Below are positions 1 to 64,000 of a stretch of DNA of 64,000 nucleotides, piece by piece. The stretch covers positions 2,294,001 to 2,358,000 of the forward strand of contig JAWMAR010000108.1 of assembly GCA_036785375.1 (NCBI GenBank), in the 5' to 3' direction. The position numbers and the translations under genes were made by a program. Below the pieces are notes generated by a model. It worked only from the letters and a program-made list of their open reading frames with translations. It did no database searches and was not told the origin of the DNA. This stretch comes from Leucoraja ocellata. Lineage: Eukaryota. Positions within the stretch are counted from its first letter, which is position 1, and every line of letters begins with the position of its first letter.

Positions 1-149
1 TAAATATTTCCTACCCATGTACATGTCAATATGACCATACTCCCAAGAAAGCAATCCAAATTTGTCCAACCGCTGCTTACAGCAAATACCTTCTGCTCCA
101 GGCAGCTTTCTGGTAAATGCGGATTGTTATTCTCTGAATCATTTAGGCA

Positions 150-493
150 GAGGGGGCGACCTGATATATAAAATTATGAGAGGCATAGATAGGGCAGACA
201 GTCAGAACATTTTCCTCAGGCTGAAACGCCTAACACTAGAGAGCATTGGCGAGAGGAGGAAAGATTTTGAGGTATAGGTATTTTACACCAGGGTAGGTGC
301 CCGGAACACGGGTGCCAGGGTTGGAAGTGGAAGCAGAAACAATGGTGGTGTTTAAGAAGATTTTAGATAGATATATGAATATGCAGAGAATGGAGGGATA
401 TGGAATCAGGAGCAGGCAGAAGGGATTAATTTAACTTGACATTATGTTCAGCACAGACATTGTCGGCCAAGTAATGTACTGTTCTGTGTTCTG
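150..493 (+). mobile_element. Old CR1 LINE 3' fragment
   Basis: Degenerate RT C-terminus (RGGDLIYKIMRGIDRAD) followed by a CR1-type 3'UTR ending in tgttctgtgttctg. Confidence 0.75.
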
Positions 494-1030
494 TAGAATT
501 ACTGTTTAGCAGTTGGTCATCAGCCCAATATCTGCACAAACACCAGTAAAACCCATCTGGTGGACAGATCCCACAATTACCTCCTATGGTTTACTATATA
601 TAGTCAGTTCCCTGGAAACTCAGAAATGGGCCGTGATGGTGTGACTGCTTTCAGCAGCAATAAATATGTTGCTTTCTGCAAGTGAATAGGTTTGGTTTCT
701 TCAGCAATACCACTGATTTGTAGAACAATCTGGTAGCAAACTCAAAATCAGATAAACGCTGTGACCTGGTGAGTCTCAAGCAAAGCAGTGGCTTTCAGAA
801 ACCTGGCTCAGCAGTCAGCTTAATGCATCGCAATGTTTCATGCATCGCAATGGTTAATACTTCTCAATGGTTAATACTTCTCAATAACTATCTGCCCGAT
901 AATCATATAAACCCAAATACACGATTCGTGTGATTAAAACCAAATTGCTCATTCCATGCTTGTGAGGGTCGCGTACTGCTTGCTGCTGTATTCCTGAGTG
1001 CCTTTATGCACTACTATTCCATGCCTGAAA

Positions 1031-1580
1031 GGAGGGCGGCATGGTGGCACAGCGGTATAGTTGCTGCCCTGCAGCGTTTACAGCGCCACAGACCCAGGTT
1101 CAATCCCGACTGAGGGTGCTGTCATACGGATTTTGTAAGTTCTTCCCATGACCCCGTTGGTTTTTCTCAGAGATCTTCGATTTTCTCCTACACTCCAAAG
1201 CCATACAGGTCTGTAAAATGCCCCTGTCCCACTTAGGAAACCTGAACGGAAACCTCTGGAGACTTTGCGCCCCACCCAAGGTTTCCGTGCGGTTCCCGGA
1301 GGTTGCAGGTGGTTGCCGGAGGTTGCAGGTGGTTGCCGGAGGTTGCAGGTAGTGGAAGCAGGTAGGGAGACTGACAAAAACCTCCGGGAACCGCACGGAA
1401 ACCTTGGGTGGAGCGCAAAGTCTCCAGAGGTTTCCGTTCAGGTTTCCTAAGTGGGACAGGGGCATAAGTTAATTGGCTTGGTATAAGTGTAAATTGTGCC
1501 TAGTGTGTGCAGGATATTATTAACGTTCAGGCATCTTGGTCAGTGTGAACGTGCTGTGTCTCTAAACTAAACTAAACTAA
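1031..1580 (+). mobile_element. HE1-like tRNA-derived V-SINE interrupted by a MITE
   Basis: tRNA-like head (tggcacagcggt ... ggttcaatcc), central V-type domain, (CTAAA)n tail; split at 1219-1464. Confidence 0.85.
1219..1464. mobile_element. MITE family A (PIF/Harbinger-like), near-palindromic
   Basis: TIRs of about 85 bp (TGCCCCTGTCCCACTTAGG...CCTAAGTGGGACAGGGGCA), internal 20-bp tandem ggaggttgcaggtggttgcc, flanks AAA/TAA. Confidence 0.85.
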
Positions 1581-2267
1581 GTTAAACCTCTCTAAAGAAT
1601 AGAAAGGTTGCTGGTAATTTTAAGGGACACCACTCCTCAGTATTATGGCATCCCACTAATGATTCCTGGGACACTGATTTCATTCTCAAAGATAGAATCT
1701 ATGGCCCATTCTTATTGACTTTGAGCAGGAGGTGGAGAACCACCATCTTAAACAGCTGTCGTTCTTGTAGTGATGATACTTCGATGGTGCTGTATGTAAG
1801 GTTGGGGCGTCATGATTTAGCTCTAGTGACAATAGTTACGCTGACCCCAGGTATTTTCCAGCCTTGGGCGGTTAAACTCATGAACAATAAATTCACTAGT
1901 ACTTTCAATGTCTCTGGGTAACAGTGGCCTTGTTTTCAGCTTCCTGGGAAGAAAATTGTCAGGGCCAACAAACGTTGCCGTATTGTGTGGTTCAAACATT
2001 CCATGATATTATATGGATTGGCTTCTGTGATAATGGACGATCTCAAGAGGAGACCAAAATTTACCATCCATTTAGGCTACGGAGGATGGTAAATGCTTTT
2101 GTTCCAAGCACCCACCTGCTGCTCCCTATATCTCAGCGAGAATGAGGATGTTTATGGAGGTTCCTTCTGTTAGTTGTATTATTGTCCATGATATTCCTGG
2201 CCTAACGTAGCTAGACCAGAGCTTTGATGGTGTTATCAACGTGAGATCAACAAGTTGTGTTGTTTTC

Positions 2268-2680
2268 ATAGAAACATAGAAAATAGGTGCAGGAGTAGGC
2301 CATTCGGCCCTTCGAGCCTGCACTCCCATTCAATATGATCATGGCTGATCATCCAACTCAGTATCCTGTACCTGCCTTCTCTCCATACCCCCTGATCCCC
2401 TTAGGCACAAGGGCCACATCTAACTCCCTCTTAAATATAGCCAATGAACTGGCCTCAACTACCTTCTGTGGCAGAGAATTCCTCAGACTCACCACTCTCT
2501 GTGTGAAAAATGTTTTTCTCATCTCAGTCCTAAAAGATTTCCCCCTTATCCTTAAACTTTGACCCCTTGTCCTGGACTTCCCCAACATCGGGAACAATCT
2601 TCCTGCATCTAGCCTGTCCAACCGCTTAAGAATTTTGTAAGTTTCTATAAGATCCCCCCCCCCCCCCCAATCTTCTAAAT
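2268..2680 (-). mobile_element. Young CR1 (HER1-like) 3' fragment, (TTCTATGT)n tail
   Basis: RT C-terminus GDLIETYKIL...GYGEKAGTGY; TTTTCAT duplicated at 2263-2269 and 2680-2686. Confidence 0.9.
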
Positions 2681-2949
2681 TTTCATGATACATCCGCCGT
2701 TTGGCATCACTGTCTTCAACAAACAACGAGGAGTCCTAATTCACCAGCTGACAATTTCCTGGTGATGTTCTTGTCTAGGCTTAATGAGATCCACTTAATG
2801 GATGAATGTTGTGGATTCCCAGTGAAACTCTCTACAACCATGCAATTATCACAGGTGGGTCTGGGCTGGGAGGATAGCTGAGGAGGTCTGAGACATTAAC
2901 TGAAGTGCATGTTTCTGTAAGTATAACTACCTGATGGTGTTGGCTAATC

Positions 2950-3902
2950 AGTTTAGTTTAGTTTAGGGATGCAGTGTGGAAACTGTCCACCAAGTCCACA
3001 CCGACCAGCAATCCCTGCACATTAACACTATCCTACACATACTTGGGACAATTTTACACATTTCTTTGTTTCTATGTTTACACATACACCAAGCCAATTA
3101 ACCTACATAGAAACATAGAAACATAGAACATAGAAATTAGGTGCAGGAGTAGGCCATTCGGCCCTTCGAGCCTGCACCGCCATTCAATATGATCATGGCT
3201 GATCATCCAACTCAATATCCCGTACCTGCCTTCTCTCCATACCCCCTGATCCCCTTAGCCACAAGGGCCACATCTAACTCCCTCTTAAATATAGCCAATG
3301 AACTGGCCTCAACTACCCTCTGTGGCAGAGAGTTCCAGAGATTCACCACTCTCTGTGTGAAAAAAGTTCTTCTCATCTCGGTTTTAAAGGATTTCCCCCT
3401 TATCCTTAAGCTGTGACCCCTTGTCCTGGACTTCCCTAACATCGGGAACAATCTTCCTGCATCTAGCCTGTCCAACCCCTTAAGAATTTTGTAAGTTTCT
3501 ATAAGATCCCCTCTCAATCTCCTAAATTCTAGAGAGTATAAACCAAGTCTATCCAATCTTTCTTCATAAGACAGTCCTGACATCCCAGGAATCAGTCTGG
3601 TGAACCGTCTCTGCACTCCCTCTATGGCAATAATGTCCTTTCTCAGATTTGGAGACCAAAACTGTACGCAATACTCCAGGTGTGGTCTCACCAAGACCCT
3701 GTACAACTGCAGTAGAATGCTACATGCTTGTACGTCTTTGGAGTGTGGGAGGAAACCGAAGATCTCGGAGAAAGCCCACACGGTCACGGGGAGAACGTAC
3801 AAACTCCGTACAGACAGCACCCGTAGTCTGGATCAAACCCGGGTCTCCGGCGCAGCAAGCGCTATAAGGCAGCACCTCTACCCCTGCACCACCGTGGCCG
3901 CC
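2950..3902 (-). mobile_element. HE1-like SINE split by a CR1 insertion
   Basis: (TTTAG)n tail at about 2950 and tRNA-like head at about 3830-3900 on the minus strand; SINE sequence resumes on both sides of the LINE. Confidence 0.8.
3107..3717 (-). mobile_element. Young CR1 3' fragment
   Basis: ORF2 C-terminus [15 protein letters not shown]...AGTGY; CTACAT duplicated at 3103-3108 and 3720-3725. Confidence 0.9.
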
Positions 3903-4874
3903 CAATTTGTAGGGACCTTTTTTCTTAAATTTAGGCGCAAGTGCTCAGACATTAAAGAGGAAATCTTTGTCGAGCCAAATGTCTGAACACTGTCCCCTGG
4001 TCGATTCCAACTCTTGGTCTTCATTCATTTTAATCCTTTTTTTGTTCATTGTGTTTTTGATACAGCTGAGTGACTTACTAAATTATGTCGGTGTTATGGA
4101 GTCACATTAAACAGATTTATTTCCCTAGTGCATCAGATGCATTTATTTTTTGATAATCCAGCTATTTTGTCATTACTAATGCAATAATTTAAATTCCAAT
4201 TCTTTAAAGTTTAATTTAAATTCCCCAAGTGCCCTGGTGGGATTTGATCTCAGGTCCCGAGATCATTAGTGTGACCCTCGGGAAAACCAGTCCCATAACA
4301 ACCTAATTGTTATTGTATCAATTGTAGCACATCTTTTTTTAAAAAAAGGACATTAAGAACTACGTATTAATTGAACCTACCAATGAATATGTGAGGAAAT
4401 CAGTCTTTTAACTATTTTAATCATTTACTGCATTATTAAACCCATGTCCAATTCTGTGAAGTGGCATTAAAAACACATAAAGGACTCCCTAATACATGGT
4501 GATAATTAGAAGATAAAATTACTGATGTTATAATATCTGGCTGTAATATTTTGCCAATAGTGAAATGGCCTGTGTTAAGATTTAATTTATTTTCTTCGCA
4601 CATATATAATTTTATCGAACAATGTATTCATATAATTCGGAAAATCTAATCTTAACTCACCTTCAATAAAACACTAAGTATTTGCAGTGTTATCAGAGGG
4701 ACCAACATTCACAGTCACCTCAGACATTTCATACCAAAAGAATCACATTTTCTCTCATGTTTTCCTGAGCATGCTCATAAATATAGTCATAGAGTCTTAC
4801 AGCGTGGGAACAGGCTCATCGGTTCAACTTGCCCATCTACGCTAGTCCCACCTACCTGCGTTTGGTCCATATAC

Positions 4875-5190
4875 GACCGCCTCTACCACCCATCGACTCT
4901 ATCTATCTTTCACGCTGCCTCGGGAAAGTAACCAGCATAACCAAGGACCAGTCACACTCCAGTCATTCTCTCTTCTCTTCACACCCACCAGTCAAAAACT
5001 TGAAACCACTTACCATTAGATTCAAGAACTGTTCTTTCCCTGCTATTATCAAATTCTTAAATAGACTTTTTATATACAGAGATGGATTCCCAATCTTCCA
5101 ATCTGCCCTTGCACTTTTTTAAACTGCATTTTCTCTGTAGTTGAAACACTATATTCTGCACTCTCTCTTTTGCACGACCTGATGTACTCC
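4875..5190 (+). mobile_element. Rex1/Babar-type LINE 3' fragment
   Basis: Peptide LPPIDSIYLSRCLGK...TIRFKNCSFPAIIKFLN resembles the Rex1 RT C-terminus seen in other copies here. Confidence 0.7.
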
Positions 5191-5296
5191 AGCATTTGCT
5201 GTTCTTTGTGTCTCCAGTCTCCACCTCATTTAGCTGTCTGCCACTAATCGAAGGATGGACAGCGAGAAATAACGAGACAGTGGAGCAGCTGGAATC

Positions 5297-5980
5297 TGAA
5301 TCTGAAACTGGAGGAATAGCACCTCATATTATGCCTGGTCTGAAGAAGGGTCTCGACCAGAAACATTGCCTATTTCCTTTGCTCCATGTTGCCTCACCCG
5401 CTGAGTTGCTCCAGCATTTTTGTCTACCTTCGTTTTCCAGCATCTGCAGTTCCTTCTTAAACAAATCATATTATGCCTGGGTAGCTCACAGCCCAATGGT
5501 ATGAACATTGGATTCTCCAATTTGAGGTAACCTCTAACTAACAACCCCCAACCACGCCCCCCCCCCCCCACCCCCTCTCCCCCCCCCCCCCACCCCCTCT
5601 CCCCCACACCTCTCTTTCTTCTCTCCCTTCCCTCCCCTTTGCCTCACTTGGACCTTGGACTCCCACATATTTCTCCATCCGCTACTTTCCTTCCTCTGAT
5701 TTCTCAATCCACAAATCTTCAAACATCTCACATCTTTATCCCTTTATTTCTGGCCTTTGCTCCATCCATCAGCCTACCAGAACACCCCCCCCCCCCTCCA
5801 CCACCCCCCCAACTCCACCCGATTACCTGCCGCACATTGTCCTGCCTCTTCCCTTTTCCAGCTTTCATCTTTCACTGCAATCTGTCTGAAGAAAAGTCCT
5901 AACCCGAAACATCAGCTATCCATGTTCTCCAGCGATGCTGCCTGACCCACTGAGGTACTACAGCACTTTGTGTCCTTTTG
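5297..5980 (+). mobile_element. Old Penelope-like element 3' end (GIY-YIG tail plus pLTR)
   Basis: KLEE*HLILCLGSSQPNGMNIGFSNLR* (read across the nested insert) matches the GIY-YIG C-terminus at about 62170-62259; degenerate hammerhead core at 5886-5910. Confidence 0.75.
5339..5465 (+). mobile_element. 127-bp Penelope-derived unit with minimal hammerhead core and 15-bp TSD
   Basis: TCATATTATGCCTGG at 5324-5338 and 5466-5480; CTGAAGA at 5340-5346 and GAAAC at 5360-5364. Confidence 0.8.
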
Positions 5981-6102
5981 AATAAAGAGACAGGATTGGT
6001 ATTCATTGGTGCAAAAATATTTGATGTTGTTCTGCTGACAATAAATTTGTTATTTGAACATCCTTTTAATGACAGTGTGCCCTCCTGCAATGTGTGCGCC
6101 TG

Positions 6103-6162
6103 CACACACACGTTCACACACGGTCACACACACGCACACACATTCACACACACTCACACACT
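6103..6162. repeat. Imperfect (CA)n microsatellite
   Basis: Seen directly. Confidence 0.9.
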
Positions 6163-7077
6163 CAGACAAAACAAACCTCGTTCTATCTTTGACCTATACG
6201 AATTTAGACAGTGAAATTAAAAAAAATTAGTAAGTTATTGTTATAAAAACTTAGCAGTGCAACATCACATGAATGTGTTAATCATTGATCAATACAGCTA
6301 ACAGTACAGCATTAGTACACAGACTGAAATGGATGGCCATAATGAGCCAGAGAAAGTGCTAAATTAGAAATCAGTAATCACAGCAATTTGATAAATCTTG
6401 TCATTAGTGGATTGAAATTATAATAATGATCACAAAGGCTGCCGGTTTATTCTAAAAAACCTAATTATTCTCCACTGTGTTATGAACTCAGAATATTTGA
6501 GCATTTTTAAAATGTTGTTATTAAAAAAACATAGGTTTGATAAAAAATCTCAGTGATAGGTAACAATGTAAAGTTTCCAGTCTTATGCAATATAAATTAG
6601 TTGTCACGTGTATCATATTAAAACCATTTTACTCTTCGTAGAGACATGTAATTAATCCTGCATATAAATCGCATTGTAAGTGTCTTTTTCAGATTCGTAT
6701 CCTTTTCCTGTATTTTCTAATAAATCTCTAGACCTACATTTTCAGTCAATTGAAATATCTGCATGGCTAAACTTTAATGGCAGTGATAAATTAGAAGAGA
6801 TAATGTCCTAAATCATAGCTCATAGATAACAGAATGAGATGACTTCAAATGATCTCACTTTTTCCTGTTTAATGGACACCCTTTCTAACTTATCAAATGG
6901 AAATCAAATTAAATCTCCAATATGAACGTTGATGAAATGATGAGCAATTTCAATATGCCAATCAATCAGCAAAGAACTGGTGATTGCTTTGAAAAGGAGT
7001 TTCTTCCATATCTGAGAGGTGCTGTTGAGAATATTTAATGTTCCTCGTGGCGTGCTGTTCTCATTAAGAGAGGCTTA

Positions 7078-7520
7078 AGGTGGCACAGTAACGCAGCTGG
7101 TAGTGCTGCTGCCTCACAATGCTGGAGACCCAGGTTTGATCCGGACCTCAAGTGGTGTGGAGTTTACACATTCTCCCTGTGACCGCAAGGGTTTTCTCCA
7201 GTAATTGGCCTACAAGTTTAGTTTAGTTTAATTTAGTTCAGTTTAGTTTAGATTCGATATACAGCATGGAAACAGGCCCTTCAGCTCACTGAGTCCGCAC
7301 CGACCAACAATCATCCCGTACACTAGTTCTATCCTACACACGGGGGACATTTTACAGAAGCCAATTAACCTACAAACCTGCACGTCTTCTGAATGTGGGA
7401 TGAAACCGGAGCACTCGAAGGAAAACCACAGGGAGAACGTGCAAACTCCACACAGACAGCATCCGTAGTCAGGATCGAACCCTGGTCTCTGGCGCCATAG
7501 GGCAGCAACTCTACCGCCCT
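7078..7520. mobile_element. Two HE1-like SINEs tail-to-tail (partial + copy 7078-7215, full - copy 7217-7520)
   Basis: Heads at both outer ends, with a (TTTAG)n tail in the middle. Confidence 0.75.
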
Positions 7521-8020
7521 TCAGCCCAACTTGCTCACACCGGTCAACATGTCCCATTTACACTAGTCCCACCATACCCCTCTTAACCTGTCCTATTTGT
7601 TCCATATCACCCTCGATATCTCTTGTTTTCTTCTCCCCAGACTGGCTGCAGAAGGGTCTCATCACAAAACGTTACGTATTCCTTTTCTCCAGAGATCCTG
7701 ACTCGCTGAGTTACTCCAGCTTTTTGTGTCTATCTTCAGTTTAAACAAGCACCTCAAGTTCCTTCCAACACACAATCCATGTACCTGTCTAAATATCTCT
7801 CAAACTTTGCGATGGTACTTGTCTCAACTACCTCCTCCAGCATCTCGTTCCATACACCCACCACCCTTTGTGTCAAAATGTTACCCCCTCAGGTTCCTAG
7901 AAATCTTTCCCCCCTCACCTCTGACCCCTGTCCTCTGGTCTTCAATTCCCCTACTTTAGGCAAGAGAATCTGTGCATTTACCCAATCTATTCGCCTCATG
8001 TTTTTGTACACCTCAATATG
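7520..8020 (-). mobile_element. Old CR1 3' fragment containing a Penelope pLTR piece (about 7605-7775, +)
   Basis: CR1 3' region in antisense, interrupted by gaagggtctc...gagttactccagc. Confidence 0.65.
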
Positions 8021-8979
8021 GTCTTCTGGGGTGAATATCTCATAGTCTCTTGGTATCCTCCAGCTCTGCCCTTTCGCACAAATGTAAATGCTCCCTATGT
8101 CTATATTTCAAATCCTTTTGTAGTTTTAAAGGCTTCCCATCACCCTTCTTTTCTTTTCCAAAGCAACCCAACATTTAACTTCCTTCCTCTTCGGAATAGC
8201 CATCTATTCTAGGACCCACCTTGTTTATTCTCCCTCTTGCATCTCCCATCCACTTTATAATTTGCTGTTGAGAGGTTTGCACGGTATTCTATACATGGTT
8301 TCATCAATTCATTCATTCATCATTGTTGAAAACATTAGCGACACAGTGGTGCTGGTTTCCCACGGGAACGGTGACGGACGCACCACACATCTCTGTCCTC
8401 CAGTTCCTGTGGATTTCCGCCGCTGGAATTATAGGATTTTGGTGTGTGTGCTTTATCATCATTCCTTACATTGCTATGTACGACAGTGATCGCAACATCT
8501 ACTGAGGTGTAGATGGCCGTTGGCTCGCTAGAAGCTAATCCGCTCTTTGACAGGTCTTGTTTTTGGTCCTGCTGGGGGTCCACAGCCCCCTCCTCACCTG
8601 GCAAACCAGGTGGGGGAGACAGTTTAGTCGCCGACTATCCGACCATGAAGCAAGCAGCATGGGATTGCATGGTACCCATGGCGGAAGGAACTCCGCCCCC
8701 CCACCCCCCCCCGACTTATCAAGATAAGTTTTAATATAATTCTTCCAGCCACTTTAGTCAAAGGCATAATTTTGTTATTTATTTATCAATATACCGAATG
8801 TAGGCATTGTTGGAAAGGCCAACATTTATTGCCCATGAGAAATTTGTGGTCAGTCACCTTCTTGGACTGATAGTCACCTCTGTGCATGGTTAAAACAAAT
8901 TGTAAACAACAGTGGTAGTATGGCCTTGTTCAGATTGTCAACAATATTTCTCCATCACAAAACAAGCTATTCTCCACCA

Positions 8980-9360
8980 TCAAGTCAAGTCAAGTCACAT
9001 TTAATCATATAACACATTTAAAAAACATTGGCCAAAATGCTTTACATTTGTTATAAGAATAGTATAAACAAACCAACTATATACGTATAGCCCTCGCTCA
9101 GTGGACGTCAGGAAAGGCTTGGGAGTATAGATAAGATTTTAGTCTTGACTTAAAGGAGTCGATGGAGGGGGCAGTTCTGATGGGAAGGGGGATGCTGTTC
9201 CACAGTCTAGGAGCTGCAACCGCAAAGACGCGGTCGCCCCTAAGCTTATGCCTAGACCACGGGATATTCAGCAGCCCCAAGTCGGCCGATCTGAGGGACC
9301 TGGAGGTGGAGTGGTGGGTGAGAAGACTTTTAATGTAGGTGGGGGCAAGCCCATTGAGGG
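8980..9360 (-). mobile_element. L2-clade LINE 3' fragment
   Basis: GDRVFAVAAPRLWNSIPLPIRTAPSIDSFKSRLKSYLYSQAF is a typical L2 ORF2 C-terminus; (TTGAC)n tail. Confidence 0.85.
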
Positions 9361-10033
9361 TGGTAATATCTGAAATGTTAGGACATTTGAATTTATCAGG
9401 ATAAATGTGACGTTAAGTCTACTGCCAGTAAATCTGTGCATGCTGTTAGTGGGCCAGGGCCTCATCAGGTGAATAGAGAAAATACAGAAGCTTGTGTTTA
9501 ATGAAGGAGTGTTGTAAATATGGTAATTGAATCATACAGCATGGAAACTGGACCCTCAGCCCAACATGCCCACACCGACTAAGATACATCATCTACAGTA
9601 GTTCCATCCGCCTGTGTTTGGCCCATATCCTTTTAAGAAGTCTGAGGAAGGGTCTCAACCTGAAGAGTCACCTATTCCTCGTCTCCAGAATTGCTGTCTG
9701 ACTCATTGCGTATCTTCTTTTTGTATCTTCCTTCTAAACCTTGTACTTGTCCAAATGTATTTTAAATGTTGTGATAGTACCTGCCTTAACTATCTCTTCT
9801 GGCAGCTCGTTCCACAAACCCACCACCCTTTTTGTAAATAATCTTCCCCTGAGATACCTTTTTAATCCTCCCCTCACACCTTAAACCAGTGTCACCTGGT
9901 TGTTGATTCCGCTACTCTGGGTAAAAGTGCGCATTTACCCTATCTATTCCCCTCGCGATCTCATACGCCTCTCTAAGAGCACTCCTCATCATCCTGCGCT
10001 CCAAGATATAAAGTCCTCGCCTGATCACCTAGA

Positions 10034-10338
10034 TGGGGCTGTCCCACTGTACAAGCTCATTCAAGAGCTCTCCCGAGTTTAAAAAAATATTAAACTCGTG
10101 GAAGCACGTAGCGGGTACGTCGGAGCTCGGGACGTCTCTTAGCGGCTCGTAACGCTAACGGCAGGTGCTTGGGAAACGCGGAAAGCTCGGGAAGACGCGG
10201 GAAGATTTTTCAACGTGTTGAAAAATGTCCACGAGAGCCCCGAGTACCGACGAGCGGCCATTACCGTAAATCTCTAAGTTCGAATCAGGGCAAACTCTGG
10301 AGAACTCTTGAATAAACTCGTACAGTGGGACAGAGCCA
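10034..10338. mobile_element. MITE family C (Harbinger-like)
   Basis: TIRs TGGGGCTGTCCCACTGTAC / GTACAGTGGGACAGAGCCA, inserted in an old CR1; TSD imperfect. Confidence 0.7.
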
Positions 10339-11017
10339 TCACTCTGTACCTCAGGCTATGTGCTCTGTGTATTCTGTTTATATTGATTACATTTTGGGGA
10401 TGTAGACATTGCTATCAAGGCCATTTACCACCCACAGGAAGGTAGTTGTGAGCTGCCTTCTAAAACCACTGCAGGTTATATTCCATAAAGCCACACGGTG
10501 TTTTCCCCTGGAAAAATAGGTAAATATAAATACATTTAGTCTGTTCCGATGTCACTATATTTCATCATCCACCTGCAAGTGTGGCGGATATGCAAATCTC
10601 CATTAATATAGCCAGCTGCTTTTATCCAGATGCATGAACCGAGGTATGAGCAGGTGAATGCTTTGTCACGCCAGTCGAGTTAATGCTCCCACACTGCAGT
10701 TGTAGCTCATTACAAATAGGGGGATCTAAGATGCTGACCACAAAGTATGCATGGTGATACCAATCCTTCTGCTTCCGTCAATGTTAAGTATAATTAGAGC
10801 AGGCAAATTCCTTTATGAGATGATAAGCTATAAGATGGTTAGCCCTCAAGGCACACACAGGGATTATGATGCACAATTCATCTGTTGGGTGGAATTTGGG
10901 CAACATGCCAATTTTATGTCGCTTTCTGATTATTATGATTTTTTTTGTAGAGCAGCCGGTAGTTCTCGCACTATTCTTTGGCAGCGTGCACAATAAGAGT
11001 GGTTCAACATTGTTTGT

Positions 11018-11477
11018 AGGACTTGCATATGAAGAAAGACTGGATAGACTCGGCTTGTACTCGCTCGAATTTAGAAGATTGAGGGGGGATCTTATAGAAA
11101 CTTACAACATTCTTAAAGGGTTGGACAGGCTAGATGCAGGAAGATTGTTCCCGATGTTGGGGAAGTCCAGAACATGGGGTCACAGTTTAAGGATAAGAGG
11201 GAAATCTTTTAGGATCGAGATGAGAAAAACATTTTTCACACAGAGAGTGGTGAATCTTTGGAATTCTCTGCCACAGAAGGTAGTTGAGGCCAGTTCATTG
11301 GCTATACAGTATTTAAGAGGGAGTTAGATGTGGCCCTTGTGGCTAAAGGGATCAGGGGGTATGGAGAGAAGGCAGGTACAGGATACTGAGTGGATGATCA
11401 GCCATGATCATATTGAATGGCGTTGCAGGCTCGAAGGGCTGAATGGCCTACTCCTGCACCTATTTTCTATGTTTCTA
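11018..11477 (+). mobile_element. Young CR1 3' fragment
   Basis: [25 protein letters not shown]...; TTCTATGT tail. Confidence 0.9.
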
Positions 11478-11537
11478 TTATAGCCATGTCTAGATATTTC
11501 TAGTTTTATCTTTTTTGGTCTGCCTGTAGGTGGGATT

Positions 11538-11835
11538 TGTTACGTAGTAGGGCGTGTCTACATCTAAGAGGCTGGCGCAGTCACGGAGATTGGGATCAGT
11601 TTAGCCTCGAGGGATGGTGGAGACAACAGTTTTTTTACCTCTCTCACACAAGACACACGACAACACAGGCGCGACACGACGCGGGTGAAACAGTTAGTAA
11701 GAGCGAAAAGTTGTATGAATTATTTATTTGTTTGGACCAATTCAATAAAAGACCAATTAATCAAGAAACAACGACTGGAAGATTCGTTAAGCGAGTGCGT
11801 AAGCTATATCTCTTCTACATCCACGAGTAGTAATA
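11538..11835 (+). mobile_element. Possible solo LTR
   Basis: TGTTAC...GTAATA imperfect inverted termini, AATAAA at 11743-11748, CpG-rich relative to its flanks; TSD poor (GGATT/GCAAT). Confidence 0.4.
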
Positions 11836-11970
11836 GCAATTAAAAGTTGGTCATTGGATAGTTTAGAAGTTGCCATTACATTGATGGTTATTTGCACTAC
11901 TTACAGCCAGCCTGCACATTTCCCTTGGAAGGTACATTGTGAGCAGAGGCATGTTCAGGTTGTTCTGTAA

Positions 11971-12176
11971 TGCCCCTGTCCCACTTAGGAAACCTGAACG
12001 AAAACCTCTGGAGACTTTGCGCCCCACCCGGAGGTTGCAGGTGGTTGCCGAAGGTTGCAGGTAGTGGAAGGAGGTAGGGAGACTGACAAAAACCTCCGGG
12101 AACCGCACGGAAACCTTGGGTGGGGCGCAAAGTCTCCAGAGGTTTCCGTTCAGGTTTCCTAAGTGGGGCAGGGGTA
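11971..12176. mobile_element. MITE family A, internally deleted
   Basis: Same TIRs as 1219-1464; flanks TAA/TTA. Confidence 0.85.
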
Positions 12177-12491
12177 TTAGAGTATTCGACCTGGAAAAGG
12201 GATTTAATGGTTGAACAGGGCAGAGAGCAGATCCCAGATTTGGGAGACTGCACTGGAAGTCTAAGTGAAGGATGTGCAAAAGAGGATTGTTGCTCTGTAA
12301 GACTGATGTGGTGGCAGGAGGGAATAGATAGTTGGAGCAATCAATGCAAGCAGTATTCTCTAAGGACTTGTATAAAATCATGAGAAGGAATAGATTGGGT
12401 AGACACACAGGGTCTCTTGCCCAGAGTTGGGGAATCGAGAACCAGAGGACATAGTGGAGGGGAAAAGATTTAATTGGAATCTGAGGGGTAA

Positions 12492-12936
12492 AGGGCCTGT
12501 CCCACGAGCGGCAAGCGCGACGTGGTCCCTTGAGCTGTACAGCCTCGCGGGGCCGGTCCCACTTCGATCGCCGGAGCCGTATGGAGTTGAGCGGAGCTGG
12601 TCCTGAAAAGCTGGGCTCCGAAAAACTGACCGTCTTCAAAAATTCCACGTGACATCGGCCTGCCGGCCCGCAGCCGCCTCGACGCCGTACGCAGCGTCTT
12701 GACACCGTACATCACGCGCGAACTTTCCGCGGACTTCGCTCAAACTTCACGTTACACAATCGACATCCACGCGGCCGCTGCTTCCGGTTTGGTCGCGCTC
12801 AGCGCATGCAGGCGCATGCTGGTGGGACCGGTCCTGTACAGGGATCACTCGACCTCCACGCGACCCCCGCGCGGCCCCCGCTTCCCGTTTGGTCGCGCTT
12901 GCCGCATGCAGGTCGCATGCTCGTGGGACAGGCCCT
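12492..12936. mobile_element. MITE family B (PIF/Harbinger-like), GC-rich
   Basis: TIR AGGGCCTGTCCCACGAG; perfect TAA TSD (12489-91, 12937-39). Removing it restores the CR1 sequence aggggTAActttttcacac. Confidence 0.9.
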
Positions 12937-14162
12937 TAACTTTTTCACACAAAGGGTGATGGGTGTATGGGTGCCAGAGGAGGTAGTTGAGACAGGGACT
13001 ATTGCAACGTTTAAAAAAACAATTGGACAGGTACATGGATAGGTCAGGTTTGGAGGGATGTGGGCCAAACGCAAGCAGGTGGGCCGTTGGTCAGTGTGGA
13101 CAAGTTGGGCCAAAGGGCCTGTTTCCATGCTTTATCCCTTTATGACTTGAATGGAATTGAGGATGAAGCCCAATAGTCGCACATGAGTGGTCAAAGTGAA
13201 TAAAGAAATCTTCAACGGTTTTTCTCCTGATTCAGATGCTGCACAATTCCCCACATATCCATCCCTCACTTGCCAACAAGCTCAATCTATCAGCACTCAT
13301 TCATATGTTTCACATATAATCCTCCCCACTTTGAACTGCAGCCAGCATCAAACTCACAGCTAGCAACCTGCAGCGTGGCAACTGTTCATCTAACAGGCGC
13401 ATCAGCCAAACTCATTGCACAACAACTAGTGGCATAACTTGCAGGAAAACATCACACTCAAACCAAGGCAACAGGGACTAACTGGTGAACAAAAAGAATG
13501 GGTGACGTTGAGACATCCTGACCCAAAACGTCACCCATCCTTTTTCTCCAGAGATGCTGCCTGACCTGCTGAGTATCTTCAGTATAAACCAGCATCTGCA
13601 GTTCCTTTCCACACAGGAACCAACGGAAGATTGAAAAATGCATCTCCATAATCTAATCCCCATTGGAGAGATGGTACCAGGGTCATGACTCAGTCCATGG
13701 TTACTGACAGGGCTGTATCTACTGAAACTGGGAGTATTTGTGTATCATTTCCCTGTCCCACCTCTCCACGATATTACAGGGCCTTTAGAATGCAAATTTG
13801 CTGATGGTCCAAGCAGATACTTCCACTTATCTGGGATTCCCTAAAACCCAATGACGTCTGGGAATCCCTACAAACCCCAGGTAGTCAACTTGCCAGGAAG
13901 ATGGGAGGGAGCCAGATGAAGATGCACGCAAATCACCAGATGACTGCACTGTCACGTCAGCTTTAGCCAGTGAGTGTAACCTCGAGGATTGTGTAGAGAG
14001 TATCATGGTTTGTACATCGAGTATGTGCACTGCAGTAGTCGTCCAAAGAGTGTGACTGCAGTCTGTAGTCTTCTCTGCTGCAGAAGACTTGAAAGCAGAG
14101 TTTGATAGGCGATATCACAGGAGAAGGGAACATTGGAAACTCTGCCATAGAGCTTGCGTTCA

Positions 14163-14987
14163 TTTGATTTGATTTGATTTGATTCCTTTATTGTCATTCA
14201 GACCTTTCGGTCTGAACGAAATTACGTTGCCTGCAGTCATACACAATAATAATAAATAACAACACATGCAATAAACACAAATTAACATCCACCACAGTGA
14301 GTTCACCAGGCACCTCCTCACTGTGATGGAGGCAAAAGTCTTAGTCTCTGTCTCTTCCCTCCTTGTTCTCCCTCTGCGCTGAGGTGACCCAGGCCGAAGA
14401 TGCCGCCCTCCAGTCCAGCGGACCTCCGTGGTGATGTCGCCGCTGCCGAAAGCCGGAACGCCGTCTCCGCTTCGAGTCGGCCCGCCACAGCCTCTCAGCT
14501 CCGAGTCCCGCTGCCTCAGCGAGTCGGGCCACCGTTGCATCAGTTCCGAGTCCTGCTGCAACAGCTCCGGGCCGCTGCATCAGCTCTGAGTCCCGCTGCA
14601 TTCGCTCCGAGTCCCGCTGCCGAAAGCTGGAACGCCACATCGGCGAGTCGGGCCGCCGCTTCCTCGGCCCCGAAGACGGCCAGCCTCGCGTTGTAAGTCC
14701 TGGCTGGCTCTGCCTCCGGAGCCTCGAGATCGGTTGCAGGTTGGAGACCGCAAGCTCTGCCATTAGGCCTAAACGCAGACGGAGGCAGAGAAGGGGTATA
14801 CGACAAGAAAGTCGCATTCCCCCAAAAGGAAGAGACAAAAAAACATGTTACACCCCTTCCCCCCCCCCCATAACACAACCTAATAAACTAAAATTTAGCT
14901 AAAACAAGACAAAAAAACAACAACAAAAAGTAAAAACAGACGGACTGCAGGCGAGCCGCAGCTGTTCAACAGCGCCGCCACTTCCAG
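14163..14987 (-). mobile_element. Non-autonomous GC-rich retroposon with (CAAAT)n tail
   Basis: Minus-strand head GGAAGTGGCGGCGCTG, CpG-rich body with internal ccgagtcccgctgc repeats, Rex1-like 3' end and microsatellite tail; no RT coding. Confidence 0.6.
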
Positions 14988-15239
14988 ATCATGGAGATTG
15001 GAGCGAGCGTGTGTCTGCATGTGGTACATCTGATCTGTTCGGATAGTTTGCAAAACAAAGCTTTTTACTGTACCTCGGTACATGTGACAATAATAATGAA
15101 CCTAAATCCTAACCTAAACTTTAGAAACTAGTTGTTGAGCTTATCCTTCCCTTCGGGGAACAGGTACCTATCTCAGCTCTGGAAATAACCACAACCTAGA
15201 GTCAAGTAGTCAATGTCCTTGCTTCCTTTATCGTACAGT

Positions 15240-15935
15240 GGGCAGCACTAAGTGGTGCAGTGGTGGAGTTGCTGCCTTACAGCGCCAGACACCCGGGTAA
15301 GATCCTGACCATGGGTGTTGCTTGTATGGAGTTTGTACGTTCTCCCTGTGACCGCGTGGGTTTGCTCCGGGTACTCCAGTTTCATAGAAACATACAAACA
15401 TACAAATATAGAAAATAGGTGCAGGAGTAGGCCATTCGGCCCGTCGAGCCTGCACCGCCATTCAATATGATCATGGCTGATCATCCAACTCAGTATCCTG
15501 TACCTGCCTTCTCTCCATACCCCCTGATCCCTTTAGCCACAAGGGCCACATCTAACTCCCTCTTAAATATAGCCAATGAACTGGCCTCAACTACATTCTG
15601 TGGCAGAGAGTTCCAGAGATTCACCACTCTCTGTGTGAAAAATGTTTTTCTTATCTCGGTCCTAAAGGATTTCCCCTTTATCCTTAAACTGTGGCCCCTT
15701 GTCCTGGACTTCCCCAACATCGGGAACAAACTTCCTGCATCTAGCCTGTCCAACCCCTTAAGGGGTTTCCTCCCATATTCAGAAGACGTACAGGTTTGTA
15801 GGTTAATTGGCTTGGGTAAAAATTGTAAATTGGCCCCAGTGTGTAGGGTAGTGCTGGTTTACGGGGTGATCGCTGGTCGGCGTGGACTCGGTGGGCCGAA
15901 GAGCCTATTTCTGTGCTGTATCTCTAAAGTCCAAA
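15240..15935 (+). mobile_element. HE1-like SINE with antisense CR1 insert (15384-15762)
   Basis: GTTTC duplicated at 15379-15383 and 15765-15769. Confidence 0.85.
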
Positions 15936-16185
15936 GTCTAAGACACAAGGTAAGGTCTGAGGGAGCTGAAACCCAGCTTGCAGCTCATACTTCTGGCTCT
16001 GGGCACCAACGTGCCAAGACGTTTCCAAGGCACTACAGCATTTCCACAAACCGACCCCGAACAGATAGTCTGTGTGTAAATATGGTATCCTGCTGACAGT
16101 CCCCTTCCTCCTTCCCTTCCTGCCAACTTGATATTCTCTGCTTGGCCTGGGCTCGGGGGGGCAGCATCTACGGAGAGAAGTAATT

Positions 16186-16220
16186 GGCGATGTTTCGGGT
16201 CGAGACCCTTCTTCAGACCC
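16186..16220 (-). ncRNA. Minimal hammerhead ribozyme motif (Penelope-type)
   Basis: Minus strand reads GGU CUGAAGA A GGGUCUCGACCC GAAA CAUC GCC; stem III palindrome broken. Confidence 0.55.
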
Positions 16221-16412
16221 AGCCAGATCCTATTATGGCCATTTTCATAAAGAGCAACGATATTTGCAGCAAAGCCTTGGAACAACCTGGATCTGAACAT
16301 TTCCATTTTCATTGTAGAAATGTGGCAACAAATATGGGCAGAGTACTGAATTCTCCAGTGTTCACAATGCAGTTTCCAATGAAAGGTCATCTGAGATAAT
16401 GTTGACTTGCTA

Positions 16413-16646
16413 TGCCCCTGTCCCACTTAGGAAACCCGAACGGAAACCTCTAGAGACTTTGTGCCCCACCCAAGGTTTCCGTGCGGTTCCCGGAGGTTCC
16501 CTACCTGCTTCCACTACCTGCAACCTCCGGCAACCACCTGCAACCTCCGGCAACTACCTGCAACCTCCGGGAACCGCACGGAACCCTTGGGTGGGGCGCA
16601 AAGTCTCCAGAGGTTTCTGTTCAGGTTTCCTAAATGGGACAGGGCA
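16413..16646. mobile_element. MITE family A, opposite orientation
   Basis: Same TIRs; flanks CTA/TTA. Confidence 0.85.
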
Positions 16647-16883
16647 TTACTCTCTTTACCTAGAAGTTGAACTCTCTCTGCCTTCAAAATATTCGAAGAC
16701 CCTGCCTTCACTGCCTTTGAGACCGAAAGGATTTTAAACTCATTATATTCTGAGAAAAAAACCCAAATCTCTCTCTTAATTACAACCACTTTTTTTTATA
16801 TAGTGACCCCTCCAGCTGTTGATTCTCGCACAAATGGAAACATCCTCTCCTGATCCATATTATGAAGACTCCTCACATCCTGA

Positions 16884-17533
16884 TATTAGCTTTCATTGCA
16901 AAAGGATTTGAGTATAGGAGCAGGGAGGTTCTACTGCAGTTGTACAGGGTCTTGGTGAGACCACACCTGGAGTATTGCGTACAGTTTTGGTCTCCAAATC
17001 TGAGGAAGGACATTATTGCCATAGAGGGAGTGCAGAGACGGTTCACCAGACTGATTCCTGGGATGTCAGGACTGTCTTATGAAGAAAGACTGGATAGACT
17101 TGGTTTATATTCTCTAGAATTTAGGAGATTGAGAGGGGATCTTATAGAAACCTACAAAATTCTTAAGGGGTTGGACAGGCTAGATGCAGGAAGATTGTTC
17201 CCGATGTTAGGGAAGTCCAGGACAAGGGGTCACAACTTAAGGATAAGGGGGAAATCCTTTAAAACCGAGATGAGAAGAACTTTTTTCACACAGAGAGTGG
17301 TGAATCTCTGGAATTCTCTGCCACAGAGGGTAGTTGAGGCCAGTTCATTGGCTATATTTAAGAGGGTGTTAGATGTGGCCCTTGTGGCTAAGGGGGTCAG
17401 GGGGTATGGAGAGAAGGCAGGTACGGGATACTGAGTTGGATGATCAGCCATGATCATATTGAATGGCGGTGCAGGCTCAAAGGGCCGAATGGCCTACTCC
17501 TGCACCTAATTTCTATGTTTCTATGTTTCTATG
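16884..17533 (+). mobile_element. Young CR1 3' fragment
   Basis: Open ORF2 C-terminal segment of about 180 aa; TGATAT at both ends; (TTCTATGT)3 tail. Confidence 0.9.
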
Positions 17534-17671
17534 ATATGTTTTAATCTTGTCAACACTCACCTTTAAATGCCAATGTATACAAGCCTGGCCTGTCCAACTT
17601 TCCCATCAGAGGTCAACATGCCCATTCCATGCATCAGCCTAGAGAACCTTTTTTGAACAGTTTCCAATGTA

Positions 17672-17915
17672 TTGAGTTGGAAGGAACAGCAGATGCTGGT
17701 TTACACTGAATTTAGACACCAAATAGTAACTTTAGTAACTCAGCAGGTCGGGCAGCATCTTGGGAGAAAAGGAATAGGTGACATTTCGGGTCAAAACCCT
17801 TCCTCAGACTGAAAGTCAGAGGGGAGAGAAACTAGAGGTATGAAAAGGTTTAGAACAAATCAGAGCCGGCACCAATGACCAAGGAAATGTGGAGCCCACA
17901 ATGGTCCATTGTTGT
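17672..17915 (-). mobile_element. Penelope pLTR fragment with degenerate hammerhead core
   Basis: gacatttcgggtcaaaacccttcctcagact near 17781-17810, plus flanking homology to 62300-62520. Confidence 0.7.
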
Positions 17916-18267
17916 CATTTTTAAAAATAAGGATACCAATACAATTCTCTGGGTGTGATCTCATCAATATCCCTTGCAATTAAAGCATAACCTCCCTATT
18001 ATTGTACTTAATTCCCCAAGTAACAAATTAGAACATTTTGTTAGCTTATTTAGTTACTTGCTCTACATGCATTCTTGTCTCTTGTGATTCATGTACTAGG
18101 TCACCAGGGATACCACAGCTCTGCATTCACTCACCATTCAGATTACATGCTTCATCTTTTCATTTTTCTTGCTAAAGTGGACACCTTCACAAATTCCTAC
18201 ATCATACTTAATTTGCCAAATCTTTGCCCACTCACTTAACCTGTCCTCCTGTAGTTTCCTTATTTTT

Positions 18268-18550
18268 TGTTTAGTTTAGAGATACAGCACGGAAACAGGC
18301 CCTTCAGCCCAACGAATCCATGCTAACCAGCGATTCCCGCACACTAGCAGTATCCTACACCCTAGGGACTTTTTTTACTATTCTTACCTAAGCCAAATTA
18401 ACCTACAAATCAGTATGTGTTTGGAGTGTGGGAGGAACCTAGAGCATCCAGGGGAAAACCCATATTGTCACGGGGAGAACGTACAGACAGCACCCGTAGT
18501 CATGATTGAACCCAGGTCTCTGGCGCTGTAAGGCAACAACTCTACCACTT
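18268..18550 (-). mobile_element. HE1-like SINE
   Basis: Head, V-type core and tail on the minus strand. Confidence 0.8.
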
Positions 18551-19069
18551 GCCCTCTTGCCCTCTTCACAAAATATTTCAAATCAAGTCAAGTCACAACA
18601 AGTTTATTGCCATATGCACGTTTGATGAAGTATGGATACAGTGAAAATCTTGCTTGCAGCTGCATCTCAGGCTCATAGGATCAGACGACACACACAAACA
18701 AATTATACATAAATTCCATATAAATTCCACAAGATAGTGAAAAGAAAAAGACTGTGCAAAAACAAGACATTAATGCAAATGACAGTTAGAAAACTAGTCC
18801 GTGGTAGTGCAAGAAGTGCTCCACGGAGCTGAGATAGGATTTGGGTTGTTCAGGTCGATTCAAGAAAGTGATGGTTGTACTAAAATAGCTGTTTCTGAAC
18901 CCAGTGATGTGAAACTTCAGACATGTGTACCTTCATAAGTTATAAGTGATAAGAGCAGAATTAGGCCATTTGGCCCATCATGCTTACTCCGCCATTCAAT
19001 CATGGCTGATCCACCTTTCCCTCTTAACCCCATTTTCCTGCCTTCTCCCCATAATCCCTAATGCCCTTA

Positions 19070-19434
19070 AGGGTCTGTCCCACGAGCATGCAACTCCATG
19101 CGGCAAGCGCAACTTAACGTGGTTGCTTGAGCCGTATGGCCTTGCGGGGCCGGTCCCACTTCGATCGCCGGAGCCGTATGGAGTTGTGCGGAGCTGGTCC
19201 CGACATCGCGCGGGGCTCCAAAAACTGACCGTGTTCAAAGATTCCGCGCGGCAACGGCCTGCCGGCCCACAGCCACTTCGACACCGTACGCACTGCCTCG
19301 ACGCCGTACATCACGCACGAACTTCCCACGGATTTCGCTCGAATTTCATGTCACTCACTCGACCTCCGTGCGGCCCCCGCTTCTGGTTTCGTCGCGCTTG
19401 CTGCATGGAGTCGCATGCTCGTGGGACAGGCTCT
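19070..19434. mobile_element. MITE family B
   Basis: TIRs; perfect TTA TSD (19067-69, 19435-37) inside an antisense CR1 3' end (about 18932-19740). Confidence 0.9.
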
Positions 19435-20838
19435 TTACTAATCAAGAATATATCTATCTCTGCCTTAAAAATATCCATTGACTTGGCCTCCACAACCTTC
19501 TGTGGCAATGAATTCCAATGAATGACTAAAGAAATTCCTCCTCATCTTCCAAAAGGAATGTCTATAAATTCTGAGGCTATGACCTCTAGTCCTAGCCTAT
19601 CCCGCTAGTGAAAACATCCGTTTCACATCCACTCTATCCAGGTCTTTCACTATTTGGTAAGTTTCAGAGGTCCCCCCTCATTCTTCCAAACTCTAACGCG
19701 AGTAGCAGTCCAATGCCATCACACGCTCATCGTATGTTATGATATGTTATGATACCTCCTGCCTGATGTTAGCAATAACCACCTATTCATCAGCAAAGAT
19801 AGTCACTAAACCTCAGGTACCTTCACCCGAGTCATAAATATAAATAGTGAAAAGCTGAACCCCCACCACAGTCAACCGTGAAAAAGATCCGTTTATGTCT
19901 ACACGCCTGTCCACCAGCCATTCTTCTATCTGCACCAACATGCTACCTCCAAACCCAGGAGCTTTTACTTTCTAGAAATGCATGATTAGGCATTTATGAT
20001 CAACCCAATTCATTTATCATCAGTTCTGAACATTTTCAAACTCTTCTTGAACAAAGGAGCATTTTTACGATTATTTTTGCGCTTATTCCGATTATTTTAA
20101 GATTCCGACGAAAAATGAATTCAGTTGGTCATGGTAATAATAAGCAAAGTTCTATAAAAGAGTCATGGAAGTTATAATTTACCCATCTTATTTGACTCCA
20201 GAAGGGTCTGTAATTAAATCATGCGAATGAATAATTTATAAATCCATGCTTTTGCTGTTCTATGATTCCTAAAGGTAATAAAGAAATATGAATCGTTCAT
20301 TTTCTCACAGCTTCAATATTGATGATCATTTTATTGATTTCTCCCCCATCTCTACATAATTTAAACATTATCTGACATGAACTTGCCATTCAAATTGCTG
20401 AACCCTGACAGTTCACATAATAATTTTGTAAGAATTATTTTCAGTAGTCAGCCACATTAAATCGTGATGATAACCATGCTGAAATAGTGGAGTCTAATGC
20501 AGTGAACAAGGTTCCATCATAAAGAATATGATTCATTAAAAAATCTTGTGTCAGTGCAGACGTCCTGTCAACTTCTCTCACGGAGAATGTCTGCATTCCA
20601 TTAATGATACAGCACATTCAAACGTGTCACATGTAATTATGTCCCCAGCACTTGAAGAGATGTACAAATGTGGACAAGGGAATTTATAATAAAATTATAA
20701 TAAGAAGAGAATCAACTGGATTGTGGCAGCATGCTTTGATCCAAAGTAAACCCCATTGCACAATCCCCAGTTCAATCCAAGGAACTAGCATCCAGCGTGC
20801 AAAACCATGCAAAATCAAAGTTCTGGAAACCACACAAA

Positions 20839-21625
20839 GGCGGCACAGTGGTGCAGCAGTAGAGTTGCAACGCATGCAGCGCTGGAGACCTGGGTTCGAT
20901 TCCAACTATGGGTCTGTCTGTACAGAGTGGTCTCCCCGTGACCACGTGGGCTTTAACATATAACCATATAACCATATAACAATCACAGCACGGAAACAGG
21001 CCATCTCGGCCCTTCTAGTCCGTGCCAAACACTTACTCTTGCCTAGTCCCATCTACCTGCACTCAGACCATAACCCTCCATTCCTTTCCCGTCCATATAC
21101 CTATCCAATTTATTTTTAAATGGTAAAATCGAACCTGCCTCCACCACTTCCACTGGAAGCTCATTCCACACCGCTACCACTCGCTGAGTAAAGAAGTTCC
21201 CCCTCATGTTACCCCTAAACTTTTGTCCCTTAATTCTCAAGTCATGTCCTCTTGTTTGAATCTTCCCTACTCTCAATGGAAAAAGCTTATCCATGTCAAC
21301 GCTGTCTATCCCTCTCATAATTTTAAAGACCTCTATCAAGTCCCCCCTTAACCTTCTGCGCTCCAAAGAATAAAGACCTATCTTGTTCAACCTTTCTCTG
21401 TAACTTAGGTGCTTTCCTCGTAGTAACTTTCCCCGAGATCTTTGGTTTCCTCCCACACTCCAAAGACGTACAGGTTTGCAGGTTAATTGGCTTGGTATAA
21501 TTGTAAATTGTCCCCAGTGTGTGTAGGACAGTGTTAATGTGCTGGGATCGCTGGCCGGTGCAGACTCGGTGGGCCGAATGGCCTGGTACCGCGCTGTATC
21601 TCTAAACTAAAGCTGAACTAAACTA
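20839..21625 (+). mobile_element. HE1-like SINE with antisense CR1 insert
   Basis: SINE halves at 20839-20954 and about 21428-21625. Confidence 0.8.
20956..21412 (-). mobile_element. CR1 subfamily 2, (ATATGGTT)n tail
   Basis: LSYRERLNKIGLYSLERRRLRGDLIEVFK...GRWD*. Confidence 0.88.
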
Positions 21626-21812
21626 ATCAACACGCATTGATGAGTGAACATCATGAGGCACAAATAAATTAAAATAGTAATTATTCCACAATGAACAAGG
21701 AAAGAGAAGCAGCCTTTTAGAAATTGTATTGAAATGGCCTTTATAATTTATCCATTAACATTATGTTTACTGAATTACATTGACTTCTAGTTTTAAAAAA
21801 ACACCTTGCCTT

Positions 21813-22025
21813 TAAAATTTGACACAAAGTGTTTGAGTAACTCAGCAGGTCTGGCATAATCGCTGGAGAACATGGACATGTGATATTTCTGGTTGGGACT
21901 CCAACCTGAAGAAGGGTCCTGATCCGAAACGTCACCTATCCATGTTCTCAGAGATGCTGCCTGACCCACTGAGTTACTCTAGCAGTCTGTATCTTTTTTT
22001 GTGAATCTGCAGTTCCTTGTTTCAA
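21813..22025. mobile_element. Palindromic Penelope-derived unit with hammerhead core
   Basis: Minus arm then plus arm; CTGAAGA at 21906-21912 and GAAACGTC at 21926-21933. Confidence 0.7.
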
Positions 22026-22683
22026 ATTCTCTTCCATGTTTTTAATTCTCACTATAGTCGCAGCTCTCCCCAATTCTATCAACTCCTCCTGCCCATTAAT
22101 CCAGTGAGGTGTCTGCTCTTCCAAATGTGGCCTGTTTGCTACTCCCTATTGGTACACTATTGACAATCCCTTCACCTTCCATGCCCTTAGCTCTAGAATT
22201 ACCTCCATAAATGTCTCTGCCTCCTGCTTTCTCCTTTCCGATTCCCCTTAAAATCCACCATTAGGAGCGTCCAGTTGTCGCCTTGTTTGAAAACATGCCT
22301 ACGAACGGGATATTTTCATCGTGGCAGGCTGCAACTAGTGGAATGCCTCAGGGATGGGTGTTGGATCTCTGCTGTTAATAATCCACATCAATCATTTAGA
22401 TCTTCTTCTTATCGAGTCCACACAAAAGATTAGAAGTTGTTCCGCCAGAGCTGAACACACCTCTCGGCATCTGCACAATGGTGCCTGTCTTGCGCTTCTT
22501 GTGCTTCTTGTGCGTGGTAGAGGAAAGATTGGTGGAAGCAGGGCCGCGACGCAAACGCTCTTTCCTTGACCCCAATAATTCACATGAAGTGTTGGGTTTA
22601 GGTTTAAGTTTATTATTGTCGCGTGTATTGAGGTACAGTGCAAAAGGTTTGTTTTGCATGCTGCCGAATCAGATCAGATAATA

Positions 22684-22842
22684 GTAGACACAGAGTGCTG
22701 GAGTAGCTCAGCAGGCCAGGCAGCATCTCAGGTGAACATGGATAAACAACTGTTAGGGCCGGGACTCTTCTTCAGACTGCTGAGATGCTGCCCAACCTGC
22801 TGAGCTACTCCACCACACTGAATCTGGAGTTCCTTGTTTCTA
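22684..22842. mobile_element. Palindromic Penelope-derived unit, 14-bp TSD
   Basis: CAGATCAGATAATA at 22670-22683 and 22843-22856. Confidence 0.8.
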
Positions 22843-22864
22843 CAGATCAGATAATACTATACAT

Positions 22865-23145
22865 AGGGTGGCACGGTGGCGCAGTGGTAGAGTTGCTGCC
22901 TTACAGTGCCAGAGACCCGGGTTTGATCCCAGCTACTGGTGCTGCCTACAGGGACTTTGTACATTCTCTCTGTGACCAGTGTGGGTTTTCTCAAGGATCT
23001 CCAGTTTCCTCCCTCACCCAAAGACATACAGGTGTGTCGGCTTCTTGGCTTGGTATAATTGTAAATTGTCCCTGGTGTGTGTAGGATAGTATAAGTGTAC
23101 GGGAAACGCTGGTCGACGCGAACTCGATGGGGCGAAGGGCCTGTT
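22865..23145 (+). mobile_element. HE1-like SINE
   Basis: Head tggcgcagtggtagag, V-type core, 3' end gggcgaagggcctgtt. Confidence 0.8.
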
Positions 23146-23192
23146 AATCTAATAAATATAACCAAGAATGTAATGGAATGATTATATTTTGT

Positions 23193-24893
23193 AATAGACA
23201 ATAGACAATAGGCGCAGGAGTAGGCCATTCGGCCCTTCGAGCCAGCACCGCCATTCAATGTGATCATGGCTGATCATCCACAATCAGTACCCCGTTCCTG
23301 CCTTCTCCCCATATCCCCTGACTCCACTATTTTTAAGAGCCCTATCTAGCTCTCTCTTGAAAGCATCCAAAGAACCTGCTTCCACTGCCCTCTGAGGCAG
23401 AGAATTCCACAGACTCACCACTCTCTGTGAGAAAAAGTGTTTCCTCGTCTCCGTTCTAAATGGCTTACTCCTTATTCTTAAGCTGTGGCCCCTGGTTCTG
23501 GACTCCCCCAACATCGGGAACATGTTTCTTGCCTCTAGCGTGTCCAAGCCCTTGCAATCTTATATGTTTCAATGAGATTACCTCTCATCCTTCTAAACTC
23601 TAGAGTGTACAAGCCCAGCTGCTCCATTCTCTCAGCATATGACAGTCCCGCCATCCCGGGAATTAACCTTGTAAACCTACGTTGCACTCCCTCAATAGCA
23701 AGAATGTCCTTCCTCAAATTAGGGGACTAAAGCTGCACACAATACTCCAGGTTTGGTCTCACTAAGGCTCTGTACAACTGCAGAAGGACCTCTTTGCACC
23801 TATAGAAACATAGAAACATAGAAATTAGGTGCAGGAGTAGGCCATTCGGCCCTTCGAGTCTGCACCGCCATTCAATATGATCATGGCTGATCATCCAACT
23901 CAGTATCCCGTACCTGCCTTCTCTCCATACCCCCTGATCCCCTTAGCCACAAGGGCCACATCTAACTCCCTCTTAAATATAGCCAATGAACTGGCCTCAA
24001 CTACCCTCTGTGGCAGAGAGTTCCAGAGATTCACCACTCTCTGTGTGAAAAAAGTTCTTCTCATCTCGGTTTTAAAGGATTTCCCCCTTATCCTTAAGCT
24101 GTGACCCCTTGTCCTGGACTTCCCTAACATCGGGAACAATCTTCCTGCATCTAGCCTGTCCAACCCCTTAAGAATTTTGTAAGTTTCTATAAGATCCCCT
24201 CTCAATCTCCTAAATTCTAGAGAGTATAAACCAAGTCTATCCAGTCTTTCTTCATAAGACAGTCCTGACATCCCAGGAATCAGTCTGGTGAACCGTCTCT
24301 GCACCCCCTCTATGGCAATAATGTCCTTCCTCAGATTTGGAGACCAAAACTGTACGCAATACTGCAGGTGTGGTCTCACCAAGACCCTGTACAACTGCAG
24401 TAGAACCTCCCTGCTCCTATACTCAAATCCTTTTGCAATGAAAGCTAACATACCATTCGCTTTCTTTACTGCCTGCTGCACCTGCATGCCTACCTTCAAT
24501 GACTGGTGTACCATGACACCCAGGTCTCGCTGCATCTCCCCAATTTCCCATTTGATTCCTCTTCTAATAAAGGCCAACATGCCATTCGCTTTCTTCACTA
24601 CCTGCTGTACCTGCATGCTTACTTTCATAGACTGATGTACAAAGACCCCCAGATCCCGTTGTACTTCCCCTTTTCACAACTTGACGCCATTTAGATAGTA
24701 ATCAGCCTTCCTGTTTTTGCTACCAAAGTGGATAACCTCACATTTATCCGCATTAAACTTCATCTGCCATGCATCTGCCCACTTACCCAACCTGTCCAAG
24801 TCACCCTGCATTCTCATAGCATCCTCCTCATAGTTCACACTGCCACCCAGCTTTGTGTCATCTGCAAATTTGCTAATGTTACTTTGAATCCCC
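23193..24893 (-). mobile_element. CR1 subfamily 3, (ATTGTCT)n tail, hosting a nested younger CR1
   Basis: ORF2 remnants at 23284-23800 and 24550-24893. Confidence 0.85.
23803..24550 (-). mobile_element. Young CR1 nested in CR1
   Basis: TTCTATGT tail at 23803; open ORF2 segment to about 24550. Confidence 0.9.
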
Positions 24894-25769
24894 TCATGTT
24901 TGATATAATGATGTACAGATAGGTTGGGAGGAAGAGATTAAGATTCTGCAAGGATTTTGGAAGGCAAAGAGTATATTTTGGTAGGATGGCTGGAAAAGCA
25001 GAATGTTATTTCAATGATGTGAAACTATTACCTGGTGTTATTCGGAGATAGATTGTGCATCTTTCTAGATGTAAATGACCATGCAGTTAGAGCAGGTGTT
25101 GGTTTGCTCATCACTTTCCCAGATGAATGAACTGCCCACAGCTTACAAGAAACTTGACAAACCATCCAGCTTGTTGGCATCCTATCAACCATCCAAAGCC
25201 AGGCTCTCGAGTCCTGGCAACATCCTAATAAATCTCCTCTGCACTTTCTGCAGCTTAATGACATCTTTCCTATAGCAGGGTGACCAAAACTGAACACAAT
25301 ACTCCAAATATAGCCTCAACGTGTCTTGTACAACTGTAACATCATGCCCCTGCTTCTCTACTCAATCCCCTGACTGATAAAAGCCAGCATGCCATAAGAC
25401 CCTTTCACTGCCCTATCTCTCTGTGAAGCCATTTGGGAATTATTTTCCTTGTATTCCGAGATCCCTCTGCTCCACAGCTCTCTCCGGGGCCTACTGCTCA
25501 CTGTGCTTTCTAGTAACTTTTTTATTCTGTGGCACTTATTGAAAACTCCTTTCAGGGGACATTAACTATGGAAGTGCAGAGGTTATCACAACTGTCTCAC
25601 AGTTCCAGAGGCCCAAGTTTAATTCTGTCCTCCTGAAAAATCTGCGAGGAGTTTACAAGTTCTTACTCACATTTTCCAAAGCTGCTTCTCTTGATCACTG
25701 CAAATTGCCTCAAACATAGCTGATTGATAAAAGAATCAAAAGGAGAAGCATGCAAGAGAGAATAGAGCG

Positions 25770-26680
25770 CTTGACAGCACTGGGCCTGTACTCACTGGAG
25801 TTTAGGAGTTTAGAAGAATGAGGGGCGTGAACATCATTGAAACACACAGAAGAGTGAAAGGCTTGGATAGTGTGGATGTGGAGAGGATGTTTCCACTAAT
25901 GAGAGAGAAACTAGGACTAGAGGTCAGCCTCAGAATTAAAGGACCTTTTAGGAAGGAGATGAGGAGGAATTTATTTAGTCAGAAGGTAGTGAATCTGTGG
26001 AATTCTTTGCCAAAGAAGGCTGTGGAGGCCATCAGTGGATATTTTTAAGGCAGAGATAGATAGATTCTTGATTAGTACGGGTGTCAGATGTTATGGGGAG
26101 AAGTCGGGAGAATTGGGTTAGGAGGGAGAGATAGATCAGCCATGATTAAATAGTGGAGTAGACTTAATGGGCCAAATGGCCTAATTCTACTCCTACCACT
26201 TATGACAATAGACAATAGGTGCAGGAGTAGGCCATTCAGCCCTTCGAGCCAACACCTTATAGGTTGCAGGGCCACAGGGGAGATGGATTGATGAGGTAGC
26301 TCTGCTGGGGCTGGCAAGGACTGAAGGCCTGGGTAGAATGGACGTGCGGAGAATGTTTCCAGTAGTGGGAGAGTCCAGGACAGGATGGCACAGCCTCAGA
26401 ATAAAATGATGTGTCTTTTGAAAGGAGATAAGGAGGAATTCCTGTAGCCAGAGGGTGGTGAATCTGTGGAATTCATTGCCACAGACGGCTGCAGAGGCCA
26501 AGACTATTTCTAAAGCAGAGATTGACGTCTTCTTGAACAGTAAATGTATAAAAGATTTCATGGAGAAGGCAGGAAGGAGAATAGGCTTGAGAGGGAAAGA
26601 TAGATCAGCCATGATTGAATGGCAGCGTAGATGGGCCGAATGGCCTAATCCTGCTCCTATGACCTATGAACTTATGATGG
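25770..26680 (+). mobile_element. Cluster of older CR1 3' fragments
   Basis: Two + copies (about 25770-26195 and 26320-26680) with a short - tail piece at 26205-26255. Confidence 0.7.
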
Positions 26681-28073
26681 GCTGAATCTCCTGTCTGTCA
26701 CAATAAGTAGTTGTCGGTGCAGTGCAATGACTTTATATTGAGGCACAAGAAAGGTGTTTTGACGCAAACACCTGCATTGTATCCAAGCTTGGGGAAAACA
26801 ATGCATTTCAGAGAGATTTTCCTTGGAGACTCAGCCTTTATGCGTGGGTGTCTCTTGTCTGTAATCTTGACACCACTGCGTAACACTTGAATAGGAAAGA
26901 CAGGTTCATGATAACTGATGCAAGTTTCATTTATTGCAATATCCAAGAAATTTCCAAATTTGGAATAATATCATACGCAATTTAATTTAGCAGCTATCTC
27001 TCTGCACTAATTTGGCACACTGCCCAAAAGCAGCATGCAGCTATCACCATGGTAACCGGTGTTTCAGACGATCTGCCTGTGCTGGCTGCATTATTTGCAC
27101 TGTGTACATGTGTGCACAGGCTAGGTGTAAAAACGCCAAATTAATTTCTTTACCTTAACATAATGGGAAAATAATTTATTTTTTAAGAAAATTAACTATA
27201 AAAATTCTCTGGGTATGCTGTCTATGAGGCTATTTACAGCTCATGCCTCTCTCCTTGATTTGGTCGTGAACACACCAGTTCCACACTGCTGAGCGTTGCC
27301 TTCTTAGCCAGTAGATGCTTGACAATGGACCATATTAGTGAGAGGCAATCACATAATAGGCCTCTTCACTAAATGAAAGCAGCTTCCCTTCTCAAAACAC
27401 TGCAGCCTTAAAGGGAGTACTAGACTTCACATACATGTGTCTTTGAAGGTGTCTGCCAAAATGAGCAAGCAGGTAATAAATTATGTTCATACGTTCATAA
27501 GTAGAATTAGGCCATTCGGCCCATCAAGTGTACGCTGCCTCTCAATTATGGCTGATCTATCTTTCCCTCTCAACCCCGTTCTCCTGACTTCGCCACATAA
27601 CCCCTGACACCCGTATTAATCAATAATCTGTCAATCTCCCCCTAAAGAATATTAATTGACGACCTCCACAGATTCACAACCCTCTGACTAAAGAAAGTCT
27701 TCCTTATCTCCTTTCTAAAGATACATCCTTTTACTCTGAGGCTATGGCCTCTGGTCCTGGCGTCTCCTACTAGTGGAAACATCAGTGGGAGAAACAGCAA
27801 CACAAAGTATACGAATACTGGCTTTGTAGCCACAATCATGGGGGAATTGTAACATTTGTCAGTATATGGGACTAGATGCAGATGGAAAATAGCGGAGATG
27901 AAAGTGCTAAATGGGGGTGGGGGGGATGCTTAATGTTTCATGAAGCCAGGTGCATCTTATTGACCTCCCAATTATATGGAGGTGGGACAAGAGTTGGGCG
28001 CTGTTATGGGTCGGGATGGCACAGCTCACCCACATGAAAGAAATGTGTCAGAATAATGAGATGTCTGATTTAA

Positions 28074-28680
28074 CATTGTATTGTATTGTATTGTATATCT
28101 TTATTGTCATTTCCTGAGTACTCACATACCCAGAGGAAACAAAAAAACGTTGCTCAACCAGTGTCCATTCAGTGTGCATTAAAAATAAATAGAAATAAAA
28201 ATACATATATCATGAACAAATTTAACACTCTACTAAACATTCAACAGGCGTTCCGATCGGCAGCGGCACGACAGTGGCTCTGCTGCAGTGTGTCCAGGTT
28301 GGTGGTTGGTGTGCGATACTTTGGCAGGGGGCAAAGTCCGTTTAGCAGTCTTATAGCCTGCGGGAAGAAGCTGAGGAGCATCCTGCTGGTTTTGCAGCTA
28401 ATGCTCCTGTACCTCTTCCCAGATGGCAGGATGGAGAATATGTGATGCGATGGGTGGTAGGGGTCTTTGATGATGGAGATGGCTCTGCTGATACATCTCT
28501 TCCTGTATATGTCCAGCAGGAAAGGGAGTGGAGCACCAATAATCCTGCTGGCGGTCTTCACAATCCTGTCTAGTTGGTGCCGTTCGTACGCCTTGCAGCT
28601 CCCGAACCAGGAAGTGGTGCCGTAGGTCAATGTGCTCTCGATTGTCCCCCTATAAAAAGTCCGTAGGTGTGGTACAAGCA
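28074..28680 (-). mobile_element. Rex1/Babar LINE 3' fragment
   Basis: FYRGTIESTLTYGTTSWFG...LPSGKRYRSI...SFFPQAIRLLN; (CAATA)n tail. Confidence 0.88.
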
Positions 28681-29070
28681 TATAGGTGTTCCTGCAAATG
28701 GTGAGCTAACCCCAGGCCTCTGCAATCTGGGGACTAAAGTAGGACAGCTTCATCTTCAGGAAGAAGGTAGAGCACCTTGTCTAACCCGGCAGAATAAGAG
28801 AGCTTCACACTGCACCAAACTGTTCCAGCAATCCACACTCTGCTAGCTACAGAATGATGGACGGGCTCCCCTCTCGTCATTGAATTAGGGTTGGAGAATG
28901 GAATCACCACAAATTTGAGACCTGCAGCTCCTTCTCATCCCTTGAGCATGTGGATTGGACAAGCCTGCACTGAAGTGGTTGCCTGGAAGCTAAAACTCTA
29001 AATTAGACCATCAGGGCTGAAACATCCCCATGCACAGTCTAAAGTCCCAGGACATGCAGGCCACCCAAGA

Positions 29071-29895
29071 CATAGAAACATAGAAACATAGAAAATAGGT
29101 GTAGGAGTAGGCCATTCGGCCCTTCGAGCCTGCACCGCCATTCAATATGATCATGGCTGATCATCCAACTCAGTATCTTGTACCTGCCTTCTCTCGATAC
29201 CCCCTGATCCCTTTAGCCACAAGGGCCACATCTAACTCCCTCTTAAATATAGCCAATGAACTGGCCTCAACTACCTTCTGTGGCAGAGAATTCCAGAGAT
29301 TCACCACTCTCTGTGTGAAAATATTTTTTCTCATCTCAGTCCTAAAGGATTTCCCCTCTATCCTTAAGCTGTGACCCCTTGTCCTGGACTTCCCCAACAT
29401 CGGGAGCAATCTTCCTGCATCTAGTCTGTCCAACCCCTTAAGAATGTTGTAAGTTTCCATAAGATCCCCCCCCAATCTCCTAAATTCTAGCGAGTACAAA
29501 CCGAGTCTATCCAGTCTTTCTTCATATGAAAGTCCTGACATCCCAGGAATCAGTCTGGTGAACCTTCTCTGCACTCCCTCTATGGCAATAATGTCCTTCC
29601 TCAGATTTGGAAACCAAAACTGTACGCAATAATCCAGGTGTGATCTCGCCAAGACCCTGTACTACTGCAGTAGTGCCTCCCTGCTCCTATACTCAAATCC
29701 TTTTGCTATGAATGCTAACATACCATTTGCTTTCTTCACTGCTTGCTGCACCTGCATGCCTACTTTCAATGACTGGTGTACCATGACAACCAGGTCTCGT
29801 TGCATCTCCCCTTTTCCTAATCGGCCACCATTTAGATAATAGTCTGCTTTCCTGTTTTTGCCACCAAAGTGGATAACCTCACATTTATCCACATC
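29071..29895 (-). mobile_element. Young CR1 3' fragment
   Basis: ORF2 remnants DKCEVIHFG...AGTRY; TTCTATGT tail. Confidence 0.9.
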
Positions 29896-30606
29896 TTGGT
29901 TTACTTTCTGAAACTTTTCTCACCGACCACAACCCATTGTTAATCCAGGTGATATAGTACATTAACATAGGAGCCAGTGACTGCAACAGCTGTTTTAAAA
30001 CACCCGTTTTTACAGCATGCCTATCCATCAGGATTTGAGCTGCAGCATTGAGGCCATTTCTAAGCACCACAGTGCAGGAGGAATGATGCCCATAGACTGA
30101 GCGCAGAGAAGATCCACTGAAATAGCAACGTCTGAAAGATTTCTATTGAAACAGGGGGGAAGCTAGGAATATTCTCTGTCAAGCTGAGGCTTTTTATAAT
30201 ACAAGAAATCTAGAGGAAGAATGAGGCAGAGTACAACCTTAAATGAAGTGATTGTAAGATTGGTAGAAGTACAATCAATCATAAGTACCGGCTTTAATTT
30301 GACTTTAATTGACTTTATCTTGCACTAAACGTTATTCCCTTTATCCTGTATCTGTAAACTGTGAACAGTTTGATTGTAATCAAGTATAGAATTTCCACTG
30401 AATGGTTAGCACGCAACATAAAGTTTTTCACTGCACCTCGAAACAATAAACGAAAGTAAGCTAAACTAAAGGATAAAAAATATTCAAAATGTTACTATTT
30501 TTTTCCCTAAAACACATTTTTAGAGCGGGAAACCGTGGGCCAACAGAATCTACGTTAGTGTTCCAAGAGATGGAGAACATACATAAGCAAAACACACAAT
30601 GCTGGA

Positions 30607-30796
30607 CAGGGCTGGATTTAGATGAATAGAGGCCCTAGGCTATTCCACTTGTTAGGCCCCTCACAATCCCCAATGCAAGGCCCCTCCCAATCAGCCTATG
30701 AAGCCTATAGATAAATCCGGCCCTGCCGAGGCCACCCCCCTAGATCTCGAGGCCCTCAGCTTAAGCTTGTGAAGCTTATACGTAAATCCGGCCCTG
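30607..30796. mobile_element. hAT-type MITE inside a Penelope-derived unit
   Basis: TIR CAGGGCTGGATTTA / TAAATCCGGCCCTG; 8-bp TSD ATGCTGGA (30599-606) / ATACTGGA (30797-804). Confidence 0.8.
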
Positions 30797-30938
30797 ATAC
30801 TGGAGGAACTCAGCGTGTCAGGCAGCATCTGGGGAGGGAATGGAGGGGTGATATTTCAGGTTGGGACTCTTCATCAGGAAATACTTGCACGTTCTGCTGT
30901 ACTTATAGTTAAACATATCTCTTGTATCTCTGCACCAG

Positions 30939-30972
30939 GAATCTTCACAGTCCTGGTATTTATACTAAACAG
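30939..30972 (+). CDS. Candidate 34-nt internal exon of an unidentified host gene
   Basis: Pyrimidine-rich acceptor tctcttgtatctctgcaccag, consensus donor CAG|GTAAGT, non-repetitive sequence. Confidence 0.45.
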
Positions 30973-31142
30973 GTAAGTTATGAGGGACCCCTTGGTCTAG
31001 TAAATCAATAAATGCTTTGCGCCAATGCTAAGTTTTCATCAGGAAATCAGTTTGAGCCTGGTGTAATATGTCACAGAATATAAAACCTCTCTTTAATATT
31101 GTAAATTTCCATAATGTTTAATCTGTTGTTCTGTTTTCTGAG

Positions 31143-31239
31143 GTATCCGTGTATGATCCTGCTGATGATCATTACCAGACCATTGCTCCAGATGCATTTA
31201 ACACCATCTACATCAGCCCAAGGAACTATGGTCATCCAG
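31143..31239 (+). CDS. Candidate 97-nt internal exon
   Basis: Acceptor ctgttgttctgttttctgag, donor CAG|GTACAG; joins the upstream exon in an open frame: NLHSPGIYTKQ|VSVYDPADDHYQTIAPDAFNTIYISPRNYGHP. Confidence 0.5.
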
Positions 31240-31817
31240 GTACAGTATTTAAAGTCCTGTCACACAACATGACTATAATTTTATGTCAAAGCTCAATTAA
31301 TTGGGTTGTTTCAAACTAGATATCATTTTTAATATCTTGATCTTATCAAGTTCTTTGCCTCGACCATGCAAAACCTTGTGGTGTTAGAATCATACAGCAC
31401 AGAAACAGGCCCTTTGGCCCAACTTGCACATGCCAACCAAGATGCCCCAGCTACACTTGTCCAACCTTCCTGTGTTTGGCCCATCCTAACCATGTACCTG
31501 TCCAAAAGCCTTTTTGAGGCAGCGACTCCTGTAGATCCTCCCTTCGATGGTGGGGATATCAGTACCCGTGGTGGTCTGGGCTGTGTACGACACTTTTTGC
31601 AATCTTCTTCATTCCTAGGCGTTTAAGTTGCCAAATTCTAAAGGCATCTCTTTATACTGGAAGATCAACAGGTTCTGGGCAGCCTAAAATGTGTCTTTCA
31701 CCCAGTTGATGATCTTCCAGCAGCACTTGATGTTTGTCCAGTGATGCATCCCTGGGAACAGTCCATAGATCAGGGAACCCTCTGTTATGCAGCAGCTCGG
31801 TGTAAACCTCGACAAGG

Positions 31818-31910
31818 ATGGCATGGTGGCGCAGCGGTAGAGTTGCAACCAAACAGCGCCAGACACGAGTTTGATCCTGACTACGGGTGGTCTTTGTACG
31901 GAATTCGTAT
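31818..31910 (+). mobile_element. HE1-like SINE 5' part
   Basis: tRNA-like head, interrupted by the following element. Confidence 0.7.
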
Positions 31911-31915
31911 ATATC

Positions 31916-32390
31916 CTACCTGCCAACTGGTCCGATTTTATTGTATTTGTTCCAACTTTTTCAGTTAAAAAAGTGTGGGGGGAAGGGGACTCCATTCAGC
32001 GACCACCGGCCGCGGGACCACACAGCAGTACCGACTCCACGCAGCGACTTTCCCGACCACACAGCGGCTTTCCCGACTTCACATAGCGGCTTTACTGACT
32101 CCACTCTTGCGGACTCAATCAGCACGGCTTGTTTACTCAGCCCCGCCTCCGGGGTTTTATTCTCCAGCAGGTGCCAGAATGGGCATTATCTTTATGGTGA
32201 ACGGCAGGCGAGAAGACCAATCTGCTGATCTCACGATTTTTTAAACCTTCATAACTTTTCTCATATTTCATTGATCGGAACAAAACTTGGTGGCTTGGAG
32301 CGGGGGAGAACGGTGATTAATGTGGCAAAAAAACCCTAGCGATATATGGTATCGTTTTTGCGCACATTTAATTACAACGCAGTGGTCAAG
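31916..32390. mobile_element. Probable non-autonomous DNA element truncated by the gap
   Basis: Starts CCTACCTGCCAAC (hAT-like terminus); internal acagcggctttcccgac repeats; 32205-32365 is an inverted homolog of about 34330-34500. Confidence 0.45.
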
Positions 32391-32553
32391 NNNNNNNNNN
32401 NNNNNNNNNNNNNNNNNNNNNNNNNNNNNNNNNNNNNNNNNNNNNNNNNNNNNNNNNNNNNNNNNNNNNNNNNNNNNNNNNNNNNNNNNNNNNNNNNNNN
32501 NNNNNNNNNNNNNNNNNNNNNNNNNNNNNNNNNNNNNNNNNNNNNNNNNNNNN
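32391..32553. other. Assembly gap (N run)
   Basis: Seen directly. Confidence 1.
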
Positions 32554-33436
32554 CAAGGAAAAGCTATGTTTTGCCTGCTATCCAGTCAGATCTCTTCAAA
32601 TTTGTCAGGTAGAGGAATTCCCATTAAGAAATCCATTCATGCTAGTAACAGTGCTGGAAAAAATATTGAACAATTTACACAAAAAATTATAAAACCTTAC
32701 ATTCAGGGGGGGGAAAGAGATAAATGTGGTTTACACATATTTCAAATATGACTCTTCACTTTCAATATACTTTGCATCACTTAGCAATCTTGGATATCCA
32801 TTTTGCTTAGGCATTGGACCATCTGCCAATTCTTGAGTGGCTAAGGAAGGTATAAGCCTCCTCAGGGCCCAGAGGGGTGATTTATGAGTGAAGCCAGGGG
32901 GATATGTGTGAGATCCTAAATAAATGTTTCTCGTCAGTACGCACCAGGGAGAGGAACATGGATAGGACAGGTTTGGAGGGATATGGACCAAATGCAAGCA
33001 GGTGGGACTAGTGTAGCTGGGACATGTTGGTTGGTGTGGGCAAGTTGGGCCTTGCCTTGCTTCTCTTGTTCGTGCCACCATAAAACTTGGATAGGAAAGG
33101 CACAGAAGAAAACGGTTCCAATGCAGGCAAATGGGATTATTGCAGATTGGCACCGTGGTTGGCATGGACTAAGTGGGCCATTTCTGTGCTGGACAATATT
33201 ATGAACAACAGATTGGGACGAGAGAACACAAGGATGCTGAAATTAATATTCAAACAAGATATCTACTGAACCGGGAAAGGCCAATCCAATGCTGCCCGTC
33301 TTATTTATTGGGTAATGGTGGGGTGCAAAGGCGACGCATGCAGTTCAAAAGGAGAAAACCTCATACTCAAATACCACCTACAGAATGAATATTTCTATAA
33401 GAAATTCTGGGCTAACAACTATATCAGGATGTACAA

Positions 33437-33925
33437 GTGGTGGCAGAGTGGCGCAGCAGGAAAGTTGCTGCCTTACAGCGCCAGAGACTGGGTTCGATCC
33501 TGACTACGGGTACTGTCTGTACAGTGTTTGATCATTCTCCCTGTGACCGCACGTGCTCCTGTTTCTTCCCATATTCCAAAGATGTGCAAATTTGTAGGTT
33601 GACAAAAAATGCTGGAGTAACTCAGCGGGACAGGCATGACAAGCATCTCTGGAGAGAAGGAATGGGTGACGTTTAGGGTCCTGACCCATTCCTTCTCTCC
33701 AGAGATGCTGCCTGTCCCGCTGAGTTACTCCAGCACTTTGTCTCTATCTTCAGAGTAAACCAGCATCTGCAGTACCTTCCCACACATTAAGTCTGTTGGT
33801 CAATTAACTTCTGTAAATTGCCCCCGGTGTGTAGGATAGGACTAGTGTAAGGGATCATGGCTGGTCGGCATGGACTCGGTGGGCCAAAGGACCTGTTTCT
33901 ACATTATATCTCTGAACTGAACTAA
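33437..33925 (+). mobile_element. HE1-like SINE containing a palindromic Penelope-derived unit (33601-33786)
   Basis: Near-perfect inverted arms tgctggagtaactcagcgggacaggca / tgcctgtcccgctgagttactccagca. Confidence 0.8.
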
Positions 33926-34265
33926 ATGAGACGAATTGTAAGCAATGTACGCATGTTATAATTATACGTCTATAAACCACATGCCATCTTTTACAGGGTC
34001 GAGGATAACCCGTTTGAGGATCCATCAGGATCCCAGTTGCAACACAGGAGAACAAATTGCACTGGGGATGCTTGTTGGGGCCGTTACAAGCTCTTTGCTG
34101 AGATCACTCATGTGGGCACCGTGCTGGTTCTAAAACAATGTTACTGTCAAGGCAAGAAACTGTGCATTGCTGCATAAACACAGAGCACTTTGGTTATACG
34201 AACACTTTGCTGTTGGCATCATTAGAAATGAAATAATTAGGCAGCAAATTGGTTTCAAACCTAAA

Positions 34266-35337
34266 TCTATCTTCTATACATAACTAAAACTCTGATCTTA
34301 CTCTATCTTCTGGTTTGGCGGTCTTTCTATTTGAGCACAAACGGTTTGCGATAGCGCTATGATTTTTCACCAGTTCACTCACCGTTCTCCTATGCTGCGA
34401 GTGCACCAAGTTGTGTTCCGATCGGTTGAATGTCGTAAAAGTTAGCGAGGTTTCAAAATCTTAAAAACCGTACGTGCGCAGATCGATCTCTTCTCCTGCC
34501 AGTCAGCGTCACGCGGATTAGTCTCTACCCCTGTCACTCCCTGGGACAGTCCGCCCCATCGCGTCTTTACTGGAGTTGAGGTTGGCCAGCGGAGGTTTCC
34601 ACAATTTTCGGAGGGACCCGAAGCAGTCCAGCCCAGCCCCAAGCAGCCCAGCCCCAAGCAGCACAGCCCCAAAGCAGCCCGGCCCCAAGCAGCCCGGCTC
34701 CAAGCAGCCCGGCCCCAAGCAGCACGGCCCCAAGCAGCACGGCCCCAAGCAGCCCAGCCCCAAGCAGCCTGGCATCAGAAACCCAACCCAGGCCAGCCCA
34801 GCGTGGGAGACCCAGCCCAGCCCTGTCAGAGACCAAGCCCAGCCCTGAATCGGTGACCCAACCCAGCCCAGAGTCGATGTCGCCAAATGGAAAGTGAAGA
34901 CTCTGATCCCGGCGGAGGAGAACGACCAACGCCTGCTGTGAGTCCCCATCGCACTGCCAATTCGAGCCACTACCCCTCTGGTCCCCCTTCGCTGGTTCCG
35001 CCCCCCCTCCCCCGTGATGCCCCCCTCTCCCCCATGGCTCTTCCCCCATCTTTTCTCCGAGCTCACTCCCCCCCAACACACCCCTCTCCCCCTACAGCTA
35101 CCCACCCCCCCCCCCCCTCCGCTCACACACCCCTCTCCCCAACACAACCCCTCCACCCACACACCCCTCCATCCCACAAGCCACCCCTGCCCACACCCCC
35201 CCCCCCCCCCCCGCCCACACACACACACACACACACACACCCCCGCTCACACACACACTCACACATTGTGGATAGGGTTGCGTTGGGAGACCAGGCCTCC
35301 CTTGTGACTGGGACCCAACCAGTCCCACTTAGTCAAG
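34266..35337 (+). mobile_element. Non-autonomous Helitron
   Basis: Inserted between A and T with no TSD; 5' TCTAT...ACTAAAA; 3' hairpin TGGGAC..GTCCCA at 35309-35326 followed by CAAG (CTAG variant); internal minisatellite and CA repeat. Confidence 0.75.
34620..34770. repeat. 15-bp minisatellite (ccccaagcagcccgg)n inside the Helitron
   Basis: About 9 contiguous units, no spacers. Confidence 0.9.
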
Positions 35338-35953
35338 TAACAACTAAATTTGATCCACAATAGGAAACGCTATTTTTACTGATTAGAACAGCACATGCGA
35401 CTGGTAATTTTTCTTTTACACTACACACAAAATCAACTTCATCCCCTTCTCCTAAACCAAGACATTTTTCTTGAGATACTTTGTGTCACATTATGTAAAA
35501 TTGTTTTACCAATGTATTTCAAACCTTCTTAGTTTGTGAAGGCTGTGGCCTAACCAACTTCTGACTAAGAAACTTAATGATTTCTTCCAGCATTTGAGCC
35601 TGACACTGAGGAGCTTGGGAATTTTCACTTGGATGTTCCTGTTACTAAGCCTGTGTGATCTCTGCCTAGCAATTCTCCATATTGGGATGGCTGAGTTTGG
35701 TAATTCAGCATTGTGAGTGGCCACAGATATAAATGTTTGACTCTCATCCAGAGTTACATCATTACTTACTGAGCTCCCTTTGGAACGCGTCCAGCTTTGA
35801 ACGTACAGCACTCAGGCTTTGTTTTGCTTGTTCCACACAAGAGTTGAATCATAACGGTTTGGACATAAACCAGATGTCCACCAGTACAGATGTAAACCCA
35901 GTAAGACAAGTTGGACATTCAAACGTAGGGAATTACTTGAATTTGTCCCAATA

Positions 35954-36460
35954 GTTCAAGTTCAAGTTCAAGTGAGTTTATTGTCATGTGTCCCTGATAG
36001 GACAATGAAATTCTTGCTTTGCTTCAGCACACAGAACATAGTAGGCATTTACTACAAAACAGATCAGTGTGTCCATATACCATTGTATAAATACACACAC
36101 ACATGAATCAATAGACTGTTAAAGTGCGCAAAACAGATAATGGGTTATTAATGATCAGAGTTTTGTCCGAGCCAGGTTTAATAGCCTGATGGCTGTGGGG
36201 AAGTAGCTATTCCTGAACCTGGTTGTTGCAGTCTTCAGGCTCCTGTAGCGTCTACCTGAAGGTAGCAGGGAGATGAGTGTGTGGCCAGGATGGTTTGGGT
36301 CCTTGATGATACTGCCAGCCTTTTTAAGGCAGCGACTGCGATAAATCCCCTCGATGGAAGGAAGGTCAGAGCCGATGATGGACTGGGCAGTGTTTACTAC
36401 TTTTTGTAATCTCTTCCTCTCCAGGGCGCTCAAGTTGCCGAACCAAGCCACGATGCAACC
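35954..36460 (-). mobile_element. Rex1/Babar LINE 3' fragment
   Basis: AWFGNLSALERKRLQKVV...LPSGRRYRSL...FPTAIRLLN; (TTGAAC)n tail. Confidence 0.88.
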
Positions 36461-36785
36461 TTTCTTTTAGTTTATGTTCATAAGTTATAGGAGAAGAATG
36501 AGGCCATTTGGCCCATCACGTCTACTCCCCCTTTCAATCGTGACTGATCTATCTTTCCCTCTCAACCCCATTCTCCTGTCTTGATGTAGGAGGGGTGGGG
36601 TTTAAGCCTGCAATATCTCTGGCCTGCTTGCTGATTGCACTCTCCAATCTCCAGAGTTCATCTTGCCCCAGTCGGCACTAGATTTCTAGAACTACACCTC
36701 CTAAGGGTGCTAAGTCATTGACAGAAAAACATGAAGCTTAAAAGTATGATTTTCTTTTGTAGTTCATTGAAATGCTTCTGCATCT

Positions 36786-37320
36786 TTAGTTTAGAGATAC
36801 AATGTGGAAACATGCCCCGCGGCCTAGCGAAACCATGTCGACCAGCGATCCCAGCACAGTAACACTATCCTACACGCACTGGGGACAATTTTACATGTCT
36901 TTGGAGTGTGGATGGAAACTGGAGCTGTTGAGCTTCTGCTGTTGGAATAACCAAAGTCACACGCCGTGATTAAGATCCAAATACTTTATTAACGATACAG
37001 CATAGGTAACTTCATCTTAGCACGTTACTCTAAAAGTGAGAGAGAAAGGGCAGGGAGGCTTTCTGTTAAACTAGTGGGCCTAGCTACAAAGTATGACTCA
37101 TGACATGAGTCACTGATCTACAGAGCACCCAGAGAAAACCCACGCAGGTCACGGGGAGAATGTGCAGACTCCATACAGACAAGAGTCAAGAGTCAAGAGA
37201 GTTTTATCATCATGTGTCCCAGATAGGACAGTGAAATTCTTACTTGCTGAGCACCTGTAGCCAGGATTGAACCCGGGTCTCTGGCGCTGTAAGGCAGCAA
37301 CTCTATCGCTGCACCAACAT
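36786..37320 (-). mobile_element. HE1-like SINE carrying a solo LTR and a Rex1-type tail insert
   Basis: SINE sequence is contiguous once 36926-37122 and about 37181-37248 are removed. Confidence 0.75.
36926..37122 (-). mobile_element. Solo LTR (Gypsy-like), 197 bp
   Basis: TG...CA termini, 4-bp TSD GAGC (36922-25, 37123-26), AATAAA on the minus strand. Confidence 0.8.
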
Positions 37321-37647
37321 GCTGTCCTAAGGAAAGGTCACAGAGTTCTGAATGAAATTCTCCTTCCCTATGCCCTGGGAATCTTGCAGGCAAAATCAAG
37401 GAAAATATTTCCTAATTATTCCAGAACAAGATAGTGACACCTTCCATAATGGAACAATGATGATTTTTTTGTTTTCTTTGGATGATCTACAAACAAGGGA
37501 ATGGTTGAAAATCTCTTTAGAAATATTCATGCAGAATGAGAATTTAGTGAAATCAGTTTAGTGTCAATGTCACATGTTACTAGGCTGGTCTTTAACATTT
37601 ATGTTGGCAAAAATCTATTTCCAAGTTCTTGCAAATTACCCTAATAA

Positions 37648-37980
37648 TGCCCCTGTCCCACTAATGCCCCTGTCCCACTTAGGAAACATGAACGGAAACC
37701 TCCGGAGACTTTGTGCCCCACCCAAGGTTTCCGTGCGTTTCCTGGAGGTTGCAGGTGGTTGCCGGAGGTTGCAGGTAGTTGAAGCAGGTGGGGAGACTGA
37801 CAAAAACCTCCGGGAACTTCCGGGAAATGCATGGGTGGGGCGCAAAGTCTCCAGAGGTTTCTGTTCAGGTTTCCTAAGTGGGACAGGGGCATGAGGAACC
37901 TGAACGGAAACCTCTGGAGACTTTGCGCCCCACCCAAGGTTTCCGTGCGGTTCCCGGAGGTTTTCGTCGGTCTCCCTAAT
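37648..37980. mobile_element. MITE family A nested in the TIR of a related, one-ended copy
   Basis: Inner copy 37665-37891 splits the outer TIR at cac|TTA|gga. Confidence 0.85.
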
Positions 37981-39371
37981 GGTCGAAAGTGGTCTCCGCT
38001 TCTTCTATGTTGGGTAAAATTGGGTAAGATATAAATGAAAGCACAATGTCATTATTACCTTCCAAAGTGTATATCGGAGAAAGCTTAAATGCCATTGATC
38101 AATTAATGCTCTTCAGTATTAGGATTGTCCAGACAAGTTATTGTGAAGTGAGATCTTCTGTGGAAAGTACATATACGTTCATTACTATTTTTATGACATT
38201 GATTGGTTATTTTTACTTCGCAGTCAACCACAGAAACCCGATCAGTTAATTTTCCATGATCCAGTCCTATCGATCGTACTGTAAAGTCCTTTGGCCAAAC
38301 AAATCTCCAGCCACAAGAGTGGTAGCACGACAATGCTTAAATCTAGGTCTGTTCCAGTAGCCCCCCTTCAGCTGCTTTTGTTCAGGTGCTTATTAATGGA
38401 AGCAGATATTTAGGCACTCGTAGGAATGAAAATGATTATTTCGGTATAATTCTGGATATTTAAAAAAAAATCTTTCTCCCCGACACTTACCCTGCATTTT
38501 CTGTTTGTTTGAATTGATTTTTATGGTTTAAGTATGTCATATTAAAATTAATAAAGCTCCCCCAGTAGCAAGTTATCAAATGTGCTGTTCCAGACACACA
38601 TGAATGATAAATGAATGAGTGTAATCTTAAATTACTAGCCTAAAGGTGAAACACTTAGCATGGTCCTTTTGCTGCAGTTGTTTATGCGGAAGTACACTGA
38701 TTTTACATTAACTGAGTTGAGTTTAGTTAGTATAATACAAATGTAACTTAATGTCAACAAAATGGGTAAGTGTTTTTCAATTCCTGACCCATGTTGGTCC
38801 ATGTTACTTTGTACCATGCTCCCGTGAATTAGAGTCACGTAACAATACGAGGGATTATTATTAAATAAAGGACAGATGGAGCAAAAGTTTAGTTTTGTCA
38901 TTTATTTTCCACTTTAAGAAACGCTTCCATAGAATTACCTAATTGAAGTTCATACGTGAAATTATTATTTTCATGACGCAAAATTGGTCATTGAAGCATT
39001 TTCAGTCCTTCAGGAGCTGACCGAATTTCCTTTCTATTTTCAGTTTGCCAACATTTTGCATTTCAGAACAGGCTGCAACCTCAGACATGTAGGTTGGATA
39101 TAGCTTATGTTCTCATGTAGTAAATAGGGCCAGAAGTTGGCTGGGTTCCCTCTATCCCCCCCTAAGAACATGCCCGATCAAATTCTTGACCCTAAGCCAG
39201 AACTTTCCTGCCTGATTCTCAGACCACTTGACTCACCTGCTCAGTGTTGAGCTAAAAACAACACTGAGCCACAAAGACCCAGGAATCGCTGTGGTGTAAA
39301 CGTGACCTGTCCTGACATGTGTTGGAGCCATACGTCATTGAATAGATGCCATTTTAGGCTGAGTGACCATT

Positions 39372-40640
39372 CACGATACGATATGATACCATAGAACTTT
39401 TTTTATCCCAGGAGGGAAATTAATCTGCCAACAGTCATAAAAACACAAAATGCATGAAACATGAAATTAAAGTGACGAGTGGAAAGGCTTAGAAACATAG
39501 AAATTAGGTGCAGGAGTAGGCCATTCGGCCCTTCGAGCCTGCACCGCCATTCAATATGATCATGGCTGATCATCCAACTCAGTATCCCGTACCTGCCTTC
39601 TCTCCATACCCCCTGATCCCCTTGGCCACAAGGGCCACATCTAACTCCCTCTTAAATATAGCCAATGAACTGGCCTCAACTACCCTCTGTGGCAGAGAGT
39701 TCCAGAGATTCACCACTCTCTGTGTGAAAAAAGTTCTCCTCATCTCGGTTTTAAAGGATTTCCCCCTTATTCTTAAGCTGTGACCCCTTGGCCTGGACTT
39801 CCCCAACATCGGGAACAATGTTCCTGCATCTAGCCTGTCCAATCCCTTAAGAATTTTGTAAGTTTCTATAAGATCCCCTCTCAATCTCCTAAATTCTAGA
39901 GAGTATAAACCAAGTCTATCCAGTCTTTCTTCATAAGAAAAGTCCTGACATCCCAGGAATCAGTCTGGTGAACCTTCTCTGCACTCCCTCTATGGCAATA
40001 ATGTCCTTCCTCAGATTTGGAGACCAAAACTGTACGCAATACTCCAGGTGTGGTCTCACCTTGGGGGATGTGTGAAGATTTGGGAGGGGGGGCGCGGGGG
40101 GAATCATTCTCAGTCTACCTCACGACAGAAGGGGGAAGAGTTGTAAAGTTTGATAGCTACAGTGAAGAAGGATCTTCCAGGCCGTTCTGTGCTGCATCTT
40201 GGAGGATCCAGTTTGTTGCTGAAGGTGCTCCTCAGGTTGGCCAGTGTGTCGTGGAGGGGGTGAGCTGTATTGTCCAGGATGCTCCGCAGTTTGAGGAGCA
40301 TCCTCCCCTCCAAGACCACCTCCCATGAATCCAACTCCACCCCCAGGACGGAGCCAGCCTTCGTGATGAGTTTGTTAATCCTGTTGGCGTCCGCAGCCTT
40401 CGCCCTGCTGCCCCAGCACACGGCAGCAAAGAAGACGGCACTGGCTACAACCGATTGGTAGAACATCTGCAGCATCTTACTGCAAACGTTGAAGGAGCGG
40501 AGCCTTCACAAAAAGTACAGCCGGCTCTGTCCCTTCTTATACACGGCCTCAGCTTTCCTGGACCAGCCCACTTTACTGTCCAGGTACACTCCAAGGTATT
40601 TGTGTTCCCTGGTAAACTGCACATCCACATACTGAGGCAT
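39372..40640 (-). mobile_element. Rex1/Babar fragment split by a young CR1 (39491-40060)
   Basis: MLQMFYQSVVASAVFFAAVCWG...SFFTVAIKLYN at 40110-40475; its tail lies left of the CR1. Confidence 0.8.
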
Positions 40641-42910
40641 TGCTGCAGGTCAACAGGTCACGAGGAAACACCTTTTTTTTTAAATGCACCTAAAATATTT
40701 TAGAGTGCAAAATAAATGCTGCACAATAAAGAGAATAAAGTATATAAACAAATGTTAATGAAAGACTAGCTATAAATGGGTGTGGAAATTAGATTTTTTT
40801 TCGAGTAAATGACAATCCATAATAAGGTTGAAGCAAGGAATTGCAGATGCTGGATTAGTAAAAAGTCACAAAGTGCTGGAATAACTAAGTGGGTCAGGCA
40901 GCATCTCTGGAGAACAGTCGGGATCTTTTATCAGACATACAAAAACCATTACTTCTATGGTAGTAATATTTTTGAAGCAATAGTCTGAGTTATAAACCAT
41001 TTAAAGCTCACTGATACTTCATGCAATAAAGCTTGTCTTTTTGGGGAATTTTTTAACAATTTCAGTGATTTGTAGAAGCCAAAATGTTCCTCTATTCACT
41101 AAAGTTTGAAGTTTACCTGCAGCCTGTGGTGAAGTAGGAAAACATTGTCTACAGTTTTTACATTTTGATTTGAAATCCATAAATTGCTGACACCATTATT
41201 TCTTATTGTAAGTACCAAACCAAGAACTAGGACACCCAAAAAAAACACAAAGTCCTGGAGTAACTCAGTGGCTCAGGCTGCAGCTCTGGAAGACATGGAT
41301 AAGTGACATTTCTGGTTGGGATCTTTTTTCAGACGCCACAATGTTTTAGAATGCTGTGCTTCTATCTCACAGACCCACTTACAACAAAAAAAAAGAATGC
41401 AAGGATCCTTGCCTTGAAGACTGACTGCACGGAGTTGAAAGGAATTCCTTAAGCAATATTAAAGTACGTTCTTCCAAGATTTAAGCACATATTACTATGT
41501 GGTGCGTTGGAGATTTATTATCCAGTGCATTCTATTCCAATGTATAAAATTGTCTCTACAATTGACCGCACTGTGCCTGCATTGAAAGTGTTTGAAACTG
41601 GCTGAGTGGAAACTAAAAAAATGTGGCATGTTTGCAAATCCAGACTGAGTTATCCTGTTCCATCCTGTTCTTTTTCTGTGACAACATCATTAATCTCACT
41701 GTCTAACAAATCAATAATTCATCCAAGTGAAAACAGAAAGTAATTCGGGGAAGTAAATATTTTTTGATGTTTAACCAAGTGTGTGCACCATTTCAGACCT
41801 GCTTTAAAAAGTGTACATTGTGGTAATTGAAGGACCATTGTTGACAGGTTACAGGTGAGCTCTACATACAAAAGAGAACGTTGTCACTCATACCTGAAAT
41901 TTTACACTTGAAGACCTTTTTTAATATACAGTACCACGAATAGAAATGTTTGCCATCTTATATATTGACTCTGTTGCACTAGTCAATCTCTCTCAATCAT
42001 ATTCCTCCATGGCTCATGTTAACAACATTCTTCTGGCTCAAACATCTCAGAGTAATCCTGCACTAATTTCCCAGCCGACTTCCTTTTGCACCTTTCTGAA
42101 ATTCTATACATTTTCAAATGAATGATATCCTGAAAAACATTTTCAATTCCAATCCTACTTTCTATATTCTGGATCTCCGACCACCCAATGCCTTAGAATT
42201 AGTCATTTTATATATTGTCTTCAGGACCCATAATGGTTTTATATGGTTATATGGTTATAAAATGTATTTCTTTCAGAATGGCTGACGCCTGCTTAAATTG
42301 TACAGTTTAGCTGTGAAGTCAAAGTACCAAAATATAAATGCATTAATGGTTCTAGGGTTAATAATTGAAGAGCCAGTTTCAACATACCAGCTCACTGCTT
42401 AAGATCTCTTGGGATTTAAAAGCGAAAGCTTGATACCACTAACCACTGCTTATATTTTGTCTCGTGCCCTACTTTTTCAGCATTGGTATTGTCTTGAATT
42501 ATTAACCCTGGCTCTTCACTGCACTTCCTCCAAAAAAAAACAAAGATGAATTTGATTTACTTCCATTGGTAGCACACCCCAAGTTGGTAACAGTTAATGC
42601 AGAACCTGAAAAAAAAAGCTGGAAGCCTAGTTGGCCTACTTTGTAAAGATGTCAAAGGCATGCAGAGGGTAAAGAAAAAACATGTGCTCAGGCAATTACC
42701 AACATTCTCACCACATCCTCATCAGCTTTATTGGTCGACAGAAGAAAGTCTCTTCACATATGCATTTATTTGTCCCTCTTCAAGTACTTTTCCGTTTATT
42801 TTTTGTTACCCCTTGGTTGAAGTCCTTTTCAGACAATGGATTCCATACTGAGGTGCCTGGGAATTTGTAAACTAGGAAATATACTCACATACTCCAGAGC
42901 TCAGTACATT

Positions 42911-43210
42911 ATAGAAACATAGAAACATAGAAAATAGGTGCTGGAGTAGGCCATTCGGCCCTTCGAGCCTGCACCGCCATTCAATATGATCATGGCTGAT
43001 CATCCAACAGTATTCTGTGCCTGCCTTCTGTCCATACCCTCCGATCCCTTTAGCCACAAGGGCCACATCTAACTCCCTCTTAAATATAGCCAATGAACTG
43101 GCCTCAACTACCTTCTGTGGCAAAGAATTCCGCAGATTCACCACTCTGTGTGTGAAAAATGTTTTTCTCATCTCGGTCCTAAAGGATTTCTCCTCTATCC
43201 TTAGACTGCT
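42911..43210 (-). mobile_element. Young CR1 3' fragment
   Basis: SLRIEEKSFRTEMRK...; TTCTATGT tail. Confidence 0.9.
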
Positions 43211-43478
43211 TATTGTTTCAAGGGGCATCCAAACGGATTCAACAGGCCTCCACAGAAGATAATTGGTACAACTAAGTGCAGTAGATCGCATGACCCTGTC
43301 AAGTTAAACAACTTTAAAACTCAATCATCTTTTAACAACTGATGCTAAATGCACTGCATAGCTCACAACCTGCTGGAGTAACTCAACAGGTCAGCCAGAC
43401 AGCATCTCCAGAGGACATGGATAGACGGCATTTTGAGTTGGGACCCTTCTTCAAACAGTGCACAGATCAATACATTGA

Positions 43479-44400
43479 ACACAATAAGCTGGAGTAACAC
43501 AGCGGGTCAGGCAGCATCTCTGGAGAAAAGGAATAGGTGACGTTTCGGGTCGAGACCCTTCTTCAGACTGAGAGTTCGGGGAAAGGGAAACAAGAGATAT
43601 ACACGGTGATATAGTGAGATATAGAACAAATGAATGAAAGATATGCTAAAGTAACGATAACCATATAACCATATAACCATATAACAATTACAGCACGGAA
43701 ACAGGCCATCTCGACCCTTCTAGTCTGTGCCGAACACATAATCTCCCCTAGTCCCATATACCTGCGCTCAGACCATAACCCTCCATTTCCTTCCCATCCA
43801 TATAACTATCCAATTTATTTTTAAATGATAAAAACGAACCTGCCTCCACCACCTTCACTGGAAGCTCATTCCACACAGCTACCACTCTCTGAGTAAAGAA
43901 GTTCCCCCTCATGTTACCCCTAAACTTCAGTCCCTTAATTCTCATGTCATGTCCCCTTGTTTGAATCTTCCCTACTCTCAGTGGGAAAAGCTTTTCCACG
44001 TCAACTCTGTCTATCCCTCTCATCATTTTAAAAACCTCTATCAAGTCCCCCCTTAACCTTCTGCGCTCCAAAGAATAAAGCCCTAACTTGTTCAACCTTT
44101 CTCTGTAACTTAGTTGCTGAAACCCAGGCAACATTCTAGTAAATCTCCTCTGCACTCTCTCTATTTTGTTGACATCCTTCCTATAATTAGGCGACCAAAA
44201 TTGTACACCATACTCCAGAATTGGCCTCACCAATGCCTTGTACAATTTTAACATTACATCCCAACTTCTATACTTAATGCTCTGATTTATAAAGGCCAGC
44301 ACACCAAAAGCTTTCTTTACCATGATGATAAAGGATGTTGGCCATTGTTAGCTGTGTTCCAGGTGAAAACAAGTACAGACAATGAGACTCAACCAGACGA
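43479..44400 (-). mobile_element. Penelope pLTR with intact hammerhead core, split by CR1 subfamily 2 (43660-44323)
   Basis: Core at 43539-43566; ACATTGA at both flanks; CR1 ORF2 segment of 191 aa with ATATGGTT tail. Confidence 0.75.
43536..43570 (-). ncRNA. Minimal type-I hammerhead ribozyme motif
   Basis: Minus strand reads AGU CUGAAGA A GGGU CUCG ACCC GAAA CG UC ACC; palindromic ACGU stem III and GUC cleavage triplet. Confidence 0.7.
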
Positions 44401-44568
44401 CATTGATGCTTCTACAAAATGTTATTTATTTCTCCATTAAATTTTATCTGCATATTATCCACATAATCCTCCACATAGGTATTGTGATCATTGTACCTGC
44501 CTCAACCTAATTATTCGTCCAACAACAAAATAGTCTATACCAACCATCAACAAGTCTTGGGATGACAA

Positions 44569-44872
44569 GGGTGGCACGGTGGCGCAGCGGTTTAGTTGCT
44601 GCTTTACAGCGCCAGAGACTCAGGTTCGACCCTGACTATGGCTGCTGTCTGTATGGAGTTTGCACGTTCTCCCTGTGATCGCGTGAGTTTTCTCCGGGTG
44701 CTCCGGTCTCCTCCCATACACCAAAGATGTAAGGTTTGTAGGTTAATTGGCTTCCGAAAAGTGTCTCTACAGTGTAGGATAGAACTAGTGTACAGGGTGA
44801 TTGTTGGTCCGTGTGGACCTGGTGGGCCGAAGGGCCTGTTTCCCTGCTGAATCTCTAAACTACACTAAGCTA
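44569..44872 (+). mobile_element. HE1-like SINE, full length
   Basis: A-box-like tggcgcagcgg, B-box-like ggttcgaccc, V-type core, tail. Confidence 0.88.
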
Positions 44873-45714
44873 ATGTTTGTGCAGCCAAAGTGTTAGATCA
44901 TGATCATATCAGCAAAAATAAATCCCGTGCATTTTTTAATGTTACCATTGGTGAATGACCCACAGAATTAGTGGGAAGGATAATGGAAGGAGCAAACTTG
45001 GTGTCTTCAATCAATACTTCAATAAATGGTTTGCCAATATTCACAGCCAGATCCACAGCTCCAGCCCCAACCATTGCCAGTCATCATGCCTGATGGTTCA
45101 TATCAGTTAATCTCAAATTAAATTTCTCAATCTCGTTACCATAACATGTAATGATCAATGGCAGATGCTCAAGGCTGCACTGATCTCTTCATCTGATTTA
45201 TAAAATATATTATCAATCCAAGGTTTCCTTTTCATTTTCTCCTCATTACATTCCCTCTCTGTGACCTAACTTTCCAGCTAAGAGGCAGGCAAGCTCCCAG
45301 TTCAAAAGTAAATGACAATTGAGATTATGGGGAAGATTCTCCATAATCTCTCCTCTCCAATTTTATTCACACACCTTGTGGAGTTCTCAGTTGGACATTT
45401 CTCGCTGTTGAATGTTACCTTCTGCCTGTAACTTGGATTTATGGACAAGCATTTAGGGACCAATCTGTCAACTCACATACACGGTAATAAAGACCATTTA
45501 ATGCGCCGTGTATACAATTATATGTATGCCTACATTTATTGGTCATGTATTGATTGTAAATAATGGCTCCGGCAGTAGCTACGCCAGACAATCTCTCTTT
45601 ATGTGTGAAATTACAAGCTGCCCATTCATTAACTGAATTTTAGTTGAAAATCTTTCCCATTTATTATCCTCCGGAGATAAATAAAATGAGTGTGTTGTTA
45701 ATTTCTACTTTAGG

Positions 45715-46300
45715 TTAACACAGTGGCACAGCTGGCAGAGTTGCTACCTCACAACTCCAGTGGACCAGTCCTTAGCTGCTGTCTATGTGGAGTTTGCACG
45801 TTTTCCCAGTGAATGCAAGGGTTTCCTCTGGGCGCTCCGGTTTCATAGAAACATAGAAACATAGTAAATAGGTGCAGGAGTAGGCCATTCGGCCCTTCGA
45901 GCCTGCACCGCCATTCAATATGATCATGGCTGATCATCCAACTCAGTATCCTGTACCTGCCTTCTCTCCATACCCCCTGATCCCCTTAGCCAGAAGGGCC
46001 ACATCTAACTCCCTCTTAAATACAGCCAATGAACTGGCCTCAACTACCTTCTGTGGCAGAGAATTCCAGATATTCACCACTCTCTGTGTGAAAAAATGTT
46101 TTTCTCATCTCGGTTTCAATACACATCCAAAGATGTGTGGGTTTGTATGTTAATTGGACTGTAAATTTACCTCTAATGTGCACTTAGTGGATAATAAAAT
46201 GGTAACACATAGAACTAGTGTGATCGGGTGATCGATGGTTGGCCTGGACGTGGTAGGCCAAAGGGCTTATTTCCATGATGTATATTTCAACCAAACTAAA
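45715..46300 (+). mobile_element. HE1-like SINE with antisense CR1 insert (45845-46112)
   Basis: CGGTTTC at 45838-44 and 46111-17. Confidence 0.85.
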
Positions 46301-46593
46301 TTAAATAATTTTATTTATTAAAATTAACTAGTAACCAAAAGCATGCTGGTTGCATTGTATTGACACTTACAAACTTGTGTTCACAAACTACATTTAAATC
46401 TCTGAAGACGATTCTACTGATGGATGTTTCTATCAGTGCCAGCAATATTCTGGTACATAGCTGATCGTTTTTCATGAATGACCCAGGATGGTGCATACCA
46501 AAGATCTTTGATCTTTGGTGCATACTAAATAACAGCAAGACATTTCACAGAGAGGTGGAGCATTTCAAGTATGTCAACTATGTCCAAACACAA

Positions 46594-46682
46594 AAGATAG
46601 ACACACAGTGCTGGAGTGACTCAGTGGGTCAGGCAGCCTATCTTTGGTAAAAACCAACATCTGCAGTTCTTTGTTTCTACAT
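46594..46682. mobile_element. Short two-armed Penelope-derived unit, 15-bp TSD
   Basis: TATGTCCAAA(C/T)ACAA at 46579-93 and 46683-97. Confidence 0.7.
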
Positions 46683-47159
46683 TATGTCCAAATACAACCT
46701 TGCCCAACGTCTGTAAATGCACTTATCCTAAAGGGATGTCACTGTCACTGATTGAGGCAATATATATATATATATATATGTTACATATATAATTATTGTA
46801 AATGTAAACACAAAGGAATTGGTTTAAATTCATATAATTTAAAGGAAAGATTTACCAATCTGGAGTGAGCAAGTTGTGTTTGAAGGAAGGTTGGACAGTC
46901 TAGGCTTGTATCTACTGGAGTTAAAAGAACAGTGAGTAGTGATTTAATTTAAACATACACGTTCCTGAGGGTTCTTGACAGGGTGGATGTGAAGTGGTAG
47001 CTTCTTTTTCTGAGAGAATCTAGAATTCAAGAGGTCACTGTTTAAAAACAAGGAATCGCCCATTTAAATGGAGGTTTAGGACCCCTCTACCTCAGGGGAT
47101 TGTGCTCTTTGGCACTTCCGCAAAGCGTGGTGGAAGCGGAGTCTGTGAATCTTTCTAAG

Positions 47160-47450
47160 GAGGGCAGCATGATGGCGCAGCGGTGTTGCTGATAACAGCG
47201 CCAGAGACCCTGGTTCGATGTGGACTATTAGTGCTGTCTGTACGGAATTTGTACATTCTCCCTGTGACCGTGTAATTTTTCTCCAGAAAGCTCCAGTTTC
47301 CTTCCACACTTCAGCTTTGTATGTTAATTAGCTAAGTATAATTGGAAATTGTCCCTAGTGTGTAGGATAGCGTTAGTGTGCGGGGATCGCTGGTCGGCGC
47401 AGACTCAGTGGGCCGAAGGGCCTGTTTCCGCGCTGTATCTCTAAACTAAC
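47160..47450 (+). mobile_element. HE1-like SINE within an old CR1 remnant
   Basis: Head, core and tail present. Confidence 0.85.
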
Positions 47451-47827
47451 AGACTGAGAGGCAGAGAGCCCAGGTGTCAAGAGTTCATGGGAAGAAGGCA
47501 GGAGAATGGGGTTAGGAGGGAGAGATAGATCAGCCATGATTGAATGGCAGAGTAGACTTGATGGGCCAAATGGCCTAATTCTACTCCTATTCCATATGAC
47601 CTTATGAGAGATACTTGATGAACAAGAAGGTGACAGGTTACCATGAGTAGGTGGGAATGCAGAGTTAAGTCACAAACACATCAACCAGATTGGTGGAGCA
47701 GGTTACAGAGTGACTTATCTTACTCCTATATTGTATATTTGTGTATTTATTCCAATTTATTTGTTTTAATTTAAAATTTTCATTGATACGTATTAGACTG
47801 GAAAATGTTGGAAAATGATTACGTTTC

Positions 47828-48027
47828 TGTAATGAGTCAAACACATATCAAGATACACCACATGTTTATTAGATCCACTTACAGCATCGATCTGCAGGAC
47901 ATTACAGTTCACAGCAGCTACTCATACTGAATGGTGCAGGCAAGCACTTGTTAATATATAACGCATATTAGGCAGAGCCACTACTAACAAGCACTACAAT
48001 TGGCTAGTAGGAAATAACCAATCTACA
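47828..48027 (-). repeat. 3' LTR
   Basis: TG..CA termini; aligns end to end with 51882-52086. Confidence 0.92.
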
Positions 48028-48059
48028 TCTTTCCTTGTTGAAACAAACGAAAGCAACGG

Positions 48060-50934
48060 TACCTAGGAACATGGATAAGTGATATAGGTGGTGGAACGTT
48101 AATAACGCATATGGGGGAGTTTGTATAGTTACACCAAATCACCGTATCTAATGGGTGGTCTACTAACCCTCCGGCGCGTGTCCGGTACGAATCCACCTCA
48201 CCTCCCTTCACCGGAGAAGATACCGGGGAGAGAATGGGGCAAATGACCGGGGGCCCGACGGGGCGGGGAGGTGGTGAGATAGGCGAGCTAGGCGCCAAAC
48301 GCCGCGGGGAGGCCGCGGTGGAAACGGTCGCTGATAGTGAAGCAGCAGGACCGGGAGTGGGAGGGTTAACAAAACACGTGACATCTGTCGTTGGGCTGGG
48401 GATCCCTTGCAATGTTCCTTAAGTTGAGCAGGTCCAGGTGTACGTCCGATTTTGCAAGGTGAGACCGCTCCATTAGTTGTTTTGCGCTTCGGAACAGCGC
48501 GTTCGGCGAGTCCGTTGGACTGCGGGAACACAGGGCTGCTGGTAATATGTCGGAAGTCCCCAAAGTTTTTGAAAGACTGGCTGGTGAACTGTCTGCTGTT
48601 GTCAGACAGAAGACGTGCAGGGGAGCCGTGCCGATTGTTAACTTCTCGATGACCGCTTCAGAAGTAATGGTTTGGAGTAAGTCGATGTCCAACCAACCCG
48701 ATTAAGAGTCAACAAGAACCAGATATTGTTTCCCATGCCATTCGAATGTCAGTAGATAATGTGGACCACGGGAGAGGAGGTGAGGCAGTAAAGGCTGCTT
48801 CTGCTGATGTGGTGTCAGGCTTTTGCAGACGGCACAAACTTTGTTTTTTTCGTGTATGTATTTGGTCAAACCAGGTCAGTAAAACATGCTTTGTGCCCAT
48901 TGTAAGGTTGCCTCCACGCCAGGGTGGCCCCTGTGGACGGTGTCGACGTACTTGTCCCGGAGGACAGCTGGGACAACTGCCTTGCGGCCCTTGACTATAA
49001 TCCCATCCTGTAACACCAGTTCGTCACGAACCAGGAAGTATGGGTGGATTGCGAGCGGGGTGCTGCGGTGTTTATCCCGTCAGCCACACCGGATGTCTGC
49101 GGACAGCAATTGTAAAGTCTCATCAGCAGCCGTATGCTCTGCCGGGCTGCTTAGGCAATCAGTAGGAGCATATGATACCTTCATTACTGAGAACTGGTCC
49201 TGTTCAGAGAGTTGGTGTTCGTTGGTTTTGCGTGGGGCCCTTGATAGCGTGTCAGCTATGTGCATGTCCTTGCCTTCCTTATAGACCATGTTGAAATCAA
49301 ATCGCGGCAGCCGCATCTGCATTCGTTGTAGACGGGGCTGGGGCAGTGTGGATGGGTTTGTTCAAAATAGTGACCAACGGCCACTTTCTATAGTCACAGA
49401 CTTCCCAAAAATAAAGTCTTTGAATATCGTGCAGGCAAAAACCACTGCGAGCAATTATTTTTCGATCTGAGCGTAACGTTGTTCAGTGTCAGTTAGTGTG
49501 TGAGAGGCATATGAAACAAGCTTGCAGTCGCCATCAGTAGTGGTCTGCGGGCAAGCAGCGCCTAGTCCGTACTGGGACGCATCGCTAGTGAACGTTACTG
49601 GTAACTCCAAAGAAATGTAGACGAGAGTAGGTGCCCTAGCCAGCTGCAATTTGAGAGTGTCAAAAGCTCTTTGGTGCTGCGGATACGAGGACTATGCAGC
49701 GTCCTTGTGTGTCAGTTCTCGCAGGGGGGCAGGTATGTCGCTCAGGTTGGGAATAAATTTCCCCAGGTAGTTACCATTACAAGGAACCTTCGTAGACTCG
49801 CAACGTCAGTAGGAACCAGCATTTCGCTGCAGTTTTTGATGGGTCTGGTCTGAGACCATCACTTGTGAAAATCTGCCCGATGTAAGTAACTTCTGGGACT
49901 CGAAACTTGCACTTCAGGGGATTGAGTTTGAGCTGAATGTCTTTGGCACGGTCTAGTACTTTCTTCAGATTGGCGTCGTGCTCAGCCAAGTCATGCCTGT
50001 AGATGAGAATGTCATCAACAATGATGGCGAATGGATACTCAGCAAACAATTGTTCCATCGTGCGCTGGAAAACTTCACTGGTGGAGTTGATGCCAAAGGG
50101 CATTCTCAGAAATTTGTATAGGCCAAAGGGGGTGCCGAACGTAGTAAGATTGGACGAGCCTGGGTCCAGTGGAATCTGCCAAAACGAGCTTTTGGAATCC
50201 AGAACAGAGAATACTGATGGGTTGCCTATTTGAGCAGCAACTTCCTCAACTGTTCGCATAGGGTAGTGCGGGCGTTTGATAGCAGTGTTAAGATCTCTCG
50301 GGTTTATGCAGATATGGATCTCCTCCTTGTTTTTCTTTGTTGCGACCACCATGGTGGAAACCCAGTCAGATGAGTCTGTAACTTCAGCAATGACACCCAT
50401 GGAGACCATCGGATCGACAACAATGTGGTATTTGAGGGGCAACTTGCCAAGCTCGTCCTTAAACAAATCGTTGTATTGAGAGAGTACTTGTTGAGTGGGC
50501 CAGTCAGCGAGAAAGAGTTGATGGACTACGCGGCCAAAGCATACCAGGCCTAGATCGTGGCATGCATTGATACCGAGAAAAGTCTCTGAATCCCCCTTGA
50601 CAATATAAAACTTTAAGGTATCGGGTTGCTCATTTATGGTGCACTTTAAATTTGTTTGCCCTAGTGGGTGTAAAACATCGCCCCCATAGGCCTGAAGCAT
50701 GGTCGAGGCCTTTTCAATACGTTCAGCATTATGAATTTTTTTCAACTCTGGTAACGAGATGACGTCGCATTTTGCCCCCGTATCAACCTTAGCGATCAAA
50801 GGCCTGTTATTCACAAACATGGGTACCTCAGGGTCGAGTTGCTCATTAGACGAAGGGAGGAGAGAATGAATGGCAGAGCTGGTATCTGTACTTTCTGAGA
50901 GTGGAGTGGTAATGGCAAGCCAGGCTCTAAGCAT
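48060..50934 (-). pseudogene. pol: Gypsy pol remnant (protease, RT, RNase H, integrase)
   Basis: VDTGAKCDV (protease); LDSKSSFWQI, MPFGI, IVDDILI (RT); SDASQYGLGA, YAQIEK (RNase H); PQSNGLAERAV (integrase); multiple frameshifts. Confidence 0.9.
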
Positions 50935-50989
50935 TCGTTATCAGCAAGTTCATGTTGTAACAGGTGCAGGCTCGTCCTTGGAGCAGGCT

Positions 50990-51794
50990 GAGTCTCACGG
51001 GAACGGCAGCATCTAGCAAAGTGGTTTAATTTATTGCAGAAATTACAGTTTTTACCATAAGCAACACAGAACTGCCGACCCGTAGCATGAAAATAGTTGC
51101 AATTTTGACATCGAACAGACCCTCTCCAGGCTGCCAGGCAGGAGAGGGCTGGGAATGGGTGTTACGAGAGGAGGTGTCTGTAATATTGACACTATACTGT
51201 GAACGGTGACCGGAGGGCACAGACTCAGTGTGCGAAGAGGTTATCTCAGCAATCCGACAGGCATGCTCTGCTTGATTAAGGGTTAGGTCAGTATGACGAT
51301 GAAGTTCACTCCTTAACTTGCTATCAAGCATACCTCCAACACGCTTGTCACGGATGAGTTTATCGCACAGATCACGAAACTGACAGCGTGCAGCCATGTG
51401 TTTCAAGCCGCTAATAAAAACGTTTGATCGGTTCATCAATCTGTTGCATATAAGCATAAAACTTGGTACGTTCAATAATGTAGTTCGAGGGCTGGTCGCA
51501 CAACTGCCCTCAAACTTTGCAAGCAAAACGGCAGGATCATCAATCGTCTCTGCAGGCACTAGGACCTGTCCATTAGCATCCAAAACGGCAGGCTCAAATG
51601 TAACATTGTCGGCACGATTCATTACCTCAGGTCCCACTAGGTTGAGCAATACAAAACCACGCACATCGGGGGGGGGGGTCGTTGCGATGAACGACGCAAA
51701 CATAGTGAGTGTAGTCACGCTCGAAAAGATGCCAGCGTTCAGCAATGTCAGAGTCAAAGATCAGAGGACTAGGACGGCGAGATGAATTTGCCAT
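50990..51794 (-). pseudogene. gag: Gypsy gag remnant
   Basis: LIRDKRVGGM motif; after a frameshift, a double zinc knuckle CQNCNYFH...C and CNFCNKLNHFARCC. Confidence 0.85.
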
Positions 51795-51881
51795 GATAGA
51801 GATAACTGGCACATAAACTAATTAAAAAAACAAAACCCGATCAACGTGAACGGAGTAGTTAAGACTCACTCTCTGACACCA

Positions 51882-52086
51882 CGTAACGAGTGGAGTCAAA
51901 CACAAATCAACATACAACACATGTTTATTAGATCTACTTACAGCATCGATCTGCAGGACATTACAGTTCCTAGCAGCCACTCATACTGAATGGTGCAGGC
52001 ACGCTCTTGTTAATATAAAATGCATATTAGGCGAAGCCGCTACTAACAAGCACGACAATTGGCTAGTAGGAAATAACCAATCTACA
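51882..52086 (-). repeat. 5' LTR with adjacent tRNA-Leu-type PBS (51869-51881)
   Basis: Plus-strand ctctgacacca matches the 3' end of tRNA-Leu (…CUGACACCA). Confidence 0.9.
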
Positions 52087-52741
52087 GTTTCCCATTCCCA
52101 CAAATCTGCAGGACACAAATGGTACTTAACAAAAATAGCTTTTCAGCACGAGAATATATTGTCATCAATAATAGCTGCAAATGGGTCACTGTTTTCCAAC
52201 TCAATTTCAAAATGACTATGTTTTGTGGTGTTAGGCATCATCTTAAACTCACCAAACAGATTTTGTATTTATTCTTTTTTTAGGGTCTGGGCATTACTGT
52301 CAGGAACAAGATATATTGTTCATCCCTAACTGCCTTTGAAACAGTGGTGGTGTGCTGCCTTCTTGAACTGTTGCAATCTCCAGAGAAGGGATTTCCAGAG
52401 AAGGAAGAAGGGTTCCGACCTGAACCGTCACCTATTCCTTTTCTCCAAAAATGCTGCCTGACCCACTGAGTTACTCCAGCATTTTGTTATCTTTCTTCGG
52501 TATAAACCAGCATCTGCAGTTGCTTCCTGCACCTTTCAAGAGTTGTTGGGTAGAGAATTCCAGGATTTCGATCCAAGTGAGGGTGGTGTGGGACCTGGAG
52601 GGCACCCGAGCAACGGTAGTTGACCTTCTATGTGCAGAGATCAAGATAACCTCTGTAAATGTGCGGTCCATATTGTGGATGATAGCCACTGCAATCACTG
52701 AGTGGCAGTGGTGGAAGGAATAAATGTTTGTAGATGTAGAT

Positions 52742-53132
52742 TCATAGATTCATAGATTCATAGAAAATAGGTGCAGGAGCCTGCACCGCCATTCAATATG
52801 ATCATGGCTGATCATCCAACTCAGTATCCTGTACCTGCCTTCTCTCCATACCCCCTGATCCCTTTAGCCACAAGGGCCACATCTAACTCCCTCTTAAATA
52901 TAGCCAATTAACTGGCCTCAACTACTTTCTGTGGCAGAGAGTTCCAGAGATTCACCACTCTCTGTGTGAAAAATGTTTTTCTCATCTCGGTCCCAAAGGA
53001 TTTCCCCTTTATCCTTAAACTGTGACCCCTTGTCCTGGACTTCCCCAACATCGGGAACAATCTTCCTGCATCTAGCCTGTCCAACCCCTTAAGAATTTTG
53101 TAAGTTTCTATAAGATCCCCCCTCAATCTCCT
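52742..53132 (-). mobile_element. Young CR1 3' fragment with variant tail
   Basis: Tail units read ATAGATTC instead of ATAGAAAC; ATGTAG at both ends. Confidence 0.88.
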
Positions 53133-53603
53133 ATGTAGTGCAAGGCAAGCTGCTTGCTTAGTCCTGGGTGGTGACAAGCTACTTGAGAGTTGTTGTTGTT
53201 TTATTTATCCAGGTGTAGGGAGAGCATTCCATTACACTCCTGACTTGTGCCTTGTTGATGGTGGAAAGGCTTTGAGGAGTCAGACAGTGAGCCATGAGTC
53301 ACGGGATACCAGCCTCTGACCTGCCCCAGTAGACATGGTATTGATGTAGCTATTCCAATTGAGTTTTTTGACAATTTGTGAAATTGGCAATGGTAGTGCT
53401 TTGATTATCAAGGACATGTGATTTGGCTTTCTCGGTTGGGGGTGGTCAGATTGCATCGGGTGGGATGTTAAACCTTGAAAACCTTAAAGCCAGCCGTTTC
53501 TGGTTGGACACGGCAGAGACAAAGACAAGGCAGTGAACCCAGCCCCAGAAGGTCAGCTCTGTTGCTGAATTTGACAGGCTGGGATTAAAGAACATATGAA
53601 CAT

Positions 53604-53900
53604 GGGCAGCACGGTGGCGCAGTGGTAGAGTTGCTGCCTTACAGCGCCAGAGACCCGGGTTCGACCCTGACTATGTGTGCTGTCTGTACGGAGTTTGCAC
53701 GTTCTCCCCGTGACCTGCGTGGGTCTTCTATGAGATCTTTAGTTTCTTCCTACACTCCAAAACGTACTGGTTTGTAGGTTAATTGGCTTGGTATAAATGT
53801 AAAATTGTCCCTAGCATGTGTAGGATAGTGTTAATGTGCGGGATCGCTGGCCAATGCGGACTTGTTGGGCCGAAGGGCCTGTTTCAGCGCTGTATCTCGA
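53604..53900 (+). mobile_element. HE1-like SINE, full length
   Basis: Clean head gggcagcacggtggcgcagtggtagag...gggttcgaccc. Confidence 0.9.
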
Positions 53901-54149
53901 TACGAAAAAAAAGCTGAAGCAAGAGTTGGCCATTGGGCCTCTTCAGTAAGATCATAAGATGATGACTACTGTATCATCCTCCTGCATTAACCCCCACATC
54001 CCTTGACATTAATAATCAGTGCCAGAACCCTATGGCCCTCTTGGAGAGCAAAGTGCAAAGGTTCACTTCACCTCTGAGAGAGGACATTTCGTCTCATCTC
54101 ATACCTGACCCCAGATTCTGAGACTGTGATCCTTGGTTCTTGACACAGT

Positions 54150-55415
54150 AACAATAATTCTCAACACCCGTGCCCCACAAGGTGGACTGGCTGTACACTC
54201 ACAAGCCCCCCACTTGCTACAACTCGCTATACACGCACGACTGTGGGCAGACAAGTTTGCCTCTAACTCCATCTACAAATTTGCCGATGACACCACTGTG
54301 GTGGGTCAGGTCATGAACAATGACACAATGGAATACAGAAAGGACATTGAACTTAGTAACATGGTGTCAGGACAATAACCTTCCTCTTCAGGAAGCATAG
54401 TGGTGCACAATCAGCATCAATAGTGCCAAAGTGGAAATGGTTGAGAGCTTCAAGCTCCTTGGCATTAATATTACCAAAGATCTATCATGAACCAACCATA
54501 TTGTTGCGGCAGCCTAGAAGGCACACCACCCCCTCTACGTATTTCCTGGGGGGAATGAGGACATTCAGCATGTCTCCAATGACTCTTACAAGCTTCTGCA
54601 GATGCACCAGCTCTGCCCAAGTCTGCAAGAAATTGGATAGAGTTGTAGATGTAGCCCAGTCCACCACATAGACCACACAGACCACACAGACCACACAGAC
54701 CAGACTTCCCACCATTGACTCCCTCGTCACGCTGCCTCGGTAAAGCAGCCAACAAATCAAAGACTTGTCCCACATCAGTCAGTCCTTCTTCTCCCTGCTC
54801 CCAGCCAATGGAGTGATCAGAAGTCTGAAAGTACACACCTCCAGACAGGCTAGATGCAGGAAGATTATTCCCGATGTTGAGGAAGTCCAGAACAAGGGGT
54901 CACAGTTTAAGGATAAGGGGAAAATCTTTTAGGACTGAGATGAGAAAATCATTTTTTACACAGAGAGTGGTAAATCTGTGGAACTCTCTGCCACAGAAGG
55001 TAGTTGAGGCCAGTTCAATGGCTATATTTAAGAGGGAGTTAGATGTGGCCCTTGTGACTAAAGGGATCAGGGGGTATGGAGAGAAGGCAGGTACAGGATA
55101 CTGAGTTGGATGATCAGCCATGATCATATTGAATGGCGGTGCAGGCTCGAAGGGCCGAATGGCCTACTCCTGCACATATTTTCTATTTTTCTATGTTTCT
55201 AAGAGATTCTTCCCCTCTGTCATCAGGCTTAAAAACAGTGCTTCCTTAACCTAGGGTACTGTCTGATTCACCTCTATCCCGTTTGCTCCATCTATTGTAC
55301 TTGTTTGACTTGATTGTATTTACTGTATGTGTGGTATATATGAACTGTTTGGATAGCATGCTAAACATAGCTTTTAACTGTACCTCAGTAAGCTTGACAA
55401 GAATAAACCTAAACC
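54150..55415 (+). mobile_element. Rex1/Babar remnant split by a young CR1 (54845-55200, +)
   Basis: LNTRAPQG and KFADDTTVVG RT motifs; 9-bp tandem accacacag at 54663-54705. Confidence 0.8.
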
Positions 55416-55778
55416 TAGGAGCAAAAATTATCCCTGCACGTACCGTACCATCCCAAGCCCCAAATCAATGTTTTTTGCTTCAATGAATTTTACTGGCTTC
55501 ACCTTGGTTAGCTGAAGGAGTATGGATCTAGAGGGTCGAGCTTCAATATCAGAGCCAGATCATTCAGAAAACAAATATAGGCAACATTTCTATAAGCAAC
55601 AAATGATAGAAAGTTGACATTCTCTTCAGCAAGTGAAAGTTGCTGCCAAATCAGTTTTGTGCATTTTGAACCTGAGATTGATGGATTTGTAGTAACTATA
55701 GACATCTGGAGAGATAGGACGTCAGAATGAATGAATGAATCAGCCATGATTTCAATAAATGAGGTGGCAACTCTAGAG

Positions 55779-56007
55779 ATAGAAACAAGGAATGCAGATG
55801 CTGGATTACAAAAACATGACACAAATTGCTGTAGTAACTCAGCGGGTCAGGCAGCATCCCAGGCAAATACCGATAGGTGGCGTTTTGGATCAGGACACTT
55901 CTTCAGACTTCAGACAGGTCAGGTCCCAACCCTAAATGTGATCTATCCATGTTCTTCAGGAATACTGCCTGACCCGCTGAGTTACTCCAGCATTTTGAGT
56001 CTTTTTT
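55779..56007. mobile_element. Palindromic Penelope-derived unit, 14-bp TSD
   Basis: TGGCAACTCTAGAG (55765-78) / TGGCAACTCATGAG (56008-21). Confidence 0.75.
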
Positions 56008-56663
56008 TGGCAACTCATGAGCTTTCCTCTGTCTCTATGTCCTATTTCCTAAACAGAGAAGGGAGGTGTGCTTCAATATGGTGGATTGTCTCAAACAGTA
56101 TTTACAAAAAGCTTTTGGAATAACAACCATCTCTTGCAGCAGAATCTTCAGTATTGCTTAAAACATATTGAATTCTGGAACGGCAAATTTCCAATGCAGT
56201 TATTTTCTTTGAACATTCATCAGAAGTAAATAAATATATTGCTAATAAGTGGCACTAAAACTCCCCGGTAATAATAACAATAAAAAATAGTTCAGTAATC
56301 ATTCTGGGACGTTGCAGATTGTCACTCTTGACTGCACAGTAATGTAAAAACTCAGTTGAAAGGAAGCTCCTGGCATTTGAACAAAACATGACAGAGTTGC
56401 CTTTCAACCCCAGCTTAAGGCATGTAATATAAATATTTAATTTTAACAGTCTTTTATCTGGGCATTGTTAAATTATTCACAGTGGTTACTCCGTCCCATT
56501 GCGTCTAATCACTATCGATGTTTGCAGAAAGCCTGTCAAGGAACAAGTCTTAGTTTGCCGGGAATATTAACAAAAGCAGGAAGGCTGATGCTTTACTCAG
56601 CATGCAGTCCCCTCTCCACTGAGCACCTTTAGCAGAGTGAGCATGATGTTATACAGTTTAGAC

Positions 56664-57015
56664 CAGTGGTTCCCAACATTTTTTATCTCATGGCCCCCTT
56701 GGGATCTTTTAATTTTTCTGTGCCCCCCCCCCCCCCCCCCCTGACATTATTAGCGGGGAAAAAAAACTTCAATATTATAATACCTTCCATAAAAATATCA
56801 GTGTCTATTAATTGCACATATATTCCCTTTTATTCTATTCCACAAACATCAAAAATATTTCAACTACATAGATTTAAATTTATTAGAACTGAAATTTAGG
56901 AGGCAACAGGGTGGTAGCTCTGTGGCCCCCTTCATTGAACCTGTGGCCCCCTAAATCCCCAAATTCTTCTGTGGCCCCCCTGAAATTTGCCATGGCCCCA
57001 GGTTGGGAATCACTG
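56664..57015. mobile_element. hAT-Charlie-type MITE
   Basis: TIR CAGTGGTTCCCAAC / GTTGGGAATCACTG; perfect 8-bp TSD GTTTAGAC; subterminal tggcccc repeats. Confidence 0.92.
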
Positions 57016-57154
57016 GTTTAGACCATACAATCTTAACTTTGCTGGTCATACCCTTTTATATATATATACATATTTTGTTGTTGTTTTTTTTGTTTTACAG
57101 AAGACAAAATAGAAAGCAAACTAATGGAGCTACTTTTACAACAGCTTGCAACAG

Positions 57155-57430
57155 GAGCGGTATAGTGGCACAGCGGTAGAGTTGCTTACAGCACCAAAGA
57201 AACATTTTTGATCCTGACTATGGGTTCTTGTCTATACGGAGTTTGTACGTTCTCCCCGTGACCGCGTGGGTTTTCTCCGGGAGCTCCGGTTTCTTCTCAC
57301 ACTCCAAAGACGTACAGGTTTGTAAATTGCAAATTGTCCTCAGTGTGTGTAGATAGTGTTAGTGTCCGGGGATCGCTGGGCGGCGTGGACTTGGTGGGCC
57401 GAAGGACCTGTTTCCGCGCTGGATCTCTAA
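57155..57430 (+). mobile_element. HE1-like SINE
   Basis: Head, core and tail present. Confidence 0.82.
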
Positions 57431-57699
57431 ACAACATTTTTTTTAAACTACAACTTGCATTTACATAACACCAGTGAGCATTAAAAGATTTCAAAAAGCA
57501 TTATACATAGATAGAAACAAACTGTAAAAAAGCCAGGTACACCCTATGCATGGGTGACCCAAAGCTTAATCAAGATGATTGAAGCAGGATTGTAATAGGG
57601 GTGTTTAGAATGGAGATCTGTGAAGAGGGTCGGAGAGACCCATGGCTGCCAAGGATGGGACAGATGCAAAAAATAAAAAGCAAAATAATCCAAACATCA

Positions 57700-58290
57700 A
57701 CGCAGCAGCATAGAGCAGCATTAGAGTTGCTGCCTTACAGCGCCAGAGAACCTGGTTCAATCCTGACTACGGCTGTTGTACAGAGATTGTACGTTCTCCC
57801 TGTGACTGCGTGGGTTTTCTCTAGGTGCTCCAGTTTCATAGAAACATAGAAACATAGAAAATATGTGCAGGAGTAGGCCATTGGGCCCTTCGAGCCTGCA
57901 CCGCCATTCAATATGATCATGGCTGATCATCCAACTCTATATCCTGTACCTGCCTTCTCTCCATACCCCCTGATCCCTTTAGCCACAAGGGCCACATCTA
58001 ACTCTCTCTTAAATATAGCCAATGAACTGGCCTCAACTACCTTCTGTGGCAGAGAATTCCAGAGATTCACCACTCTCTGTTTAAAAAGAGTACAAGCCAA
58101 GTCTATCCAGTCTTTCTTCATATGAAAGTCCTGCCATCCCAGGAATCAGCCCACATTCCAGACATGTGCAGGTTTGTAGGTTAATTATCTTCTGTAAATT
58201 GTCCCCAGTGTGTGGGATAGAACTAGTGTACGGAGTGGTTGTTAGTCAGCCAATGGGCCTGTTTCCATGTTGTGTCTCTAAACTAAAGTA
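57700..58290 (+). mobile_element. HE1-like SINE with antisense CR1 insert (57838-58149)
   Basis: Junction ctccagtttc|atagaaac; the CR1 has an internal deletion near 58080. Confidence 0.82.
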
Positions 58291-59510
58291 AATTTGAAGA
58301 GATGAGGTTTCGATTTTAGGCTGATGGAAATTTTTCATGTTGAGGATTTTAAATTGGAGTCATTGGCCCCTCTAAATTAATCAAAATCCCCCCAGAACAG
58401 GATGGGTGAGTAAGATTTGGAATAACAAACAATTAGAATTAGAATTAGAAGTTCCCCGGGAGCAAAGGATGATAAAATGACAGAGAGGATGATCAGAATA
58501 GGTACAGAGAAAGGTGCCAGAAATTGATGGCTTGAGGTAAGGCCAAAATGGAGTAATTTGATGGGACTGGGATTGACAGAACATAACGAGTTGAAAGCTA
58601 ACCTGAGCCACAAAGCATTCGCTAGAATTCCGGAGCTGACATCAGCAGTCACAAAGTGACAATTCACTGGGGGAACTGCTAATTGGTAAATACAAGCCAG
58701 TAAGTATTTCAACTATTCTTACTGCTTTTAGCAGTTTATTAACTTAAGTGGAAAGGATTAGCATTAAAGTAAATCATGTTGGCCTGAAATAAGATCTCTA
58801 GTGTAATTAGCATTCTTTAAGTAAGGGGAGCAACTGAGGACCTTAATTTAAGCTTAATCCTTGCCTAGAGAGCTAAGGCCTACGGAATGCTCCTCCTTCA
58901 CTATGTGGTAAGTCAGAGTCACTTCCAGTCTGTGCTGACATGTGTGCAGCAAGTGTATGATAGTGGCATTTAAGAGACTTTTTGATAGGCAAATGGATAT
59001 GCTGGGAACGGGCGGAGATGGATTATGTGCAGACAGATAAGAGTTCGGCTTGACATCGTGTTCAACACAAGCTATTGTGGACTGAAGGGCCTATTCTAGT
59101 GCTTTATTAAAGTCATACAGTGTGGAAACGGGCCCTTTGGCCCAACTTGCCCACACCAACCAACATGTTGCATCTACACTAGTTCAACCTGTCTTCGTTT
59201 GACCCATATCCCTCTAACCCTATTCTGTCTAAATGTAGCTTAAATGTTGCAATGGTACCTGCCTCGACTACCTCCTTTGGAAGATATACTCCATACTCCT
59301 ACCACCCTTTGGGTAAAAAACGTACCCCTCCGGTTCCTATTAAATCTTCCCCCCTCACCTTAAACTTATGTCCTCTAGTTCTCAATTCCCCTATTCTGGG
59401 CAAGAGGCTCTGTGCATTTACGCAATCTATTCCTCTCATGGTTTTGTACATTCTATAAGATTACCCCTCATCCTCCTGCGCTCCAAGGAATAGAATCCTA
59501 GCCTGCTCAA

Positions 59511-59938
59511 CATAGAAACATAGAAACATAGAAAATAGGTGCAGGAGTAGGCCGTTCGGCCATTCGAGCCTGCACCGCCATTCAATATGATCATGGCTGA
59601 TCATCCAACTCAGTATCCTGTACCTGCTTTCTCTCCATACCCCCTGATCCCTTTAGCCACAAAGGCCACATCTAACTCCCTCTTAAATATAGCCAATGAA
59701 CTGGCCTCAACTACACTCTGTGGCAAAGAATTCCAGAGATTCACCACTCTGTGTAAAAAATGTTTTTCTCATCTCAGTCCTAAAAGATTTCCCCTTTATC
59801 CTTAAATTGTGACCCCTTGTTCTGGACTTCCCCAACATCGGGAACAATCTTCCTGCATCTAGCCTGTCCAACCCCTTAAGAATTCTGTAAATTTCTATAA
59901 GATCCCCCCTCAATCTTCTAAATTCTAGCGAGTACAAA
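59511..59938 (-). mobile_element. Young CR1 nested in an older antisense CR1 (about 59110-60115)
   Basis: The host sequence resumes after 59938. Confidence 0.85.
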
Positions 59939-60550
59939 CCTCCCCGTTATAGCTCAGGCCCTTGAGTCCTGGCAACATCCTCATAAATCTTCTCTGCACC
60001 GTTCCAGCGTAACATCTTTCCTATGACTTGGTGCCTAAAACTGAACCCAATACTCTAAGTGTGGCCTCACCAATATCTTATATAACTGCAATATGACCTC
60101 ACAACTTCTATACTTGACCTCCCTCCCCCACTTCTACTGTTCTATGTTTTATGTTTTATATTCCATGTATTCAGCTGTAGCTACCAGGAAACTGTACTAT
60201 GGAGCTGGAGCTAAGGATGGATTCACTGTGGAGCAATGGATAGCATGCCGAGAGAGGCAGTAACACTGCCAGCAACGAAGGAAGTGGTTAACCATCAGAC
60301 AAAGCACAGGAACGCATCACTCTAGCCTATGCGCTCTCCATAAGAAATAGCATTATGGATACAATTGTGGAGGGGTGACGACTTATTAGGGGAATGCAGC
60401 AAAAGACAGGTTTGTGGCAACACGGAGGACTTTTCTGCACAAGAGGGAATGCATCAACAGCACAGACGGCAGGCAAGCAGTGACAGGCATTTAAGGAGGT
60501 GATTCACATCACGCAGTAAAAATAGAACCCTGCCTGGAGGAATGACTGTA

Positions 60551-60573
60551 GGGGGGGGGGGGGGGGGGGGGGA
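60551..60573. repeat. Poly-G tract
   Basis: Seen directly. Confidence 0.9.
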
Positions 60574-61117
60574 CTAAATCAACCCAATACCAAGCAAGGA
60601 AGTTACAGGGGGTAAGAAGGAACTGCAGATGCTAACTTCTTCAAAGTTAGTCTTCAAAGTTAAAGGGGGTGTTAAGTTGAATTAAAAAAAAACTATAAAG
60701 AGGCAAAAGTCAGTATTATACTAGACGACTAGATACATTCTAGATACATTTTTCACCCAGAGTAGTGAATCTGTGGAATTCTCTGCTACAGAAGGCAATG
60801 GAGTCCAATTCACTGGATGTATTCAAGAAAGAGTTAGATATAGCTCTTAGGGCAAACGGAATCAAGGGATATGGGGAAAATAGTGATTCTGGATGATCAG
60901 CCATGATCATAATGAATGGCGGTGCTGGCTGCTCCTGCACCTACTTTATATGTTTCTATTCAAAATCTTTCAAAGAACCAAAATATTCCAAAGAAGGAAA
61001 AAAAGCTATGAGGCTAAACTAACAATGAAAATAAAAATAACAATAAGAGTTTATTTATATGTATATAAAGGAAGAGGGTGGTCCAAGTGAATGTAAGCCT
61101 CTTAGGAAATACAGTAT

Positions 61118-61510
61118 AGGGCCTGTCCCACGAGCATGCGACCTGCATGCGGCAAGCACGACCAAACCGGAAGCGGGGGGCCGCGTGGAGGTCGAGTGAG
61201 TGACGTGAAGTTCGAGCGAAGTCCCGCGGGAATTTCGCTCATGACGTATGGCGTCAAGACGCTGCGTACAGCATCAAGATGCTGCGCACTCCCGTCGAGA
61301 CCGTGCGTACGGCGTTGAGGCGGCTGCGGGCCGGCAGGCGGTTGCCGTGCGGAATTTTTGAACACGGTCAGTTTTTCGGAGCCCCGCGCGATGTCAGGAC
61401 CAGCTCCGCACAACTCCATACGGCCCTGGCGATCGGAGTGGGACCGGCCCCGCGAGGCCGTATGGGGTCGCGCTTGCCACATGGAGTCGCATGCTCGTGG
61501 GACAGGCCTT
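61118..61510. mobile_element. MITE family B, inverted relative to the 19070 copy
   Basis: TIRs AGGGCCTGTCCCACGAGCATGCGAC; flanks TAT/TAG. Confidence 0.88.
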
Positions 61511-61673
61511 TAGTCTGGGGAATGAGTCTGGGAACAGGAAATTGGAAAGTAGTTAAACAAATATTTATAACAATTACAACGAACATCTCATTAATACTGA
61601 ATCATGCTGGGGAAGTAATTAACTAACATTACTGTCATTAGAAAATTGATTTTAGGCTAAATAATGATTTGGG

Positions 61674-61873
61674 NNNNNNNNNNNNNNNNNNNNNNNNNNN
61701 NNNNNNNNNNNNNNNNNNNNNNNNNNNNNNNNNNNNNNNNNNNNNNNNNNNNNNNNNNNNNNNNNNNNNNNNNNNNNNNNNNNNNNNNNNNNNNNNNNNN
61801 NNNNNNNNNNNNNNNNNNNNNNNNNNNNNNNNNNNNNNNNNNNNNNNNNNNNNNNNNNNNNNNNNNNNNNNNN
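61674..61873. other. Assembly gap (200 N)
   Basis: Seen directly. Confidence 1.
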
Positions 61874-62525
61874 ACACCTGTTGCTATTCCTCCACCCTCG
61901 ACTCTGTCCAGGGACCCCGACAGTCCTTTCAGGTTAGGCAGAGGTTCACTTGCACCTCCTCCAACCTCATCTACTGTATCCGTTGTTCAAGATGTGGACT
62001 CTTATACATCGACGAGACCAAACGCAGACTGGGCGATCGTTTCACGGACCACCTTAGCTCAGCCCGCCTGAACCAACCTGACCTCCCGGTTGCTGGACAC
62101 TTTAATTCTCCTTCCCATTCCTACACAGACCTTTCTGTCCTCGGTCTCCTCCATTTTCAAAGTGAGAATAAACGCAAATTGGAGAAAGAGCATCTCATAT
62201 TTCGCTTGGGCAGCTTGCAGCCCAGTGGTATGAATATTGATTTCTCTCACCTCAGGTAGCCCCAGCATTTCCTCTCTCTCTATCCCTCCCCCACCCAAGT
62301 CGCACTAGCTTCTCATTTTCACCCTACAAACAGCTAACAATGGCCTGTTCCCTTTAGCGTTACTTTTTTGCATATCTTGCATTCATTATTCTTTATCTCT
62401 CCACATCACTGTCTATATCTCTCATTTCCCTTATCCCTAACCAGTCTGAAGAAGGATCTTGACCCGAAAGGTCACTTTCCTTCTCTCCAGGGAACGCTGC
62501 CTGACCCGCTGAGTTACTCCATCTT
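61874..62525 (+). mobile_element. Penelope-like retroelement 3' part: GIY-YIG endonuclease plus pLTR
   Basis: FTCTSSNLIYCIRCSRCGLLYIDETKRRLGDRFTDH...GSLQPSGMN* (stop at 62259); hammerhead core at 62446-62473. Confidence 0.92.
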
Positions 62526-62837
62526 ATTGTTTCATTCTTAGCAGTCATCAATGCCCTGTGATCATCTCCCCTCAAGATCCTCTGTTGAAGATACCTAAAC
62601 CTTCTTGGTTTACACCATTGATATGAATGCAGTTTGAAAAATTGTGCATTCTGATCAGTACATAAGGTGTCACAGGTGACACAAAAATTGATGGAAAAGC
62701 AAGTTGTGATGACATAGGAAGACTCCCAGATATTCTGTAGATTGTAAGGGGAAGGGGACCCAGTATCAATCTATTTACCTACTGAAGACAAGTCCAAAAA
62801 TTACCCACTTATCAATGGTTACAATCACCTATCCATG

Positions 62838-62948
62838 TCTGAGTTGGATGATACTGAGTTGGATGATCAGCCATGATCATATTGAATGGCGGTGCAGGCT
62901 CGAAGGGCCGAATGACCTACCCCTGCACCTATTTTCTATGTTTCTATG
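62838..62948 (+). mobile_element. Very short young CR1 3' end
   Basis: 3'UTR plus tail only; 14-bp duplication at its 5' junction. Confidence 0.85.
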
Positions 62949-63302
62949 TCAATATATAACCCTCACTAAGTGCACATACCTTGTGCAGTAATCTTTATGT
63001 GAAAACCTTAGCATATACTTTCTTAAAATTCAAATACATCCCGTCCACTGGTTCCCCATTATCCACTCCTTTTAATACATTCTCAAAGAATTCTGGCAAA
63101 TTTATCAAATATGACACTTTTCATAAAACCATGATGTTACTGCCTTAATAATTTGTTCCAATGTTGCTGTGAATTTTGGGTCTTTGTAAGTTTCTTCCTC
63201 TGTTGCAGTTGATCTATCTTGCTATAAGGAAGAGAACTCAGCCAGAGTTTCTGACTATCCTTTAACAATTTGACAGAGACCATGCATAAGGACTAAAGCT
63301 AA

Positions 63303-63645
63303 TGAGAAACTGCAGATGCTGGTTTACACCAAAGATAGACACAAAATGCTGAACTGAGCGATGTTTAAGAAGGAACTGCAGATGCTGGAAAATCGAAGGT
63401 AGACAAAAATGCTGGAGGAACTCAGCGCGTGCGGTAGCATCTCTGGATAAAATGAATCGGTGAGGTTTCGGGTCGAGACACTTCTTCAGACACGTTTCGG
63501 GTTGAGATCTTTCTTTAGATTCACGTTTTGGGTCAAGACCCTACTCCAGTCTGAAGAAGGGTCTCGACCTGAAACGTCACTCATTCCTTTTATCCAGAGA
63601 TGCTGCTTGTCCTGCTGAGTTACTCCACCATTCTGTGTCTATTTT
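63303..63645. mobile_element. Compound palindromic Penelope-derived unit with tandem hammerhead cores
   Basis: Three minus-strand core copies at 63465-63542 (the third truncated) and one plus-strand core at 63551-63578. Confidence 0.75.
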
Positions 63646-64000
63646 AACACTAAAACCAAAACAGAGCTTCATTAAGGCAGATTACACCTAGGTCTGAACA
63701 ATCTGTTCTTTGCCCACTGCCAAGTCTATAGATGAGTGATAGGTGATAGAATCTATGCTTTGCAAGGCCTGTCGTTCACACACTGTGTGCGCACAGCCCT
63801 TGGATTACAAGGTGCATCAATGACACATATATAGGAGAAACTGCAGTGTCAGAATTTCAGGGCTTTGATTGTATTTCTTGGCTGAGGATGGGGAGAGGGG
63901 CTGGAAATACTCTGCAGGTCAGGCAGCATCTTCGGAGAGAGACGGAGCTAATGTGACATTTTATCTAAACCAGCACAGATCCTGTCCGACTTGCACAGCA

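What the first reader, a model, noticed from the sequence alone, without database searches (positions are those of the whole stretch)
5339..63645. Window-wide family of hammerhead-bearing, often palindromic Penelope mini-elements
About 20 pieces (near 5339, 5886, 7645, 9640, 13500, 16190, 17780, 21813, 22684, 30595, 33601, 40830, 41240, 43370, 43479, 46594, 52400, 55779, 62446, 63303) match the pLTR of the GIY-YIG element at 61874-62525. The best copies read CUGAAGA-A-GGGU(CUCG)ACCC-GAAA-CG-UC. This has an extra A after A9 (a variant known to be tolerated in a viroid hammerhead) and a palindromic ACGU stem III that could only form by dimerisation. In an intron, this would load the pre-mRNA with potential self-cleaving or dsRNA-forming modules. 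Best candidate here for an under-described system.
Basis: partly seen in the sequence, partly recalled or inferred. Interest (0 to 1): 0.8.

Follow-up and report, generated by a model that had tools for sequence, protein, structure and literature searches.

The report
Penelope retroelement stubs with hammerhead motifs
The roughly 20 scraps are real, truncated ends of a Penelope-like jumping gene that carry an already described minimal hammerhead ribozyme motif; they are no denser here than elsewhere in this genome, most are decayed, and the palindromic ones are likely one-off by-products of insertion rather than a new self-spreading or regulatory system.

Summary
Observation confirmed: 29 arms at 22 loci match the terminal repeat (pLTR) behind the GIY-YIG fragment at 61876-62259. 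The window is average for its genome (0.453 vs 0.454 arms/kb in 116 evenly picked 10-kb stretches; 15,546 exact copies of one 31-mer). The motif, its extra A, the palindromic helix III and the need for dimers were all described for Penelope-like elements (PLEs) in 2014. Only 2 of 29 window arms keep core, stem II and palindrome; helix I has 2 bp; the catalytic G12 decays like other CpGs; RNA reads of a same-label organism show no dip at the cut site. Palindromes are single insertions (13-16 bp target duplications) with heterogeneous junctions (76 different start pairs among 86), so they are not a propagating mini-element. No host gene was found. What remains of interest: 27 of 28 duplication-flanked palindromes pair one tailed with one untailed arm, and often neither arm nests in the other, which hints at two priming events; and outside the window a 66-bp half-hammerhead minisatellite has 24,761 exact junctions. 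The scan reached the same verdict before on other genomes. New member of a known kind.

The parts
61876..62259 (+). C-terminal GIY-YIG endonuclease fragment of a PLE (CxxC between the GIY and YIG boxes; YIG reads YID); upstream 61674-61873 is N
   Evidence: relatives at 79-92% identity
62260..62542 (+). pLTR of that copy: pyrimidine-rich part, degenerate hammerhead at 62446-62473, untailed 3' end
43476..43660 (-). best hammerhead copy: C3 at 43566, C17 at 43539, predicted cut between 43539 and 43538; core, stem II, ACGU and 2-bp helix I intact; pLTR continues upstream
43341..43461 (-). older degenerate arm in direct orientation next to the best copy
63363..63647 (.). head-to-head palindrome: tailed arm 63492-63363 (-), inner fragment 63559-63523 (-), untailed arm 63543-63647 (+) with intact core and G.U closing stem II
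21814..22025 (.). head-to-head palindrome, untailed (-) and tailed (+) arm; + arm keeps core, stem II and ACGU but no helix I
22680..22839 (.). head-to-head palindrome with exact 14-bp target-site duplication; untailed (-) and tailed (+) arm
33593..33785 (.). head-to-head palindrome joined inside stem II; no complete hammerhead
46588..46677 (.). short head-to-head insertion with 15-bp duplication (1 mismatch); no hammerhead left
55785..56010 (.). head-to-head palindrome, tailed (-) and untailed (+) arm, both hammerheads broken
13486..13613 (.). short palindrome joined inside the hammerhead; tailed + arm
5335..5462 (+). solo tailed arm, core intact, stem II and palindrome broken
5877..5979 (+). 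solo untailed arm, degenerate
7573..7770 (+). tailed arm with upstream pLTR, core broken
9635..9740 (+). solo arm, core broken
16159..16220 (-). 3'-truncated arm, core and stem II intact, helix III palindrome broken
17676..17841 (-). tailed arm, core and stem II intact, palindrome broken
30595..30878 (-). arm 30777-30878 with its 3' end near 30595, interrupted by other sequence
40829..40917 (-). tailed arm truncated 3' of the hammerhead
41232..41336 (-). untailed arm, core broken
52397..52531 (+). tailed arm, core broken
63303..63354 (-). tail-only fragment
63900..63941 (-). internal fragment

Best explanation
The pieces are 5'-truncated 3' ends of a very abundant endonuclease-bearing Penelope-like retrotransposon family, likely of the Neptune type, each a likely dead-on-arrival insertion that carries the element's minimal hammerhead motif as a passenger and decays at what appears to be a neutral rate. 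Shown: the pieces share the pLTR that follows the GIY-YIG gene; they end at two 3' positions about 33 nt apart (with and without the known 'tail'); head-to-head pairs are single insertions with 13-16 bp target duplications, same-subfamily arms, variable junctions and nearly always one tailed plus one untailed arm. Inferred mechanism: the element's protein nicks both target strands 13-16 nt apart; reverse transcription starts inside the RNA at the two sites just 3' of the hammerhead; synthesis mostly stops early, often within or just 5' of the hammerhead; in palindromes both ends are 3' ends of the element and the two products are joined at their 5'-truncated ends, often at short self-complementary spots (just before C3, stem II, the ACGU). 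I favour two priming events (one per nick, one per start site) over simple fold-back, at about 55:45. The hammerhead matters, if at all, in the autonomous source RNA (dimer- or protein-assisted cleavage, by analogy to published PLEs), not in these copies.
For: Density equals genome average: 29 arms/64 kb vs 527/1,160 kb, reversed control 0; 15,546 exact 31-mers, control 0; 163,942 first-look candidates for the endonuclease piece. Same pLTR ends copies up to about 2.2 kb with RT and EN motifs. Two 3' end peaks. Head-to-head 92 vs tail-to-tail 17 within 150 nt; genome-wide 17,384 vs 2,039 exact 14-mer pairs. Target duplications of 7 nt or more in 21 of 59 vs shuffled mean 2.3, max 7; 22 of 28 called duplications are 13-16 bp, null 0, 0, 1 of 92. 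76 distinct start pairs among 86 palindromes. One tailed + one untailed arm: 50 of 61, expected 30.4, p 2e-7; 27 of 28 with duplication. Arms agree at subfamily columns 448 of 577 vs 49% shuffled. Untailed arm reaches further 5' in 34, tailed in 15, tie 27 of 76, p 0.009. Decay: G12 0.71, 15.2/16.2 0.74/0.73, like CpG columns 73/74 at 0.69/0.75; only 23 of 527 sampled arms keep the full descriptor. Literature: PMC4209133, PMC3846280, PMC8557442, PMC11167929.
Against: Non-CpG core columns are slightly better kept than control columns (1687 of 1820 vs 4910 of 5460 in 182 full arms, p 0.0004); by base only the A columns differ, which may be alignment bias but could be weak selection. No intact full-length source was found (longest open frames 347 and 444 aa among 150 scored matches each), so clade and source are inferred from motifs; no tree was built. 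For two-priming: among duplication-flanked cases the 5' asymmetry is 11 vs 4, p 0.12; in longer inverted insertions the tailed arm is the longer one in 5 of 8 scorable cases, which fits fold-back equally well; later deletions in hairpin centres could blur nesting; Frangieh et al. saw no strand difference in start-site use in vitro. A few junctions recur (6 of 86 at the spot before C3; one palindromic junction recurs at 4 of 10 minisatellite loci shown).
Confidence: 0.9

Rival explanations
1. The palindromes are a non-autonomous, MITE-like mini-element that is transcribed and copied as a palindrome by the PLE protein.
For: Large numbers (17,384 exact pairs); target duplications flank the whole palindrome; some junction types recur; one composite junction recurs at 4 of 10 minisatellite loci printed.
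Against: 76 distinct start pairs among 86; only 20 of 3,655 junction pairs are alike, and these sit at self-complementary spots and span different subfamilies; the identical pairs among the first 50 places listed lie at matching offsets on one contig and look like regional duplicates; the same inverted structure occurs on copies of up to 2 kb.
Confidence: 0.06
2. Palindromes arise by fold-back self-priming of one cDNA (the Arkhipova model) with the tail trimmed from, or never copied onto, one end; same family, different mechanism from the two-priming model.
For: Same-subfamily arms and slightly more shared rare alleles than chance (22 of 401 vs 2.3% shuffled); junctions at self-complementary spots; tailed arm longer in 5 of 8 long inverted copies; proposed in PMC3846280 and PMC8557442.
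Against: In 34 of 76 the untailed arm reaches more than 5 nt further 5' than the tailed arm, so neither arm nests in the other; in 4 of 50 the tailed arm starts only about where the untailed arm ends.
Confidence: 0.4
3. The copies form a functional intronic load of self-cleaving or dsRNA modules that shapes a host pre-mRNA.
For: Family RNA is abundant on both strands in four RNA runs of a same-label organism; palindromes are predicted to form long hairpins; 2 of 29 window arms keep the motif.
Against: No Pfam-detectable host exon in 150 of 179 window ORFs or 101 of 112 neighbouring ORFs (a weak test); density is the genome average; read depth is flat across the cut site and no begin/end pile-up is listed in 4 of 4 runs; predicted stem II probability 0.08 or less and helix I 0.0 in the three best copies; published metazoan PLE hammerheads are inactive as monomers and weak as dimers.
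Confidence: 0.04
4. The copies are monomer offspring of a non-LTR retrozyme (tandem hammerhead repeat spreading through circular RNA).
For: pLTR-derived retrozymes are reported in vertebrates including one chondrichthyan (bioRxiv 10.64898/2026.07.22.740005); a pLTR-derived tandem repeat exists in this genome.
Against: No tandem of complete hammerheads in the window; the 66-bp tandem unit lacks CUGAAGA and stem II; about half of the arms that reach the 5' end of the profile (128 of 248) match upstream pLTR sequence of coding copies (the library also held some inverted arms, so this is an upper-side figure).
Confidence: 0.05

Closest known systems
Minimal type I hammerheads (min-HHR) in pLTRs of metazoan PLEs (Cervera and De la Pena 2014, PMC4209133; read: abstract, results, discussion, start of methods; figures and supplements not seen)
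   Same: Core, unpaired nucleotide between 9 and 10.1, G10.1-C11.1, palindromic 15.2-16.2 without loop, location in the pLTR, thousands of solo copies, pairs on opposite strands
   Different: Stem II is 4 bp (7-8 bp in Schistosoma); helix I is 2 bp (4-5 bp typical; 2 bp reported for D. virilis); copy number is orders of magnitude higher (about 1.5 million arms by extrapolation vs 4,000-9,000 motifs in coelacanth and Xenopus, counted by a different method)
Insertion units of EN+ PLEs with inverted 5'-truncated pLTR, one-sided 30-40 bp tail and target duplication (Arkhipova et al. 2013, PMC3846280, passages and Discussion; Craig et al. 2021, PMC8557442, passages)
   Same: Head-to-head inversion, palindromic junctions, tail at one end, duplication around the whole unit, partial tandems
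   Different: Here reduced to 90-290 bp stubs in very large numbers; duplications 13-16 bp (8-10 bp in the rotifer); one-sided tail quantified as near-obligate
Neptune clade PLEs (definition from PMC8557442 passages)
   Same: C-terminal GIY-YIG with CCHH, CX2-5CxxC linker between RT and EN, DKG motif
   Different: No tree and no full-length copy here; Nematis also has a linker finger, so the clade call is by motif only
Poseidon element of the green anole, PAc (Frangieh et al. 2024, PMC11167929; read: main text and start of methods)
   Same: Two internal reverse-transcription start sites define the tail; both target strands are cut and extended; hammerhead not needed for insertion; no RNA reads ending at the cut site
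   Different: Different clade; in vitro no strand preference for the start sites, whereas genomic palindromes here pair one site with the other
Non-LTR retrozymes (PMC7229834 passages; bioRxiv 10.64898/2026.07.22.740005 parts 1-3 of 5)
   Same: pLTR-related, type I hammerhead, dispersed monomers
   Different: Defined by tandem units each with a whole hammerhead; not the case here

Membership tests
EN+ Penelope-like element | C-terminal GIY-YIG endonuclease with CCHH finger | tested here: met
   LIYCIRCSRCGLLYIGET with two downstream His in relatives; window copy has YID; Pfam E 0.042 below cut-off
EN+ Penelope-like element | RT upstream of EN, followed by pLTR | tested here: met
   RT motifs (DKG, MGTRMGP, YIDD) collinear with EN and pLTR in broken copies such as L163 and L014; RVT_1 E 0.009
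EN+ Penelope-like element | 5' truncation, inverted 5' copy, partial tandems, optional 30-40 nt tail | tested here: met
EN+ Penelope-like element | single intact RT-EN ORF in a source copy | tested here: inconclusive
   longest open frames 347 and 444 aa among 150 scored matches each of 163,942 and 14,089 candidates
Neptune clade | CX2-5CxxC linker between RT and EN | tested here: met
   CNRRRCNTC and variants in L016, L018, L020, L024
Neptune clade | RT phylogeny | not tested
   no reference PLE proteins were fetched
PLE minimal hammerhead | conserved core CUGANGA / GAAA / UH | tested here: met
   intact in 10 of 17 window arms and 98 of 257 sampled arms that cover the motif; commonest letter at every core column
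PLE minimal hammerhead | extra nucleotide between 9 and 10.1; G10.1-C11.1; palindromic 15.2-16.2 | tested here: met
   extra A in 17 of 17 and 243 of 257; G-C and C-G are the commonest pairs
PLE minimal hammerhead | helix I of 4-5 bp | tested here: not met
   pairs 1 and 2 formed in 196 of 246 and 189 of 225, pair 3 in 31 of 216, pair 4 in 37 of 209; a 2-bp helix I is reported for D. virilis
PLE minimal hammerhead | compensatory changes in stems | tested here: inconclusive
   only one-sided U-A to U.G changes at one stem II and one helix I pair; no frequent two-sided change
PLE minimal hammerhead | self-cleavage as dimer or with protein | not testable with these tools
   RNA depth flat across the site but fragmented libraries and mostly dead copies make this weak
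Non-LTR retrozyme | tandem units each with a complete hammerhead | tested here: not met
   none in the window; 66-bp tandem unit holds only the 3' half
Non-LTR retrozyme | circular RNA intermediate | not tested
   no suitable library examined
Non-autonomous palindromic mini-element (MITE-like) | shared junction and length across copies | tested here: not met
   76 distinct start pairs among 86; TSD-bounded lengths 89-246 nt
Domesticated intronic hammerhead (RECK type, PMC6155905 passage) | lies in a host intron and is conserved across species | tested here: inconclusive
   no host exon found; no related genome available; family-level decay looks neutral

The most novel reading that the evidence does not exclude
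The palindromic stubs are a fossil record of a twin-priming integration mechanism for Penelope-like elements: both staggered nicks (13-16 nt apart) prime reverse transcription on the element RNA, one at the tailed and one at the untailed start site, and the two cDNAs are joined head to head near the hammerhead. This would explain in one step the inverted pLTR, the one-sided tail and the target duplication, replace the antisense self-priming model, and be testable at once in the published in vitro PAc system. A side branch: a 66-bp pLTR-derived minisatellite carrying the 3' half of the hammerhead spreads into old copies and could supply helix III in cis.
Probability: 0.4. Interest if true: 0.5.

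Novelty: new member of a known kind. Interest (0 to 1): 0.2.

Why it matters
As a system it adds little: the ribozyme variant and the insertion architecture are in print. Its value is scale: about 1.5 million arms (extrapolated from 1.16 Mb) and tens of thousands of palindromes make this genome a large natural data set for how PLEs integrate, an open question, and a source of long RNA hairpins wherever the copies are transcribed. If the tailed/untailed pairing reflects twin priming, it links the in vitro findings on the anole element to the genomic structures.

Tried and rejected
Rfam scan of the window: no hammerhead family among 14 matches at E up to 5, none above its gathering score; the minimal motif escapes these models. 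Host gene: Pfam on 150 of 179 non-repeat window ORFs gave one sub-threshold hit; on 101 of 112 neighbouring ORFs one hit on a LINE-like fragment and one sub-threshold hit; intron status stays open. Sequencing runs: no RNA holder listed for a unique stretch; the raw-read runs laid come from a 'same species label' organism whose reads cover the repeats but almost none of the unique flank, so they say nothing on transcription of this locus. Preferred truncation at the cut site: no peak at columns 38-39 among palindrome arm starts or all arms (profile edges are fuzzy). Full-length source element: not found. Lunse et al. 2017 on dimer cleavage could not be read; only its title and a review's summary were seen. 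Cis-completion of helix III by the 66-bp array as a selected function: only 1 of 27 arrays is preceded by an intact hammerhead under a strict pattern, so not favoured. Rows dropped: 6 of 92 sampled pairs with gaps over 30 nt, and pairs with a 3'-truncated arm (25 of 86), before the tail count; duplicate and overlapping loci, whose set mixes evenly picked and pattern-selected loci.
Full report
OBSERVATION. The window holds 29 profile hits (arms) at 22 loci, with none in a reversed control. They match the region behind a GIY-YIG fragment at 61876-62259 (+). Of 29 arms, 17 cover the whole hammerhead; 10 keep the core, 5 also a 4-bp stem II, 2 also G10.1-C11.1 and the ACGU palindrome (21900 + and 43572 -), and 1 also the two helix I pairs. 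Six head-to-head pairs were called by script and a seventh by eye.

IT IS GENOME-WIDE. The window lies in a 3.44-Gb assembly. One exact 31-mer occurs 15,546 times, its reversed control never. In 116 10-kb stretches picked at round coordinates on contigs C2-C320 the profile finds 527 arms, 0.454 per kb, against 0.453 in the window; that extrapolates to about 1.5 million arms (inference; small contigs not sampled). The repeat content reminds me of cartilaginous fish; this is recalled, not tested.

THE PARENT. The endonuclease piece has 163,942 first-look candidates. Longer broken copies of up to about 2.2 kb show RT motifs, a CX4CxxC linker, the CxxC between GIY and YIG, then the same pLTR. By the definitions in PMC8557442 (passages) this is an EN+ PLE of Neptune type; no tree was built and no intact ORF was found (open frames at most 347 and 444 aa among 150 scored matches each).

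THE RIBOZYME MOTIF IS KNOWN. PMC4209133 (abstract to start of methods read, figures and supplements not seen) reports minimal hammerheads in PLE pLTRs, including Neptune elements of fishes, names the nucleotide between 9 and 10.1, G10.1-C11.1 and the palindromic 15.2-16.2 as recurring features, finds most motifs as solo copies and some as pairs on opposite strands, and shows no monomer and low dimer activity. A review (PMC6765202, passages) repeats this and cites Lunse et al. on dimer cleavage, which I could not read. PMC11167929 (main text) shows for an anole PLE that the hammerhead cuts only with protein and is not needed for insertion. So the extra A is the rule for this class, not a viroid-like oddity.

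ARE THE COPIES UNDER SELECTION? Among 527 sampled arms, 257 cover the motif, 98 keep the core and 23 the full descriptor. Non-CpG core columns hold their commonest letter at 0.89-0.96, like invariant columns downstream. In 182 full arms core columns score 1687 of 1820 against 4910 of 5460 for controls (p 0.0004); split by base over all arms, only A differs (p 0.0001), C, G and T do not. G12, essential for catalysis (established knowledge), sits in a CpG and is kept in 0.71, like non-core CpG columns 73 and 74 (0.69, 0.75). Subfamily differences avoid the core and include two U-A to U.G changes in stems, but no frequent two-sided change: this fits constraint in source elements and drift in copies. 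Helix I has only two pairs (third pair 31 of 216). Predicted stem II probability in the three best copies is 0.08 or less, and a competing hairpin pairs the stem II 5' strand with the bases after the cut site. In RNA reads of a same-label organism the family is abundant on both strands; depth is flat across the cut site (43539/43538) and no begin or end pile-up is listed in 4 of 4 runs from 2 studies. This is weak evidence, because the libraries are fragmented and most copies are dead.

THE PALINDROMES. Head-to-head neighbours within 150 nt number 92 against 17 tail-to-tail; genome-wide exact pairs 17,384 against 2,039 (the spacing window is not strictly equivalent and regional duplicates are counted). 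They are single insertions: flanks share 7 nt or more in 21 of 59 cases against a shuffled mean of 2.3, and 22 of 28 called duplications are 13-16 bp; two window copies have them (22680, 46588). Arms agree at subfamily columns in 448 of 577 comparisons against 49% shuffled. Junctions differ: 76 start pairs among 86, and recurrences sit at self-complementary spots. They are therefore made anew at each insertion and are not a mini-element lineage. The architecture is in print (PMC3846280, passages and Discussion; PMC8557442).

MECHANISM. Arms end at two positions about 33 nt apart, the known optional tail, which PMC11167929 ties to two internal start sites of reverse transcription. Of 61 sampled palindromes with both ends scorable, 50 pair a tailed with an untailed arm (expected 30.4, p 2e-7); of 28 with a called duplication, 27 do. 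Simple fold-back of a tailed cDNA predicts that the untailed arm nests in the tailed one; instead the untailed arm reaches further 5' in 34 cases, the tailed in 15, with 27 ties (p 0.009), and in 4 of 50 the tailed arm starts about where the untailed one ends. I infer two priming events, one from each nick. Against this: the duplication-flanked subset is not significant (11 vs 4, p 0.12), long inverted copies have the tailed arm longer in 5 of 8 scorable cases, later deletions may distort centres, and the anole enzyme showed no strand preference in vitro. A search for 'Penelope' with 'twin priming' listed 3 papers, none on PLE integration by title and abstract start (not read); two searches listed nothing further. 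Subscription papers and Repbase/Dfam are outside these searches, so absence from print is not shown.

HOST CONTEXT. No Pfam-detectable host exon in 150 of 179 window ORFs or 101 of 112 ORFs in 40 kb of flanks; the long unique ORFs look like other retroelements. The intron premise is neither shown nor excluded.

SIDE FINDING. A recurring joint in the RNA reads led to a 66-bp tandem unit made of the pLTR from GAAAC onward: 24,761 exact junctions genome-wide, short near-identical arrays attached to old copies of different subfamilies, 27 arrays in 115 kb of one region with 25 in the same orientation and 30 of 56 units identical, but only 1 junction in the 116 sampled stretches and none in the window. 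It lacks the 5' half of the core, so it is not a retrozyme; spread by ectopic recombination is my inference. One paper search listed nothing on it.

EARLIER NOTES OF THE SCAN. One search returned several follow-ups from other genomes with the same verdict; my reading was written down before that call and they did not change it. Searches returned nothing.

VERDICT. Real, correctly parsed, but an ordinary slice of a huge PLE family with a known ribozyme variant and a known insertion architecture. Interest 0.2; new member of a known kind. The tailed/untailed pairing is the one result a PLE specialist might want to follow.

Noticed in passing
G000:C1:18.05-20.61 Mb (L191-L232); not in the window: 66-bp minisatellite derived from the pLTR (3' half of the hammerhead onward), 24,761 exact junctions genome-wide, short young arrays attached to old copies, regionally clustered and co-oriented (25 of 27); sometimes with a recurring 160-bp insert that holds a palindromic junction; also seen in RNA reads.
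   Followed up: partly
window 43528-43575 (-): Predicted alternative hairpin pairs the stem II 5' strand and end of the core with the bases after the cut site and would keep the ribozyme off.
   Followed up: no
window 50814-51760 (-): Broken gag-like ORF with a zinc-knuckle-like stretch, probably an LTR retrotransposon; no Pfam hit (label by recall).
   Followed up: no
window 28244-28705 (-); L029:4632-5096: 3' ends of LINE-like ORFs; the L029 piece hits Pfam ALKBH8_N, likely a transposon-derived match.
   Followed up: no
window 2267-2681, 3112-3717 and at least 10 further places: A second, younger dispersed repeat family at 92-99% identity, up to about 600 bp; not classified.
   Followed up: no
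window 1217-1468, 16411-16648, 37660-37978, 61120-61508: Palindromic elements with inverted ends unrelated to the PLE, MITE-like.
   Followed up: no
window 22522-22584 (-): Weak Rfam match to the CPEB3 ribozyme (25.2 bits, gathering 35, E 0.022); probably chance.
   Followed up: no
G000:C108:4752293-4755664 (L012): 98% identical inverted duplicate of the window's 62 kb region on the same contig; many such near-identical pairs appear in the search lists, suggesting regional or haplotypic duplication in the assembly.
   Followed up: no

Follow-up and report, generated by a model that had tools for sequence, protein, structure and literature searches.

The transposition cycle of Penelope-like elements (PLEs) and the role of the hammerhead within them are still open (PMC8557442, PMC11167929). 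Short and solo pLTR ends of endonuclease-positive Neptune PLEs carry a minimal type I hammerhead near the 3' end and an optional tail of 30-40 nt (PMC4209133, PMC8557442, PMC3846280, PMC11167929), and solo hammerheads tied to truncated PLEs have already been described (PMC4209133). Adjacent inverted copies, target-site duplications (TSDs) of about 9-15 bp and very short insertions were also reported for Neptune PLEs (PMC4209133, PMC8557442, PMC3846280, PMC11167929, and the accessible part of 10.1101/2022.05.23.493040); the same part of the last source gives a median of 128 bp for insertions of active PLEs in Chlamydomonas. For an Anolis PLE assayed in vitro, priming was internal at two sites that bound the tail, uncut RNA was used, both target strands were extended, and RNA shortened at its 5' end gave shorter products (PMC11167929). 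For Penelope of Drosophila virilis, an intron extends up to the 5' end of helix I (PMC4209133), and the start site was placed 46 + 75 nt upstream of the helix I edge (available section of PMC2377424).

The locus described here is a solo unit of 127 bp (5339-5465, + strand) in a window of 64,000 nt of skate DNA, the window being the whole stretch that was analysed. It resembles the Neptune PLE ends above in its hammerhead, its tail and the TSDs, inverted copies and very short insertions of its relatives, and differs from the truncated PLEs of the literature consulted in having relatives whose 5' ends are not spread out but gather at the helix I edge. Chlamys-N and MRC1, non-autonomous PLE families, are comparable in that their 3' end is common with an autonomous partner and they are moved in trans; those are families of their own, often in head-to-tail arrays (all as given in partly accessible sources), whereas the skate unit lacks any sequence of its own and belongs to no established short-only lineage. 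Animal non-LTR retrozymes likewise have a type I hammerhead, a relation to pLTRs and longer TSDs when these are present, but form tandem repeats of 150-450 bp, give rise to circular RNAs and mostly have canonical hammerheads (PMC7229834; 10.64898/2026.07.22.740005, in the part available), unlike the solo skate unit, whose hammerhead is minimal, with a 2-bp helix I in place of the canonical 6 bp and a minimal helix III. The hammerhead-bearing SINE-like elements of Schistosoma are also short and reverse transcribed, but have a polymerase III promoter and tandem copies (reviewed in PMC6765202); a search of the skate unit gave no A or B box. On balance this is a known kind of element, and the 5' end pile-up is a modest, testable twist.

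The unit comprises the 3' module of a probably Neptune-type PLE, from the helix I edge of the hammerhead through the whole tail, followed by about 2 additional A. By direct sequence comparison, the left TSD (5324-5338, +) and the right TSD (5466-5480, +) were identical at 15/15 positions and enclosed 127 bp. As the last G of the left repeat (G5338) is also the element's own base, possibly a 1-nt microhomology with its first base, the unit measures 127-128 bp, with a TSD of 14-15 bp. Exact repeats 100-200 nt downstream were found for only 5 of 62,312 non-simple 15-mers in the window (the true TSD counted among them), and in a tolerant TSD search, random placements reached the score of the TSD in 0/293 cases. 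With the unit and one repeat removed, the site aligned without gaps to the GIY-YIG end of a long copy in the window (61874-62259), and contigs of other PLE copies built from sequencing reads omitted about 150 nt at the position of the unit. A second complete hammerhead in tandem was absent from 5324-5480. The original prediction, a perfect 15-bp TSD around a discrete insertion of PLE origin in the GIY-YIG tail of an older Penelope copy rather than decay debris, was borne out by the TSD and the gap-free empty site, the nesting being direct and the TSD length being refined as above. Its further idea, that the short unit transposed on its own, gains nothing from the TSD: any short PLE retrocopy gets one, and SINE and retrocopy are not separated by it.

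A partial-tandem overlap with a spliced upstream copy was considered as an origin of the 15-mer and rejected, as the unit and the host end belong to different subfamilies (67%); both 15-mers also carry identical non-majority bases, which opposes the overlap reading. Single-depth contigs from organisms C and G (n = 3 orthologous contigs) included the left flank and 20-26 nt of the unit, against a bridge threshold of 31 nt, which suggests that the insertion is old and shared in these organisms. No empty orthologous allele was seen among the read contigs.

The host is the C-terminal GIY-YIG coding remnant of an earlier, putatively Neptune-type PLE (5292-5530, +). It is split by the unit, and has its stop codon at 5528-5530 and a donor-like AG/GT at 5526/5527. 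Its pyrimidine-rich 3' UTR and own worn hammerhead end follow (5531-5980, +; core at 5886), the latter tail-less and of another subfamily than the unit. The reference long copy (61874-62530, +) consists of a GIY-YIG end, a 189-nt UTR between AG/GT and a pyrimidine tract with CAG, and the same hammerhead module; the unit was 69% identical to this copy and 67% identical to the hammerhead end of the host. The direct nesting and the separate subfamily of the host indicate that the host is probably the older of the two, and comparison with these ends points to a unit that carries no sequence foreign to the PLE end. The GIY-YIG tail in the window matched RT-endonuclease proteins of rays and skates (E 1e-50; 59-74% identity among the top matches), and the Pfam GIY-YIG match was below the cut-off (E 0.042). 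A cysteine linker before GIY-YIG marks Neptune and Nematis (PMC8557442, in its accessible part). The element was provisionally assigned to the Neptune clade because relatives of the host ORF share this linker, rather than from a tree. In both ORF-bearing copies the whole 3' UTR (62256-62444 and 5527-5884) is intron-like, running from the donor-like AG/GT to an acceptor-like tract before the hammerhead, and the ray protein P0006 turns to foreign sequence at the donor-like AG/GT. An assembly gap of 200 N (61674-61873) lies directly upstream of the long copy.

A minimal type I hammerhead was read at 5338-5369 (+) against the description of minimal hammerheads in PMC4209133. It comprises a 2-bp helix I (5338-5339 paired with 5368-5369), the core (5340-5346), an extra A (5347), helix II (5348-5351/5356-5359) and GAAA (5360-5363). 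Under the usual numbering convention, self-cleavage would be expected after 5367, so that the unit extends 29 nt before the expected cut site and 98 nt beyond it. The unit is thus headed by the hammerhead as predicted, its core lying at 5340-5363 and its start at the 5' edge of helix I. A5359 breaks the G10.1-C11.1 pair and A5365 breaks the helix III palindrome, positions at which the majority reads C (79%) and G (65%) by word depth in run X1. Because the copy differs from the majority by about 5 substitutions and 2 small deletions and has broken conserved pairs, it is probably old and inactive, with two damaging substitutions in the ribozyme, and it shows no sign of function. Across 15 window copies, 81% of hammerhead cells were paired; no compensatory change was found in 7 pairs over these copies, and covariation was not above shuffles. 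Pairing without compensatory change is expected of neutrally decaying copies.

The hammerhead was not detected by Rfam at E up to 1, and the core pattern gave 0 matches in metagenome, genome and viral collections. A second pattern gave 14 loci and was rejected as chance, as homology ended at the 21-22-nt pattern itself. The unit was called non-coding in the original prediction but is only putatively so: the ORF start of the Anolis PLE lies in the region equivalent to the unit (PMC11167929), and several window copies have an ATG frame 3' of the hammerhead. When the first 120 residues of 169 proteins were compared with the ATG frame, there was no convincing match except P0021, in a different frame, and no close full-length partner was in the set.

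A search of the window with the unit (nhmmer) gave 25 matches, and 5' ends were placed by eye for 24, the duplicated 3' fragment at 63355 and small blastn-only pieces being excluded; the copies used were 63-85% identical to the unit. Relative to the core C, 12 of the 24 copies or arms began at -4 to +2, a 7-nt span, 6 further upstream (-9 to about -570) and 6 internally (+8 to +50). Twelve starts in 7 nt were matched by 0/100,000 uniform draws. T occupied -1 in 8 of the 12 clustered copies, all 8 with G at -2 (p about 6e-6), and A occupied -3 in 3/8, which is chance level; copy 43453 was excluded from the -2/-3 count as its core C is changed. The 5' ends of the PLE copies in the window are strongly non-random, and the end is sharp because G at -2 is kept while -3 is free. 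Three landmarks coincide there: the helix I edge, an acceptor-like tract with CAG, and an initiator-like TCAGT, by which transcription would start at A(-3), at a distance of one base from the end that is observed. In the literature searched, which was mostly open-access main text, no description of 5' ends gathered at the helix I edge was found.

The 3' ends of window copies fell into two classes, near +88 or +124 from the core. The optional tail of about 35 nt between them has approximate limits of 5429-5463 (+), with a read-depth step and loose ends at 5420, 5431 and 5463; the tail of the Anolis PLE lies between two internal start sites of reverse transcription (PMC11167929). Upstream of the 5' end, the pyrimidine fraction was 0.37-0.67 in the 10 scored short copies vs. 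0.74-0.85 in 5/5 long copies. Likeness to the long-copy UTR was found for 0/12 short copies by a test that missed 1/5 true long copies (5886). An adjacent TSD was clear in 1 and weak in 2 of the 8 short copies searched.

A tree of 23 window copies was used to compare short (n = 12) and long (n = 5) labels, which needed 4 changes vs. a shuffled mean of 4.6 (194/500 shuffles as low) in a weak tree with starred branches 0/20. The 127-bp unit grouped with two other short copies (93/92), and this group of three had no long member. Each of the three sequence types of the window included the short form, and in two of the types long members accompanied it. By this comparison, short and UTR-bearing long copies appear interleaved overall, at low power, and the subfamily of the unit, in which all 3 members from the window are short, still allows a SINE-like option. 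The original prediction had named random 5' ends together with interleaving of short and full-length copies as the mark of simple truncation; the non-random ends speak for its claim, and the interleaving, in a weak tree, against it.

Four sequencing runs (three DNA, one single-cell RNA) were compared with 5190-5545 at 80% likeness, with 31,000-39,000 contigs per DNA run. Word depth of the hammerhead was about 17, 7 and 9 times that of the GIY-YIG tail in the three DNA runs, ratios that are not copy number; the host tail is diverged. Loose ends at 5338 numbered 520-643 contigs in these runs, the plurality ending in CATCA (the long form), and many flanks are taken as unrelated because agreement at 5338 was only 0.34-0.35; both long-form and unrelated flanks occur upstream of 5338. 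Some contigs rejoined the 3' part of the unit to 5338-5344, with scattered back-joints. In the single-cell RNA run, 4,432 reads extended upstream of 5338 (agreement 0.56, mostly pyrimidine-rich UTR), the hammerhead/GIY-YIG tail ratio was about 15, like DNA, and neither a pile of read starts or ends nor an RNA 5' end at the helix I edge was seen in this library, which is ill suited to finding starts. The RNA reads look like read-through of genomic PLE copies and are uninformative on the start site.

The best reading of the sequence evidence is that the enzymes of a Neptune-clade PLE, its reverse transcriptase and its GIY-YIG endonuclease, produced the unit as a short retrocopy, internally primed and ending at a fixed 5' point, which is old and by now inert (probability about 0.6). 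The TSD, the gap-free empty site, the 5' clustering, the short copies without the long-copy tract and the interleaving all point to it, and the unit has what Neptune PLE 3'-end retrocopies have, namely homology to the end of a GIY-YIG copy, a minimal hammerhead and the optional 30-40-nt tail. Insertion was at a staggered cut in the earlier PLE copy, as the TSD of 14-15 bp shows, the cut being the work of the GIY-YIG endonuclease in this reading. Reverse transcription would have started internally where the tail ends, some 125 nt 3' of the hammerhead, as the two 3'-end classes and the Anolis element suggest. The template was RNA uncut by the ribozyme, since the unit spans the cut site; the sharp 5' end and intact cut site are a fossil record of the template. 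The cDNA would have run as far as one fixed base, the G that forms the 5' edge of helix I, where ends are seen to cluster, and the 5' cluster points to one base as either RNA start or fixed stop. Tentatively, and at somewhat below even odds, the template RNA itself may begin at the helix I G, which would make the unit a run-off, strong-stop-like cDNA of ordinary pLTR transcripts: a pLTR-started transcript would have its priming site about 90-125 nt from its 5' end and yield run-off units, and two such priming events on both strands would yield short inverted pairs. Within this reading, the template could instead be a longer RNA with a fixed barrier at the helix I G; the RNA end seems the likelier of the two, although a start exactly at the helix I edge is made less likely because the D. 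virilis start lies upstream of it. A stall on the folded ribozyme was rejected, as it would be expected to leave ends on the 3' side of the ribozyme, not at its 5' edge, although 5 copies or inverted arms do begin at +8 to +13. Under the retrocopy reading, short units would arise anew from each PLE subfamily as dead ends.

A self-propagating SINE-like family, in line with the SINE-like parasite of the original prediction, would have an internal promoter in the 127-nt unit, transcription from short copies and re-insertion by PLE enzymes. It is unlikely, though self-propagation, while unproven, is still an option for the unit's own subfamily, 3/3 short in the window and grouped as above. The unit does have the fixed 5' and 3' ends with TSD of a SINE, the sharp 5' end is common to copies, and the depth excess of the hammerhead, which is not copy number, fits such a family; the D. 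virilis promoter is internal (PMC2377424, in the section available), and Chlamydomonas has non-autonomous PLE families (partly accessible source). Against this stand the occurrence of the short form in every one of the three sequence types, with long members also in two, the absence of anything foreign to the PLE end in the unit, and the long-form flank as plurality upstream of 5338, in contigs that are not assignable to subfamily; the consensus A and B boxes of RNA polymerase III gave 0 matches at up to 1 mismatch. A wider form of the idea holds that Neptune PLE RNA starts at the helix I edge, that priming near this start yields strong-stop-like cDNAs of 90 and 127 nt which integrate massively, and that short copies, re-transcribed via an internal promoter, have given rise in cartilaginous fishes to a hammerhead-headed SINE class that propagates itself by means of PLE enzymes; it is slightly more doubtful again. 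Re-amplification of short copies, if it occurs, would give vertebrates a SINE-like class that relies on PLE enzymes, and could plausibly be a stage between pLTR and retrozyme. The retrozyme-like option of the original prediction was not upheld: a non-LTR retrozyme monomer copied from self-cut or circular RNA is very improbable for a single, non-tandem copy with neither end at the cut site, both ends at PLE landmarks, a minimal rather than canonical hammerhead and 0 compensatory changes in 7 pairs over 15 copies, even if PLE pLTRs have been argued to be the source of retrozymes, of which solo monomers occur (10.64898/2026.07.22.740005, in the part available), and some contigs rejoin the unit's 3' part to its start.

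The position of the 5' end could also reflect splicing: a spliced or chimeric RNA would be the template, and the start of the unit would coincide with a 3' splice site, made up of a pyrimidine tract and CAG with TCTGAAG after it. The tract and CAG lie directly before the unit's first base in 4 copies, both window ORF ends finish in the donor-like AG/GT past which the annotated protein P0006 runs into foreign sequence, the G at -2 is also compatible with an exon end, and the D. virilis intron ends at the same place (PMC4209133). We consider splicing improbable nonetheless: the 12 short copies had no common leader (25/300 random sets scored as high), 11 of them had no likeness to the ORF end and one was marginal (4/200 shuffles, a single-test value), no more than about 4 extra nt separate target and unit at 5340 and 9642, the 15 contig joints listed (of 104) did not include a joint of this kind, and protein searches for spliced read-through peptides, a weak test, gave 1 match and then none. 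Plain random 5' truncation, with clustering as an artefact of homology that fades upstream of a conserved hammerhead, is marginally less probable still. PLE copies are known to be heavily 5'-truncated (PMC4209133, PMC8557442, and 10.1101/2022.05.23.493040 in its accessible part), UTRs differ among subfamilies, and ends were set by eye in copies 63-85% identical to the unit; yet the short copies lack even the pyrimidine richness found in all 5 long copies, the TSD fixes the 5' end at 5340, and G is retained at -2 while -3 is free. The unit is best classed, on these comparisons, as a short PLE retrocopy.

Pairs of short PLE ends, inverted head-to-head, were found at 21821-22021, 22670-22856, 33583-33785, 46579-46692, 55765-56016 and 13490-13613, and TSDs of inverted loci measured 14 bp (22.7 kb), 10 bp (46.6 kb) and 9 bp (55.9 kb). 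At 63362-63645, an inverted pair has two extra stacked hammerhead-core fragments between its arms (minus strand), with ends within 1-2 nt of the expected cut and one start at the helix I edge; the fragments might have come about when reverse transcription switched to pieces of self-cut RNA as template, or through slippage at a microhomology of 3 nt. The stretch 63362-63489 (minus strand) is apparently chimeric, with the hammerhead of one sequence type and the 3' part and tail of the type of the 127-bp unit.

The window is rich in repeats; among the 19 of its 71 long ORFs to which Pfam was applied, a single reverse transcriptase was recognised and no host gene. A weak CPEB3-ribozyme-like Rfam match at 22522-22584 (minus strand; 25 bits vs. 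a cut-off of 35) is probably chance. Related long inverted-repeat (MITE-like) elements, 78-97% alike in parts, lie at 37837-37931, 16218-16650, 11967-12177 and 1217-1466, and a weak microRNA-like Rfam match at 37.8 kb stems from them. A UTR-bearing PLE end at 43480-44380 (minus strand) is itself split by a 3' fragment (43660-44320), presumably CR1-like, that is 93% like 20957-21413. The reverse transcriptase is of LINE type, a 386-aa ORF at 49777-51760 (minus strand; Pfam RVT_1, E 2.6e-20) that adjoins an ORF of 244 aa.
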